Origin: a bacterium | Lineage (GTDB): Bacteria > UBA10199 > 2-02-FULL-50-16 > JAJFLM01 | NCBI GenBank assembly: GCA_965216315.1 | Contig: CBDCFN010000016.1 | Location: forward strand, 1,536,001-1,600,000 | Reading direction: 5' to 3' | DNA length: 64,000 nt | Part shown: positions 1-64,000 of the stretch, piece after piece | Layout: every line of letters begins with the position of its first letter | How positions within the stretch are numbered: position 1 is the first letter of the stretch | Position numbers and translations under genes: made by a program | The notes under the pieces: generated by a model | The model's database searches: none | Told to the model about the DNA's origin: nothing | The model's input: only the letters and a program-made list of their open reading frames with translations

Positions 1-7
1 AGGCTTT

Positions 8-2263
8 ATGGCGCGACAACGCAATGAAGCCATCAAGACACTCTCCGATATAGCACGACTGTTGCAAAGCCCTAAACGAGAAGACAATCCGCTTCAAAGC
101 ATCACCCGCTTGGTCCGAAGATCAATGGATGCCGATGTGTGTTCCCTTTACTTACTACAGGATAACGAACTCCTATTAGTGGCAACAGATGGATTAGACC
201 CCGGTGCCGTCGGACAGGTCAAAATGCCGCTCGATAAAGGGCTCACCGGCTTAATCGCGCAAAAAAGCAAGCCTGTCATTACTAATAACGCCCAAGCACA
301 TCCGCGTTATGAATATTTCCCGGCAACGCGCGAAGAGCGCTTCAATTCATTCGCCGGTGTCCCTATCATCGATGGTGAAAAAATCGTGGGCGTCCTCAAT
401 ATTCAATCAAAAAAAAGCGGCGAGTATTCTGAAGAAACAACCGACTTGTTGGCAGTTATTTCATTTCAGCTCTCGAACGTCATTCAGAACCTGGTCAATC
501 TGGAAATATTCCGTCAAAAAAAACTTCCTAAGTATAAGGCTCAGACTAGTAAATTACAGGGATTAGGTACCTCACCGGGCATTACCGTCGGCTCTGCCGT
601 CATCATTGAAAATGAATGGAATATGCTCGCACCGGCAAACAAAAAATCCGACCCGGAAGTAGAAAAAAAGCGCTTGAAAAAGGCCCTGCGTGACGCCTCT
701 AATGACCTCAAAAAGCTGGAAGACCAACTGTTGAAAAAATTATCTCGTCAAGAGTCCGATATTTTCAATGCACACCGCCTAATTTTAAAAGATAAAAGTT
801 TCCAACAAAGACTTGATAAAGAAATCAGCAAAAAAAGAAGTGCTGAAGTCGCTGTACTTAATGTGATGAACGAGTACGCGAAAACTTTTACTAAAATAGC
901 CGACCCTTATATACGCGATCGCGTTGTTGACCTTGAGGACTTAGCCGAGCGCATTATCAATAAATTATCAGGTGATAAGCCGAAAAATGCCTTAGATCTC
1001 GAAGGCATCCTTATTGCCGAACGCCTCACGCCGTCTGAAACGGTAAGACTCAATCCGGATAAAATTAAAGGCATCGTCACGATGCACGGTGGGCAGGCCA
1101 GTCATGCCGCCATCCTCGCCCGCTCGTTGGGCATCCCCGCCATCATGGGCATTCCAGAAGCGGCATTCAAATACATCAAGCCCAACCAGCCGGTCATCGT
1201 CGATGGAAATTCAGGGGAGCTCTACATCAACCCGCCCAATGACGTTCTGCAAGAATATGAAAAGCTCCAACAACAGTATGCCAACCGGCTGATGAAATTA
1301 AACCCATTAGCGGATCAAGAAACCGTCACCAAAGACGGGCGCAAACTTCACCTTGATGCGAATGTCGGGCTTGTTGATAGTCTGCAGTACATTAAAAATT
1401 TCGGCGCCGAGGGAGTAGGGTTGTACAGGACAGAAATTCCCTTTATGGTCCGCGATGAACTACCCAATGAAAACCAGCAATACCGCGTCTATCGCCAAAT
1501 ACTGGAGGCCGCCAACGGTCTTCCCGTTACATTCAGAACACTTGATGCCGGCGGTGACAAGCCGGTCTCCTATCTCCATTTGGATGACGGCAATTCATTC
1601 TTAGGGTATCGCTCGATTCGACTGTGCTTATCCGAACCTAAAATCTTAAAAACCCAACTCAAAGCACTCTACAGGGCCGCAAGTCACGGACCCATGCGTA
1701 TCTTGTTTCCCATGATCAGCGGGCTCGAAGAACTTAGGGAAGTCAAACGATTGATCCACGAGGTCAAACGGGACCTGCGCAAACGTAAAGAAAAAATCAC
1801 GATACCCGACGTCCCGATTGGCATTATGATTGAGGTTCCCTCCGCCGTGCAGCTCGCGCACATTCTGATCAAAGAAGTCGATTTTTTCAGCATAGGAACG
1901 AACGATCTGATCCAGTTTACGTTGGCCGTCGACCGCAATAACGAAAAGGTGGCCGATTTTTTTGAGCCCTTTCACCCAGCCGTCATTCATTCGCTGTGGC
2001 AGGTCGTTCAGGCCGCACATAAAGAAGGCAAATGGGTCTCCATCTGTGGTGAAATGGCCGGCGATCCTAATTTAACCGCCCTGCTCGTCGGGTTGGGCTT
2101 TGACCGTCTCTCTATGATTCCCACGAATATTCCCGTAGTCAAACGGGCCATCCAGGGGCTTTATTACAAAAAACTCCTCAAAGACGTCAAAGATATACTC
2201 GAAATGCCCACGGCTCATGCCATCAAGCGACGCCTCAACCGCTACCAACCGAAAACAAGCTAA
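8..2263 (+). CDS. ptsP: Phosphoenolpyruvate-protein phosphotransferase EI-Ntr (GAF + enzyme I)
   Basis: N-terminal GAF (ADVCSLYLL...HPRYEYFP...FAGVPI), phospho-His motif SHAAILARSLGIP, GVGLYRTE, RTLDAGGDK, FFSIGTNDLIQ, SICGEMAGD. Confidence 0.95.
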   Translation: MARQRNEAIKTLSDIARLLQSPKREDNPLQSITRLVRRSMDADVCSLYLLQDNELLLVATDGLDPGAVGQVKMPLDKGLTGLIAQKSKPVITNNAQAHPRYEYFPATREERFNSFAGVPIIDGEKIVGVLNIQSKKSGEYSEETTDLLAVISFQLSNVIQNLVNLEIFRQKKLPKYKAQTSKLQGLGTSPGITVGSAVIIENEWNMLAPANKKSDPEVEKKRLKKALRDASNDLKKLEDQLLKKLSRQESDIFNAHRLILKDKSFQQRLDKEISKKRSAEVAVLNVMNEYAKTFTKIADPYIRDRVVDLEDLAERIINKLSGDKPKNALDLEGILIAERLTPSETVRLNPDKIKGIVTMHGGQASHAAILARSLGIPAIMGIPEAAFKYIKPNQPVIVDGNSGELYINPPNDVLQEYEKLQQQYANRLMKLNPLADQETVTKDGRKLHLDANVGLVDSLQYIKNFGAEGVGLYRTEIPFMVRDELPNENQQYRVYRQILEAANGLPVTFRTLDAGGDKPVSYLHLDDGNSFLGYRSIRLCLSEPKILKTQLKALYRAASHGPMRILFPMISGLEELREVKRLIHEVKRDLRKRKEKITIPDVPIGIMIEVPSAVQLAHILIKEVDFFSIGTNDLIQFTLAVDRNNEKVADFFEPFHPAVIHSLWQVVQAAHKEGKWVSICGEMAGDPNLTALLVGLGFDRLSMIPTNIPVVKRAIQGLYYKKLLKDVKDILEMPTAHAIKRRLNRYQPKTS

Positions 2264-2265
2264 TA

Positions 2266-2292
2266 GCAACCTTTAGCCGCCGAGGCCGAAGA
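2266..2292 (+). promoter_or_regulatory. Putative alternative-sigma (sigma28-like) promoter, copy 1
   Basis: GCAAC-ctttagccgccgag-GCCGAAGA, 7 nt before ATG 2300; same motif and 14-nt spacing recur 7 times. Confidence 0.7.
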
Positions 2293-2299
2293 TGTTCCC

Positions 2300-3961
2300 A
2301 TGTCCACGGTCATGGGAACAACACCGTTTATGTCAGCCAGCTTGCTTGCAAGTAGCCGTTTTCCTCAAATCACCTCACAACTTGATCATATTCAGCACCG
2401 CCAGTTGGGCGACAGCTTCTTAGGGCAGCTCAGCGACGCCGATATTTTTATCGCTGACATTTCCTGTTTGCGAAATGATCAGTGGCTGCATCGCATGGAC
2501 ATGGCCGGGTCTCTCAGCACGATCGAGAGGATCCTTGGCGAATTTAAAGGAACGACCTCTCATTCTCACCTTGCGGTTGTTCGTGAAAACGAGGTCCCCT
2601 CACCGGTCGCCCAACGCATTGTCACTGCGCGACCCGCATTGAAATCAAGCAACCGCGAATTCCACATCGAGGGCTATTTTCAACCTTTCGCGACGCAGAC
2701 GCTCGATGCCAATCGGCTGCAACCCGTAAAGGGGCTCACTCGCGACTCGAAGCTGTCATTCTATCCCCCTCCCTATGTGCCTCTCAATACACAGGACGAA
2801 TACAAGATTCTGCAAATGCTCGAGTACGCCGGCATCCACTACGAAACTCCGCGTTGCGATGCCGCTCGTTACGGTGTCACTGCATTTGATGCGGGACGTC
2901 GCTTTGTCTTCAAGACAAACCTAGACTTCATTACCTTCGACTGGGATCACACGCTCAGCAATTACCAGATCTTTGAAGAAATTGCCCCCATCATTCGCGC
3001 CAAGCTTTCCAAGCAAGAGCCACCGGAGGCCTTGGCTGAACGCCCCATGACCGCCCTCGAAGTGGCGCGCCCTTTTATGCAGGAATTGGTATTGGGCATG
3101 ATGGTCGGTTATGCTTTTAGGCAAGGACTAACTAATTTCCAGCAATGGGAGCAATACAAGCCACAAGTCGGTATTGTCACTCATACTTGGCCTGACCGTT
3201 TGGGCGTGCTCGCTGAACACTTCGTCCGTTTGTTACCGCTGATGGAGGGATTACTACCCGGAACACCTGGCGTCTATAACTGGATGACACATTCCGATGT
3301 CCGTTCGATCACCCACCTGCATCACTTCTTAAGTTACGCCGAAAGTCTGCTCCGCAAATTCGAACATGTCGGCCTGGAAGGACTGACAGAAACCGAACAA
3401 GCGGAATTGATGGGCTACATGGAAGACGGCAAGGCCCATTATCGAAAACCCTTGGGGACCTTGGCCATGCGCGGTTGGGAATTTTCCAGTCTGCTTCATT
3501 TTGACGACTCAACCAAGGTCATCAATGACTTAGTCGAACACGTACACGCCGAAGCCATCCGCGGCCTTTGGGTGCGCCAACCGCATTCAAAAAAACTTGA
3601 TGTCGGTGAGCTCAATAAAATCGTGCTCTCCTCACTCTGGCGTTCACGAGAGGCGGCACGCCTACGCGCCGCACGCAACCTGATTCGCGCCGAAGAACAG
3701 GGGTTCACCCTGCCGTATGTGCTCAGTGCCATGCAGATGTTCAGCGTCACGCGCCAAACCGACCAGTTGGCCTATCGCGCGCCCCTGCCCGCCGGTACGG
3801 TTTTCCGGCTCCATGAAACCCCGACCACCGTCGGTGAGTACTGGCGTTACTATGTGAACCCCACCAATCGCCTCAAGCAGCAGGTGCGCGCCGTGCGCAA
3901 AGCGGCCGGCGGTCTGCGCGCACTGCGGCATCAATATAAAGAAATCCGAAAAAAACCCTAA
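2300..3961 (+). CDS. Divergent HAD-superfamily phosphatase-like protein with Ser/Thr-rich LLASS leader
   Basis: Motif I FITFDWDHT (DxDxT), motif II GIVT, motif III RKP, motif IV LLHFDD in order. Confidence 0.6.
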   Translation: MSTVMGTTPFMSASLLASSRFPQITSQLDHIQHRQLGDSFLGQLSDADIFIADISCLRNDQWLHRMDMAGSLSTIERILGEFKGTTSHSHLAVVRENEVPSPVAQRIVTARPALKSSNREFHIEGYFQPFATQTLDANRLQPVKGLTRDSKLSFYPPPYVPLNTQDEYKILQMLEYAGIHYETPRCDAARYGVTAFDAGRRFVFKTNLDFITFDWDHTLSNYQIFEEIAPIIRAKLSKQEPPEALAERPMTALEVARPFMQELVLGMMVGYAFRQGLTNFQQWEQYKPQVGIVTHTWPDRLGVLAEHFVRLLPLMEGLLPGTPGVYNWMTHSDVRSITHLHHFLSYAESLLRKFEHVGLEGLTETEQAELMGYMEDGKAHYRKPLGTLAMRGWEFSSLLHFDDSTKVINDLVEHVHAEAIRGLWVRQPHSKKLDVGELNKIVLSSLWRSREAARLRAARNLIRAEEQGFTLPYVLSAMQMFSVTRQTDQLAYRAPLPAGTVFRLHETPTTVGEYWRYYVNPTNRLKQQVRAVRKAAGGLRALRHQYKEIRKKP

Positions 3962-4019
3962 AAAACAGGTTTTTCGGCCCCATTTTTAACTTATCGCAAG
4001 AGAATTCCTCAGTTTTTAC

Positions 4020-4046
4020 GCAACATTAGCCCATTCAGCGCGAGAA
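4020..4046 (+). promoter_or_regulatory. Putative sigma28-like promoter, copy 2 (weaker downstream box)
   Basis: GCAAC-attagcccattcag-CGCGAGAA upstream of ATG 4099. Confidence 0.5.
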
Positions 4047-4057
4047 TGCCCTTAAGT

Positions 4058-4073
4058 GGAGTCATATGACTCC
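4058..4073. promoter_or_regulatory. Perfect 16-bp palindrome (operator or 5'UTR hairpin)
   Basis: GGAGTCATATGACTCC equals its own reverse complement. Confidence 0.6.
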
Positions 4074-4098
4074 GTAGTGGTGTAACTGAGGGAGATTT

Positions 4099-4923
4099 AT
4101 GGCATTTTTAGCGGCATCGACGATGACCAGTCAGTTGGGGCTCACCTCCGTCTTGGCGAGTTCAAATCTGACCAACAGCGCGCTTCCGGTCGCCGTTACG
4201 ACCGCCGCAGCCACCACAGTGGCGCCTGCCATTGCTTCAGCGCAACCCTTTACACCGCCACCGGATCCCGCACAGCGACCGAGTGCTGAAGACACGCCTC
4301 CGATCGATGAAATTTTTGGCGATGCCGCGAATAACGGTCTGGGCGACATTCCCGTAACAGAACTCAATAACCCGGATCAGACCTGGCCGATTCTTATCGC
4401 GGCGGCAAGCTTTAGCGTCCCGTTAACACGGCTCGCTCTCGGCGTCTTCCGCCCCCTCCTCCCCAAGTCCTGGAAGACCGCCGATCAATCACTGGCCGCT
4501 GAAGGAGCCCTGCACAGCGCCAATCATTTTGTCAGCCGTGTCGCTAATTCGACGGTCGGCAGCATCGCGGCGCATGCGCGCAACCTCGGAGCGGCCATCT
4601 ACGTGGGCCACTCGCTTTCACATGATGCGCTTCGTCTCTTCCCCGAACAATACTGGCCGGAACTTTTGATCGTCTTCGGGATCGGAACGAGCCTGATCAC
4701 CCGCTTTAGTGCCTGGCGCCGGGCGCGCAAACTCAAGAAGGCGGGCGTGCCGGCCGAAGAAATCGCCGCCATGCGACAGCATGCCCTCGGTTTCATGCCG
4801 AAACGCATGCCAAAACCCAAGCAACTGCAAGCATCAAGTAATACCGTCACGGAAACAGCGACGGATATCGAAGCAGCAACAGTTACAACAACAGATACGG
4901 AGCCACCTGAAGGAACAGCCTGA
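4099..4923 (+). CDS. Hypothetical membrane protein with VLASS leader; resembles the N-terminal part of the next gene
   Basis: SD GAGGGAG; Ala/Thr/Pro-rich N-terminus; hydrophobic segments; stop overlaps next start (TGATG). Confidence 0.7.
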   Translation: MAFLAASTMTSQLGLTSVLASSNLTNSALPVAVTTAAATTVAPAIASAQPFTPPPDPAQRPSAEDTPPIDEIFGDAANNGLGDIPVTELNNPDQTWPILIAAASFSVPLTRLALGVFRPLLPKSWKTADQSLAAEGALHSANHFVSRVANSTVGSIAAHARNLGAAIYVGHSLSHDALRLFPEQYWPELLIVFGIGTSLITRFSAWRRARKLKKAGVPAEEIAAMRQHALGFMPKRMPKPKQLQASSNTVTETATDIEAATVTTTDTEPPEGTA

Positions 4924-7550
4924 TGACACTGCCACTCGGGACGACGACAAACACACTGCTCACGTCTAACTTTCTCGGGCTTGCGGCCTCCGCACCGCTC
5001 TTAAACAATTCATTAACGGGTAACGCGCCGACCACTGACAATCAAACTCTGCTGGATGACAGCAGTGCTTATCAGGACCCCACCACATCCAGTCCGCTGA
5101 CCGAGACCTCACTGACTGCGGCCGCAGCGGTTTTCGGGCCCGAACCGCCCATCGCCGAAGTGAATCCGACAGCCACGATTGAAGAAGACCTTGAAAGCGC
5201 CGCCCGCACCAATCCGAGAGGATCATTGGCGTTATTGGCTGCCTTAGCGACCGTCACGACCCTCGCGGTTCCCGGCACGGCCTTTGCCCAAGACGGGGTC
5301 ATGGAAGCCTCCGGAACCAGTACCTACGACCCGACAACGCATCTGATCGTCTTGGCCGCCCTTTTTTCAATTCCCATCTTACGAGGAACCGTTCAGGTCG
5401 CACGTCAGGTATATCAATGGTTTAAAGAAACTTTCGGGGAAGCTCCGGTCTCTGCGCGTGCGCCCAAAACCGGTCCTCCGGCTGCGGAAGAAACCACCCC
5501 CGCCGAACCCTCTGAACAACCTGATTATCTCTATCCGCAGCCATTTGAAGCGATCAATCAGGTGACGGGCAAGGCCGAACGCGTTTTTTCTACCGTAAGA
5601 GATGCATCCATACCGCTAATGATTCAAAAAGACCTCTATTTTCCCCTCATCGGCGGTGCCTCGTTTTTCTTAACCGGCGGCTTTGATCGACCCTTGTGGG
5701 CCTTGGCCATCGATGCTTCAGCGATGGGACTGGCCTACCTCAATCGCTGGTATCAACTTCGCAAAGTTGACCGGCCGCTCATCGAAGCCGTCAAAGAAAA
5801 ACCTTTGACCTCGGATGCCTTCAAAAAACATTTGGAACGTCCACTCGGCGTCCTCGGACCACCCGTGCCGACGGTCGAAGAGTTTCATGAAGACGAATTT
5901 TTTCGCCTCAATAAGCGACTTTTTGATGGAGAACCGACACGCAGTCGTTTGAGAAGCTATTTCGCGCTTAAAGACATCCTCCAAGCCGCTTTTTTACTCG
6001 TAACTCAAATCAATGATCGAACCGGCTCGGCAACGCTCTTAAAAGAAATGTGGCGTTACGCGCTGAACTCGGAAATTTTACCGGCCGATGAAGATAATTT
6101 AGAGGCCGCACATGCCATTGCCCGCCAATGGGCCATCCAAAGTTCCGCCCGCATGCGCGCTAACCTCTCGTTTGATGGCATCGAACAGCTGACAACGATC
6201 CCCGAAGGCGCCCCCGTCATCATGATCGGAAATCACGATTCTTCAATGTGGCCTTCTTTTTGGGCGGCCTTTTTAATGCGACTCAGTGACGGACGTGACA
6301 TTCACGGTCGACCGATTGCAGACATCAGCAATTTTGCATTGGCACCCTGGATGCGTTTGAGTCCCTTATCAGTGCTCGGTATCGCCCTCCAGAAACTCGG
6401 CCTCATCTACGTCCCGCGCAAATCAAAACCCAAAAAGCGCAAACTATGGAAACGTATTCTAATTAATTGGAACCCGCTTCTTCTCCCGCTTAGGGGCCTC
6501 TACCACGGCGGGGTTTGGGCGCTCACCAGACTAGGGCTCCTTGAGAAGGCGCACTTCGATTGGCCTAAGGATCTCGTCGACAAGGCAAAGATGGGTATCT
6601 ATCCCTTAGGGTATCCGGCCGGCGGCCGTGAACCCGCCTGCTATAATGAAGCGGGCGAAGTGATTCAATCAAGCCCGCTGGCCAACGTCCTCAGCACCAA
6701 GAACCCCCATTATTTCATCGCCCGCGGTATTGCCGAGCAAGCCGTCGAAATTGCGAGCCAAAACGGCGGTCAAACCGTCTATGCTCCGTATATCTACACG
6801 AACGGCGCCTATCGCGTCGCCCACAAGCAGAAGAAAGGCTTTGGCGCCTTTGTTGAACCGATTACAACCGATCAGGACGTGAATTATAGCGTTCAAGGCA
6901 TTGATCAAGTTCAACCTAACGAATCGGCAGATGCCGTATCAACGCGTTGGGAGAAACTGTCTATCGAGGCGACGGGTACAGAACAGGTCCTGCAAGAACA
7001 GGTTCTCGACTGGCTCCAACGATATCGGCGCGACGATGCCCGCCGTCTGCATGATGTGTTTATCGCGCAGGCAAGCGGGCAAATGGCCGCACGTGACGCC
7101 TCCGTCGAAGCTGCCAAAGGCAACTATCCCATCCATTATCTCATTGCCGCACGCATTACCGCTATTCGACCGGGTCTTCCGAATAACGATCGTCGCGTCT
7201 TTCAAGATCGTTTCTTCGACCTGCTAAATAACCAAGTAGACCACAGCAAAATGCAGGAAATGATCGAACAACTGAATCATGCTAACTTGGAGCATCTCCT
7301 GATTACGCTCAATGACGAAGTCCTGCAAAATCATTTAGCTTACAGGGAAAGAATGCGCTTGCGCCGCTGGCTGGGTGAGATGAATAATCAAGATTCTCGA
7401 GAGGCCTTGTTGGCGGATGAATCACGTGCGACATTGCGTGAGATGATGAATTCATTCAACGCGCAAGCCTGTCACCGTTTTGCGTTACTGACGCTCTTGA
7501 GGGATATCTCGATTCGGGTCAAACAGGTTGAATATAAGGCCGCGGCGTAA
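4923..7550 (+). CDS. Large membrane protein with degenerate PlsC/LPLAT acyltransferase-like domain
   Basis: GIEQL...PVIMIGNHDSS (block I lacking the Asp), GLIYVPR, GYPAGGR (block III-like). Confidence 0.6.
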   Translation: MTLPLGTTTNTLLTSNFLGLAASAPLLNNSLTGNAPTTDNQTLLDDSSAYQDPTTSSPLTETSLTAAAAVFGPEPPIAEVNPTATIEEDLESAARTNPRGSLALLAALATVTTLAVPGTAFAQDGVMEASGTSTYDPTTHLIVLAALFSIPILRGTVQVARQVYQWFKETFGEAPVSARAPKTGPPAAEETTPAEPSEQPDYLYPQPFEAINQVTGKAERVFSTVRDASIPLMIQKDLYFPLIGGASFFLTGGFDRPLWALAIDASAMGLAYLNRWYQLRKVDRPLIEAVKEKPLTSDAFKKHLERPLGVLGPPVPTVEEFHEDEFFRLNKRLFDGEPTRSRLRSYFALKDILQAAFLLVTQINDRTGSATLLKEMWRYALNSEILPADEDNLEAAHAIARQWAIQSSARMRANLSFDGIEQLTTIPEGAPVIMIGNHDSSMWPSFWAAFLMRLSDGRDIHGRPIADISNFALAPWMRLSPLSVLGIALQKLGLIYVPRKSKPKKRKLWKRILINWNPLLLPLRGLYHGGVWALTRLGLLEKAHFDWPKDLVDKAKMGIYPLGYPAGGREPACYNEAGEVIQSSPLANVLSTKNPHYFIARGIAEQAVEIASQNGGQTVYAPYIYTNGAYRVAHKQKKGFGAFVEPITTDQDVNYSVQGIDQVQPNESADAVSTRWEKLSIEATGTEQVLQEQVLDWLQRYRRDDARRLHDVFIAQASGQMAARDASVEAAKGNYPIHYLIAARITAIRPGLPNNDRRVFQDRFFDLLNNQVDHSKMQEMIEQLNHANLEHLLITLNDEVLQNHLAYRERMRLRRWLGEMNNQDSREALLADESRATLREMMNSFNAQACHRFALLTLLRDISIRVKQVEYKAAA

Positions 7551-7590
7551 AATTGGCCTAATTTTTCGCAAATTTTCGCAAGGTCGCCGA

Positions 7591-7617
7591 GCAACTTTAT
7601 TCAGGGACTGCCGATGC
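7591..7617 (+). promoter_or_regulatory. Putative sigma28-like promoter, copy 3
   Basis: GCAAC-tttattcagggact-GCCGATGC, 11 nt before ATG 7629; preceded by tandem TTTTCGCAA x2. Confidence 0.7.
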
Positions 7618-7628
7618 TGCAGTGAATT

Positions 7629-9317
7629 ATGACCCTACTCGCCCTCAATCCAGCTCTGGCAACATCGCTGCTGGCCGCCGCAGCATCCGGTCCCGGACCG
7701 ACTGGCACTCAGCAACTCTCGCAGCATATCTTTCGCTTAGCCGCCCACCCGAACATTCGCGAGGTCCCGGCTGAGGCCCTGACCCAGATCCGCACTGGAG
7801 TACAAAGTGATGATAATTTAACGCTTAAGTACGTAGACCAACTGCAATCAAGTGCTGATCCCAGTGCAATCGCCCAGGCCTTGATTGAAATCGGGTCGCG
7901 GCAAAGCGCTGTCGGCAGGCTCGCAACAGCAAATCCTCCCGACTTATCGCAATTAGACATCCCGGAACGTCAACTTGAAACCGATTCGGAAATAACCCTG
8001 CAGGCTTGGCTTAGCAGTCTAACGGGGGGCCAAATCTCTGAGGAAGCCCTGACCCTGGGACAGCGCTGGGGGCGCTATGGTTACTTCCTCAGCGGGGCCG
8101 CCCATATGCTGGGCATACCCGCAGCGCTCATGACTGCAGCCACGGCACTGATTATGGGTGATCCCGTCGTCGGTGGTATTTCCGCCGGATTTCTTACGAC
8201 TTATCTAGCCAACTTTCTACAACGCTACCGACGTAGCAATATCATGCTGCAATCAACGGAACAGGGCCCCTTTACCCCCCGGCAAATCGAAGCGTATCTT
8301 AAAAGTTATCAATTATACCCCGGTGCGCTTCGTGAGCTCAGAGAGGCGTCCGCTCATCGCGATCAGGAATTGTTTGACGTCATCGCAGCCATTGAAGCCT
8401 CGGCAGGACCGAGGGGGCTTCAACCGACACTCAGTTCTAGAGCGTTTCTACAAGGGCTGTACAATTTTCTTAACATTTCGACGATTGGAAATCTAGGGCT
8501 CGCCCGCGATGCAAACGGTGATTACTACGATTTAGCCGCGCAGGCCATTGGACTTGGAGTCATGCAACGCTTGCAGTGGCAGCCGCTCGTCCTACACGGA
8601 GAACGCTTACAAGAACTCAAGGAATTGCAACGCAATAATCCGCGAGCTCGATTTGTTTTCGTCCCCAATCACCGCAGTCACTTGGATACCCTAGTGACGG
8701 TCTCACTCGTCCGAGATTTTCGCGCTCGTTTCGTCGCGAAAGACGCTCTGGGCAAGGCACCGGGGCTCGGCTGGTCACTTTTCCCGGAACCCTGGCATCC
8801 CTTGAAAAACAGCCTCATTCGAGGTCCAGGCAGCATGTTGATCCATCGCGGTGGAGAGGCCTCTCATCGGCATCTGACGGCGTTTGTCGGCGAAAAATTT
8901 GCGGCCCATGAATCCGTGGTCATCTTTCCGGAACAAACACGCCTTGATACGACGGACCGAAATGTCGAATTAGGCATGCGCCCTTATAGAGAAGGCATTT
9001 TTCACGCCGCCCATCATTGGACGAATATTGCCGACGAGACTTATGACATCTATTTTGTCCCGCTATCTTATTATGGAGTCGGTCGAATTTTTCCAAAAAG
9101 TAATGATAAGGCAAGTAGTGAAGGCGGTCTCATGAATCAACCCGTCGCCATGTCAATCGGCACGCCAATTCAAGCCCCCAAAAGAATCAATTCCTCCGGA
9201 GAAAGCGATAGAGACTACATCCACGCATTAAACCGGACAGTCTGGTGGCAACATTGGCAACAGCTTGCGGCACTCCAGTCCTTTATGAACCGCTACAGCC
9301 CCGCGATTTCAAGATAG
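7629..9317 (+). CDS. 1-acyl-sn-glycerol-3-phosphate acyltransferase (PlsC/LPLAT)-domain protein with long N-terminal extension
   Basis: NHRSHLD (HX4D), FVAKDAL, IHRG, IFPEQTR, PYREGIF; TM hairpin near aa 150-195. Confidence 0.85.
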   Translation: MTLLALNPALATSLLAAAASGPGPTGTQQLSQHIFRLAAHPNIREVPAEALTQIRTGVQSDDNLTLKYVDQLQSSADPSAIAQALIEIGSRQSAVGRLATANPPDLSQLDIPERQLETDSEITLQAWLSSLTGGQISEEALTLGQRWGRYGYFLSGAAHMLGIPAALMTAATALIMGDPVVGGISAGFLTTYLANFLQRYRRSNIMLQSTEQGPFTPRQIEAYLKSYQLYPGALRELREASAHRDQELFDVIAAIEASAGPRGLQPTLSSRAFLQGLYNFLNISTIGNLGLARDANGDYYDLAAQAIGLGVMQRLQWQPLVLHGERLQELKELQRNNPRARFVFVPNHRSHLDTLVTVSLVRDFRARFVAKDALGKAPGLGWSLFPEPWHPLKNSLIRGPGSMLIHRGGEASHRHLTAFVGEKFAAHESVVIFPEQTRLDTTDRNVELGMRPYREGIFHAAHHWTNIADETYDIYFVPLSYYGVGRIFPKSNDKASSEGGLMNQPVAMSIGTPIQAPKRINSSGESDRDYIHALNRTVWWQHWQQLAALQSFMNRYSPAISR

Positions 9318-9334
9318 GATCAAGTAGCCGAAAT

Positions 9335-11215
9335 CTAGGTCAACCCGGTATCGGCCTGACGTCCCGCTATTTTTTCCATCTCACGAATGATGGCTGAATT
9401 TAGCTGAAGAATATCGTAATTGGAACGATCGGGGAAATCCTCTGCTCTTATTAATGACTCCGGTGGCAAATAACCGGCAAGTGCCACAAAGCCATCTTCT
9501 TCACCAATTCGAGCCAGATGAAAATTATTATCAGAACTAAAGAAACCACCCAATGAACGAGGAATATCCTGAACGGGGACACCCCCACGGTGGAGGTTGT
9601 TGGCAAAGATATGGATGCCGGAATTAATATTCATGGCCAGCTTGGCATGCATTCCGGTCATGTCACGCGACGGGATATAGGCACCCGGCATATGAAGGGC
9701 ACCAGGATGATTGAGATCCATATAAGGTCCGACCAAGGGATACTCAATCGCCCGCGTTCCAGTCCCAAACATGGCCAACATCATCCCCTCTTTGACACGG
9801 GCCTCCATGGCCTCATAAACTTCGTTCATGATTCTTTCTCGCTCTTCGTCGTTCGCATCCTTAGGCGGACGCTTCAGATAAACGCCTCTCATGTGTAAAT
9901 ACCCTGCCATCGCCGGAATCGCCTTAAACGCCTCTTCTGCGAGAATTGAAGCCGGATTCATCCCCAACAGATAGAGACCACCGATAAGTCCGGCATAATC
10001 CATAGCACCGGTATGCGACCAATGAGAAATGCTTCCCTGACGAACGGTATTCTCCCCTTGAATAAAAGTAGAAAGTCCATCCATAAGTCCCGCCTCAATG
10101 GGACGATGATGTCCAAACAGAGGCGCATTCGCTCGATGCACGATGCGAAACGATCCATACTGCCAACTAAGCAGGTTAAGAGCGAATTGAGTTGCGGCAG
10201 CATAATCAAGGTCTTCCATCGGAAGTTTTCCTGCTTTGGCTTTTTTCACTAAGTCCCGGACGTTCCATACGATCTCTAGAAAGGGTTCCAATGCGGTCAT
10301 CCCATTAGGACCCTGATCAATGAGCTTGGCCTGCGTCTTGATATGAAATGTCAGGGGCGCCCCGAGGGCTTCAATGCCATTATGCCCTATCTTGCGATAA
10401 ATTTTCTGCACGGTCTGATGGAGATCCCGCAGGGCCACTAAGGCCTTTTCTTCCGTTTTCTTGCGCCGATTTTCGCGACAGCCGGGATCATCTTGGCTCA
10501 TGCGCCGATCATATTCGATATACTCCGACATGCTCGTTTCATAAGTACGAAGCGCTGCCTCAAACTTTTTTATCTGTCCCTTTGACGGCGATCGCGTCCC
10601 CTCCTCGGCAACCGCCATGAGATCGCGATAACCGGCAAGTTGCCAGCGAAGTTCCACTTCCTCCGCTTGAACGAGTAATTCCTTTTCTCGTTTCCAGCGA
10701 TCCCAAGCCCTATCCCCAATCCGCAAATTGCGTTCATGGAGATTGGCATCCTGGTAATTCCCCTCCCAGTCCTCAAGCATCTCGCGCCAAAGATCACGAC
10801 TGGCATCATTGATAGCAATCAACTCCTGCTTGGCGGCTTCATACGCTTGACGCCCTTTTGACGAGTGAAGTTCCATACGATTCCTCACCTGATCAGCTGC
10901 CCATGCCAGGCGATCCGAATGAAAGCTGGCATGAGATGAACGAAGAGCCTCCTCTTGGCCGGGAGATGGAAGCTGTTGATAATTAAACCGACTTGAAATG
11001 CGCTCTCGATCAAGAACATACAAAGACGTGCCCCGAGCTTCTACGAATGGCGTAATCCCCGCCAAGAAGCGCCGCGCAATATACCCCCCCATGCTATTGG
11101 AATTCTGACCTGCCCAGGTCTGGGCTTGAGGTGACATGGCGGTCAAGGGACCCGCACTCGAAGCCAAGAGTGCGGAACTTCCCATTGAAATTGTTGAAAA
11201 CGCTGAAAGTGTCAT
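9335..11215 (-). CDS. Divergent LPLAT-like acyltransferase with helical N-terminal region and LLASS leader
   Basis: WSHTGAMD (HX4D), GVYLKR, MFGTGTR (block III-like). Confidence 0.65.
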   Translation of the reverse strand: MTLSAFSTISMGSSALLASSAGPLTAMSPQAQTWAGQNSNSMGGYIARRFLAGITPFVEARGTSLYVLDRERISSRFNYQQLPSPGQEEALRSSHASFHSDRLAWAADQVRNRMELHSSKGRQAYEAAKQELIAINDASRDLWREMLEDWEGNYQDANLHERNLRIGDRAWDRWKREKELLVQAEEVELRWQLAGYRDLMAVAEEGTRSPSKGQIKKFEAALRTYETSMSEYIEYDRRMSQDDPGCRENRRKKTEEKALVALRDLHQTVQKIYRKIGHNGIEALGAPLTFHIKTQAKLIDQGPNGMTALEPFLEIVWNVRDLVKKAKAGKLPMEDLDYAAATQFALNLLSWQYGSFRIVHRANAPLFGHHRPIEAGLMDGLSTFIQGENTVRQGSISHWSHTGAMDYAGLIGGLYLLGMNPASILAEEAFKAIPAMAGYLHMRGVYLKRPPKDANDEERERIMNEVYEAMEARVKEGMMLAMFGTGTRAIEYPLVGPYMDLNHPGALHMPGAYIPSRDMTGMHAKLAMNINSGIHIFANNLHRGGVPVQDIPRSLGGFFSSDNNFHLARIGEEDGFVALAGYLPPESLIRAEDFPDRSNYDILQLNSAIIREMEKIAGRQADTGLT

Positions 11216-11300
11216 CTTACCTAACGATCATAATTATCTGGAATTACTGGATAATTTCTTATCCATCATGCACCATATAGGACGCAAGCGTCACGGCTGT

Positions 11301-11327
11301 TCTTCGGCCCTAGCGGGCTAAAGTTGT
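11301..11327 (-). promoter_or_regulatory. Putative sigma28-like promoter, copy 4
   Basis: Minus strand ACAAC-tttagcccgctagg-GCCGAAGA, close in sequence to copy 1. Confidence 0.7.
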
Positions 11328-11390
11328 GTTAAATTCCCGTGAAAATGACGCATTGCAAAACTCACGCTCGCTCCTTAAAAGAAGCTGCAG

Positions 11391-12629
11391 ATGTATATTC
11401 AAGCCGAGTGGATTATCCCGATCAGCGCCCCACCCATCCAGAATGGCTGGATCCGGGTCGAAAATGGCCTCATTATGGATATCGGGGAGGAATCTTCCCG
11501 CCCAACAACGCTCGATGAGCCCCTACAGAACCTGGGAGCGGTCGCCGTATTTCCCGGCCTCATCAATGCCCATTGTCACCTTGAATTTGGCCGCCAGGAC
11601 CATCCACGCGATTCTTTTGCCGCCTGGGCCCAGTCCGTTCAGCAGAGTCAGCAGCGAGATTCATTTGAGGAAATGACGGAACGTTGGAACCAGAACGTCA
11701 GGCGCTTGATCGCAACGGGGACGACGACGGTGGCAAATCATTGTAATCGAATGCCTGACATTGGACGGGTCCTGTCCTCTCGAAAAACTTTTGACCCGCG
11801 GCACGGCGGCCGCTCTCAAAAGTCTTCCTCGGGCCACCCGTCACAACTACCGCACATGATCCACATTTGCGAAATCGTCGGGAGTGATCCGACACGCGCG
11901 GCGGAATCTTATCGCAATACCTGCGCTCAACAACTCGAAATACTCAATGAGCAAGGCCAGGCCACAATATCTCCCACGAGTCTCTATGCGGTCGCGCCGC
12001 AAGTTCTCGAAGACTTCTTCAAAAATCGCGACCCTGATTCGTTAGTCTCCGTTCATCTCAAGGAGAGTCACGAGGAAAACGATCTATTCAAAGACAAGCG
12101 GGGCGCCCTCGCCCAGCTGGTGAAAGTCAAAGGCGGCGATCTTTGGCTGACAGACCCTATGACTTGGCTCCGGGAAAAAAATCGCCTTGGTCCCAGTACC
12201 TTGATTATACACGGTAATTACCTCAGCGATTCTGACGTCGGCACCTTGCAAGGGACCGGGGCCAGTGTTATACACTGCCCCGGCAGCCATGCTTATTTCG
12301 GGCATCAGCGCTTTCCCTTGGAGGCGCTTCAAAATAAGAACATCAATATTGCGCTCGGAACCGACAGTCTGGCCAGCAATGATGATCTGAGCATGCTTAA
12401 CGAATTGCGCCGCGTCCGGGATCAGTACTCTGGGCTCTCATTAGAAGAAATTGTTCGCATGGCAACGATCAATGGGGCTGAGGCACTCGGTATCGCTGAT
12501 GAGCGCGGGAGTATTGAAACGGGAAAAAGTGCCGACTTGATCGCAGTCCCGTGCTCGGTGGAAGATCCGTATGAAGCGCTCTTTAACGCGGAGACAACGA
12601 CGCTGACAATGATTGCAGGAACAGCATGA
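11391..12629 (+). CDS. Amidohydrolase family protein, probably aminodeoxyfutalosine deaminase-like
   Basis: PGLINAHCHLE, VHLKES, IHGNYL, HCPGSH, LGTDSLASN, GKSADL; first gene of a menaquinone operon. Confidence 0.8.
   Translation: MYIQAEWIIPISAPPIQNGWIRVENGLIMDIGEESSRPTTLDEPLQNLGAVAVFPGLINAHCHLEFGRQDHPRDSFAAWAQSVQQSQQRDSFEEMTERWNQNVRRLIATGTTTVANHCNRMPDIGRVLSSRKTFDPRHGGRSQKSSSGHPSQLPHMIHICEIVGSDPTRAAESYRNTCAQQLEILNEQGQATISPTSLYAVAPQVLEDFFKNRDPDSLVSVHLKESHEENDLFKDKRGALAQLVKVKGGDLWLTDPMTWLREKNRLGPSTLIIHGNYLSDSDVGTLQGTGASVIHCPGSHAYFGHQRFPLEALQNKNINIALGTDSLASNDDLSMLNELRRVRDQYSGLSLEEIVRMATINGAEALGIADERGSIETGKSADLIAVPCSVEDPYEALFNAETTTLTMIAGTA
11764..11842. repeat. Imperfect palindromic element in-frame within the amidohydrolase
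   Basis: Nested arms GACGGGT/ACCCGTC, ACTTTTGA/TCAAAAGT, GCGGC/GCCGC. Confidence 0.65.
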
Positions 12630-13312
12630 TGAGTGAAGATATTCAAAAAATGTTCAGCTCGATTGCCCCGCGTTATGACCGACTGAATCACGTCTTGTCA
12701 TTTCAAATCGATCGGCTCTGGCGCAAAGAGGCCATCGCCGAACTCAATCATTGCCACAATGTCCTCGACCTGTGTGCAGGAACATTGGACCTTTCCATCA
12801 TGCTCGCCAAGCAATCGCCTAAAGTTCATATCGATGCCGTCGATTTCTCGGCCGAAATGTTGCGCCACGGGGAACTAAAACTAGATGACACTATGCGTAC
12901 CCGCATTCGCACCTATTGTGCGGATATCCAAAAACTCCCGTTCAAAGACGACACGTACGATGGTGCGATGGTTGCCTACGGCATGCGCAATGTCGACGAC
13001 AACCAGCGCGCCTTGACCGAAATCCTTCGTGTTATCAAACCCGGCGGCAAACTTGTCGTTCTGGAATTTTTCAAACCCAATCGACTCGCGGCGCGAATCT
13101 TTCACGCGACGTATGGCCGCTTTGTCATTCCCTGCCTCGGCGGTCTTATCAGCGGCAACCGTCAGGCCTATCGCTACCTGCGTGATTCCATTCGCGGCTT
13201 TCACACGACCGAAGAGTACGAATCCTTGATGCAGCGCTGTGGGTTTCGTGAGGTTACCTTTCGCCATCAGTGGGGGGGAGCCAGCACCCTGTTTATGGGG
13301 AAAAAACCATGA
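12626..13312 (+). CDS. menG: Demethylmenaquinone methyltransferase (UbiE/MenG)
   Basis: MFSSIAPRYDRLNHVLS, VLDLCAGT, YGMRNV, KPGGKLVVLEF, YRYLRDSI. Confidence 0.92.
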   Translation: MMSEDIQKMFSSIAPRYDRLNHVLSFQIDRLWRKEAIAELNHCHNVLDLCAGTLDLSIMLAKQSPKVHIDAVDFSAEMLRHGELKLDDTMRTRIRTYCADIQKLPFKDDTYDGAMVAYGMRNVDDNQRALTEILRVIKPGGKLVVLEFFKPNRLAARIFHATYGRFVIPCLGGLISGNRQAYRYLRDSIRGFHTTEEYESLMQRCGFREVTFRHQWGGASTLFMGKKP

Positions 13313-13866
13313 AGTTTGTCATCGCTGTTACCGGGGCCAGCGGCGCCCTCTACGCCATTCGCCTCCTCAATTTTTTAAGCACGACGCCCCATCATATCGA
13401 GCTGGCCGTCAGTCCCAACGCCGTTGAAATCGCCAAAGACGAATGCAATTTTGATTACTATCAGACAGATCTGCCCATTTATGGCCCTAAGGATTTTAAC
13501 GCCGCCTTTGCCAGCGGCTCGGCACATTTTGATGCGATGGCGATTGTCCCATGCAGCATGGGGACACTTGGGCGCATTGCGCACGGGTATTCCGAATCTC
13601 TCGTGACACGTGCCGCCGATGTCTTTCTTAAAGAAAAGCGACCGTTGATACTCGTGCCCAGAGAAACCCCCCTCAATCTGGTTCACATCGAGAACATGAG
13701 ACTCTTGGCGCAAGCAGGCGCGACAATCATCCCGGCGATCCCCTCTTTTTATTCAAAACCGGGCACGATTGAGGAGGCCGTTGATACCGTTGTCGCACGC
13801 ATACTCGACCAAATGGGCGTTGAAAATGAATTGAGACCACGCTATGGCAATCACCCGGAAGATTAA
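13309..13866 (+). CDS. ubiX: Flavin prenyltransferase UbiX
   Basis: VTGASGA, ASGS, PCSMGTL, RAADVFLKE, VPRETP; start moved to ATG 13309 (ATGA overlap). Confidence 0.93.
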   Translation: MKFVIAVTGASGALYAIRLLNFLSTTPHHIELAVSPNAVEIAKDECNFDYYQTDLPIYGPKDFNAAFASGSAHFDAMAIVPCSMGTLGRIAHGYSESLVTRAADVFLKEKRPLILVPRETPLNLVHIENMRLLAQAGATIIPAIPSFYSKPGTIEEAVDTVVARILDQMGVENELRPRYGNHPED

Positions 13867-14704
13867 ACAGACCTTTGAACTCATCCGCTTCTCTCACACG
13901 ATCTTCGCCCTTCCCTTCGCGTTGGCCAGTATGCTTGTAGCGGCCCAAGGACTTCCCTCTCTCCGTACCATTGGATTGATTCTGGCTTGCATGGTCTGTG
14001 CTCGAACTTCAGCGATGGCCTTCAATCGTTTTATCGATGCGGACATCGATGCGCGCAATCCACGCACTCAAAACCGTCACATTCCAAGTGGCCTCTTATC
14101 AAAGGCCTATGTATTGAGTCTCGCGATTGCCAGCGGAGCGACCTTCATCTTAGCAGCGTACTTCCTTAACTTTCTGGCGGCCATCCTGTCACCCTTGGCG
14201 CTCGCGATCATCTGGCTTTATTCGTTCACTAAACGCTGGACCTATTACACCCAACTTTTCCTCGGGTTATCCTTGGCGATCTCACCGATTGGGGCATGGA
14301 TTGCGGTCACCGGTCAGTTTGCCTGGCCACCCGTGCTATTGGGTGGGGCTGTCGCCTTTTGGGTCGCCGGCTTCGATATCTATTATGCCACCCAAGATCA
14401 TGATTTTGATCAAATGAATCACATCAAATCACTAGTCGTTAAGTTAGGCATTCCGGGGGCGTTACGCCTTGCCCGAATATTCCATGTCCTCACGGTTGGC
14501 TTACTCCTGGGTTTTTCATTCTATGTGCCGGCCCCAACGATCTATCTCTTGACCTGTACCGTCGTCGCCGGGCTCCTGATTTATGAACACAATCTGGTGA
14601 AGGCCGATGATCTGTCGCGAATTGATGCGGCTTTTTTTACGCTCAATGGATGGATTGGGATGCTTTTCTTGGTGGGAACCGCCACGTCCGTGTGGATGGC
14701 CTAG
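13844..14704 (+). CDS. ubiA: UbiA-family polyprenyltransferase (MqnP-like)
   Basis: FSHTIFALPFA, NRFIDADIDARNPRT, YSFTKR, GFDIYYATQD, AFFTLNG. Confidence 0.9.
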   Translation: MAITRKIKQTFELIRFSHTIFALPFALASMLVAAQGLPSLRTIGLILACMVCARTSAMAFNRFIDADIDARNPRTQNRHIPSGLLSKAYVLSLAIASGATFILAAYFLNFLAAILSPLALAIIWLYSFTKRWTYYTQLFLGLSLAISPIGAWIAVTGQFAWPPVLLGGAVAFWVAGFDIYYATQDHDFDQMNHIKSLVVKLGIPGALRLARIFHVLTVGLLLGFSFYVPAPTIYLLTCTVVAGLLIYEHNLVKADDLSRIDAAFFTLNGWIGMLFLVGTATSVWMA

Positions 14705-15222
14705 ATCACGATGTAGTCGCGGAATAGCTCTTTGTTCTGCCAAAACTCCCAAATAATGTCCCGCAACAGACTTCCGAAGGCGAAATACACGGCGGCGATC
14801 ATGACCGCTATTTGCAGACTCACCCCAAAACCGTTCAACACCGCCATGCGTGCCGGTATCACCGAACGCTTATAAGAAATGGTCACCTGTTCGTGGCTCG
14901 TATCCACATCCGCCGGCAGTCGCAGCCACGCCCACAACCCCATCAACAAACTCAACGGCGTCCCGATCAATACGAGGGGACCAAACCACGGACTTAAGAT
15001 GGACAGTATCCACGCCAACCAGGCCAACACGCTCGCGCGCTTTCCCGTCTCTTTGATCGAGAGATAACGAATGATGGCGCGGATATTGAGGATGAACAGG
15101 ACAACGATGATAACAAAGGTCGCGAGCGCGGCAAGAATCAGCGGCTCCGAGGATGGTGTCGTCGAAGCGAGCATCTTGGCCCATTTTTCGAGCAAGGCTG
15201 GGATGGGATTCGAGTCATTCAC
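14701..15222 (-). CDS. Hypothetical membrane protein
   Basis: About 4 hydrophobic helices; GTG start; TTTACA-N17-TATACC upstream. Confidence 0.65.
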   Translation of the reverse strand: MNDSNPIPALLEKWAKMLASTTPSSEPLILAALATFVIIVVLFILNIRAIIRYLSIKETGKRASVLAWLAWILSILSPWFGPLVLIGTPLSLLMGLWAWLRLPADVDTSHEQVTISYKRSVIPARMAVLNGFGVSLQIAVMIAAVYFAFGSLLRDIIWEFWQNKELFRDYIVI

Positions 15223-15286
15223 TGCTTTTGTGGGTATAGCAGGCTTGCATCAGCTTGTAAATGTAGGACATGGCGAATTCGTCAGA

Positions 15287-15967
15287 CTAGGAATCGAAAG
15301 GTTGCAGCACACCCTGATAGTCCTGTCCATCCCAGTACCAATCTTCCGTCCGCATTAAACACACGTTTGATAATACCCGTGGCCTGATCACGCCGGCGCA
15401 TTCTCCTCCTGTATCTCTTACACTACTATAGACCACCCCATTATCACCACTATCCCTAAGTCCCGCTCCAAACCGCTGAGACTCACTGTAATCAAGCGAT
15501 CGATAATAGCGTGGATATTTCTTTTGCTGCTTACGAAGATCAACAAACTCACCGGCAATTTTCCCGCAAATAACAAGATACGAGATCTTCCCCGCACCGA
15601 TCCCATAATCTCTATTGGATACTGTATGATGATAGACTACTTCCTTGACCGAAGTTTTATAGTCTTTGCTCGCATAATAAACGCCCCAACTGTCATTAAA
15701 CCGACTGCCTGTCCCATCATAAGTATAATGGGCATAGGCTCCTGATATATAGACTGATGATTGAATACTTGTTAAGTCAGCCGCATCAAAGTAAGGGTAT
15801 CGGTTCAAAATTTGCTTGCGAAGATTAAAAGAGCTCTCCAGATCACGTACCGCTGTCTGTTTCCTTGAATCCATTTTTTTGTAGAGTCTGTCAAAAGCGG
15901 AGCGGTCGTACCTGGTCCTAATAAGGCGAAAGCAATTTTCCCAGTTCAGCTTGGTTTTTTTAGTCAA
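15287..15967 (-). CDS. RES-domain toxin (NAD+ phosphorylase, MbcT/ParT-like)
   Basis: GSRFN..GVYYAS (R), KEVVYH (E), GVVYSSVR (S). Confidence 0.85.
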   Translation of the reverse strand: MTKKTKLNWENCFRLIRTRYDRSAFDRLYKKMDSRKQTAVRDLESSFNLRKQILNRYPYFDAADLTSIQSSVYISGAYAHYTYDGTGSRFNDSWGVYYASKDYKTSVKEVVYHHTVSNRDYGIGAGKISYLVICGKIAGEFVDLRKQQKKYPRYYRSLDYSESQRFGAGLRDSGDNGVVYSSVRDTGGECAGVIRPRVLSNVCLMRTEDWYWDGQDYQGVLQPFDS

Positions 15968-15968
15968 C

Positions 15969-16382
15969 TTAAATACTCCGAGCGCCTTCGAAGTACCTTC
16001 TAACCTCCAACAGATCGGGAATTGATCTACGCATCTTCTCTAATACCGTCATGCCCTCAAAGATAGGCGCGCTTAGCCTTCTACGAACAAGTCTGTCTGC
16101 ATCTTCCTCATTGGGCACAAGAAGTTCTATGTTCTTAAAAATGCCTAGGATGTGAGATAAGCGTTCACGCTTATCTTTATCCAACTTCAAATTTTCATTG
16201 TTCTGCCAATTGTATAAATTAGCTTTCTGCCGTTCCTCCAGGCCCAGCAGATCAAGCTTTTCAGCCACTGTTAGTCCCCACAGCTTTGCAATCTCTGCAA
16301 AGGCCAACATGCCCGCAGTAGACTGCTCTTCAATGCTAGTCGTTGCCCCCGCATCACCTGGGGATTGGTATTCCGGCTGCAT
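15969..16382 (-). CDS. Xre/MbcA/ParS-type antitoxin
   Basis: WGLTVAEKLDLLG, ERLSHILGIFK, APIFEG...LLEVRRYF; SD GGAGG before ATG 16382; abuts the RES gene. Confidence 0.85.
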   Translation of the reverse strand: MQPEYQSPGDAGATTSIEEQSTAGMLAFAEIAKLWGLTVAEKLDLLGLEERQKANLYNWQNNENLKLDKDKRERLSHILGIFKNIELLVPNEEDADRLVRRRLSAPIFEGMTVLEKMRRSIPDLLEVRRYFEGARSI

Positions 16383-16430
16383 AGGACCTCCTGAATGTCT
16401 AATATTATAATATATTCTTAATATAGTATA

Positions 16431-16457
16431 ATATCGGAAAATATACCAGAAAGTTGT
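16431..16457 (-). promoter_or_regulatory. Putative sigma28-like promoter, copy 5
   Basis: Minus strand ACAAC-tttctggtatattt-TCCGATAT upstream of the antitoxin. Confidence 0.55.
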
Positions 16458-16515
16458 CCCTTTAACTCCTCCCTTATTTAATGAATAATAACAGATAGTT
16501 AGAAAGGGGCCGCCC

Positions 16516-17253
16516 CTACTCTCCCGGCGTCGGCACCTCAATCCCGATAAAGTCCGTTTCATTATCATCCGTATCCAAGCCTGGCTCGGTTCGCGTTAGA
16601 CTCCACCCGCTTTCAACATCTAAGGCCGGCAACCCTTCGCCCACACTCAGACCGTCATCGGAGACATTCACGCCACCGGTCCCGTAAACGACGCTATCAA
16701 TCACACTATGATTGCGATCGATAAGTTGCACACCATCCGGGCCGTTCTGTGGATCGAAGTTATCAATGAAATTGTAATTACTAACCTGTGTCGTATCCAA
16801 TGCACCGGTCCGGCCATCCGCGATGACGAAAAATTCTGCATCACCAATCTCCGTCCCGGCAGGTAAATCGATCCGGTCCGTTATCTTGCCGTCTCCTCCA
16901 TTGACGAAGCGCACTCCATAGCCCTCTAAGTTGCCACCCACTTGGGCATAGAGCTCGACGAATAAAACGCCATCCGTGTCACTGCCGGGGACGTCATAAA
17001 GGATTTCATTCAGGACCAAGCCCTGCGGATCGATCAAGGGCTCCGCGGGTTCCGACCCAGCTCCCGTTGGAGTCGATCCGGCACCCTGCTCCGATGATTG
17101 CGACGCGGAGGCGTTATCAGGAGGACTCGTATTGGACGCTTCAGCGGTATTGGAATCATTCTGATTAGAAATATCCGCAATTTCAGGAAAGTTGGCGCAG
17201 GCACTACCTACAAACACCATAATAAATCCAACGACCACGTTGTTAACTTTCAT
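16516..17253 (-). CDS. Lipoprotein with lamin-tail (LTD)-like domain
   Basis: Lipobox VGSAC, Ser/Pro linker, LVLNEILYD...FVELY, IDSVVYG, SLTR, PTPG; SD AAGGAG before ATG 17253. Confidence 0.75.
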   Translation of the reverse strand: MKVNNVVVGFIMVFVGSACANFPEIADISNQNDSNTAEASNTSPPDNASASQSSEQGAGSTPTGAGSEPAEPLIDPQGLVLNEILYDVPGSDTDGVLFVELYAQVGGNLEGYGVRFVNGGDGKITDRIDLPAGTEIGDAEFFVIADGRTGALDTTQVSNYNFIDNFDPQNGPDGVQLIDRNHSVIDSVVYGTGGVNVSDDGLSVGEGLPALDVESGWSLTRTEPGLDTDDNETDFIGIEVPTPGE

Positions 17254-17848
17254 GTTGTTTCTCCTTATGCAACGAACGACCAAACCATCCCCCTGTATAG
17301 GCATCCAAACGAGCCGTTCTATCCCGAACAATCGTCTTGAGCTTGAGGCGCTCTTTAAAGGAAAGCCGTTGTGAACGAAGTGTTTCCAGTGCCGCTATCC
17401 TTTCAAAATAATGTTGCGTGACCTTGTCTAATAACTTGATCCGTTCCTCATGGCGTCGCCGCCTTTCTTGACTGACAAGAATGGAATCCCGACTAAAGAC
17501 CAGTTTATCGAGATACCAAACCGCGGTTACTTGAACCCGCGTCCCCGCATCGTAGTCACGATTGATATCCTGCTTGTCCGGACCTATCGTCACGTTTCCT
17601 CCACTGATCGACACACTATCCTTCAGGCTCACCTTTAAGGTCTCATCCAGGTCACGCTGCACGGAAACTCTTAACTGTGGAGTGAGTCCCTGCCACGGAA
17701 TACGTTTTTTCCAGGACCGTTCGACCTGATTCATCAGATCCGCTTGCAAGAGAACTTGGCGATGGACCTCAGCCACCGGTGGCGTCGCCGACGCGACGCG
17801 CGCAGCCATTGTGGCAAGCAACACCACTATAAAGAAGCGCCACGACAT
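17243..17848 (-). CDS. Secreted hypothetical protein (helical, possibly outer-membrane associated)
   Basis: Signal peptide MSWRFFIVVLLATMAARVASA; overlaps the lipoprotein start. Confidence 0.65.
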   Translation of the reverse strand: MSWRFFIVVLLATMAARVASATPPVAEVHRQVLLQADLMNQVERSWKKRIPWQGLTPQLRVSVQRDLDETLKVSLKDSVSISGGNVTIGPDKQDINRDYDAGTRVQVTAVWYLDKLVFSRDSILVSQERRRRHEERIKLLDKVTQHYFERIAALETLRSQRLSFKERLKLKTIVRDRTARLDAYTGGWFGRSLHKEKQHES

Positions 17849-17864
17849 ATGAGAGGATGATATA

Positions 17865-17880
17865 AGCAAAAAGCTTGCCA
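17865..17880 (-). promoter_or_regulatory. Sigma54 -24/-12 promoter
   Basis: Minus strand TGGCAAGCTTTTTGCT matches TGGCAC-N5-TTGCW with one mismatch. Confidence 0.75.
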
Positions 17881-17940
17881 ACTCGCACGTGGACGAGAGA
17901 ACGTTTATTCAGCTAAAGAATGAATGGGAGTAAGAATCGA

Positions 17941-17976
17941 GTCTCAATTTGCGACGGCGCCGTCCCGCATTGAGAC
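17941..17976. promoter_or_regulatory. Tandem upstream activator sites for a sigma54 enhancer-binding protein
   Basis: GTCTCAATTTGCGAC and GTCCCGCATTGAGAC, imperfect 15-bp palindromes 21 bp apart. Confidence 0.6.
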
Positions 17977-17985
17977 GCCATCCCC

Positions 17986-18426
17986 TTAGGCGAAACGTTG
18001 GCGGCGCGACCAATATATGAAGGCGAGGGAAATCGGAATTAAAAGGACTGTCAATATCGTCGCCCCCCCCCCTACCGCCGAGTCTGCCAATGCAGTTCCC
18101 GTGCCCGCCACAAACTGTTCATAGCTTCCGACGACGACATAGCGATCCAGAAGCGCCCAGATGAGAGCTCCCTCCGCAACCAACATGACAAGGATAAGCA
18201 AAGGAGGGTAAGCACGCGAAAATTTTGCGCCCTCAACCGTCAGACAAAAGCCAACGGCGTAGGCAAAAAAGTAAAGCACCAGCACATACCAAACCATCCA
18301 GGCCGGCAAGTCAGCCGCCCGAACATAGTACATCCACATCCAGTCCGGAGCTAAGAGGTACGAGTAGTAAACGATGACGACAAAGAGCGCCGTAATCAAC
18401 TTACCCGTAATGAACGCCCGCGTCAT
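17986..18426 (-). CDS. Hypothetical membrane protein (true 5' end probably near 18513)
   Basis: Multiple TM helices, PDWMWMY motif; frame continues upstream with a further TM helix. Confidence 0.7.
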   Translation of the reverse strand: MTRAFITGKLITALFVVIVYYSYLLAPDWMWMYYVRAADLPAWMVWYVLVLYFFAYAVGFCLTVEGAKFSRAYPPLLILVMLVAEGALIWALLDRYVVVGSYEQFVAGTGTALADSAVGGGATILTVLLIPISLAFIYWSRRQRFA

Positions 18427-27000: not shown

Positions 27001-27526
27001 GCGTTCCATCCCGCAGGATGAAGAATACTTAAAACGCTTCTTTGGCAAAGATATTGCTGAAGGTAAAATTGAATCTGTCTTCGACATCCGTGATGTCTGG
27101 CCCGAGAACTACAGTGCTAACAGCGCGCAAAAAGTCTGGTCCGTCAAATTTGCATCACGCCACCCCAATGTCGCGATCTTGGACCTATCCAGCTTTAAGT
27201 GCGGTCATGATGCGCCTACTTATGGCATCCATGACAAGATTGTTTCAACGAGCAACACTCCCTACTCCGCCCTGCATGATATTGATGCCAACAAACCGGG
27301 AGGCTCAATCAAAATCCGCGTCAAGACCTACACCCATTCGCTTTCGTTGCGTGAAGAGGTCCTCGATGACCTCACCAAGAAAAAACAGGAATTAGAGCGT
27401 CGGATTGCAGCCAAACGTTCAGAACTGCTTGGAAAGCAATCGTCTCCAACAACGACGGATGAAATCGTATTACCAATTTATCAAGCCGAAACCGAGGAGG
27501 AAAAATATGCAGCCTCAAACTTCTAG
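24011..27526 (+). CDS. Acyl-CoA dehydratase activase (two BadF/BadG/BcrA/BcrD ATPase domains + DUF2229-like domain)
   Basis: GVDVGSTT, ELGGQDAK, NDKCASGTG, GLDGGSTS, DIGGQDIK, CSAGNG, CHFCPNNC, FKCGHD. Confidence 0.9.
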   Translation: MAQKLMIGVDVGSTTVKATVVDPETLDILWSDYQRHETKQPEKVLEFLVRIGNEFNDVAQEDIRLFLTGSGSAPLCEPLGGKFVQEVNSVTLAVEKLHPDVGSVVELGGQDAKIIIFKENQETGEKQAITSMNDKCASGTGATIDKCMIKAGVDNDFSSKLVFNGDKLHHVAAKCGVFAETDIVNLVKSGIPSDEILNSLADAIVMQNLSVLTRGNTLRHKVLLLGGPNCYLPFLQECWRKRIPETWNERNYDYPKDVPIEDIIIVPENAQYYAAYGAVLYGTYEPAEAGVYKGLNELKNFINFGRKAKLGEQAGKPLVANEAELEAFKEDYTIPQFKPQVIEAGSVVKGYVGLDGGSTSSKAVLVDEAGEIILKAYQLSKGNPIQDTKEILKQMKDYITDQGATLEVLGFGATGYAADVLESSLKSDVNIVETVAHMMSAVHFFGDVDVICDIGGQDIKVLFMKNGDIKNFKLSNQCSAGNGMLLQAMADQFGIKVQDYADVAFGADLAPKFSYGCAVFLDSDRVNFQKEGFSKEELLSGLAQVLPKNVWQYVVQIPRMAELGRRFVLQGGTQYNLAAVKAQVDYIKERVPGAEVLVHPHCGEAGAIGAAMETRRVVQRRGYSTFVGLDSGIDLKYISRNDESTVCHFCPNNCSRTFIDTETPDGDTARYISGFSCEKGTVESKEEMVKLSKKRNELKKEFPNLVDYEAKALYRTYTKDPMPEDGDVYEDIKVKRGFFGLGNVKRIPYTRTFQRSSEAAWEKRKDIRIAIPRVLNIWSTAPMWRAYFESLGIPSKNVVWSDYTSEEMWTEGGKYGSIDPCYPSKVAQAHIHNILFHKHSDEKPINYLFFPILTHVESFMDHVVDTACCPIVSGAPEVMKAAFTKENDFFAERNMTYFDPALTMNEPTLFKKQMFEAFQPLLDMTEDESDFAVDQGWKALRTVDKDLQTRGREILDWAEKEGKMTLLMVGRPYHLDPGLNHEVLDEFQVRGYPVLSMRSIPQDEEYLKRFFGKDIAEGKIESVFDIRDVWPENYSANSAQKVWSVKFASRHPNVAILDLSSFKCGHDAPTYGIHDKIVSTSNTPYSALHDIDANKPGGSIKIRVKTYTHSLSLREEVLDDLTKKKQELERRIAAKRSELLGKQSSPTTTDEIVLPIYQAETEEEKYAASNF

Positions 27527-29159
27527 CAAACTGAAAGCGCAGCTTCCAGTTTACAATAGTAAGGGGGAAGAAAACTCTCTCCCCCCTTACAACCCCTCAT
27601 CGAATGCTCAGATAGAAGAGAAACTTGCACAATTTGAGCATGAAACACGTAAGGAACTTGGTCTTGATCTCGCTATCGACAAGGAACAGTGGAACGACAC
27701 GATCAACCGCGATTTCTTCGCGGACCAGCGAGAACACACCACGATTCTTGTTTCCGGGCTGACCATGGCCCACGATAATTTTGTCCAAGCGGGACTTGCG
27801 GGACTGGGTTACAAAATCAAAGCGCTGGATTGCCCTGACAATGAGGCCCTCCAGTTCGGAAAAGAATACGGCAACCGCGGGCAATGCAATCCAACCTATT
27901 TCACTGTCGGTAATCTGGTCAAATACCTATGTCAGTTACGTGATCAAGGGATGACCGAAAAAGAAATCATTGACTCACACGTTTTTCTTACCGCGGGCGC
28001 CTGTGGCCCGTGTCGCTTCGGCATGTATGTCACGGAATACCGCAAGGCCCTCAATGATGCCGGGTTTGAAGGTTTCCGCGTTATGCTCTTTGATGCCAAT
28101 GGAGGCATGTCGCAGGCAACCGGCCGTGAAGTTGGTCTCAAAATGGACCGCGCGTTCTTCCTGACCTTGGCCAAAGCCATCATTACAGGAGATGCCCTCA
28201 ACGCCATTATGTATCGCATTCGCCCCTACGAAGTTGTTGAAGGCAGCACTGATGAAGCGATTGAAGATTGCCGCGCCTATATTATGACGGCTCTCAAAGA
28301 GAAAAAATCACTTCTAAGAGCGCTCTGGCGCTGCCGCAAACGCTTACAACAAATTGAAGTCGATCGAACGATGGTAAAGCCTAAAGTCAGTATTATTGGT
28401 GAATTCTGGGCCATGACAACGGAAGGTGAAGGCAACTATCGTCTCCAACGTTTCTTGGAACAAGAAGGAGCCGAGGTCGATATCCAACTCATCGTCGGTT
28501 GGATCCTCTACAACCTGTGGCAAGCGCGCGTCGACACACGTCAACGCATGCGGCTCCGCCATGCCGACATGGACGCTCGCAAGGGACTCAAAACAACACA
28601 AGTCGCCAAAAAATTCCTGCTCTTGAATGTAGCGGAATGGGTCCTCAAAGGAACGTTTTACACTATCGGTAAGATCCTTGGGCTCAAGAACTATCATTTG
28701 CCCAACATGGAAGAAAATGCAGAGCTTGCCTCTGAGCACTACAATAATGAACTGCGCGGCGGTGAGGGCCACATGGAAGTCGGCAAACTTATCCAAACGG
28801 TCATCCATGACAAGGCCCACATGGTTATCTCCGTGAAACCATTTGGGTGCATGCCCTCTTCCGGCGTCTCGGACGGCGTCCAAAGCATCATTACGGAAAG
28901 GTATCCGGAGGCCATCTTCCTCCCGATCGAAACTTCGGGTGATGGCGCAGTAAACGTTTACAGTCGGATTCAGATGATGCTCTTTAAAGCGAAACGAGCT
29001 GCAGAATTGGAATATGAAAACCTGCTCAAAAAGAAAGGGCTCACTCTTGAGAAAGTGAAGGCGAAGATTGCGCGCAGTCGCCGCTTGAGTAAAACGACTC
29101 ACTACGCACCCCATAAGGCAGCGGGTACCGCCGCTAACTTCCTGCACGAAGCGGCCTAA
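27507..29159 (+). CDS. 2-hydroxyacyl-CoA dehydratase-like partner protein
   Basis: GQCNPTYF, GACGPCRFGMY, GGEGHMEVG, KPFGCMPS; SD GAGGAGG before ATG 27507. Confidence 0.85.
   Translation: MQPQTSSKLKAQLPVYNSKGEENSLPPYNPSSNAQIEEKLAQFEHETRKELGLDLAIDKEQWNDTINRDFFADQREHTTILVSGLTMAHDNFVQAGLAGLGYKIKALDCPDNEALQFGKEYGNRGQCNPTYFTVGNLVKYLCQLRDQGMTEKEIIDSHVFLTAGACGPCRFGMYVTEYRKALNDAGFEGFRVMLFDANGGMSQATGREVGLKMDRAFFLTLAKAIITGDALNAIMYRIRPYEVVEGSTDEAIEDCRAYIMTALKEKKSLLRALWRCRKRLQQIEVDRTMVKPKVSIIGEFWAMTTEGEGNYRLQRFLEQEGAEVDIQLIVGWILYNLWQARVDTRQRMRLRHADMDARKGLKTTQVAKKFLLLNVAEWVLKGTFYTIGKILGLKNYHLPNMEENAELASEHYNNELRGGEGHMEVGKLIQTVIHDKAHMVISVKPFGCMPSSGVSDGVQSIITERYPEAIFLPIETSGDGAVNVYSRIQMMLFKAKRAAELEYENLLKKKGLTLEKVKAKIARSRRLSKTTHYAPHKAAGTAANFLHEAA
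27560..27602. repeat. REP-like hairpin element, intragenic in-frame copy
   Basis: TAAGGGGGAAGAAAACTCTCTCCCCCCTTACAACCCCTCATCG encodes KGEENSLPPYNPSS. Confidence 0.7.
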
Positions 29160-29248
29160 ATCCCCCTTAGTCCCCCTTTACAAAGGGGGAGATAGCGGTA
29201 TCCACTTGGTGTCCCTCCCTTTTGCAAAGGGAGGCCAGGAGGGATTTA
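29157..29248. repeat. Inverted doublet of REP-like elements
   Basis: TAAATCCCCCTTAGTCCCCCTTTACAAAGGGGGAG, and on the minus strand TAAATCCCTCCTGGCCTCCCTTTGCAAAAGGGAGGG. Confidence 0.75.
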
Positions 29249-29315
29249 AGCTGCAGCTATAATCCTTTATTTTTCAGTGGGTTAGCCCACCCATTTTAGA
29301 GCAACCGCTCTAAGC

Positions 29316-29342
29316 GCAACTTTTCAGCTCAACGGACGAATA
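29316..29342 (+). promoter_or_regulatory. Putative sigma28-like promoter, copy 7
   Basis: GCAAC-ttttcagctcaacg-GACGAATA upstream of the hybrid kinase. Confidence 0.6.
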
Positions 29343-29433
29343 CCCTAACCCCCGGTGTTTCTTGGGTTTTGGCGGGGTATTGGTGAGGTTTTGGTCGGCC
29401 TCGATTCGCAGTCGTGTTTGGGTATTTACTGAT

Positions 29434-31680
29434 ATGATCATCCAATCTGGCGCCTTACAGCAACTTATCCTTGGCTTGAATATTGCCACAGCACAGCACC
29501 GTAGCGGCGTCGACACCCTGTCCGTTTTTCAGGATTTCCAACCCGGCATTGCCCAGTTGCAAGGTGCTGCTGACGAGGTGGAACCGGGACTGGCCCCCCT
29601 CATCGAACCATTCACCTCGCTGAGCGATGATGCAACTCCAGAGAGCGTCTCGGCTGCCTTCTATGAAGCCTCGGTACAGTTATTGAAGATAACGGGAGAC
29701 AGCGACCGCAGCGGACTCTCCGTGCTCGCGGATGATATGCGCAAGGCCTGGAGGACGCCTAGACAACGCGTCATCGAAGTCTTCCGTAGCTTCCACGAAG
29801 AATCACCGGAACCCATGGGCGTGCTGGAGTGGCATGAGGATGGCAGCGCCGAACTCGTCACCCTCAATCGCATCAATCGCGCATTTCAAGGTCTGGACGA
29901 AAAAGAAATCGCCGGCGTCAGTGTATTTCGCTTCTTTCATCCTGAAACCGAACCCCTCGTGCGCGCATTCATTCAAGACATCGGCATCAAAGGCAATGCC
30001 TTTGCGGCGGGTGTACGGATGCGTCGTCATAGTGGTGAAGAGATCCTCGTCGACATGCGGGCCACCCGCATCGGTAGTTCCCGATACGCCCATTTTTCCG
30101 TCGTTAATGAGACCCCCCGCGAAAAGGCCATGAGCCTCAATCAAATTGTAGAAGCGGCGCTCAGCAGAACGGATGATGCCATTGTCTTATTTAAATTCTA
30201 TGCTAATGGGCGCCCGGAGGGAATCCTCACCAGCGCGGGATTTAGTCGCATGCTCGGCTACAATAATGCCGAAATGGAAGACGCCGGGGTTAAAGTGCTC
30301 GAAGCGATACCTGAGAGCGCCCATGCAGCGTTAGGCAGGCACCTGCAGCGCTTTAATGAAACGGGGACTTTCGACTGGCAAGAGGCCCCACTTGTAAAGC
30401 GCGACGGAGAACAAATCTCTGTTGACATCTATGCGAAGGCTGTCGAGGTCAAGGGAACTAAATATGCATTCGGATTTTTCAGGGATGCTAAGGAAAGACT
30501 CGATAGTGAGCGCGCCGCTGTCGAGGCCCAGCAACTCGAGCTCTTTCACAAGCTCGCCGGCCGATTGGCACATGACATCAACAACAACCTCACAATCGTA
30601 CTCGCGGGCGTCACACTGGATGAGAATCAAAACGACCCTGAATTACGTGAAACCATGTCTCAAATGATTCTGATGTCCTCAAAATCACTGACGAGTTTTC
30701 GCCGCCTGACGGACAGCCATGCCCAGGATGAACCGGTTAATATAAATGAACAGCAATCAGCATGGGTGATACGGTTGGCAACGGGACAACTGAGCAGTGA
30801 TGTTGACATTCAATTTGACCTTGAACCTGAACCATGGCTCGTCGCCGGCCCGGACAATTCCTTCCAACAAATCCAACTCAACATCATTAAAAACGCGATG
30901 GAAGCGATGGCCGAATCTCCGATAAAAAAGTTGAGGATCAGTACGGAAAAAATACGCATCCAAAGCGAGGAAGTCTTGCGACGCCTTGATCCCACCCGAT
31001 CATTTCCCAAGGCTGCACCCGGCGATTATATGAAACTATCGATCACGGACACCGGCTCCGGTATTCCTCCGGACTTCCTACCGGAAATTTTCAAGGATTT
31101 TACTTCCAGTAAAAGCGGTGATGATGCCAACCGGGGACGTGGCCTCGCCGCCTCTCACCGTGCCGTCAAAGCACGGGGAGGGCTGATCAGCGTCCGATCG
31201 ACACCAGGGAAAGGCACGCGTTTTGATGTCTACTTACCCCGTGTATGGGACGAAGATAAAGCATCAACTACAGCCGTTTTTCTCCCTAATCATCTATACA
31301 GCCCCGGCAATGAGGTCATCCTCGTTGCCGATGACGATGAGGACATTCAAAATCAATATAAGCGCATCTTGAAATTCTATAAATACTCTGAGGCCATCTA
31401 CGTCTCCAGCACGGACGACGTACTGGAACAAGTCCGGACTCGGCCCGATATCACCGCCGTCATTATGGACTGGCGCATGCCCGGCATTACCGCCGACGAC
31501 CTCATTTCTGAACTCGCTGCGGTCAATCCGCAGCTTCCCATTCTCGTTAACACAGGCCTTATTCCCGATGATGCCGACATCCGCTATCCTCACCTGAAGT
31601 TTATCACGAAGCCCGTCACCGGCAGCGCTGTCTCCACCGCCCTCCGTGAGATCATCGATAAGGATAAAAAATTAGGCTAA
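29434..31680 (+). CDS. Cytoplasmic hybrid histidine kinase (PAS-PAS-HisKA-HATPase-REC)
   Basis: LAHDINNNL, NIIKNAMEAM, ITDTGSGI, GRGLA, VADDDE...IMDWRMPG...KP; start uncertain (ATG 29434 preferred over TTG 29362). Confidence 0.9.
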   Translation: MIIQSGALQQLILGLNIATAQHRSGVDTLSVFQDFQPGIAQLQGAADEVEPGLAPLIEPFTSLSDDATPESVSAAFYEASVQLLKITGDSDRSGLSVLADDMRKAWRTPRQRVIEVFRSFHEESPEPMGVLEWHEDGSAELVTLNRINRAFQGLDEKEIAGVSVFRFFHPETEPLVRAFIQDIGIKGNAFAAGVRMRRHSGEEILVDMRATRIGSSRYAHFSVVNETPREKAMSLNQIVEAALSRTDDAIVLFKFYANGRPEGILTSAGFSRMLGYNNAEMEDAGVKVLEAIPESAHAALGRHLQRFNETGTFDWQEAPLVKRDGEQISVDIYAKAVEVKGTKYAFGFFRDAKERLDSERAAVEAQQLELFHKLAGRLAHDINNNLTIVLAGVTLDENQNDPELRETMSQMILMSSKSLTSFRRLTDSHAQDEPVNINEQQSAWVIRLATGQLSSDVDIQFDLEPEPWLVAGPDNSFQQIQLNIIKNAMEAMAESPIKKLRISTEKIRIQSEEVLRRLDPTRSFPKAAPGDYMKLSITDTGSGIPPDFLPEIFKDFTSSKSGDDANRGRGLAASHRAVKARGGLISVRSTPGKGTRFDVYLPRVWDEDKASTTAVFLPNHLYSPGNEVILVADDDEDIQNQYKRILKFYKYSEAIYVSSTDDVLEQVRTRPDITAVIMDWRMPGITADDLISELAAVNPQLPILVNTGLIPDDADIRYPHLKFITKPVTGSAVSTALREIIDKDKKLG

Positions 31681-31858
31681 GCCTGATAGTTGGGATAAGT
31701 ATTTAGACACGGCTATAACAAGTTGCGTCATCTAATTGATATCACCGTCTTTTCTCTTTTTGTTCGCCTCAAAATTGCGTATAATGCTCCCACGCTGAAA
31801 GTTATGATTTGCATCATGTTGAAGCGACATGTCGTTAGAGCTGCAGCGTGAGGGAGTG

Positions 31859-32635
31859 ATGGAAGAGTTATCGATAGCGGAAAATTTTCAACGGTATTTT
31901 ACCGTTGTGCTTGCCAATAGTGACGAGCTGAGAAACGCGGCCTATCAGCTTCGCTATCGCGTCTACTGTGAAGAATTTGGCTTTGAGCAGGCTGAAAAAT
32001 ATCCGCTTAAATTAGAGCGGGATGAGTTTGACGACTATGCCTATCATGGGCTGATCGTGCACAAACCCACCAATCAAATCGCCTCATGCCTGCGCTTAGT
32101 TCCGGCATCCGAATCACGGGGACTTCCGTTCGAGAAATACTGTCAGCCGAGTTATGATCCGGAATTGCTTACGGCAATGGGCTTAGAACGTTCAAGCATG
32201 TGCGAAGTCAGCCGTCTCGTCGTCGACAAGGGATTCCGGCGCCGTAAAGGTGAAGCGGACTCTCCGCTCGGACAAACTACAGTATTTGACCTCTCATTGA
32301 AAGGCAGACGTAACCTCCAACTCCTCGCCGTCTCAGCCCTCTTCGGAGCCATTGCCTTGACTGAATTGACCAAGCGGCGCAATATTTTCGCAATGATGGA
32401 ACCTGTTCTCCACAAACTTCTCAATAAAGCCGGAATGCCCCTTTTTAAGGCCGGCAAAGACATCAACTATCACGGCATGCGCGCGCTCTACTACACCCGT
32501 ACCGAGAACACGCTCGTTAACATGACACCGGAGTTCCGCGAACTCTACGAAGTCATCTATTCCTCATTGCTTCCAAATTTTATTGGAGCGCATTCCAACG
32601 ATGCATCGCATGCTTTCAAAGCAAACCGCATTTAA
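31859..32635 (+). CDS. N-acyl amino acid synthase-like acyltransferase (exosortase-associated acyltransferase family)
   Basis: AYQLRYRVYCEEFGFE, ERDEFD, LPFEKYC, CEVSRL..FRRR.GE, FAMMEP, YHGMR. Confidence 0.8.
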   Translation: MEELSIAENFQRYFTVVLANSDELRNAAYQLRYRVYCEEFGFEQAEKYPLKLERDEFDDYAYHGLIVHKPTNQIASCLRLVPASESRGLPFEKYCQPSYDPELLTAMGLERSSMCEVSRLVVDKGFRRRKGEADSPLGQTTVFDLSLKGRRNLQLLAVSALFGAIALTELTKRRNIFAMMEPVLHKLLNKAGMPLFKAGKDINYHGMRALYYTRTENTLVNMTPEFRELYEVIYSSLLPNFIGAHSNDASHAFKANRI

Positions 32636-34592
32636 CTATCAAGCTGCATTCACTCGTAACCTTGGCTGGGTCACGGAATGGGAGCAAGCTCGACTCCGTT
32701 CTAAGCGCATCGCTATCGCGGGGATGGGGGGTGTTGGCGGAAGCCATTTATTAACTCTCACCCGCGCCGGCATTGGCGCCTTTAATATCGCTGACTTCGA
32801 TACCTTTGAGCAGGCTAACTTTAATCGACAGGCAGGCGCCTCCCTGAGTCATATCGGACAGGCTAAAGTCGACGTCATGGCAGGAATGGCTCTTGATATT
32901 AATCCGGAGCTCGACATTAAAAAGTTCCCTGATGGAATAAATGAAAACAATATGGAAGCCTTTCTAGAAGGTGTCGATCTTTTCATCGACGGCCTTGATT
33001 TTTTCGCCCTCGAGGCACGCCAACAAATATTTGCCCTCTGTGCCACAAAAAAGATCCCAGCGATTACGGCCGCGCCTCTGGGAATGGGGGCTGCTCTGCT
33101 TAATTTTCTCCCGAATCACATGACATTCGAAGAATATTTTCGTCTGGCGAGGCAATCTGAACCTGAACAGATCATCCGTTTCGTCATGGGCCTTTCTCCG
33201 GCCCTGCTCCAGATGCCTTATTTAGCGGATGATACGCGCGTTGATTTTAAGCAGCGTAAAGTTCCCTCCACACCCATGTCCTGCGAGCTGTGTGCCGGCA
33301 TCGCCGCCACGGAGGCCCTCAAAATCTTACTCCAGAGAGGCGAAGTAAAGTGTGCTCCCCATGGCTTTCATTTTGATGCCTATCGCAATGAACTGGTCAG
33401 CACTTGGAGACCGTGGGGCAATAGGAACCCGCTCCAAAAGTTGGGACTCACCATCCTACGCCGACGTTTTACAAAAGAAATGAGCGCGGCTGTCATCCAT
33501 GAGAGCACGGATGTTCCGGCTGCAACCGCTATTGATAGAATACTTGATTTGGCTCGCTGGGCCCCAAGTGGAGATAATCTCCAGCCTTGGCGCTTCTCAA
33601 TTGAGAACGAGAACCATTTTTCGATTACGAGTCAACAAAATGGAAATCTTAACGTCTATGACCTCAACGGATGGGCCAATCAGCTTTCACTGGGAACGCT
33701 GCTCGAAAATATCGCGATCGCCGCTTCCGCGGAAGGACTCCAGGCAACTTTCAAGGCTCAAGCAATCAAGGCACCTGGTGATCTTAAGGTGGACGTTACA
33801 CTGGCTTCAACTCAAACCGGTAAACCCAACCCCCTCCTCCCCTTTATTAAGGCGCGCTCGACTCAACGTCGCAAGTTGGAAACAATGCCGCTAAGCTCGC
33901 AACAACGCCAACGGCTCGAAGATGCTGTTCGTCCTAGCTTTCATATCCGTTGGTTTGAGTCTTTCGGAGATAAATGGCGACTCGGTCGACTCATTTATCA
34001 AAACGCTCAGATCCGCTTGACGATTCCCGAGGCTTATTCCGTTCACAATGATATCATTGAGTGGAATGCCCGCTTCAGTCAGAATCGTATTCCGGATCAA
34101 TCGATTGGATTAGACCCGTTAACGCTGCGTTTAATGCGATCCGTCATGAAGAGCTGGCAACGCGTCCAGTTTACCAGTCATTTTATGGGAGGCACTATTT
34201 TAAGTCGGCTCCAGCTTGATTTGATCCCCGCGCTTAAATGCAGCGCACAATTCATTCTCATGGCCGATAAAGTTCCGGTATCGTTAGATGATTACTTAAT
34301 GGCGGGACGAGCGATCCAGCGTTTTTGGCTCACGGCTACCCAGTTAGGATTACAATTACAACCTCAGCTGGCGCCGCTTATGTTTGCCTCTTATGTCCGC
34401 ACTAATCTCCGGTTTACCCGCAAGAAGAGCGCCTTGGCCAAGGCCAAGCGGCTGGCACGGCGGCTAGATCGCATTGTAGGACCAGAAAATATCGAAAAAT
34501 CCCTTTTTATGGGGCGCGTCGGCTTTGGTCGCGAACCTAAAGCACGTTCCTTGCGTAAACCACTTGCACAACTTTACAACACGACTAACTGA
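32601..34592 (+). CDS. ThiF-family adenylyltransferase fused to a nitroreductase domain
   Basis: AFTRNLG, IAGMGGVG, DFDTFEQANFNRQ; then ARWAPSGDNLQPWRF, GRAIQRFWLTAT. Confidence 0.88.
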   Translation: MHRMLSKQTAFNYQAAFTRNLGWVTEWEQARLRSKRIAIAGMGGVGGSHLLTLTRAGIGAFNIADFDTFEQANFNRQAGASLSHIGQAKVDVMAGMALDINPELDIKKFPDGINENNMEAFLEGVDLFIDGLDFFALEARQQIFALCATKKIPAITAAPLGMGAALLNFLPNHMTFEEYFRLARQSEPEQIIRFVMGLSPALLQMPYLADDTRVDFKQRKVPSTPMSCELCAGIAATEALKILLQRGEVKCAPHGFHFDAYRNELVSTWRPWGNRNPLQKLGLTILRRRFTKEMSAAVIHESTDVPAATAIDRILDLARWAPSGDNLQPWRFSIENENHFSITSQQNGNLNVYDLNGWANQLSLGTLLENIAIAASAEGLQATFKAQAIKAPGDLKVDVTLASTQTGKPNPLLPFIKARSTQRRKLETMPLSSQQRQRLEDAVRPSFHIRWFESFGDKWRLGRLIYQNAQIRLTIPEAYSVHNDIIEWNARFSQNRIPDQSIGLDPLTLRLMRSVMKSWQRVQFTSHFMGGTILSRLQLDLIPALKCSAQFILMADKVPVSLDDYLMAGRAIQRFWLTATQLGLQLQPQLAPLMFASYVRTNLRFTRKKSALAKAKRLARRLDRIVGPENIEKSLFMGRVGFGREPKARSLRKPLAQLYNTTN

Positions 34593-34999
34593 TAGCCCTG
34601 CTTCACCCATTTAACCAAGCTTGGATGTCCTTGAAATTCGCCGGCGAGGGGAACAGGCCCTGCTTTGACCTGCTCATGAACTTTGAAGGCGCTGGCACAA
34701 TAATCGCAGATAATCTGCGTTGCACCTGCATCACTCAGTTTCTTGTAGGCGCCATGCAGCTTATTCGCCGGATCGCGCAATTCTTTCGCCCAGGTGGTTC
34801 CAGCGCCATCAAACACCAAAGCGACTTCATAACCCGCATCCATTAATTCCTGACTATAAAGCAAGGCATGCAAGGCGCGCGCCATTCCTTCGTGAGACTC
34901 TGTTCCCGCCTGGAGAATCACTAGAAATTTCGGAGCGGCGCTTTGCCCACACGCAGCCAGCGTCATCGCTAACACCAGACTGAGAATCATTTTTTTCAT
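34574..34999 (-). CDS. DsrE-family lipoprotein
   Basis: Lipobox LAAC, LVFDGAGT, CDYC, GHPS; SD AAGGAGG. Confidence 0.75.
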   Translation of the reverse strand: MKKMILSLVLAMTLAACGQSAAPKFLVILQAGTESHEGMARALHALLYSQELMDAGYEVALVFDGAGTTWAKELRDPANKLHGAYKKLSDAGATQIICDYCASAFKVHEQVKAGPVPLAGEFQGHPSLVKWVKQGYQLVVL

Positions 35000-35075
35000 C
35001 GCTTTAACCTCCTTTTAAGGCACCACCCTAGTAAGACAGCTATGCGTCCGTCCGTCAATATGATAAGAAGAGAGC

Positions 35076-35396
35076 ATGGGTAAAAAACCGAAGAAATTAC
35101 AAGCATTTACCGTCAATCGCAGCCCGGAGCAGGTCCTTGATATCCTGAAAACTCAGGCCGAAACACGGGGCTATCGTCTCGAAGCAAGCCCCAAGGCAGA
35201 AGAAGATCTTCTACTCAGCGATGATGTCACTGCAATGAGCTGGGGTTTCTATTATTTCATCTATCTGACCGAACTGGATAAGCATTCCACTCGGATCGAA
35301 GTCGGTATTAAGAGTAAATTATTTCAGATCGGCCCTGTCGTCACCCGGCATCTACGCCAATGTTGTGAAACGCTCGAGGGACTACTCAGACAATAG
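35076..35396 (+). CDS. Small hypothetical protein
   Basis: 106-aa ORF filling the gap between neighbours. Confidence 0.6.
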   Translation: MGKKPKKLQAFTVNRSPEQVLDILKTQAETRGYRLEASPKAEEDLLLSDDVTAMSWGFYYFIYLTELDKHSTRIEVGIKSKLFQIGPVVTRHLRQCCETLEGLLRQ

Positions 35397-37223
35397 TTAT
35401 TCCTGGTCTTTTCTTACCACCTTGCGAAAACTCGTCCTGAGCTCATCCTTTCTCATCCTAATGGTCTTCGGCGTGATCTCCACCCACTCATCCTCATCAA
35501 TCCATTCAAGTGCGTATTCTAGCTCTAAATCTTTAATGGGACTGAGTTTGGTCGAATCATCGCTACCTGCCGCACGTACATTCGTTAGTTTTTTCTCTTT
35601 GGTAGGGTTAACATTGAGATCATTTTGCTTATTAAACTCGCCGACTATCATACCTTCGTATACTTTTTCCGACTGACGTACAAACAATTTGCCTCGCGGC
35701 TGCAGGTTGAAGAGTCCATATTGCGCCGTAACACCGGCACGGTCAGACACCATTGCCCCGTTGGTACGGCTAAAGCGCTTCCCTTGATAAGGAATATAGC
35801 GTTCAAAAGAACTTGAATAAATGGCTTCTCCACGGGTTTCCGTCAGCATTTTGGAACGAATCCCGATGAGACCCCGTGCCGGCATTGAAAATGTCAATCT
35901 GACCCGTTGCGAACCCTCTAAGTTATCCATCATTTCCATGCGTCCACCGCGCTGTGATAACAATTCCGTCACCGTACCGACCATACTGTCTGGAATATCA
36001 ATAACCATATGTTCCTCAGGTTCCATCATCTGGCCATCTTGAGTCACGGGAATAATCTCCGGACGCCCGACCATCAACTCATAGCCTTCACGACGCAATT
36101 CTTCGAGCAGTATCACAAGTTGCAACTCACCCCTTCCCTTGAGCAAGAACACTTCCGGAGATTCAGTCTGTTCAAAACTTAAAGCCACATTCATAAGACA
36201 GGCCTTTTGCAACAACTCCTCCAATTTACGGCTTGTCACATAATCACCCTCTTGGCCGGCAAAAGGCGACGTATTCACCGAAATCCTGACAGCTACCGAA
36301 GGAGGATCAACATGAAGCCGCGGCAAAGGAATATTATGCGCTTCAGTCGTAATCGTATCGCCGATTTTCGGGGCCTCCGCGCCCGCTAACAACGCAATGT
36401 GTCCGGCACTCAAGCTGGGGACACGTTCCGTACTCAGCCCGGCAAAGCGCTCCAACGAAGTGACGGTGAATGGAATCGATTTATGGGCCTCATTAATCAT
36501 CACGACCCGTTCCCCTTCTTTGACCGAACCTGCCTCAATACGACCGATGGCCACCTGGCCGACAAAGGAACTATAGGTCAGATTGGTCACGAGCAGCTGG
36601 AAAGGAGCCTCTTCTTGTACCTGCGGCGACGGCAACTGGTCAACAATGGCATCGAGCAATACATTGAAATCGGAAGCGGTCTCACCCTTCACTGACGAAG
36701 CCCACCCTTCTTTGGCACTCGCGTAAAAAATACTGTATTCGACGTGCTCATCTGAAACGGCCACATCATAGAATAATTCGAGTATCTTCTCTTCGATCTC
36801 ATCAATACGTGCGTCGGGGCGGTCTACCTTATTAATAACCACGATAACTTTGATATCTCGTTCCAGCGCCTTGCGGAGGACGAAGCGTGTCTGTGGCAGC
36901 GGTCCTTCGGAAGCATCCACCAATAACAGCGCCCCATCGACCATAAAAAGCGCACGCTCAACCTCGCCCCCAAAATCAACGTGCCCCGGAGTATCAACGA
37001 TATTGATGTGAGTTCCTTTCCAATCAAAGGCGGCATTCTTGGCGGTAATCGTAATCCCCCGCTCTTTTTCAATATCGCCAGAGTCCATAACCCGCTCTTC
37101 AACTTGCTGATGAGCCTGAAACAGGCCTGCTTGTTTAAAAAGGCCATCAATCAGGGTTGTCTTCCCGTGATCAACGTGGGCAATAATGGCAAGATTGCGA
37201 ATCGCTGTAATACTCTGTGTCAT
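35397..37223 (-). CDS. typA: Translational GTPase TypA/BipA
   Basis: [47 protein letters not shown]. Confidence 0.96.
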
Positions 37224-37258
37224 GACAAGTCTCTATTAATACTTGATTGGAAGGATTT

Positions 37259-37840
37259 CTACAAATGGGGCTTGAGCCGACTGACCTCTTTATATCGAAA
37301 ACAGTCGACCGTATGATCGTTCACCATACCTACGGCCTGCATATGAGCGTAAATTATCGTAGAACCTACAAATTTAAATCCTCGTTTTTTGAGATCCTTA
37401 CTCCAGGCATCAGAAAGAGCTGTGGTGGCAGGAATCTGCTTAACTCGCTTCCACTTATTAATGATCGGTTTATTCCCTACAAAATTCCAACTGTATGCGG
37501 CAAAGCTACCAAATTCCTCCTGAATAGCAAGAAAACACTTGGCATTCGCAACCGCTGCCTCCACCTTGAGTCGATTACGAATAATGCCGGGATTGAGAAG
37601 TAATTTTTCAATTTTTTTTCGTGTGAAGCGAGCCACTTTTTGCGGATCAAAACCGGCAAAAGCCTTACGGTAATTTTCGCGTTTTTTGAGCACGGTAATC
37701 CAGCTGAGACCGGCCTGGGCCCCCTCTAAAATCAGATATTCAAAAAGTTTTTCATCCTGATCAACCGGTACACCCCACTCCTTATCATGATAATCAATAT
37801 ACAGATTATCCTCGCCCGGCCAGGTACAGCGCTTCTTCAT
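37259..37840 (-). CDS. tag: DNA-3-methyladenine glycosylase I
   Basis: RCTW..YHDKEWG, LEGAQAGLSW, IIRNRLK, GFKFVG, NDHTVDC. Confidence 0.95.
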   Translation of the reverse strand: MKKRCTWPGEDNLYIDYHDKEWGVPVDQDEKLFEYLILEGAQAGLSWITVLKKRENYRKAFAGFDPQKVARFTRKKIEKLLLNPGIIRNRLKVEAAVANAKCFLAIQEEFGSFAAYSWNFVGNKPIINKWKRVKQIPATTALSDAWSKDLKKRGFKFVGSTIIYAHMQAVGMVNDHTVDCFRYKEVSRLKPHL

Positions 37841-37930
37841 GCGCCCTTCATTAGAATAAGCCACAGGATAAATCAACATTGGACCTCTCTCTGGCCGGCT
37901 GTTAGTATAGCTCTCAAAGGGGGACTTCTC

Positions 37931-38515
37931 ATGGCCGATAATCAAAAAAAGAAACTTCCGCTGGGCCTTAAAATCGCTATTGGTGTCATCGCCTTTTTTG
38001 TCATCGCAGGCTTTGTCGTGAGCATCGGCCTTAATATGTTAGGAGGCCTCATTGCCACCAAGGGCGACAAAATACTTGAGAAAGGAGTCGAAAAATGGAT
38101 CGAGACTCAGGCATCACAAAACGATACCAAAGTCGATGTCGACTTCAGCAAAAAAGGTCTTGTCCTCAAAGATAAAAAATCCGGGGCCCAATTTGCCGTC
38201 CGTGCCGACAATGAACTCCCGGCCGGCTTTCCCAAGACCATCCCTCTGCCTAAAAACAGCAAAATTATCGGTTCCGTCACGATTGGACCGATGAAATCAG
38301 TCACATTAGAGACGGATACGGCCTTAGCCTCGGTGGCTAATTTCTACAAAGAGCAGATGCCGTCAGAGGGATGGAAGTCTATCATGCAGGCGACTCCAGA
38401 TGACCGCACATTTACGGCTGTATTTCGTAAGGGTCCGGAAAACTTGAGCGTTGGTATCTCGCATCGGCAAGACAAGACTCACGTTTCCCTGAACTATTCT
38501 GAGCTTAAAAAATAA
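37931..38515 (+). CDS. Membrane-anchored hypothetical protein
   Basis: N-terminal TM; LPAGFPKTIPLP...FYKEQMPSEGW. Confidence 0.7.
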   Translation: MADNQKKKLPLGLKIAIGVIAFFVIAGFVVSIGLNMLGGLIATKGDKILEKGVEKWIETQASQNDTKVDVDFSKKGLVLKDKKSGAQFAVRADNELPAGFPKTIPLPKNSKIIGSVTIGPMKSVTLETDTALASVANFYKEQMPSEGWKSIMQATPDDRTFTAVFRKGPENLSVGISHRQDKTHVSLNYSELKK

Positions 38516-38535
38516 TATTCGCTGGTAAGATGTAC

Positions 38536-39777
38536 TTAGAGTTTCAGGAGTGCGGACTGATAAAGGTCCGCTTCAAAGGCTTCATTATTAGGATAAACTG
38601 TCCCAAACACACGTGTCCAAATGTCGGCTTTCTCCATGCATAAATACATGAAGACCTTACCGTGCCAGGGCTGCAGTGCCGCGTACATCTTTTGAAACAT
38701 CGTCACTTTGATATCATCAGGATAGGTAAATTTGCCCTTCGGATCGCGCGCCATCGTCATCTGCAGCATTTTCGTCGGCCGACCCCGCTCGCGGATGGCC
38801 TTCATGACCGGCTTGATGAATGTCACTGAACCCATTGAAATAAAAAGGACTTTTTCCGGACTTACGAGACCCTGCACGCGTTCCGCCAGTTGCGGATACG
38901 CCTCTTCCCAACCCTCATAATAGACCATCGGATGGAAATGAAAGCCGATACGGATCCCCTGCGCTGCAACGCGACAAGCCGCTTCCAGACGTCGGTCGAG
39001 GCTCGCCGTCAGTTTCTCTTCATTGGAAATGATCGTATCCGTGTTCAATGACCAGGTCAGGACAATGTTCTTAGGAACCGGATGATTCATGAAATAATCC
39101 ACGTTGTCTGACTTGGTCTTAAACTCTAATAATATATTAGGATGCCGCGCGGCAAAGCTGCACAAATCATCCAAGATACCATTACGGTTTCCCCACATCA
39201 GCGAATCGGAAGATTGTCCCGTACCAAAGTGATAGTACCGGGTGGGATCAATCTCTATCTCATTTAGCTTGCGACTCAAATCGGCATCAAAGGCAACACG
39301 ATCGCCATAGAAACTTTGAATCGTACAGTAATTACAGCCAAAACCACAGTTCTCAACCGCATCAATCGTATGCAGATTACAGCAGACAGTATCTTCGGAA
39401 TAGACCGGACAAATGCCATCAATCTTCTTATCCGATTGAACGGAGTCTAACCGGAGTGCCGGTTTGCTCATGGTACCTGTCGGCTGGCGATATGAAGTCG
39501 GTTCTTGCTGAATGGCCTTCATCCACTGGCGCATTGCCCTAAAGAGGGCTTTCTTTCGTTCCGGCGCCACCTGATGCGCGACATCGTGTTCCTGCGTTGC
39601 CCACCAGTTTGCCAACGGCTCTAACTGCCACTGCTGCGTATTCCGCGCCACCTCACAGAGCTCGCGAATTTCTTGATGAGTCAGCCGGTACTCGGTACCC
39701 AAGCCGCGAATAAACGCCTGATCATCACTATCTAAGGAATCGAACAAGGTATGCTGTATTTTTTCCGCAAAGCCCAC
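38536..39777 (-). CDS. Spore photoproduct lyase-family radical SAM protein
   Basis: CGFGCNYC, GTGQSSDS, LEFKTKS, GFHFHPM, YLCME. Confidence 0.85.
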   Translation of the reverse strand: MGFAEKIQHTLFDSLDSDDQAFIRGLGTEYRLTHQEIRELCEVARNTQQWQLEPLANWWATQEHDVAHQVAPERKKALFRAMRQWMKAIQQEPTSYRQPTGTMSKPALRLDSVQSDKKIDGICPVYSEDTVCCNLHTIDAVENCGFGCNYCTIQSFYGDRVAFDADLSRKLNEIEIDPTRYYHFGTGQSSDSLMWGNRNGILDDLCSFAARHPNILLEFKTKSDNVDYFMNHPVPKNIVLTWSLNTDTIISNEEKLTASLDRRLEAACRVAAQGIRIGFHFHPMVYYEGWEEAYPQLAERVQGLVSPEKVLFISMGSVTFIKPVMKAIRERGRPTKMLQMTMARDPKGKFTYPDDIKVTMFQKMYAALQPWHGKVFMYLCMEKADIWTRVFGTVYPNNEAFEADLYQSALLKL

Positions 39778-40406
39778 TACGTCTCCAGCAAAGCCGGCAG
39801 GTCAGACAGAAGTTGTGGATGGGCTACACCTTGCAAAACCAGCCGATAGATTTCATTGACCATCTCTCCCCGATCTAAATTTTCCGTCCCTAACAGCGAC
39901 TGATAGAGGACTTCTTTAACGCAACCCAGTAGTGATATCGCCAAGACATGATTATCTCCTGCCCTGACAAATCCCATTTCCTGCCCCTGTTTGAGACCGC
40001 GCCTCACCAGATCGAGAAGTTGACTATAAAAATGCTTGAGGCGCTCGTCCTGCTCTTCGTCGAGTCCTGCCGGAGCGCTAAACAGGAGTGTTGCCAACAA
40101 CGGTTCATCGAGCAGTAAATTAATCACGCGTTTAATATTACCCTTAATCTGATCGGGTATTTGATCGACGGCCTCGCGGGGCAAACGGCGAACTTCCCGC
40201 TGCACCTTCTCAAAGAGCTCGTCCATGATGCAGCCAAATATCTCTCGTTTACTCTTGAAATGGAGATAGAAAGTCCCGCGCGCCACATTCGCTTCCGCGA
40301 TGATATCCGAGACCTGGGCTTGATGATAACCCTTTTCGCCAAAAGCCTTGATAGCCGCATCCATCAGCTGGCGCCGGCGTTCCTCTTTAGATAAATTCGG
40401 GGTCAT
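39777..40406 (-). CDS. TetR/AcrR-family transcriptional regulator
   Basis: AAIKAFGEKGYH...ANVARGTFYLHFKSK. Confidence 0.92.
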   Translation of the reverse strand: MTPNLSKEERRRQLMDAAIKAFGEKGYHQAQVSDIIAEANVARGTFYLHFKSKREIFGCIMDELFEKVQREVRRLPREAVDQIPDQIKGNIKRVINLLLDEPLLATLLFSAPAGLDEEQDERLKHFYSQLLDLVRRGLKQGQEMGFVRAGDNHVLAISLLGCVKEVLYQSLLGTENLDRGEMVNEIYRLVLQGVAHPQLLSDLPALLET

Positions 40407-40503
40407 TTCGGCGGCATCATGCAGGCCGAAAACCGGAAAATCAACTCTCCAGGCACTAAAATAGTCGCCAAATCCTCTCGAATTCGCTATTTCAAGAGCC
40501 CTC

Positions 40504-43500
40504 ATGAACATCTTCGGTCATATCTGTCAGTTTTGCATCCAAAACCGACGCCTTACTTTTCTCTTGTTTATTGGCGTCATTCTCTGGGGAGGTATCTCCT
40601 TCGTGATTATGCCCAAGCGGTATAATCCGGACATCACGGCACCCGCTTTCCAGGTCCGCATCTTATTTCCTGAGGCGACCGGCAAAGAAGTCTATGAACT
40701 CATCACGCGACCGCTAGAAAACGTGATCCATGAAATACCGGGAATCGATGAGATCTACTCTCAAAGTATTCATGGCGGAGAATCCCGCGTATCCGTCTTC
40801 TTTGAGGTCGGAGAAAACCCGGATGTGAGTAAGATCCGTCTCATCCAGAAGATTAACAGCAATCTTCAGCTTAAACCCGAAGGCGTTACTAATGTCGCTA
40901 TTGAAACCCTGGACCCTGACAATCTCCCGATCATGACTCTTGCGATCCGATCAAAGCAACTTGACCCAATTGAGCTTCGTAAACGAGCTTTTTTGATAAA
41001 AGATGAACTCAAGAAAATAGCTGGCACCTCGATCATTAATGTAGTTGGCGGCCAACGCCGTGACTTTCAAGTTATTTTAGACCCTGCCCGCTTAAAAGAG
41101 TATGAAGTCGCTTTAGACGATATCAAAATAAACCTTGCGGAGAAAAGTCTATTCCGCAGCCTGGGACACATAAAAACTCGCAATCAGCATACGCCTATTG
41201 AAACCAGTGGTACGATACGAAACGTTGACGAACTGTCCAATCTGATTATTTCTTCGAATGTTGAGCAGCAACTTAAGATTAAAGACATTGCAAAAGTCCA
41301 AATCGGCAGGCTGGAAACCGATTCCTACGTCAATTTCCACACCAAAGACGAAACAATCAGCGACGCGGTCTTCATCAGTATTGCAAAGAAAAAAGGCGGT
41401 AATATCACTAAAATCGCCCGAAACATCCGCACAGCAGTCACGGCACTCCAACAACAATCACCACTGCTTCATAATGTTACCATGCAGGTAATTCGTGATG
41501 AGGGGCGCGTTGCGTATGAAGAACTGCGCCGCTTGACTATCAATCTGCTCCAGGCGATCACGATTGTCCTAATCATTCTCTTCTTTTTCCTGAACATTAG
41601 AGCGGCGATTGTCGTTGCTATCAGCATACCGTTAACGTTATTGACCGTTTTCGGAATTGGCAACTTGGTCGGTTTCACCATTAACCGCATAACCCTTTTT
41701 GCTCTCATTCTGTCCCTGGGGCTTCTTGTCGATAGTGCAACGGTCATCGTAGAAAACATTGTTAGAAATAAAGCAGAACATCCTGACATGTCGAAACCGG
41801 CTGTTATTTCAATGTCTGTCGCTGAGGTTGGGATGGGTCTGTTTCTTGCCACAATCACGACGGTTCTTGCTTTTATTCCCATGAGATTTGTCACCGGCAT
41901 GATGGGACCTTATATGGGCCCATTACCTTTTTTTGTTTCTACCGCTCTTTTAGTCGCGCTTCTTTTTTCCTACACGCTCAACCCGTGGCTGGCCTACATT
42001 TTCTGCTCCCCCACCGGAACTAAAGGGAAGTCTCGCCCCTCCCTGGTGGAACGATTCGCCAACATGATTAGGGGCGTCTATCGCAGGTTACTGACCGCCT
42101 TGCTGGATTCTAAAACCAAACGCCGACTACTGATTGGCGCGAGCATCGTGCTCTTTTGTACCATTCTCACATTTCCAGCCCTAAAGTTATTACGATTCAG
42201 AATGCTGCCTAAGGCCGATCGTGAGCAAATTTATGTGTATCTAAATTTGCCAGATGGTGCCGGCGTGGAAAAGTCCAATGAGGTTTCCTCTTCACTGGCT
42301 GAGTTGTTATTAAAAAACGGCAATGTATTAAGCGTTCAAAGTTTTGTTGGCCAAGTGCCGATTCTTGACTTCAATGGCCTCTTTCGGGGTGCCAGTGCGA
42401 GACAATTACCAAATCACGTCACGTTGCGAATTAATCTGACTCACCCCTCCGATCGGAACCTTAGTTCGGAGGAGCTTGCTCTCCAATTCAGGGAAAATTT
42501 AGGCCCTATTATTTCTGGTGTACCGGACACACACTTTCAGGTCATAGAAGACCCGCCTGGACCCCCTGTTCGTTCAACATTCATGATCAAAATCAAGACG
42601 AATGATCCTAAATTATTAGAGAAAATTGCTCAAGAGGTTGCAACTTCGGTTCAGTTGATAGACGGTATTGAAGATATAGATACATCGCTTATCGACCCGC
42701 ATAAGAAATATTATCTTCGCGTTAACCTAGACCAAGCCGCTATATCGCAAATGAACACCCAGCTGATTGCTGAAATGTTGCAAACATTATACAGTGGCGT
42801 CCAGATAGGTATTTATCACAGTGACAGCAATGTCGAACAGGAATATATTACGCTAAAGTTTCCGCGTGAATATCGCACAAAAATTACCGAACTTGATCAT
42901 ATTTATCTCAACAATAAATTAGGCATTCCTATCCCGCTTAGCCGTTTTGTCAGTATAGATGAACAACCCTCTAGGCCGCATATACTTACGGATAATCGAG
43001 AAACTGTCGCTTATATTATGGCCGAAATGGGAGCACGCAGTGTCACCTACGCAGCTATCGATTTTCTTCGATGGTTGAATAATGATCGGCTCGACTCTGG
43101 ACAACTCCATAAAGTGGGGCTCATCAAGTCACAATTCAATGCTCCTGACGGCACGCCAATAAAAATTGAGCTGGATGGTGAGTGGAAAATGACACTGGAA
43201 GTCTTTCGCGATCTCGGCTTGGCAATGATCATCGCAATCGGCCTCATTTATATCGTTCTCGTCGCCCAATTCCGTTCCTATCGCATCCCGCTGCTCATCC
43301 TGATGACGATTCCACTGGCCTTTATCGGCGTCTTCCCGGGATTCGCCTTTTTATTCTGGGTCAATAGGATCTATTTCTCTGCAACATCCATGATAGGTGT
43401 CATCGCCCTCTCCGGCATAGTGGTCAACAATGCTATTATTCTGCTCGAGTATATTATTAATTTAATGAACACCCAGGGCGATTATAAGGCATCCATCATC

Positions 43501-43722
43501 GATGCCTGTGAAGTAAGAATGCGCCCTATCCTCCTGACCTCGCTTACAACAATACTCGGATCATTAACGATTGCGGGCGATCCCGTCTGGTCCGGCCTGG
43601 CCTGGTCGATTGTATTTGGCCTTTCCCTCTCAGCTATCCTTACGCTCATTATTTTCCCAACATTACTCTATCATTTTGTCGGCCCTCAAGAGTTCCAACG
43701 GGACGACAGCTGTAAAATATAG
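40504..43722 (+). CDS. RND efflux permease (AcrB/CusA superfamily)
   Basis: ISIPLT, GLLVDSATVIVENI, GIVVNNAI, RMRPILLTSLTT. Confidence 0.93.
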   Translation: MNIFGHICQFCIQNRRLTFLLFIGVILWGGISFVIMPKRYNPDITAPAFQVRILFPEATGKEVYELITRPLENVIHEIPGIDEIYSQSIHGGESRVSVFFEVGENPDVSKIRLIQKINSNLQLKPEGVTNVAIETLDPDNLPIMTLAIRSKQLDPIELRKRAFLIKDELKKIAGTSIINVVGGQRRDFQVILDPARLKEYEVALDDIKINLAEKSLFRSLGHIKTRNQHTPIETSGTIRNVDELSNLIISSNVEQQLKIKDIAKVQIGRLETDSYVNFHTKDETISDAVFISIAKKKGGNITKIARNIRTAVTALQQQSPLLHNVTMQVIRDEGRVAYEELRRLTINLLQAITIVLIILFFFLNIRAAIVVAISIPLTLLTVFGIGNLVGFTINRITLFALILSLGLLVDSATVIVENIVRNKAEHPDMSKPAVISMSVAEVGMGLFLATITTVLAFIPMRFVTGMMGPYMGPLPFFVSTALLVALLFSYTLNPWLAYIFCSPTGTKGKSRPSLVERFANMIRGVYRRLLTALLDSKTKRRLLIGASIVLFCTILTFPALKLLRFRMLPKADREQIYVYLNLPDGAGVEKSNEVSSSLAELLLKNGNVLSVQSFVGQVPILDFNGLFRGASARQLPNHVTLRINLTHPSDRNLSSEELALQFRENLGPIISGVPDTHFQVIEDPPGPPVRSTFMIKIKTNDPKLLEKIAQEVATSVQLIDGIEDIDTSLIDPHKKYYLRVNLDQAAISQMNTQLIAEMLQTLYSGVQIGIYHSDSNVEQEYITLKFPREYRTKITELDHIYLNNKLGIPIPLSRFVSIDEQPSRPHILTDNRETVAYIMAEMGARSVTYAAIDFLRWLNNDRLDSGQLHKVGLIKSQFNAPDGTPIKIELDGEWKMTLEVFRDLGLAMIIAIGLIYIVLVAQFRSYRIPLLILMTIPLAFIGVFPGFAFLFWVNRIYFSATSMIGVIALSGIVVNNAIILLEYIINLMNTQGDYKASIIDACEVRMRPILLTSLTTILGSLTIAGDPVWSGLAWSIVFGLSLSAILTLIIFPTLLYHFVGPQEFQRDDSCKI

Positions 43723-43771
43723 CGATTTCCAATACTTGATTTACTAAGGCTCTTTACGTTACACAGCTTTG

Positions 43772-44164
43772 ATGGTGCAGAAATTAACCATGGTCGCATT
43801 GGGAGGCGGCGCGGGGGCCGTCTGTCGTTTTCTGTTATCGAGCTGGGTCCACCACCGAGTGGGTGTCAACTTCCCCTTTGGAACCCTTGTCGCCAATACG
43901 CTGGGCTGTCTCACCATCGGTTTTCTCCTAACCCTCTCTCATGACAAACTCCATATTGATACCCATCTATACGGGCTATTGATCATCGGTTTTCTGGGGG
44001 CTTTTACGACCTTTTCAACCTTCACCTTTGAAACGTGGAGACTCTTTGAGAACGGCGCGATGCTCCATGCCGGCCTTAATATTGCGGTGAGCCTTGCCGC
44101 CTGCTTTGTCGGTTTGGGCATCGGTATCATGACGGCCAAACTTCTCGAGGGAATGCTGGCATGA
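43772..44164 (+). CDS. crcB: Fluoride channel Fluc/CrcB
   Basis: GGGAGAVCRF, FPFGTLVAN, GFLGAFTTFSTF. Confidence 0.95.
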   Translation: MVQKLTMVALGGGAGAVCRFLLSSWVHHRVGVNFPFGTLVANTLGCLTIGFLLTLSHDKLHIDTHLYGLLIIGFLGAFTTFSTFTFETWRLFENGAMLHAGLNIAVSLAACFVGLGIGIMTAKLLEGMLA

Positions 44165-45726
44165 TGAATTTTGCACGACGTAATTTGACCTTAGCGGTTG
44201 TCTTTTCCACAGGCGCCGCCATCCTTATCGTCGAAGTCGTCGCCACACGTATCCTCTCCCCTTATTTCGGTAACACGATATTCACTTTTTCAAGCGTCAT
44301 CGGCATCATCTTGGCGGCCCTCAGTTGTGGCTATTATATTGGCGGCATCTTAGCGGACCGCAAACCTACGCAGAGCCGGTTTTACAGCTTAATTTTGTTA
44401 GGCGGCATAAGTGTACTCCTCCTCAAACTCGCCATGCTCTTTATACTCCCCAAACTGGGTTACAGCCTTTCAATGATTCAAGGACCCCTCGTCCTGTCGC
44501 TCATTCTCTTCTTCTTGCCAGGCTTGTTGCTTGGAACACTCTCCCCATTCGCGATCAAGTTACAGCATGTCATGATGCCGGAAGAAGGTGTCGGCCGCGT
44601 TTCGGGACTTGTTTTCTTCTGGTCCACAGTCGGAAGCATCGTAGGCAGCCTAAGCGCGGGCTTCTGGCTCATTCCGCATTTCGGCGTAAGCGCTATTATC
44701 ACGACTGTCGGCGTATTTTTGGTGAGCCTGGGTGGTCTTGGCTTACTCATTACCGGAAAAAGAAAAATCATCACTGCCGTAAATATCTTTTTCGTCGGAC
44801 TGACCTTCGCTTTCTTTAATTTTATCATTCCGCACGGTATCGCGAGTAATATTTTGTATCACAAGGACGGCTACTACGAACACATTGCCATCAAGGATGG
44901 AATCTACAAGAAGCGGCCCATGCGTATGCTGATGCAAGACCTCAGTACAAACAGTGGCATGTATCTTGATACTGGCCTGATGGTCTTTGATTATACGAAG
45001 TATTACGAACTCTACCGAATCTTCACTCCCGAGCCGAAACATGCCCTCGCCATCGGTGGGGGGGCTTATTCGGTGCCTAAAGAGCTCTTGACCGCGCAGC
45101 CGGAAATTGTCATTGACGTCGCTGAAATCGAGCCATCGCTTTATTCGCTTGCCAAACAGTATTTTGGGCTTACACCGAGCCCTCAGATCAATAATTACAT
45201 CGACGACGGTCGCCGTTTCCTTCATGACACGACTGAGAACTACGATTTGATCTTCAGCGATGTCTATTTTTCATTCGCTTCCGTCCCCATGCACTGCACG
45301 ACGAAGGAATTCTTTCAACTCGCCGACGACAAACTCACTCCCAATGGCATTTTTATTGCTAACTTTGTCGGCAGCCTCTCTAAAAATGCGCGACCGCTCA
45401 TTCTTTCGGTGATCAAGACAATGAAAGACGTCTTTCCCCAACTCTATGTCTTTGCAATTATCAATCCGAATTCGGAAATCCCACAGAACTTTATCTTGGT
45501 CGGGCACAACAGCGAGGATTCCACAGTCCTCCAACGTGCTGATCTCTCGCAATTCACGAATCCTATTTTGCGTGATTTAAAGAGCAAACAATTACAGATT
45601 GGTCAGTTAGACTTAAGCCCCTACCCTGTTCTGACTGATGATTATGCGCCGGTGGAATATTTATCGGCTCAGGTAATTCGCCGTTATAATAAGATCATTC
45701 GCAAACAATCATTGCCCACGCTCTAA
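44161..45726 (+). CDS. Fused membrane domain / spermidine synthase-like SAM-dependent transferase
   Basis: EVVATRILSPYFG, IGGGAYSVP, AEIEP, DDGRRFL, YDLIFSD, LTDDYAP. Confidence 0.85.
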   Translation: MMNFARRNLTLAVVFSTGAAILIVEVVATRILSPYFGNTIFTFSSVIGIILAALSCGYYIGGILADRKPTQSRFYSLILLGGISVLLLKLAMLFILPKLGYSLSMIQGPLVLSLILFFLPGLLLGTLSPFAIKLQHVMMPEEGVGRVSGLVFFWSTVGSIVGSLSAGFWLIPHFGVSAIITTVGVFLVSLGGLGLLITGKRKIITAVNIFFVGLTFAFFNFIIPHGIASNILYHKDGYYEHIAIKDGIYKKRPMRMLMQDLSTNSGMYLDTGLMVFDYTKYYELYRIFTPEPKHALAIGGGAYSVPKELLTAQPEIVIDVAEIEPSLYSLAKQYFGLTPSPQINNYIDDGRRFLHDTTENYDLIFSDVYFSFASVPMHCTTKEFFQLADDKLTPNGIFIANFVGSLSKNARPLILSVIKTMKDVFPQLYVFAIINPNSEIPQNFILVGHNSEDSTVLQRADLSQFTNPILRDLKSKQLQIGQLDLSPYPVLTDDYAPVEYLSAQVIRRYNKIIRKQSLPTL

Positions 45727-45729
45727 CAT

Positions 45730-46398
45730 TTATCCACTATGCCGGATATCTTCGCCTTTAACGAGAAAGTTGACCTCTTCCGCTATATTGGTCGCGTGGT
45801 CCGCGACACGCTCTAAATGGCGCGAAATAATGATCAATCGCATGGCACGGCTGACCGCTTCCGAGTCTTTCTCCATTATACCCATCAGTTCCTCGAATAT
45901 CGTTGTTTCCAGCCCGTCTACTTCATCATCTGACTCGATAACATCTTGCGCGAGCTTAGGTTCTCCTTTAATGAAGGCATCCAGCGCTGTACGGACCATC
46001 GCCTCCGCTTTCTCGGCCATCAAAGGGAGATCCTTGTAAGGCTTGAGTGGTTCCTGTTTATTAAGCTCAAGGACCTGTTCACATATATTGACTGCAAGGT
46101 CGCCAATACGCTCTAAATCGGTGCTAATTTTCAGGCCAATCGTCACAAAGCGGAGGTCCGAAGCTGCGGGCTGATGAAGTGCTAAGACCATTAGACATAA
46201 ATCATCTACCTCTAACTCGAGTTTATTCACGTCCTTATCCGACAAAATAACCTCACGTGCGAGGTTAGAGTCCCTCTTTACAAGCGAGTTTATTGCTCGA
46301 ACAATCATTGACTCGACATCAGCGCCCATCCTCAAAATCATCTCTTTTAGTGAGCGAAGCTGTTGCTCATAATTTTCATCAGTATGTCTCGAAGCCAT
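45730..46398 (-). CDS. phoU: Phosphate signalling protein PhoU
   Basis: QPAASDLR, DLERIGDLAVNI, LERVADHATNIAE. Confidence 0.96.
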   Translation of the reverse strand: MASRHTDENYEQQLRSLKEMILRMGADVESMIVRAINSLVKRDSNLAREVILSDKDVNKLELEVDDLCLMVLALHQPAASDLRFVTIGLKISTDLERIGDLAVNICEQVLELNKQEPLKPYKDLPLMAEKAEAMVRTALDAFIKGEPKLAQDVIESDDEVDGLETTIFEELMGIMEKDSEAVSRAMRLIIISRHLERVADHATNIAEEVNFLVKGEDIRHSG

Positions 46399-46410
46399 AT
46401 ATAAACTCCT

Positions 46411-47187
46411 TTAGCCAAAACGACCCGTTATATAATCTTCCGTCTGCTTTTCTGAGGGGTTAGTGAAAAGATTTTTTGTTTCCCCATATTCAATCAGTTT
46501 TCCTATATAAAGAAATGCCGTTCTGTCTGAAACGCGTGCGGCTTGTTGCATGTTGTGCGTCACAATCATGATTGTATATTCCTCTTTCAACTCATGGATA
46601 AGTTGTTCGATTTTAGCCGTTGCAATCGGGTCGAGTGCCGAACAAGGCTCATCCATCAAGATAACTTCCGGCTGTGTCGCAATTGCTCGCGCAATGCACA
46701 GTCTCTGCATCTGGCCGCCAGATAAGCCAAGTGCGCTTTCATGAAGCCTGTCCTTGACTTCATCCCAGAGCGCGGCGGACTTAAGACTTTTTTCAACGAT
46801 TTCTGCGAGCATGGCCTTATTGTTTTTGCCAGCGACTCTTAGCCCAAAGACGACATTCTCAAAAATTGATTTTGGAAATGGATTATATTTTTGAAATACC
46901 ATTCCAACTCGCTTGCGCAAATCAATAACTTCTAGAGTTTTTGCATAAATACTTTCTCCGCCAAGGTGAATATCGCCGTTGTACCTAGCTCCCGCTACAA
47001 GATCGTTCATGCGATTGATATTTCTTAGCAACGTCGATTTTCCACAACCGGAAGGACCAATAAGCGCCGTAACCTGTCGCGCTGGAACCTTCATACTAAT
47101 ATCAAATAGGGCCTGTTTATCCCCATAGAAGAAATCGAAATTAACTATTTCGATAATCTTATCATTCACCGTACTAGAATGCGCCAC
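46411..47187 (-). CDS. pstB: Phosphate ABC transporter ATPase
   Basis: [33 protein letters not shown]. Confidence 0.97.
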
Positions 47188-48808
47188 TAGAATATCTCCT
47201 TCTTAACCGCTCACGGATAAATATCGCACCAATATTCAAAGTAAATATCAAAGCAATCAAGAGCAATGTTGTCGCAAACACCATCGGTTTCGCTGCCTCA
47301 GAATCGGGTGATTGAAACCCAAGATCGTAGATATGAAAGCCCAGATGCATAAATTTTTGATCAAGATGAATATAGGGAGCTATCATATTAAGGGGTAATT
47401 CCGGGGCTAACTTGACAACGCCCACAAGCATCAACGGGGCAACCTCTCCGGCCCCACGCGCCATTGCCAACACCATACCTGTAAGTATCCCCGGGCCCGC
47501 CGCAGGCAACACGATACGCTGAATAGTCTGCCATTTGGAAGCACCACAAGCGAGCGAAGCCTCACGCAATCCTTGACCCACGGCTGCCAAGGCTTCTTCG
47601 GTCGCTACGATGACGACCGGAACTGTCATTAACGCAAGTGTCAAAGAGGCCCACAGGAGGCCTCCTGTGCCAAAAGTCGGTGTAGGCAGTCGATGTGAAA
47701 AGAAAAATTGATCAATGGAACCACCGATTAAATAGACAAAGAAACCCAGTCCAAAGACGCCAAATACGATTGAGGGCACTCCCGCCAAATTATTAACCGC
47801 AATACGAACCATACGAACCCATAAGCCTTGCCTCGCATACTCCCTCAAATAAACGGCGGCTATGACCCCAAATGGGGTTACGGCTAGACTCATGAGAACA
47901 GTCATAATAAACGTTCCAAAAATAGCCGGAAATATACCTCCCTCCGTATTGGCCTCGCGCGGCTCCTCTATCAGGAAATGCCCCATATTTCGGAACATCA
48001 GACCCACTCTGGCGAGCCAACTTAGCTGGTTCGGATAGTATGTATGAAGAATTTGCCCAAGATGGAGCATCTTTTCTTCACCACTTGGCAACCAATAGCT
48101 AAGCCGAGCCGACACCTGCTCCTGTCTCAATTCCTTCGCCTTGGCAGCCAATTTTTCATACTGTTGCTGTAATTGTCTTTTTTCTTCTTCGAGCGAATTC
48201 AACCTTTGTTGTATCTCTGCCGTTAAAGTCCCTGACTCAAGTTTCTTTTGTTCATATCTTAGATTCTCGAGGCTATGGTTGATGCTACCGATGTCTATCC
48301 TCTCAATTTCTCTAATTTGATCCCAACGGGACTCAACTTCACTCACCAGTCGCTTTAACTCAGCATTGAACGTTGGCTGTTCTACCGAAATTTCCTTTCC
48401 ATCCGCTAAAAGTAATTGCTTGGGATACATGAGCGCATCACCATACTCCAAACGCTCCACGCTTAAAATATCTTTAGGGTAACTCTTTTTTAGGATATCG
48501 TTAGCATTTACGAATACAAAGCTCTGCCCGTAATCCTCCTTATTGCCAATGAATAATTGCCACTCTTCAACACCCTCTTCCGTAGTTTGCTCTTTGACTA
48601 ACTCGCCGGCTAGTTGCTCGCTGCCAATAGGGCTCTTTACTCCGGTTTTAAGTTGGATTTGAACGATTCGCTGCGGCCAAAAGGCTTCAAGGCCATTCAA
48701 GACGAGGACGGATAAAAGACCCACTACCATTATCAGTCCTAAGGCAAGGCCCATGCCGGTAAGCCAGACAAGATGTTCTCCTTGTTTTGATTTCCGCCTA
48801 AATATCAT
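47174..48808 (-). CDS. pstA: Phosphate ABC permease PstA (long periplasmic coiled-coil type)
   Basis: [30 protein letters not shown]. Confidence 0.95.
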
Positions 48809-51075
48809 AACGATTTGTACTTATTACGAATATGTTGTCGCAGTATCTCAGCTGCAGTGTTCAATATGAATGTCATTAGAAACAGAACCATCGCACCGAG
48901 AAACAATGTACGGTACAATGTCCCTTGAAATGGAGCCTCAGGCAATTCGACGGCAAGATTGGCCGACAAAGTTCGAAATCCCGAAAAAATATTAAAATCG
49001 CTAATAGGCGTATTGCCTGTTGCCATTAAAACAATCATTGTCTCACCAACAGCGCGACCGAGACCAATCATCACCGCTGAAAAAATTCCGGCCGCAGCAG
49101 TCGGAACGACAACACGCCAGGCTGTTTGCCAACGACTCGCTCCCAGCGCTAAAGCGGCTGAGCGTAAGGACATGGGCACAGATGACAAGGCGTCTTCGCT
49201 AATCGTAAAGATAATCGGTATAACAGCAAAACCCATTATAAATCCGACAACGAGTGAATTGCGTTGCTCGAAGCTCCCACCGGTAACCTGCGTCCACCAC
49301 ACGCGAAAATCCCCAAAAAAATAGCTCTCGAGAAAAGGACCGCAGGACCACGCAACAAAAGCAATAAAGATAAGGCATGGTATTAATACGAAGGCCTCCA
49401 TACCCTCGGGGAAAAACCTCCGCCAGGACTTAGGTACTTTTTGCCAGAGCTCCGCGATAAGAATAACAGACAGTGGCAATACAATGATGATAAGTAAAAT
49501 AGAAGGAACCTTATTTTCAATCAGTGGTGCTAACCATAGGGCTGCCAGAAATCCTAATATCACGGAGGGGAGTGATGCCATAATTTCCATGATGGGTTTT
49601 ACAAAACGCTTATAGTTAGGGCGCATAAACTGAGAGGTGTAAAGACCTGCAAGGAGTGCGATCGGTAAGGCAAAGATCATTGCATAGAATGTCCCCTTAA
49701 GTGTTCCGATCAATAACGGTATGATTGAAAGTTTAGGTTCGAAGGCATCTGAACCCCCAGTAGACTGCCAGGTATAAGTTGGCTCTGAACCCCCTTCATA
49801 CCAAATCTTTGAAAAAAATGCCCTCATACCTCCGGCAGGATGAGGGTCATTGATTGCATATAAGTGGAGTTGTGCTGATCGATCTAGAAAAACAAGGCGT
49901 TGATACTTGCGCGAAAGCACCCCTAATAAAGCATTAAAAGGTAGTTGCTCCGACCATCTAACCTCAGCCGTTGTACCGTAGCGAATAGATGCGTTGTCTG
50001 GTGTTCCCACAAGAATGGCCTTATTTCGCAAACTCTTGCTAAAGTAGCGCATCGGTCCCGGTAAAACTGGAAACTCTTTGGTGCGTTGAAAGACTCTCTG
50101 GGTGTGCCCGGGCGGAACTGATAAGCTATATAGATAATTAGTACCATCCGCGTGAGTCACATAGAGCGAGACCCCTCCCAGCAGGAAATCAAGTGAAGCG
50201 ATGCGAGAATCCTTGAACGTTTCAAAAGGCTTGAACTGCTGCCTTAATTGAACCTCTCCCTCATTATAGCGAAAGAAATAAAGCATTCCCTCCTGGGTAG
50301 TCACGATAACCGTATCCGCTGCTTCGTTTACTCGAATGAGCTGGGCTTCACCTCTGACCTGAGAGCTAATATCAATACGAGCGTCTACACTGAATTCTCC
50401 TTCGCTTAATAGAGAGCTTTCTTGTGAAAGACTGACAATTTGTATCTTCTGCTGCTGCCTTGACTTCGTAATAGCAGCAATAAGCTGAACCTCTTCAGCG
50501 GACCCATACGCCATATCAATGATATTTACCGGCTCCGCCACGTCTTCAACTAAACCATCACTTAGATCACTCGATTTCTCAAAATCATACCAAGGTGTCG
50601 CTGTTAATGAGTAGGTGACCTTACGCTGCTGCTTCCCATCAACTTCTGAATATTGAGGCTGATAAGCCAGCGACATAAGCGAAAACTTGGCATCCGTTGT
50701 GGCAAACACTATTGTTTGACTATCAGCATCATATACCATGCCTGCAACCGGTTCCCTGAATTCAATTGGAAGCGCAGCCGTCTGCATACCTGCTGAGCCA
50801 ACCAAATCGATAAAGTAGAGCTCCGCTTGAGACGTGAGGACGAAAGGCAGCTCTCCCCACTCATCAACCCCTAAAATTTCATACTGATCTGGTTTTATGG
50901 GGATCGACTTAATCGGCGTTATTTTAGCTGCCGCAAACAAGGGAATAACTTGCCACAAAATAAACAGAAAAATTGCAAGAACAGACGCAATGATGCCCGC
51001 TCCACCCACTTTAATAAGATGGGTCATGAGCTTATCTATAAAAAGAGTCGAATTTTTTATGCCAAGTAATTTCAA
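48805..51075 (-). CDS. pstC: Phosphate ABC permease PstC (long periplasmic domain type)
   Basis: KIWYEG..WQSTG, ASLPSVILG, GRAVGETM, AVELPE. Confidence 0.93.
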   Translation of the reverse strand: MKLLGIKNSTLFIDKLMTHLIKVGGAGIIASVLAIFLFILWQVIPLFAAAKITPIKSIPIKPDQYEILGVDEWGELPFVLTSQAELYFIDLVGSAGMQTAALPIEFREPVAGMVYDADSQTIVFATTDAKFSLMSLAYQPQYSEVDGKQQRKVTYSLTATPWYDFEKSSDLSDGLVEDVAEPVNIIDMAYGSAEEVQLIAAITKSRQQQKIQIVSLSQESSLLSEGEFSVDARIDISSQVRGEAQLIRVNEAADTVIVTTQEGMLYFFRYNEGEVQLRQQFKPFETFKDSRIASLDFLLGGVSLYVTHADGTNYLYSLSVPPGHTQRVFQRTKEFPVLPGPMRYFSKSLRNKAILVGTPDNASIRYGTTAEVRWSEQLPFNALLGVLSRKYQRLVFLDRSAQLHLYAINDPHPAGGMRAFFSKIWYEGGSEPTYTWQSTGGSDAFEPKLSIIPLLIGTLKGTFYAMIFALPIALLAGLYTSQFMRPNYKRFVKPIMEIMASLPSVILGFLAALWLAPLIENKVPSILLIIIVLPLSVILIAELWQKVPKSWRRFFPEGMEAFVLIPCLIFIAFVAWSCGPFLESYFFGDFRVWWTQVTGGSFEQRNSLVVGFIMGFAVIPIIFTISEDALSSVPMSLRSAALALGASRWQTAWRVVVPTAAAGIFSAVMIGLGRAVGETMIVLMATGNTPISDFNIFSGFRTLSANLAVELPEAPFQGTLYRTLFLGAMVLFLMTFILNTAAEILRQHIRNKYKSL

Positions 51076-51098
51076 TTTTTATCCCCTACGAAAAACAC

Positions 51099-51138
51099 AA
51101 TCGGTGAGAGCGATGCTTAACATCTGCTCCCACCGATT
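51099..51138. other. Intercistronic stem-loop between pstS and pstC
   Basis: AATCGGTGAGAGC...GCTCCCACCGATT. Confidence 0.6.
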
Positions 51139-51194
51139 CGGAGAGTACTCAGGCTGCTAAGACACCTGAGACTTGAGGCCACCCTGGGTCAAGG

Positions 51195-52181
51195 CTATTG
51201 GGCTGCCAAAATTGTTACCTCTTTTGAGGCTATTTTCTCAGGCAATGGGAAATAGCCATCCTTAACGACAATTCTTTGTCCCTGTTGTGATTGTATAAAG
51301 CGAAGAAATTCAAAAGTTAGCTTATCCAACGCTTTTCCAGGTGCTTTATTGACGTAAATGTAGAGATAACGTGCAAGAGGATATTGCCCGCTTAAGGCCT
51401 TATCTGCCGTCGGCGCATAACAGTCACCCTTCTCCTTAACAGGTACAAATTTTACTCCCGAGGTCTTGTAACCAACACCCGAGTAACCAATTCCCGCGAT
51501 ATCACTAGAAACACCTTGCACAACCGCGGAAGAACCCGGCTGTTCCTTGACTGTTGACTTATAATCTCCTTTCTTCAAGACCTTCTTTTTGAAGAAGCCA
51601 TAAGTCCCCGAGGCACTATTGCGTCCATAAACCGAGAGAGGCCGATTTGCCCAGACACCTTTAAGCCCGAGATCTCCCCAAGTCTTGGCATCCTGGCCCC
51701 CTCTTTTGAGAGTACTTGAGAAAACAGAGTCTAACTGTTGCATGGAAAGACATTGGATCGGGTTATCCTTGTGAACATAGACCGCCAAGGCATCCACTGA
51801 AGTCTTAACTTGGGTAGGCTTATAACCGAATTTCTTCTCGAACGCATCCGTCTCCTTAGACTTCATGGCTCGGCTCATCGGTCCTAGTTGTGCCGTCCCA
51901 CTAATCAGGGCCGGGGGTGCCGTCGAAGAGCCTTTCCCTTCGATTTCAACGGTCACATTCGGGTAGATGGCCTTAAAGCCTTCTGCCCAATATGTCATCA
52001 GATTGTTCAGCGTATCAGAACCGATACTATTGAGTTTTCCTGAAACGCCGCTAGTCTGATCATAGGACTTTAATTTGGGGTCTAATTTGACGGTGCTTGC
52101 GTCGGCATTACTGCTAACTACAAGGCAAGCTACCGCCGCAAGAGTCACCGAGACTCGTTTTAGTTTATTTCCAAATCCCAT
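51195..52181 (-). CDS. pstS: Phosphate-binding protein PstS
   Basis: Signal peptide, GSDT, GKGSS, GRNSASGT, YPLARYLY. Confidence 0.95.
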   Translation of the reverse strand: MGFGNKLKRVSVTLAAVACLVVSSNADASTVKLDPKLKSYDQTSGVSGKLNSIGSDTLNNLMTYWAEGFKAIYPNVTVEIEGKGSSTAPPALISGTAQLGPMSRAMKSKETDAFEKKFGYKPTQVKTSVDALAVYVHKDNPIQCLSMQQLDSVFSSTLKRGGQDAKTWGDLGLKGVWANRPLSVYGRNSASGTYGFFKKKVLKKGDYKSTVKEQPGSSAVVQGVSSDIAGIGYSGVGYKTSGVKFVPVKEKGDCYAPTADKALSGQYPLARYLYIYVNKAPGKALDKLTFEFLRFIQSQQGQRIVVKDGYFPLPEKIASKEVTILAAQ

Positions 52182-52232
52182 TATATTGTTACTCCATATT
52201 GATAGTTAAGATACATTTCTTCGCCACCTACG

Positions 52233-53381
52233 TTAGAATACAAACTGCAATTGATTCCGTACTCTAAAATCATCCTGATTCAGCGTCCCCCCGTTATTGA
52301 TCAGGTAGGCGACATCCGTTTGAAACTTAATTGGATGTCCTTTAATGAACCAGTTGAGTGACATCGCATACTCATGTTCATTAACAACCGCATTCGTGAA
52401 GAAAGTTGAAGCTCCACGAGCGGCAATTTCAAATATTTCAGGAACAATGAAATACCCGACCTGCATCAAATATCCCAAGTTTGTCAGCTTCGGAGCATCA
52501 TGAGTGCGAAGCATCATCGCAGCGGCCTGCAATGAGAACCCTTTATACTTAAAGCCAACATCAATTGTCCCATGACTTGTCTTGGTTCCCGCAGCCACGG
52601 TGCCGCCGGAAAATCCCAAATCATGTTCATTAAAGGCATAGGCAATCCCGACCCCTAAATCCGGATCTTCATGCCATTTCACATCCGATTCGGAACTCTT
52701 ATACTTCCCAAGAATGGGAAACTCAATCCGCGTCCCGAACAGCAGACCTTGGTTGACATTAAACGTGTTGGCTCCCGCACCGTTCATCGCGAAGATGTCA
52801 TAGCGAAAGTGCTCCCACGGATGACCATGGATCGAAACACCGATGTCACGTTTAAAAGTGAAATCTCCGGTCGATAAGGCGCGATCAACAAACTGCTGTT
52901 TTCCAGACGAGGTCAATTCTTGCTTCAAGAATGGGACTTTAAACTGACCAAAGCGAATCCCGATCCACTTGAGCGGTGTCCAATCGGCATAGGCATCTTC
53001 CAAGTCGAAAAGACCCGATGTCGACTCGCGCGTCACGACGGTTGTTCCACCAACCGAAGTCGTGCGCGTACTGCTCTTCGTACCAAAGGCGCCTTGAAGT
53101 TTAAACTTCAAGTTTGGGTTGAGGACATGACCCTTAAAGCTTAGCTTGGCCCTTCTGACCTCAAATGTATTGGTGTCAGCGACACTGTTCTCCCGGAGAG
53201 TGTACGTATGCCGCCCCTGAACCCGACCCGAGATGTTAACTTCGTTATTGCCGTCTTCCGACTTGACCTTAGTTCCCTTACCGACTTTGTAGCTGACCTC
53301 GACGGCCTCAACCGGTCCTTGCAAAGCAAAAACGGCCGCAACGGCTACCACTATTGCTAGAGCTGTTTTCTTATTAAACAT
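52233..53381 (-). CDS. Phosphate-selective porin (OprO/OprP family)
   Basis: Signal peptide, VRRAKL, GQFKVPF, C-terminal Phe; directly upstream of pstS. Confidence 0.85.
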   Translation of the reverse strand: MFNKKTALAIVVAVAAVFALQGPVEAVEVSYKVGKGTKVKSEDGNNEVNISGRVQGRHTYTLRENSVADTNTFEVRRAKLSFKGHVLNPNLKFKLQGAFGTKSSTRTTSVGGTTVVTRESTSGLFDLEDAYADWTPLKWIGIRFGQFKVPFLKQELTSSGKQQFVDRALSTGDFTFKRDIGVSIHGHPWEHFRYDIFAMNGAGANTFNVNQGLLFGTRIEFPILGKYKSSESDVKWHEDPDLGVGIAYAFNEHDLGFSGGTVAAGTKTSHGTIDVGFKYKGFSLQAAAMMLRTHDAPKLTNLGYLMQVGYFIVPEIFEIAARGASTFFTNAVVNEHEYAMSLNWFIKGHPIKFQTDVAYLINNGGTLNQDDFRVRNQLQFVF

Positions 53382-53485
53382 TCATTCTCTCCTTATCCCT
53401 AGACCCCCTAAGGGCTAAACTGTTATTAAAAACTCTATTGGGGATGAACCTAGTATGCGGTGGGTGACGATATGATGGGGGGATT

Positions 53486-53503
53486 GTGACAATTGCGTGA
53501 CAA
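53486..53503 (-). promoter_or_regulatory. Pho box upstream of porin-pstSCAB-phoU
   Basis: Minus strand TTGTCAC-gcaa-TTGTCAC; extra GTCAC 22 bp further at 53464. Confidence 0.8.
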
Positions 53504-53587
53504 TTAAAAAGGCCTGGATGAGCCTGCAACCGCTAGGATTACAGCTCCCCAGGCCAGCAAACCGCTGATTCTGGCTATTTTTAGCAT
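53504..53587 (-). CDS. Putative 27-aa hydrophobic peptide MLKIARISGLLAWGAVILAVAGSSRPF
   Basis: SD AAGGGAGG (short spacing); below the ORF-track size cutoff. Confidence 0.45.
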   Translation of the reverse strand: MLKIARISGLLAWGAVILAVAGSSRPF

Positions 53588-53596
53588 AGTCCTCCC

Positions 53597-53698
53597 TTAA
53601 TCCATTGAGAACACCGGTGTGCGCCCACCGGCTCCACTGCCCATGTACAGACCAAACAACATGGCCAGGGTTACTCGTCTTATCACGTTCATGATCAT
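53597..53698 (-). CDS. Putative 33-aa peptide MIMNVIRRVTLAMLFGLYMGSGAGGRTPVFSMD
   Basis: SD AAGGAG 7 nt before ATG; downstream of a triple Pho box. Confidence 0.5.
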   Translation of the reverse strand: MIMNVIRRVTLAMLFGLYMGSGAGGRTPVFSMD

Positions 53699-53756
53699 TA
53701 TCTTTCTCCTTTATTCTTTTTTCTTTATTATTCGGAGCGAAGGTTACCACTCATCA

Positions 53757-53785
53757 ATGACAACTTAATGACATGTCAGTAACTT
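53757..53785 (-). promoter_or_regulatory. Triple Pho box
   Basis: Minus strand AAGTTAC-tgac-ATGTCAT-taag-TTGTCAT, 11-bp period. Confidence 0.75.
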
Positions 53786-53804
53786 CTTTGAAAATTAAAG
53801 GATT

Positions 53805-54221
53805 TCAGCAGGCTGGCGGGCAAGTATAATGGGTCACAAATTCAAGCAACGAGGCCATCCCCATCTGCCCTTTAGGAAAGTAGGCATCGGCACCCAAACT
53901 AAGACCACGCCGAATATCCTCTTCGGTGCCTCGTGCGGACACGATGATAATAGGAATCTTTTTGAATTCAGCCGAGCTCTTGAGAAAGGCACAAAGCTCA
54001 AAACCATCGGGCGACGGCATCATGATATCGAGAATAATGCAGTCCGGCTTCTCTTCATTTGCCAAATTCCAGATTGCTTCGAGACCTGAAGTCGACGTGA
54101 TAACATTAAAGCCATATGTGCTTAAATTGTATTCCATTAATTCTAAAATATCGGGGTCATCATCGACAACGAGAACGGTTTGCTTATTTTGTTGAAATAA
54201 TTGAGTCATGAAGAGACTCAT
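53805..54221 (-). CDS. Single-domain response regulator (REC only)
   Basis: VVDDD, ILDIMMP, VSAR, GADAYFPK; start may be ATG 54209. Confidence 0.88.
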   Translation of the reverse strand: MSLFMTQLFQQNKQTVLVVDDDPDILELMEYNLSTYGFNVITSTSGLEAIWNLANEEKPDCIILDIMMPSPDGFELCAFLKSSAEFKKIPIIIVSARGTEEDIRRGLSLGADAYFPKGQMGMASLLEFVTHYTCPPAC

Positions 54222-54232
54222 AACAACGATCT

Positions 54233-54261
54233 GTTACATTCTGGTGACATGCACGTAATTA
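54233..54261 (-). promoter_or_regulatory. Pho box upstream of the single-domain regulator
   Basis: Minus strand ATTAC-gtgc-ATGTCAC-caga-ATGTAAC, 11-bp period. Confidence 0.6.
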
Positions 54262-54280
54262 ATATGAAAAAAACCATACT

Positions 54281-56041
54281 CTAGCCTAGACCCAGCGTAA
54301 AAGAAAAACGTGACCCTGATCCTAATTGGCTCTCCGCATCGACTTGACCACCTTGCCCCTGCACTAAGTGCTTCACAATTGAGAGCCCTAATCCCGTGCC
54401 ACCAAGAGCGCGTGAGCGCGCCTTATCAACCCGATAGAAGCGTTCAAAAATATGGGGGAGATCCTCTTTGGGAATACCAAGCCCACTATCTTTGACTGAA
54501 ACTTCACAAAACCCATCGTCTGTCAGAGTCGAATATATGCGGATCGATCCTTTCTCTTCCGTATATTTGATGGCATTATCAATGAGATTACTGAGGATTT
54601 GGCGCAAAGCGGCAGGGTCCGCTTTGATCACCTGATCAGCTGGAACATCAATCTGAGTCTGAAGCTGTTTCTTTTCAAAACGTTCCTGAAAATCCCCCAA
54701 CACCGCCTCAATCACATCCCTTAGCTTAACGGATAACAAGGTAAGGTCACGGCGCCCCGATTCAATCTCGGAAATATCCAATATATCCTCTATTAAGTTT
54801 TGGAGTTGAGCTGCATTACTTTCAATCTTGGCTACGAAACGTTTTGCAGTACTTGCATCATCAAGGGCCCCGTTGCTTAGCGTTTCCGCAAAGCCTCTTA
54901 TACTCGTAAGTGGTGTCTTAAGCTCATGAGAAACGTTGGCCACAAACTCCTTACGAACATTTTCTAAGCGGCGCATCTCCGTCACGTCTTCCAAGACCGA
55001 TACAGACCCAACAATCGTTTCTAAACTCATTAAGGGAGCTGTCTGGACGTTGAGAAAGCGTTCTTGGGTCCCCACGAATAATTGGAGTTCTCTTACTTGT
55101 GGCCTCTTTTCTTCTAGGGTTCTCTGAACGGACTCATAAAGCTCCGTATTGCGTAATGATTCCACAATAGATTTTCCCTCTGGAGATATTTCGAGTTCGA
55201 AAATCTTAATGAGTGCCGGATTGACCATCGTTATTTCCCCTTTTTCATCCGTCACCAGGACCCCTTCGATCATACTGTCGAGAACCGCCTGCAATTGGTT
55301 TTTCTCGCTAAGTAAGGATGCGCGCTGGGCCTCCAAGTTAGCTGCCATTTCATTAATGCTCTTTGCTAGCGTTCCAAACTCATCTCGGCTCTGAGGAACG
55401 AGACGCTGACTCAGGTCACCTGCCGAAATTTGTTGGGCAACGCTTACCATCTCACTAACAGCTCGGCTCGCTCGACGTGAAATCAAGAAGCCCAATAGGG
55501 CGGCTAGAGCAAATGCCACTATAATGGCCAAAATAACCGATCTCTTAACCGCAGTTTCGGCCTTTTTGATAACTCTTAAGGGCAGTGAAACGCGCGCAAA
55601 TCCTCCTGAAACAGCTACCGCAACATACATCATATCCGTGTTAACGGTTGTCGAATAGCGTATTCGCATACCAAAAGCCTTATGAAGCGAATCTTGAACT
55701 TCCGGACGTTGCAGATGGTTCTCAATCTGAGGAAGTGCCGCCAAAGGAACACTGGAATCACCGAGTACACGCCCGTCAGCTGTAATAATCGTAATTCGGC
55801 TCTCTAGCTGACTCCCTAGCTCATCAGCCAATTGGTCTAACTGTTGGTAATCCCAGCTTCCCTTCGGGATATCTTTCAAGAGGTGGCGCACTAAAAACGC
55901 TTTTTCTTTTAGTTCGCTTTCCGTGTCTTGAATGAGAAATGAACGCAGATTTGGAACCAAATAGACATAAAGCGCAAAAAAGCTCAGCCCGATAATGACG
56001 GAAAAGGCCATAAAAAGGCGCCATAGGATTCTCGACTTCAA
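54281..56041 (-). CDS. phoR: Phosphate regulon sensor kinase
   Basis: TM-sensor-TM-HAMP-PAS, FVANVSHELKTPLT, FYRVDKARSR, GGTGLGL. Confidence 0.93.
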   Translation of the reverse strand: MKSRILWRLFMAFSVIIGLSFFALYVYLVPNLRSFLIQDTESELKEKAFLVRHLLKDIPKGSWDYQQLDQLADELGSQLESRITIITADGRVLGDSSVPLAALPQIENHLQRPEVQDSLHKAFGMRIRYSTTVNTDMMYVAVAVSGGFARVSLPLRVIKKAETAVKRSVILAIIVAFALAALLGFLISRRASRAVSEMVSVAQQISAGDLSQRLVPQSRDEFGTLAKSINEMAANLEAQRASLLSEKNQLQAVLDSMIEGVLVTDEKGEITMVNPALIKIFELEISPEGKSIVESLRNTELYESVQRTLEEKRPQVRELQLFVGTQERFLNVQTAPLMSLETIVGSVSVLEDVTEMRRLENVRKEFVANVSHELKTPLTSIRGFAETLSNGALDDASTAKRFVAKIESNAAQLQNLIEDILDISEIESGRRDLTLLSVKLRDVIEAVLGDFQERFEKKQLQTQIDVPADQVIKADPAALRQILSNLIDNAIKYTEEKGSIRIYSTLTDDGFCEVSVKDSGLGIPKEDLPHIFERFYRVDKARSRALGGTGLGLSIVKHLVQGQGGQVDAESQLGSGSRFSFTLGLG

Positions 56042-56736
56042 GATGCCTCCAAGCTCTCCCTAAAGCGATAGCCAACTCCACGCACTGTTTCAATATACGC
56101 ACCGGCGTCTCCCAGCTTCTCTCTGAGCCGCTTGATGTGAGTATCGACCGTCCGTGTCGTTAAGATCGCATCATAACCCCAGACTTGATCGAGAAGCATA
56201 TCCCTGCTCGCAACCCGACCCTGTGACTGATAAAGATATTGGAGCAAACGAAATTCTAGAGCCGTCATCTTTATATCGCTGTTACCAACACTAACTTTAA
56301 ACTTTTGAGGATCCACTGTAAGTATTCCGAACTGAAAAATTTTATTAACCTCTTCATTTTTCCGTGCCGACCCTGCCCGTCTTAGAATCGCCCTCACTCT
56401 CAGGATGAGCTCCCTCGTACTGAACGGCTTAGTAATATAATCATCGGCTCCAACTTCGAAGCCCACAATACGGTCGACTTCTTCACTCTTAGCCGTCAGC
56501 ATTATTATAGGGATATGCTTGGTTTTTTCTGTGGTTTTAAGATTGCGGCAGACTTCCAGTCCGTCCATATCAGGTAACATCAAGTCCAGTATTATGAGCT
56601 CTGGATTCATCTCCTGAGCCATTACTAGACCGGCCTTACCATTCTCACAAATTGTAACGTTAAATTTTTCTTGCTGGAGATTAAACTCGAGTAGCTCTGC
56701 TATATCTCTATCGTCTTCAATAGCTAAAATTTTCAT
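56038..56736 (-). CDS. phoB: OmpR-family response regulator PhoB
   Basis: ILDLMLP, GADDYITKPF, TRTVDTHIKRLREKL, TVRGVGY; overlaps phoR. Confidence 0.92.
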   Translation of the reverse strand: MKILAIEDDRDIAELLEFNLQQEKFNVTICENGKAGLVMAQEMNPELIILDLMLPDMDGLEVCRNLKTTEKTKHIPIIMLTAKSEEVDRIVGFEVGADDYITKPFSTRELILRVRAILRRAGSARKNEEVNKIFQFGILTVDPQKFKVSVGNSDIKMTALEFRLLQYLYQSQGRVASRDMLLDQVWGYDAILTTRTVDTHIKRLREKLGDAGAYIETVRGVGYRFRESLEAS

Positions 56737-56745
56737 ATAACATCG

Positions 56746-64000: not shown

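Follow-up and report, generated by a model that had tools for sequence, protein, structure and literature searches.

The window, by which we mean the whole 64-kb stretch of DNA analyzed, carries seven copies of a two-part motif, each pointing into a gene, as claimed in a preliminary description of the locus. The first copy (2266..2292, plus strand; -35 GCAACCTT, 11-nt gap, -10 GCCGAAGA; 23.4 bits) precedes a gene (2300..3961, +) encoding a 553 aa protein that has no Pfam family and begins with an uncharged N-terminus of Ser, Thr, Leu and Ala (MSTVMGTTPFMSASLLASS). Transcription is predicted to start on the A of its ATG (+1 at 2300), which would make the mRNA leaderless. The second candidate promoter (4020..4046, +; GCAACATT-N11-GCGCGAGA; 17.2 bits) gives a predicted leader of ~45 nt containing the ribosome site GAGGGAG, ahead of a two-gene unit (4099..7550, +) encoding proteins of 274 aa (MAFLAASTMTSQLGLTSVLASS) and 875 aa (MTLPLGTTTNTLLTSNFLGLAAS); each has an uncharged N-terminus and lacks a Pfam family. 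At the third (7591..7617, +; GCAACTTT-N11-GCCGATGC; 22.2 bits), the +1 is predicted at 7625, with the ATG 4 nt on at 7629; the gene (7629..9317, +; 562 aa, N-terminus MTLLALNPALATSLLAAAAS) encodes a PlsC-type acyltransferase domain at residues 336-481 (PF01553, 45.8 bits). The fourth (11301..11327, minus strand; ACAACTTT-N11-GCCGAAGA; 21.8 bits; predicted leader ~78 nt) faces a gene (9335..11215, -) for a 626 aa protein (MTLSAFSTISMGSSALLASS) whose acyltransferase match is weak (17.9 bits, under the cut-off).

The fifth copy (16431..16457, -; ACAACTTT-N11-TCCGATAT; 19.9 bits) lies ahead of a unit (15287..16382, -) encoding an Xre-like antitoxin (137 aa, ATG at 16382) and then a RES-domain toxin (226 aa). 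The sixth (21266..21292, +; GCAACCTT-N11-ACCGAAAA; 23.1 bits) has its predicted +1 at 21300, and the ATG that follows 2 nt later opens a gene (21302..22633, +) for a 443 aa protein without a Pfam family (MLSIASTTTMSLHAVPLLAAN). The seventh (29316..29342, +; GCAACTTT-N11-GACGAATA; 20.1 bits) precedes a gene (29362..31680, +) for a hybrid PAS histidine kinase with a receiver domain, 772 aa if read from the TTG at 29362, a start that is uncertain. Measured from the A of CGA, the seven start codons lie 11, 56, 15, 89, 52, 13 and 23 nt away, in this order.

A search with the pattern RCAACNTT-N13-CGA recovered the seven positions originally listed exactly (2266(+), 4020(+), 7591(+), 11327(-), 16457(-), 21266(+) and 29316(+)), and the observation of a recurrent motif is confirmed. 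The window holds 8 matches versus a mean of 0.45 (sd 0.59, max 2) in 100 dinucleotide-preserving shuffles, none of which attained 8; the earlier chance estimate of 0.25 had the correct order of magnitude. The eighth match (12837..12863, -; 16.0 bits), overlooked at first, is antisense within a methyltransferase gene (12626-13312), outside the upstream zone. No ORF was found downstream of it, and it is probably a chance match.

Across the whole 2.96-Mb genome the pattern occurs 118 times, versus 10 for the reversed pattern. Eight alternatives to the -10 triplet CGA gave 8-17 matches (8 for CGT), eight alternatives to the -35 pentamer RCAAC, TAAAG included, gave 9-28, and changing the 13-nt gap to 11, 12, 14 or 15 nt gave 18, 16, 23 and 8, respectively. 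The TAAAG and TCAAG versions yielded 9 matches each, which is background. About 100 of the 118 matches lie directly upstream of a same-strand gene. Seventy-nine are mostly in intergenic DNA (7.5% of the genome, by crude in-house gene calls); 74 of these have a same-strand start at most 300 nt away and 5 have no ORF. An in-frame alternative start lies shortly downstream of 26 of the 39 'intragenic' matches, and 13 are truly intragenic. With a weight matrix, 183 of the 230 hits of at least 14 bits fall in the same-strand upstream zone (12% of strand positions), versus 27.6 expected.

The consensus reads (a/c)RCAACTTT, an 11-nt gap and gcCGATAA. Bases left free by the pattern show clear preferences around CGA (T 75, A 67 and A 74 of 118 after it; G 49 and C 58 before it), which complete the -10 element to GCCGATAA, the sigma-28 consensus. 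With its rigid spacing, the motif has the sigma-28 geometry first proposed for it. Together the results indicate that the two-part motif is a real promoter class, with promoter activity predicted from sequence.

Five sigma-70-family genes are present in the genome: RpoD (assigned by size), RpoH, two ECF factors and exactly one FliA/WhiG-like sigma of about 275-299 aa (G000:C16:350511-351410), the sole sigma-28-family factor and the kind of gene that the preliminary description had proposed to look for. Its closest solved relatives are WhiG, P. aeruginosa FliA and E. coli FliA, and it scores 133 bits on TIGR02479, under the curated 189.6. The gene is flanked by sctJ-like and sctL/sctN genes in a non-flagellar T3SS cluster, and SctV reaches 806 bits against the hrcV equivalog, whose cut-off is 692, while remaining under the FlhA cut-off. 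Neither flagellin nor rod proteins nor FlgM or an FlgM-like anti-sigma turned up in searches of the genome (completeness 98.3%), in keeping with the proposed non-flagellar role. Neither a secretin nor a needle gene of the T3SS could be identified in the genome, whose one large secretin is part of a type II system, and export beyond the cell is thus not assured. The core T3SS operons are nearly motif-free: the three hits of at least 19 bits in 320-372 kb precede an M23 peptidase gene and two unknown genes after sctT.

In P. aeruginosa, Q228 contacts a -35 base, and R80 and D87 read the -10 element, as described in the available part of PMC12784957. Both R80 and D87 are retained in the T3SS-linked sigma. 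In contrast, the recognition helix of region 4.2, which had been singled out for inspection, is invariantly changed: it reads LSKSW(T/V)SRLH in 21/21 T3SS-linked sigmas and xxE(S/A)R(V/I)SQxH in 5/5 flagellar FliA proteins, the Q-to-R position corresponding to Q228. This alteration would explain the shift of the -35 element from TAAAG to GCAAC.

We examined 41 genomes, all from one class. The motif was enriched over control in all 41, and the T3SS-linked sigma and FHIPEP (SctV) were likewise present in 41/41. Across the phylum, the T3SS-linked sigma was found in 89 of 93 genomes (62 of the 63 high-quality ones). The seven sites first described stand, and the scale of the set was understated: roughly 100-230 promoters are predicted, kept across an uncultured phylum-level lineage.

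In the Pseudomonas fliC promoter the octamer spans -15 to -8, with an A at -11 (PMC12784957, available part), and we adopted from this source the rule that the A of CGA is -11. The +1 then falls 11 nt past that A, which is the modal position of the ATG: the motif-to-start distance has a sharp maximum at 11 nt, shared by 20 genes, and 68 of 191 targets lie at 9-14 nt. Start codons of these 68 targets would coincide with the transcript start, and their mRNAs are predicted to be leaderless. The 9-14 nt spacing was seen at 6/13 sites in relative G004, 3/12 in G010, 1/6 in G003 and ~2/20 in G023; no clear N-terminal pattern was found in the targets at the ~20 G023 sites. Leaderless spacing and uncharged starts are both lineage-dependent.

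Uncharged first 18 residues occur in 99 of 191 targets versus 174 of 2550 genes overall. The segment spans 20-40 residues, is rich in Ser, Thr, Leu and Ala and often carries LLA(S/A)S near residues 14-20, and similarity clustering splits the bodies behind it into 81 groups, of which 71 have a single member. Sec signals or membrane helices would call for a higher hydropathy than it shows (median 1.58 vs 2.82; 76/99 without a predicted helix), and neither twin-arginine motifs nor lipoboxes were found in sequences of this class. Of the uncharged-start class, 41/60 have no Pfam family and the remainder are enzymes of varied kinds that carry an N-terminal extension, such as an RtcB protein whose domain begins at residue 36. 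The other 92 of 191 targets have no uncharged start, and some carry classic Sec or lipoprotein signals. No Pfam family was assigned to 68 of 100 sampled targets, and none of the 100 was a ribosomal or other core gene. The motif had earlier not been seen ahead of the housekeeping genes checked, and the targets are for the most part orphan genes of the lineage or enzymes whose N-terminus looks export-like, as opposed to housekeeping or motility genes.

We consider it probable that a FliA paralogue encoded in the T3SS cluster reads the GCAAC promoters of ~100-230 transcription units, the window's seven included, many of whose products would share a modular export signal. This sole sigma-28-family factor would recognize -10 elements through its retained CCGA-core-reading residues and the -35 element through its altered region 4.2 helix. 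About a third of the mRNAs would be leaderless, with the AUG at the predicted +1, and about half of the products join otherwise unrelated bodies to a common uncharged start, read here as an export signal most likely serving the sigma-linked T3SS. T3S signals classically lack acidic residues and are Ser/Thr-rich, and the segment is probably an export signal. The regulon would mark well over a hundred genes, mostly of unknown function, in a flagellum-less uncultured bacterium. The original reading, a FliA-like sigma driving a non-flagellar, perhaps host-contact gene set, is supported, its checkable parts having held in silico.

It is possible, though rather doubtful, that the sigma and promoter assignments hold while the uncharged N-terminus serves another export route, compartment or envelope targeting, stability or a constraint of leaderless translation. 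Along with the missing secretin and needle, typical cytoplasmic enzymes and sensor kinases among the carriers (histidine kinases, GGDEF proteins, an aminotransferase, a malic-enzyme-like protein) favor this, as does the lack of an evident LLASS-type motif in the sampled more distant relatives. Predicted leaderless mRNAs encode 52 of the 99 carriers; however, the leaders of 46 exceed 14 nt and in several cases include ribosome sites, indicating that the N-terminal bias is not bound to leaderless initiation. Low hydropathy and the lack of twin-arginine and lipobox sequences argue against the usual alternative routes, no secretion machine other than the T3SS has a genetic tie to the sigma, and the traits of T3S signals match.

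In ECF promoters the -35 typically contains AAC and is followed some 16 nt later by a -10 with CG. GCAAC-N16-CGA (AAC, 16 nt, CG) has this geometry, and one of the two ECF sigmas (G000:C16:1659626 or 2109922) might in principle read it; we regard this as improbable. The complete -10 is GCCGATAA, and CGT in place of CGA is at background. Relatives of the first ECF occur in 10/41 genomes and of the second in 15/41 (E up to 1e-15), whereas the motif is enriched in every one; G004, G012, G031 and G040 have 95-134 motif matches yet neither ECF. Upstream of both ECF genes there are no motifs of at least 10 bits, and thus no sign of autoregulation. Very improbable is a form of RpoD or RpoH promoter, a regulator's bipartite site or a dispersed repeat: RpoD and RpoH occur in every genome, so co-occurrence does not discriminate against either, but core genes are missing among the sampled, largely Pfam-less targets, the motif stands at only about 190-230 of ~2550 genes, separate TTGACA-N16-18-TATAAT-like sites are enriched upstream (36/120 in the zone of 12% of positions), we know of no RpoH or RpoD consensus that the motif fits, and strict orientation, rigid spacing and the fixed 11-nt start distance fit a promoter instead of an operator or repeat.

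The promoter set that the T3SS-linked sigma would serve is akin to known sigma-28 and HrpL-type regulons and differs from each of them, judging by the parts of the cited reports available. Bdellovibrio bacteriovorus FliA is a global attack-phase regulator: of 140 promoters mapped for that phase, 92 carry TTAAG-N16-CCGATA (Karunker et al. 2013, PMC3627812, available part). As here, a sigma-28-type motif marks a large, mostly non-flagellar and uncharacterized set in a small-genome former deltaproteobacterium; in contrast, Bdellovibrio has flagella, whose genes this FliA drives as well, whereas flagella and canonical FliA are missing here, and a distinct T3SS-cluster paralogue, a GCAAC -35, many predicted leaderless mRNAs and a common N-terminal tag are found. 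HrpL of the Pseudomonas syringae and Erwinia hrp T3SS is also an alternative sigma tied to a T3SS, whose single promoter motif marks effector genes across the genome, and in both cases promoter and N-terminal signal together offer a way to compile candidate effectors (PMC3879358, available part). However, HrpL is an ECF (group 4) factor with a different box, while the sigma here belongs to the sigma-28 family (group 3), and HrpL also drives structural T3SS operons, which was not seen here, where the targets are candidate effectors.

Chlamydia trachomatis sigma-28 likewise serves non-motility genes in a non-flagellated bacterium with a non-flagellar T3SS; by ChIP-seq it bound only two promoters (hctB and tsp), in contrast to the more than 100 candidates and changed -35 here (PMC12282069, available part). 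Canonical FliA class 3 promoters, quoted in the preliminary description as TAAAGTTT-N11-GCCGATAA, share the -10 octamer, 11-nt gap, sigma family and -10-reading residues; the -10 and -35 of P. aeruginosa fliC are given in PMC12784957 (available part). They differ in the -35 (here GCAAC, with TAAAG at background), and for the sigma here the region 4.2 helix is altered, the TIGR02479 score lies under the cut-off, and there are neither flagellar targets nor FlgM. The 'needleless' T3SS* of Myxococcus xanthus, another former deltaproteobacterium, mediates contact-dependent predation and resembles the present system, by description and not by sequence, in that an export apparatus and sorting platform are present while neither secretin nor needle nor translocon is evident; no effectors are known for it so far and, unlike here, a dedicated sigma or regulon was not found described in the available part of the report (PMC12075869). 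Any predatory habit of the present lineage is purely conjectural.

The five flagellated relatives (5/41 genomes with flagellin, the same five having FliA above the curated cut-off) serve as a natural control. There, canonical FliA adjoins flagellar FlhA. Inspection by eye found a GCAAC-type promoter at 0/17 of their flagellin-family loci and tcAAGTTT-N12/13-CCGT at 8/17, a flagellin promoter that differs from the GCAAC motif.

The pattern RCAACNTT-N13-CGA, which the preliminary description wrote as RCAAC-NTT-N11-NNCGA, occurs eight times in the window. An exact pattern search reproduced the places and strands of all seven sites reported there, and inspection of the printed sites found an ORF ahead of each of the seven, as had been claimed. 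The extra copy, at 12840-12863 on the minus strand, lies antisense within a methyltransferase gene with no ORF 3' of it and is best taken as a chance match. Dinucleotide-preserving shuffles of the window gave a mean of 0.45 matches, and 0 of 100 reached eight. Over the whole genome (G000; 2.96 Mb in 16 contigs), in which the window is 1536001-1600000 of contig C16, the pattern was matched 118 times, compared to 10 times for its reversed form. Exchanging single elements genome-wide abolished most of these matches: eight alternative triplets in place of CGA gave 8-17, inner gaps of 11, 12, 14 and 15 nt in place of 13 nt gave 18, 16, 23 and 8, and eight alternative pentamers in place of RCAAC gave 9-28. 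Since these single-element variants set an internal background of ~8-28, about 100 of the 118 matches stand above chance, and the motif almost certainly represents a promoter class.

We examined whether the matches lie inside or upstream of genes, using home-made gene calls (dicodon model, 2550 genes, 92.5% coding) in which start codons were picked relative to the motif. Intergenic DNA makes up 7.5% of the genome, and 79 of the 118 matches lay mostly within it, 74 of them with a same-strand start within 300 nt. Among the 39 'intragenic' matches, 26 were followed shortly 3' by an in-frame alternative start, indicating that the caller had over-extended those ORFs; the other 13 were truly intragenic. 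Five of the intergenic matches were without an ORF. These five, which have no same-strand ORF within 300 nt (456855(+) on contig C15; 255028(+), 889729(+), 968459(-) and 1802957(-) on contig C16), are candidate promoters of small RNAs or uncalled genes. Iterative refinement of a weight matrix drifted, rising from 406 to 927 hits over four rounds, and was dropped in favor of a fixed matrix trained on the 96 matches with a start within 120 nt, with spacer columns set to zero. At a score of ≥14 bits the matrix found 230 sites. The zone upstream of genes on the same strand, which covers 12% of strand positions, held 183 of these vs 27.6 expected, and at ≥20 bits it held 90 of 99; these figures are slightly favorable because the matrix was trained on upstream sites, a bias from which the strict-pattern counts are free. 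A gene could be assigned to 191 of the 230 sites (hereafter targets). No ribosomal or other core operon appears among the 100 targets surveyed for protein families (see below); the preliminary description had not seen the motif ahead of the housekeeping genes that it checked.

The bases left free by the pattern are informative as to promoter type. Among the 118 matches, CGA is followed by T in 75, A in 67 and A in 74, and preceded by G in 49 and C in 58, so that the -10 element reads gcCGATAA, the sigma-28 consensus GCCGATAA, of which CGA itself is fixed by the pattern. Likewise, the gap between the octamers is the fixed 11 nt of sigma-28 promoters, gaps longer or shorter by 1-2 nt giving 8-23 matches vs 118. 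The -35 element reads (a/c)RCAACTTT and departs from the sigma-28 form TAAAG(TTT) or TCTAAAG; genome-wide, TAAAG and TCAAG gave 9 matches each, which equals background. Thus, of the proposed sigma-28 geometry with a CAAC-type -35, the gap and the -10 are sigma-28-like, and the -35 is not the canonical TAAAG. The typical sigma-28 targets (flagellin, late flagellar and chemotaxis genes) are not those of this motif, the genome, which is estimated to be 98.3% complete, having no flagellin or rod genes.

Promoters of ECF sigma factors carry AAC in the -35 and a CGT-type core about 16 nt downstream, and the cognate ECF gene is usually autoregulated. The AAC and the spacing found here would fit such a promoter, but a CGT core gave only 8 matches genome-wide vs 118 for CGA, and no motif of ≥10 bits was found 5' of either of the two ECF sigma genes of this genome (ECF1 and ECF2). 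Nor does ECF presence track the motif: relatives of ECF1 occur in 10 and those of ECF2 in 15 of 41 genomes compared, all 41 of which have the motif, and several genomes with 95-134 copies have neither.

A sigma-28-type factor, by comparison, is encoded in the genome, as the preliminary description had expected. Of five sigma-70-family genes, one (contig C16, 350511-351410) encodes a FliA/WhiG-like protein; the others are a 591-aa frame (RpoD by size), RpoH (317 bits on rpoH_proteo) and the two ECF genes. The protein scores 133 bits on TIGR02479, below the curated 189.6, and this is still its top-scoring family. The match is full-length (positions 1-222 of the 224-position model), consistent with the group 3 build of regions 2, 3 and 4. 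Its best PDB hits are WhiG, then FliA of P. aeruginosa, E. coli and Aquifex, and its public homologues, auto-named 'FliA' or 'sigma-70 family', are of metagenome or MAG origin only. No FlgM partner was found in the genome, where PF04316 stayed unmatched even at E up to 1. A single FliA/WhiG-like sigma, the absence of flagellin and rod genes, and targets that are orphans or assorted enzymes together support the suggestion of a FliA-like sigma with non-flagellar targets.

In P. aeruginosa FliA, as described in the accessible portion of PMC12784957, R80 and D87 read -12G and -13C, an aromatic residue at 76 stacks on -11A, and S224 and Q228 make base-specific -35 contacts. By our own mapping of the alignment onto that numbering, with the same portion of the source as reference, R115, D122 and F111 align with R80, D87 and aromatic 76, and these -10-reading residues are conserved in 21/21 orthologues. 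Of the -35-reading residues, the serine (S224) is kept, glutamine is replaced by arginine at Q228, and a neighboring arginine by tryptophan. We aligned the helix of region 4.2, to which the preliminary description had pointed, in 21 secretion-linked sigmas and five flagellar FliA of relatives. It reads LSKSW(T/V)SRLH in 21/21 of the former and (I/V)(T/S)E(S/A)R(V/I)SQ(I/V)(H/R) in 5/5 of the latter, the P. aeruginosa helix being VSESRVSQLH. The helix change and the retained -10 residues would fit a promoter with a kept -10 and an altered -35. Judging from these alignments and counts, it is highly probable that the motif is read by this sigma-28 paralogue linked to a secretion system of type III (T3SS).

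The comparison included 40 relatives from 20 families of one class, giving 41 genomes with that of the window, and the pattern was enriched over the reversed control in every one. Orthologues of the sigma (52-81% identity) and an FHIPEP protein were each present in 41/41, the latter often encoded on the sigma's contig, 10-18 kb away. Flagellin was found in 5/41, and those five also have a second, higher-scoring FHIPEP. They carry, in addition to a sub-threshold paralogue, a canonical FliA that passes TIGR02479 (209-231 bits) and adjoins flagellar FlhA; the T3SS-linked orthologues score 122-150 bits on this model, against 209-231 for the flagellar FliA. In the five flagellated genomes, a GCAAC-type site was found 5' of 0/17 flagellin-family loci, and tcAAGTTT-N12/13-CCGT(y), judged by eye, at 8/17. 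Thus, two related but distinct promoter types exist where both paralogues occur, differing by AAG/AAC in the -35 and by CGT/CGA in the -10. A genome-wide count of YMAAGTTT-N12-CCGT was set aside as uninformative (0-8 per genome vs 0-10 in the control). Of the two paralogues, the window's genome retains the secretion-linked one alone, and TAAAG/TCAAG-type sites are at background level there. A phylum-wide search of 93 genomes, which represent 24 families and are all listed under one class, found the secretion-linked sigma in 89, and in 62 of the 63 of high quality.

The sigma gene lies within a T3SS cluster, flanked by sctJ-like and sctL/sctN genes. The cluster opens with FHIPEP, FHA/YscD-like and TPR proteins and a YscJ-type lipoprotein, followed by the sigma; past it come a 162-aa conserved protein, a weakly FliG_C-like protein, FliH/SctL, the ATPase, YscO and a FliK/HpaP-like protein, and then FliM/N-like proteins and FliO, FliP and FliQ. 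SctV, SctU, SctR, SctJ, SctN, SctL, SctO and SctQ are represented and flagellin and rod are not, which is the composition of a non-flagellar T3SS. The FHIPEP protein matches the SctV equivalog at 806 bits (cut-off 692) and does not pass the FlhA equivalog. SctU, encoded elsewhere in the genome, scores 357.1 bits vs a cut-off of 358; SctR is above the cut-off of its subfamily and SctJ, at 115 bits, below that of 162. Pfam hits in the cluster also support the SctJ, SctN, SctL, SctO and SctQ-type components. No T3SS secretin SctC was recognized, the sole large secretin being GspD of a gspC-D-E-F type II cluster. This type II set (contig C16, 972801-978867) looks complete and adjoins a histidine kinase. 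A 253-aa secretin-like orphan was rejected as the T3SS secretin, as it sits among housekeeping genes beside tRNA synthetase genes. Needle or translocon families were not seen in the cluster, where small needle proteins could escape detection. With secretin, needle and translocon unrecognized, the machine may resemble the T3SS* of Myxococcus, termed 'needleless' in the available part of PMC12075869, more than an injectisome.

In a HrpL-type regulon the motif stands ahead of structural T3SS operons as well as effector genes. Here, only three sites of ≥19 bits lie in the 320-372 kb region, none of them before the core sct operons; the gene of an M23 peptidase adjoining the cluster has a 19.1-bit site. 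The gene after the sigma (351407-351892 on contig C16; L008 11407-11892) overlaps the sigma stop and encodes the 162-aa conserved protein, with orthologues of about 160-180 aa in 15 relatives. It was rejected as an anti-sigma, since its C-terminal 55 residues are weakly like the Shigella inner-rod protein MxiI (E 0.042) and it is more like an inner-rod SctI-type protein. By this weak resemblance, an early T3SS substrate may share a transcript with the sigma. In six relatives, a motif copy of 20.7-26.6 bits stands ~120 nt 5' of the sigma gene, facing in the opposite direction (L025 8421(-), L026 9878(-), L027 631(-), L029 9550(-), L035 5710(-) and L037 2621(-)). These divergent sites lead into conserved blocks, AAGTGCACAAGTGGTGC ... 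GGGGACTTT, in L027 and L029, and looser ones in L025 and L026. The stretch 3' of the divergent promoter in the relatives showed no conserved ORF and no Rfam family match, and for this reason the promoter may drive a sigma-dependent small RNA. At this position, just a 9.5-bit site is present in the window's genome.

In P. aeruginosa, the fliC promoter has the octamer GCCGATAA at -15 to -8, with the A at -11 as the flipped base (PMC12784957, accessible portion); by this placement, the predicted +1 of the present promoters is 11 nt past the A of CGA. Among the 191 targets, the start codon most often lies 11 nt from this A, a sharp mode made up of 20 genes, so that the modal ATG position coincides with the predicted +1. 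The distance is 9-14 nt in 68/191, whose mRNAs would be leaderless or nearly so; 58 of these 68 genes start with ATG, and a purine stands at offset 11 in 118/191. Probably, then, a third of the regulon's mRNAs would be leaderless. In the window, the predicted +1 at 2300(+) is the A of the ATG, those at 7625(+) and 21300(+) precede the ATG by 4 and 2 nt, and the other four sites have predicted leaders of about 12-78 nt.

Many of the targets also share an unusual N-terminus. The first 18 residues contain no D, E, K or R in 99/191 targets (the signal class) vs 174/2550 called genes, and the first charged residue comes at a median position of 20 vs 4 in all called genes. In the signal class, S, T and L abound at positions 5-10, as do L, A and S at positions 14-21, and a loose LLA(S/A)S-type motif is found in 51/99 vs 185/2550 of all genes. 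The count of 99 is a lower bound, because the segment also follows an internal Met in several of the entries classed as 'non-signal'. The likeness is not due to paralogy: with the first 40 residues cut, the protein bodies form 81 BLAST clusters, 71 of them singletons. It is also not bound to leaderless mRNAs, since 52 have the 9-14 nt spacing and 46 longer leaders. An Inc-like bilobed hydrophobic domain, suspected from the window's proteins, was found in 1/99 vs 84/2550 of all genes and rejected. A membrane anchor was rejected, as 76/99 have no predicted membrane helix, and so was a Sec signal, with a median best 10-residue hydropathy of 1.58 vs 2.82 in a crude Sec-like set. We read the uncharged N-terminus as a putative export signal of modular kind. 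As the sigma gene is part of the T3SS cluster, we infer that the signal is of type III, and we give moderate credence to the common N-terminus being a T3SS export signal. Some of its carriers are ordinary bacterial enzymes or sensors.

Leaderless spacing and an uncharged start are common in some relatives and weak in others. The 9-14 nt spacing was found at 6/13 sites in G004, 3/12 in G010, 1/6 in G003 and about 2/20 in G023, and a first charge at residue ≥15 in 6/12, 2/13 and 0/6 of G010, G004 and G003, respectively. In G023, a distant relative, the first 20 sites by coordinate gave no clear leaderless or N-terminal pattern under a crude ORF rule.

Together these data describe what is, as predicted from genes and promoters, a sigma-28 regulon with HrpL-like logic. 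HrpL is likewise an alternative T3SS sigma that tags effectors through one box (PMC3879358, part available), and here too the sigma is encoded with T3SS genes; however, HrpL is an ECF sigma, whereas the best family of the present one is FliA/WhiG. For Bdellovibrio, a global role of FliA in regulating the attack phase has been proposed, 92/140 mapped promoters having TTAAG-N16-CCGATA; that bacterium is flagellated and uses a single FliA for both jobs (PMC3627812, as far as its accessible text goes), whereas the window's genome has no flagellin and its sigma is T3SS-linked. For the sigma-28 of Chlamydia, which lacks flagella, ChIP-seq found only two targets, according to the available part of PMC12282069. 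Within the portions of the literature returned by a full-text search, we found no description of a sigma-28 governing a non-flagellar T3SS, and the texts mentioning UBA10199 yielded none on its secretion system or sigma factors.

A broader scenario is conceivable, and we offer it tentatively, as one that may well not hold: in an uncultured, small-genome lineage of phylum level (sigma in 89/93 genomes), a duplicated flagellar sigma with changed -35 specificity would have turned into a switch dedicated to a T3SS that derives from the flagellum and is possibly needleless, and an often-leaderless promoter together with an N-terminal tag would define at least 100 secreted effectors per genome. If so, the lineage would live by contact with host or prey cells, and the regulon would supply the first readable effector catalogue for such a secretion machine. 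On the main reading, if it holds, a short motif would list ~100-230 genes per genome switched on with the T3SS, most without a known family. The acquisition of a private promoter by a duplicated sigma would then have a clean natural example here: a change of two bases (AAG to AAC, CGT to CGA) accompanies the helix change, and the flagellar copy is still present in five relatives for comparison. Sigma-28, leaderless mRNAs and a candidate export tag would then be joined, which bears on what a secretin-less T3SS exports.

Among the window's seven first-line products, no Pfam family was found for four; two contain a PlsC-type acyltransferase or resemble one, and one is a hybrid histidine kinase. 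Three neighboring regulon proteins of 875, 562 and 626 aa (4923-11215) have the common N-terminus followed by a PlsC-type acyltransferase core or a region resembling it, and make up a small local family that could serve as lipid-modifying cargo. One of the seven promoters is predicted to drive a unit of an Xre-like antitoxin and a RES-domain toxin (15287-16457, minus strand), which would place a toxin-antitoxin module in one regulon with export-tagged proteins. A Pfam survey, from which window genes and proteins >1100 aa were excluded, covered 100 of the 191 targets, namely the best-scoring 60 of the 99 in the signal class and the best-scoring 40 of the remaining 92. No family was found for 41/60 and 27/40 of these, respectively. 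The families in the signal class include a cupin dioxygenase, GGDEF, three LamG, two AMP-binding enzymes, RtcB, HAD, a malic-enzyme-like protein, GNAT, a DAG-kinase-type lipid kinase, TPR, HEAT repeats, two PAS kinases, a methyltransferase, a class V aminotransferase and FHA. Among those of the other 40 are a subtilase, an SLT transglycosylase, a phage-type lysozyme, two DEAD-box helicases and a glutamate dehydrogenase. The ATP/ADP translocase, a marker of intracellular lifestyle, had no match in this genome and none in control genomes either, and is thus uninformative. Two TIGR02147-like genes (near 98708 and 105057 on contig C16) carry the promoter. Outside the window, at 2164728-2205964 of the same contig, a run of promoters of 24.6-27.6 bits with a common cgaattttcc lead-in precedes paralogous proteins starting MGCDLYGASNLEG... 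and other orphans.
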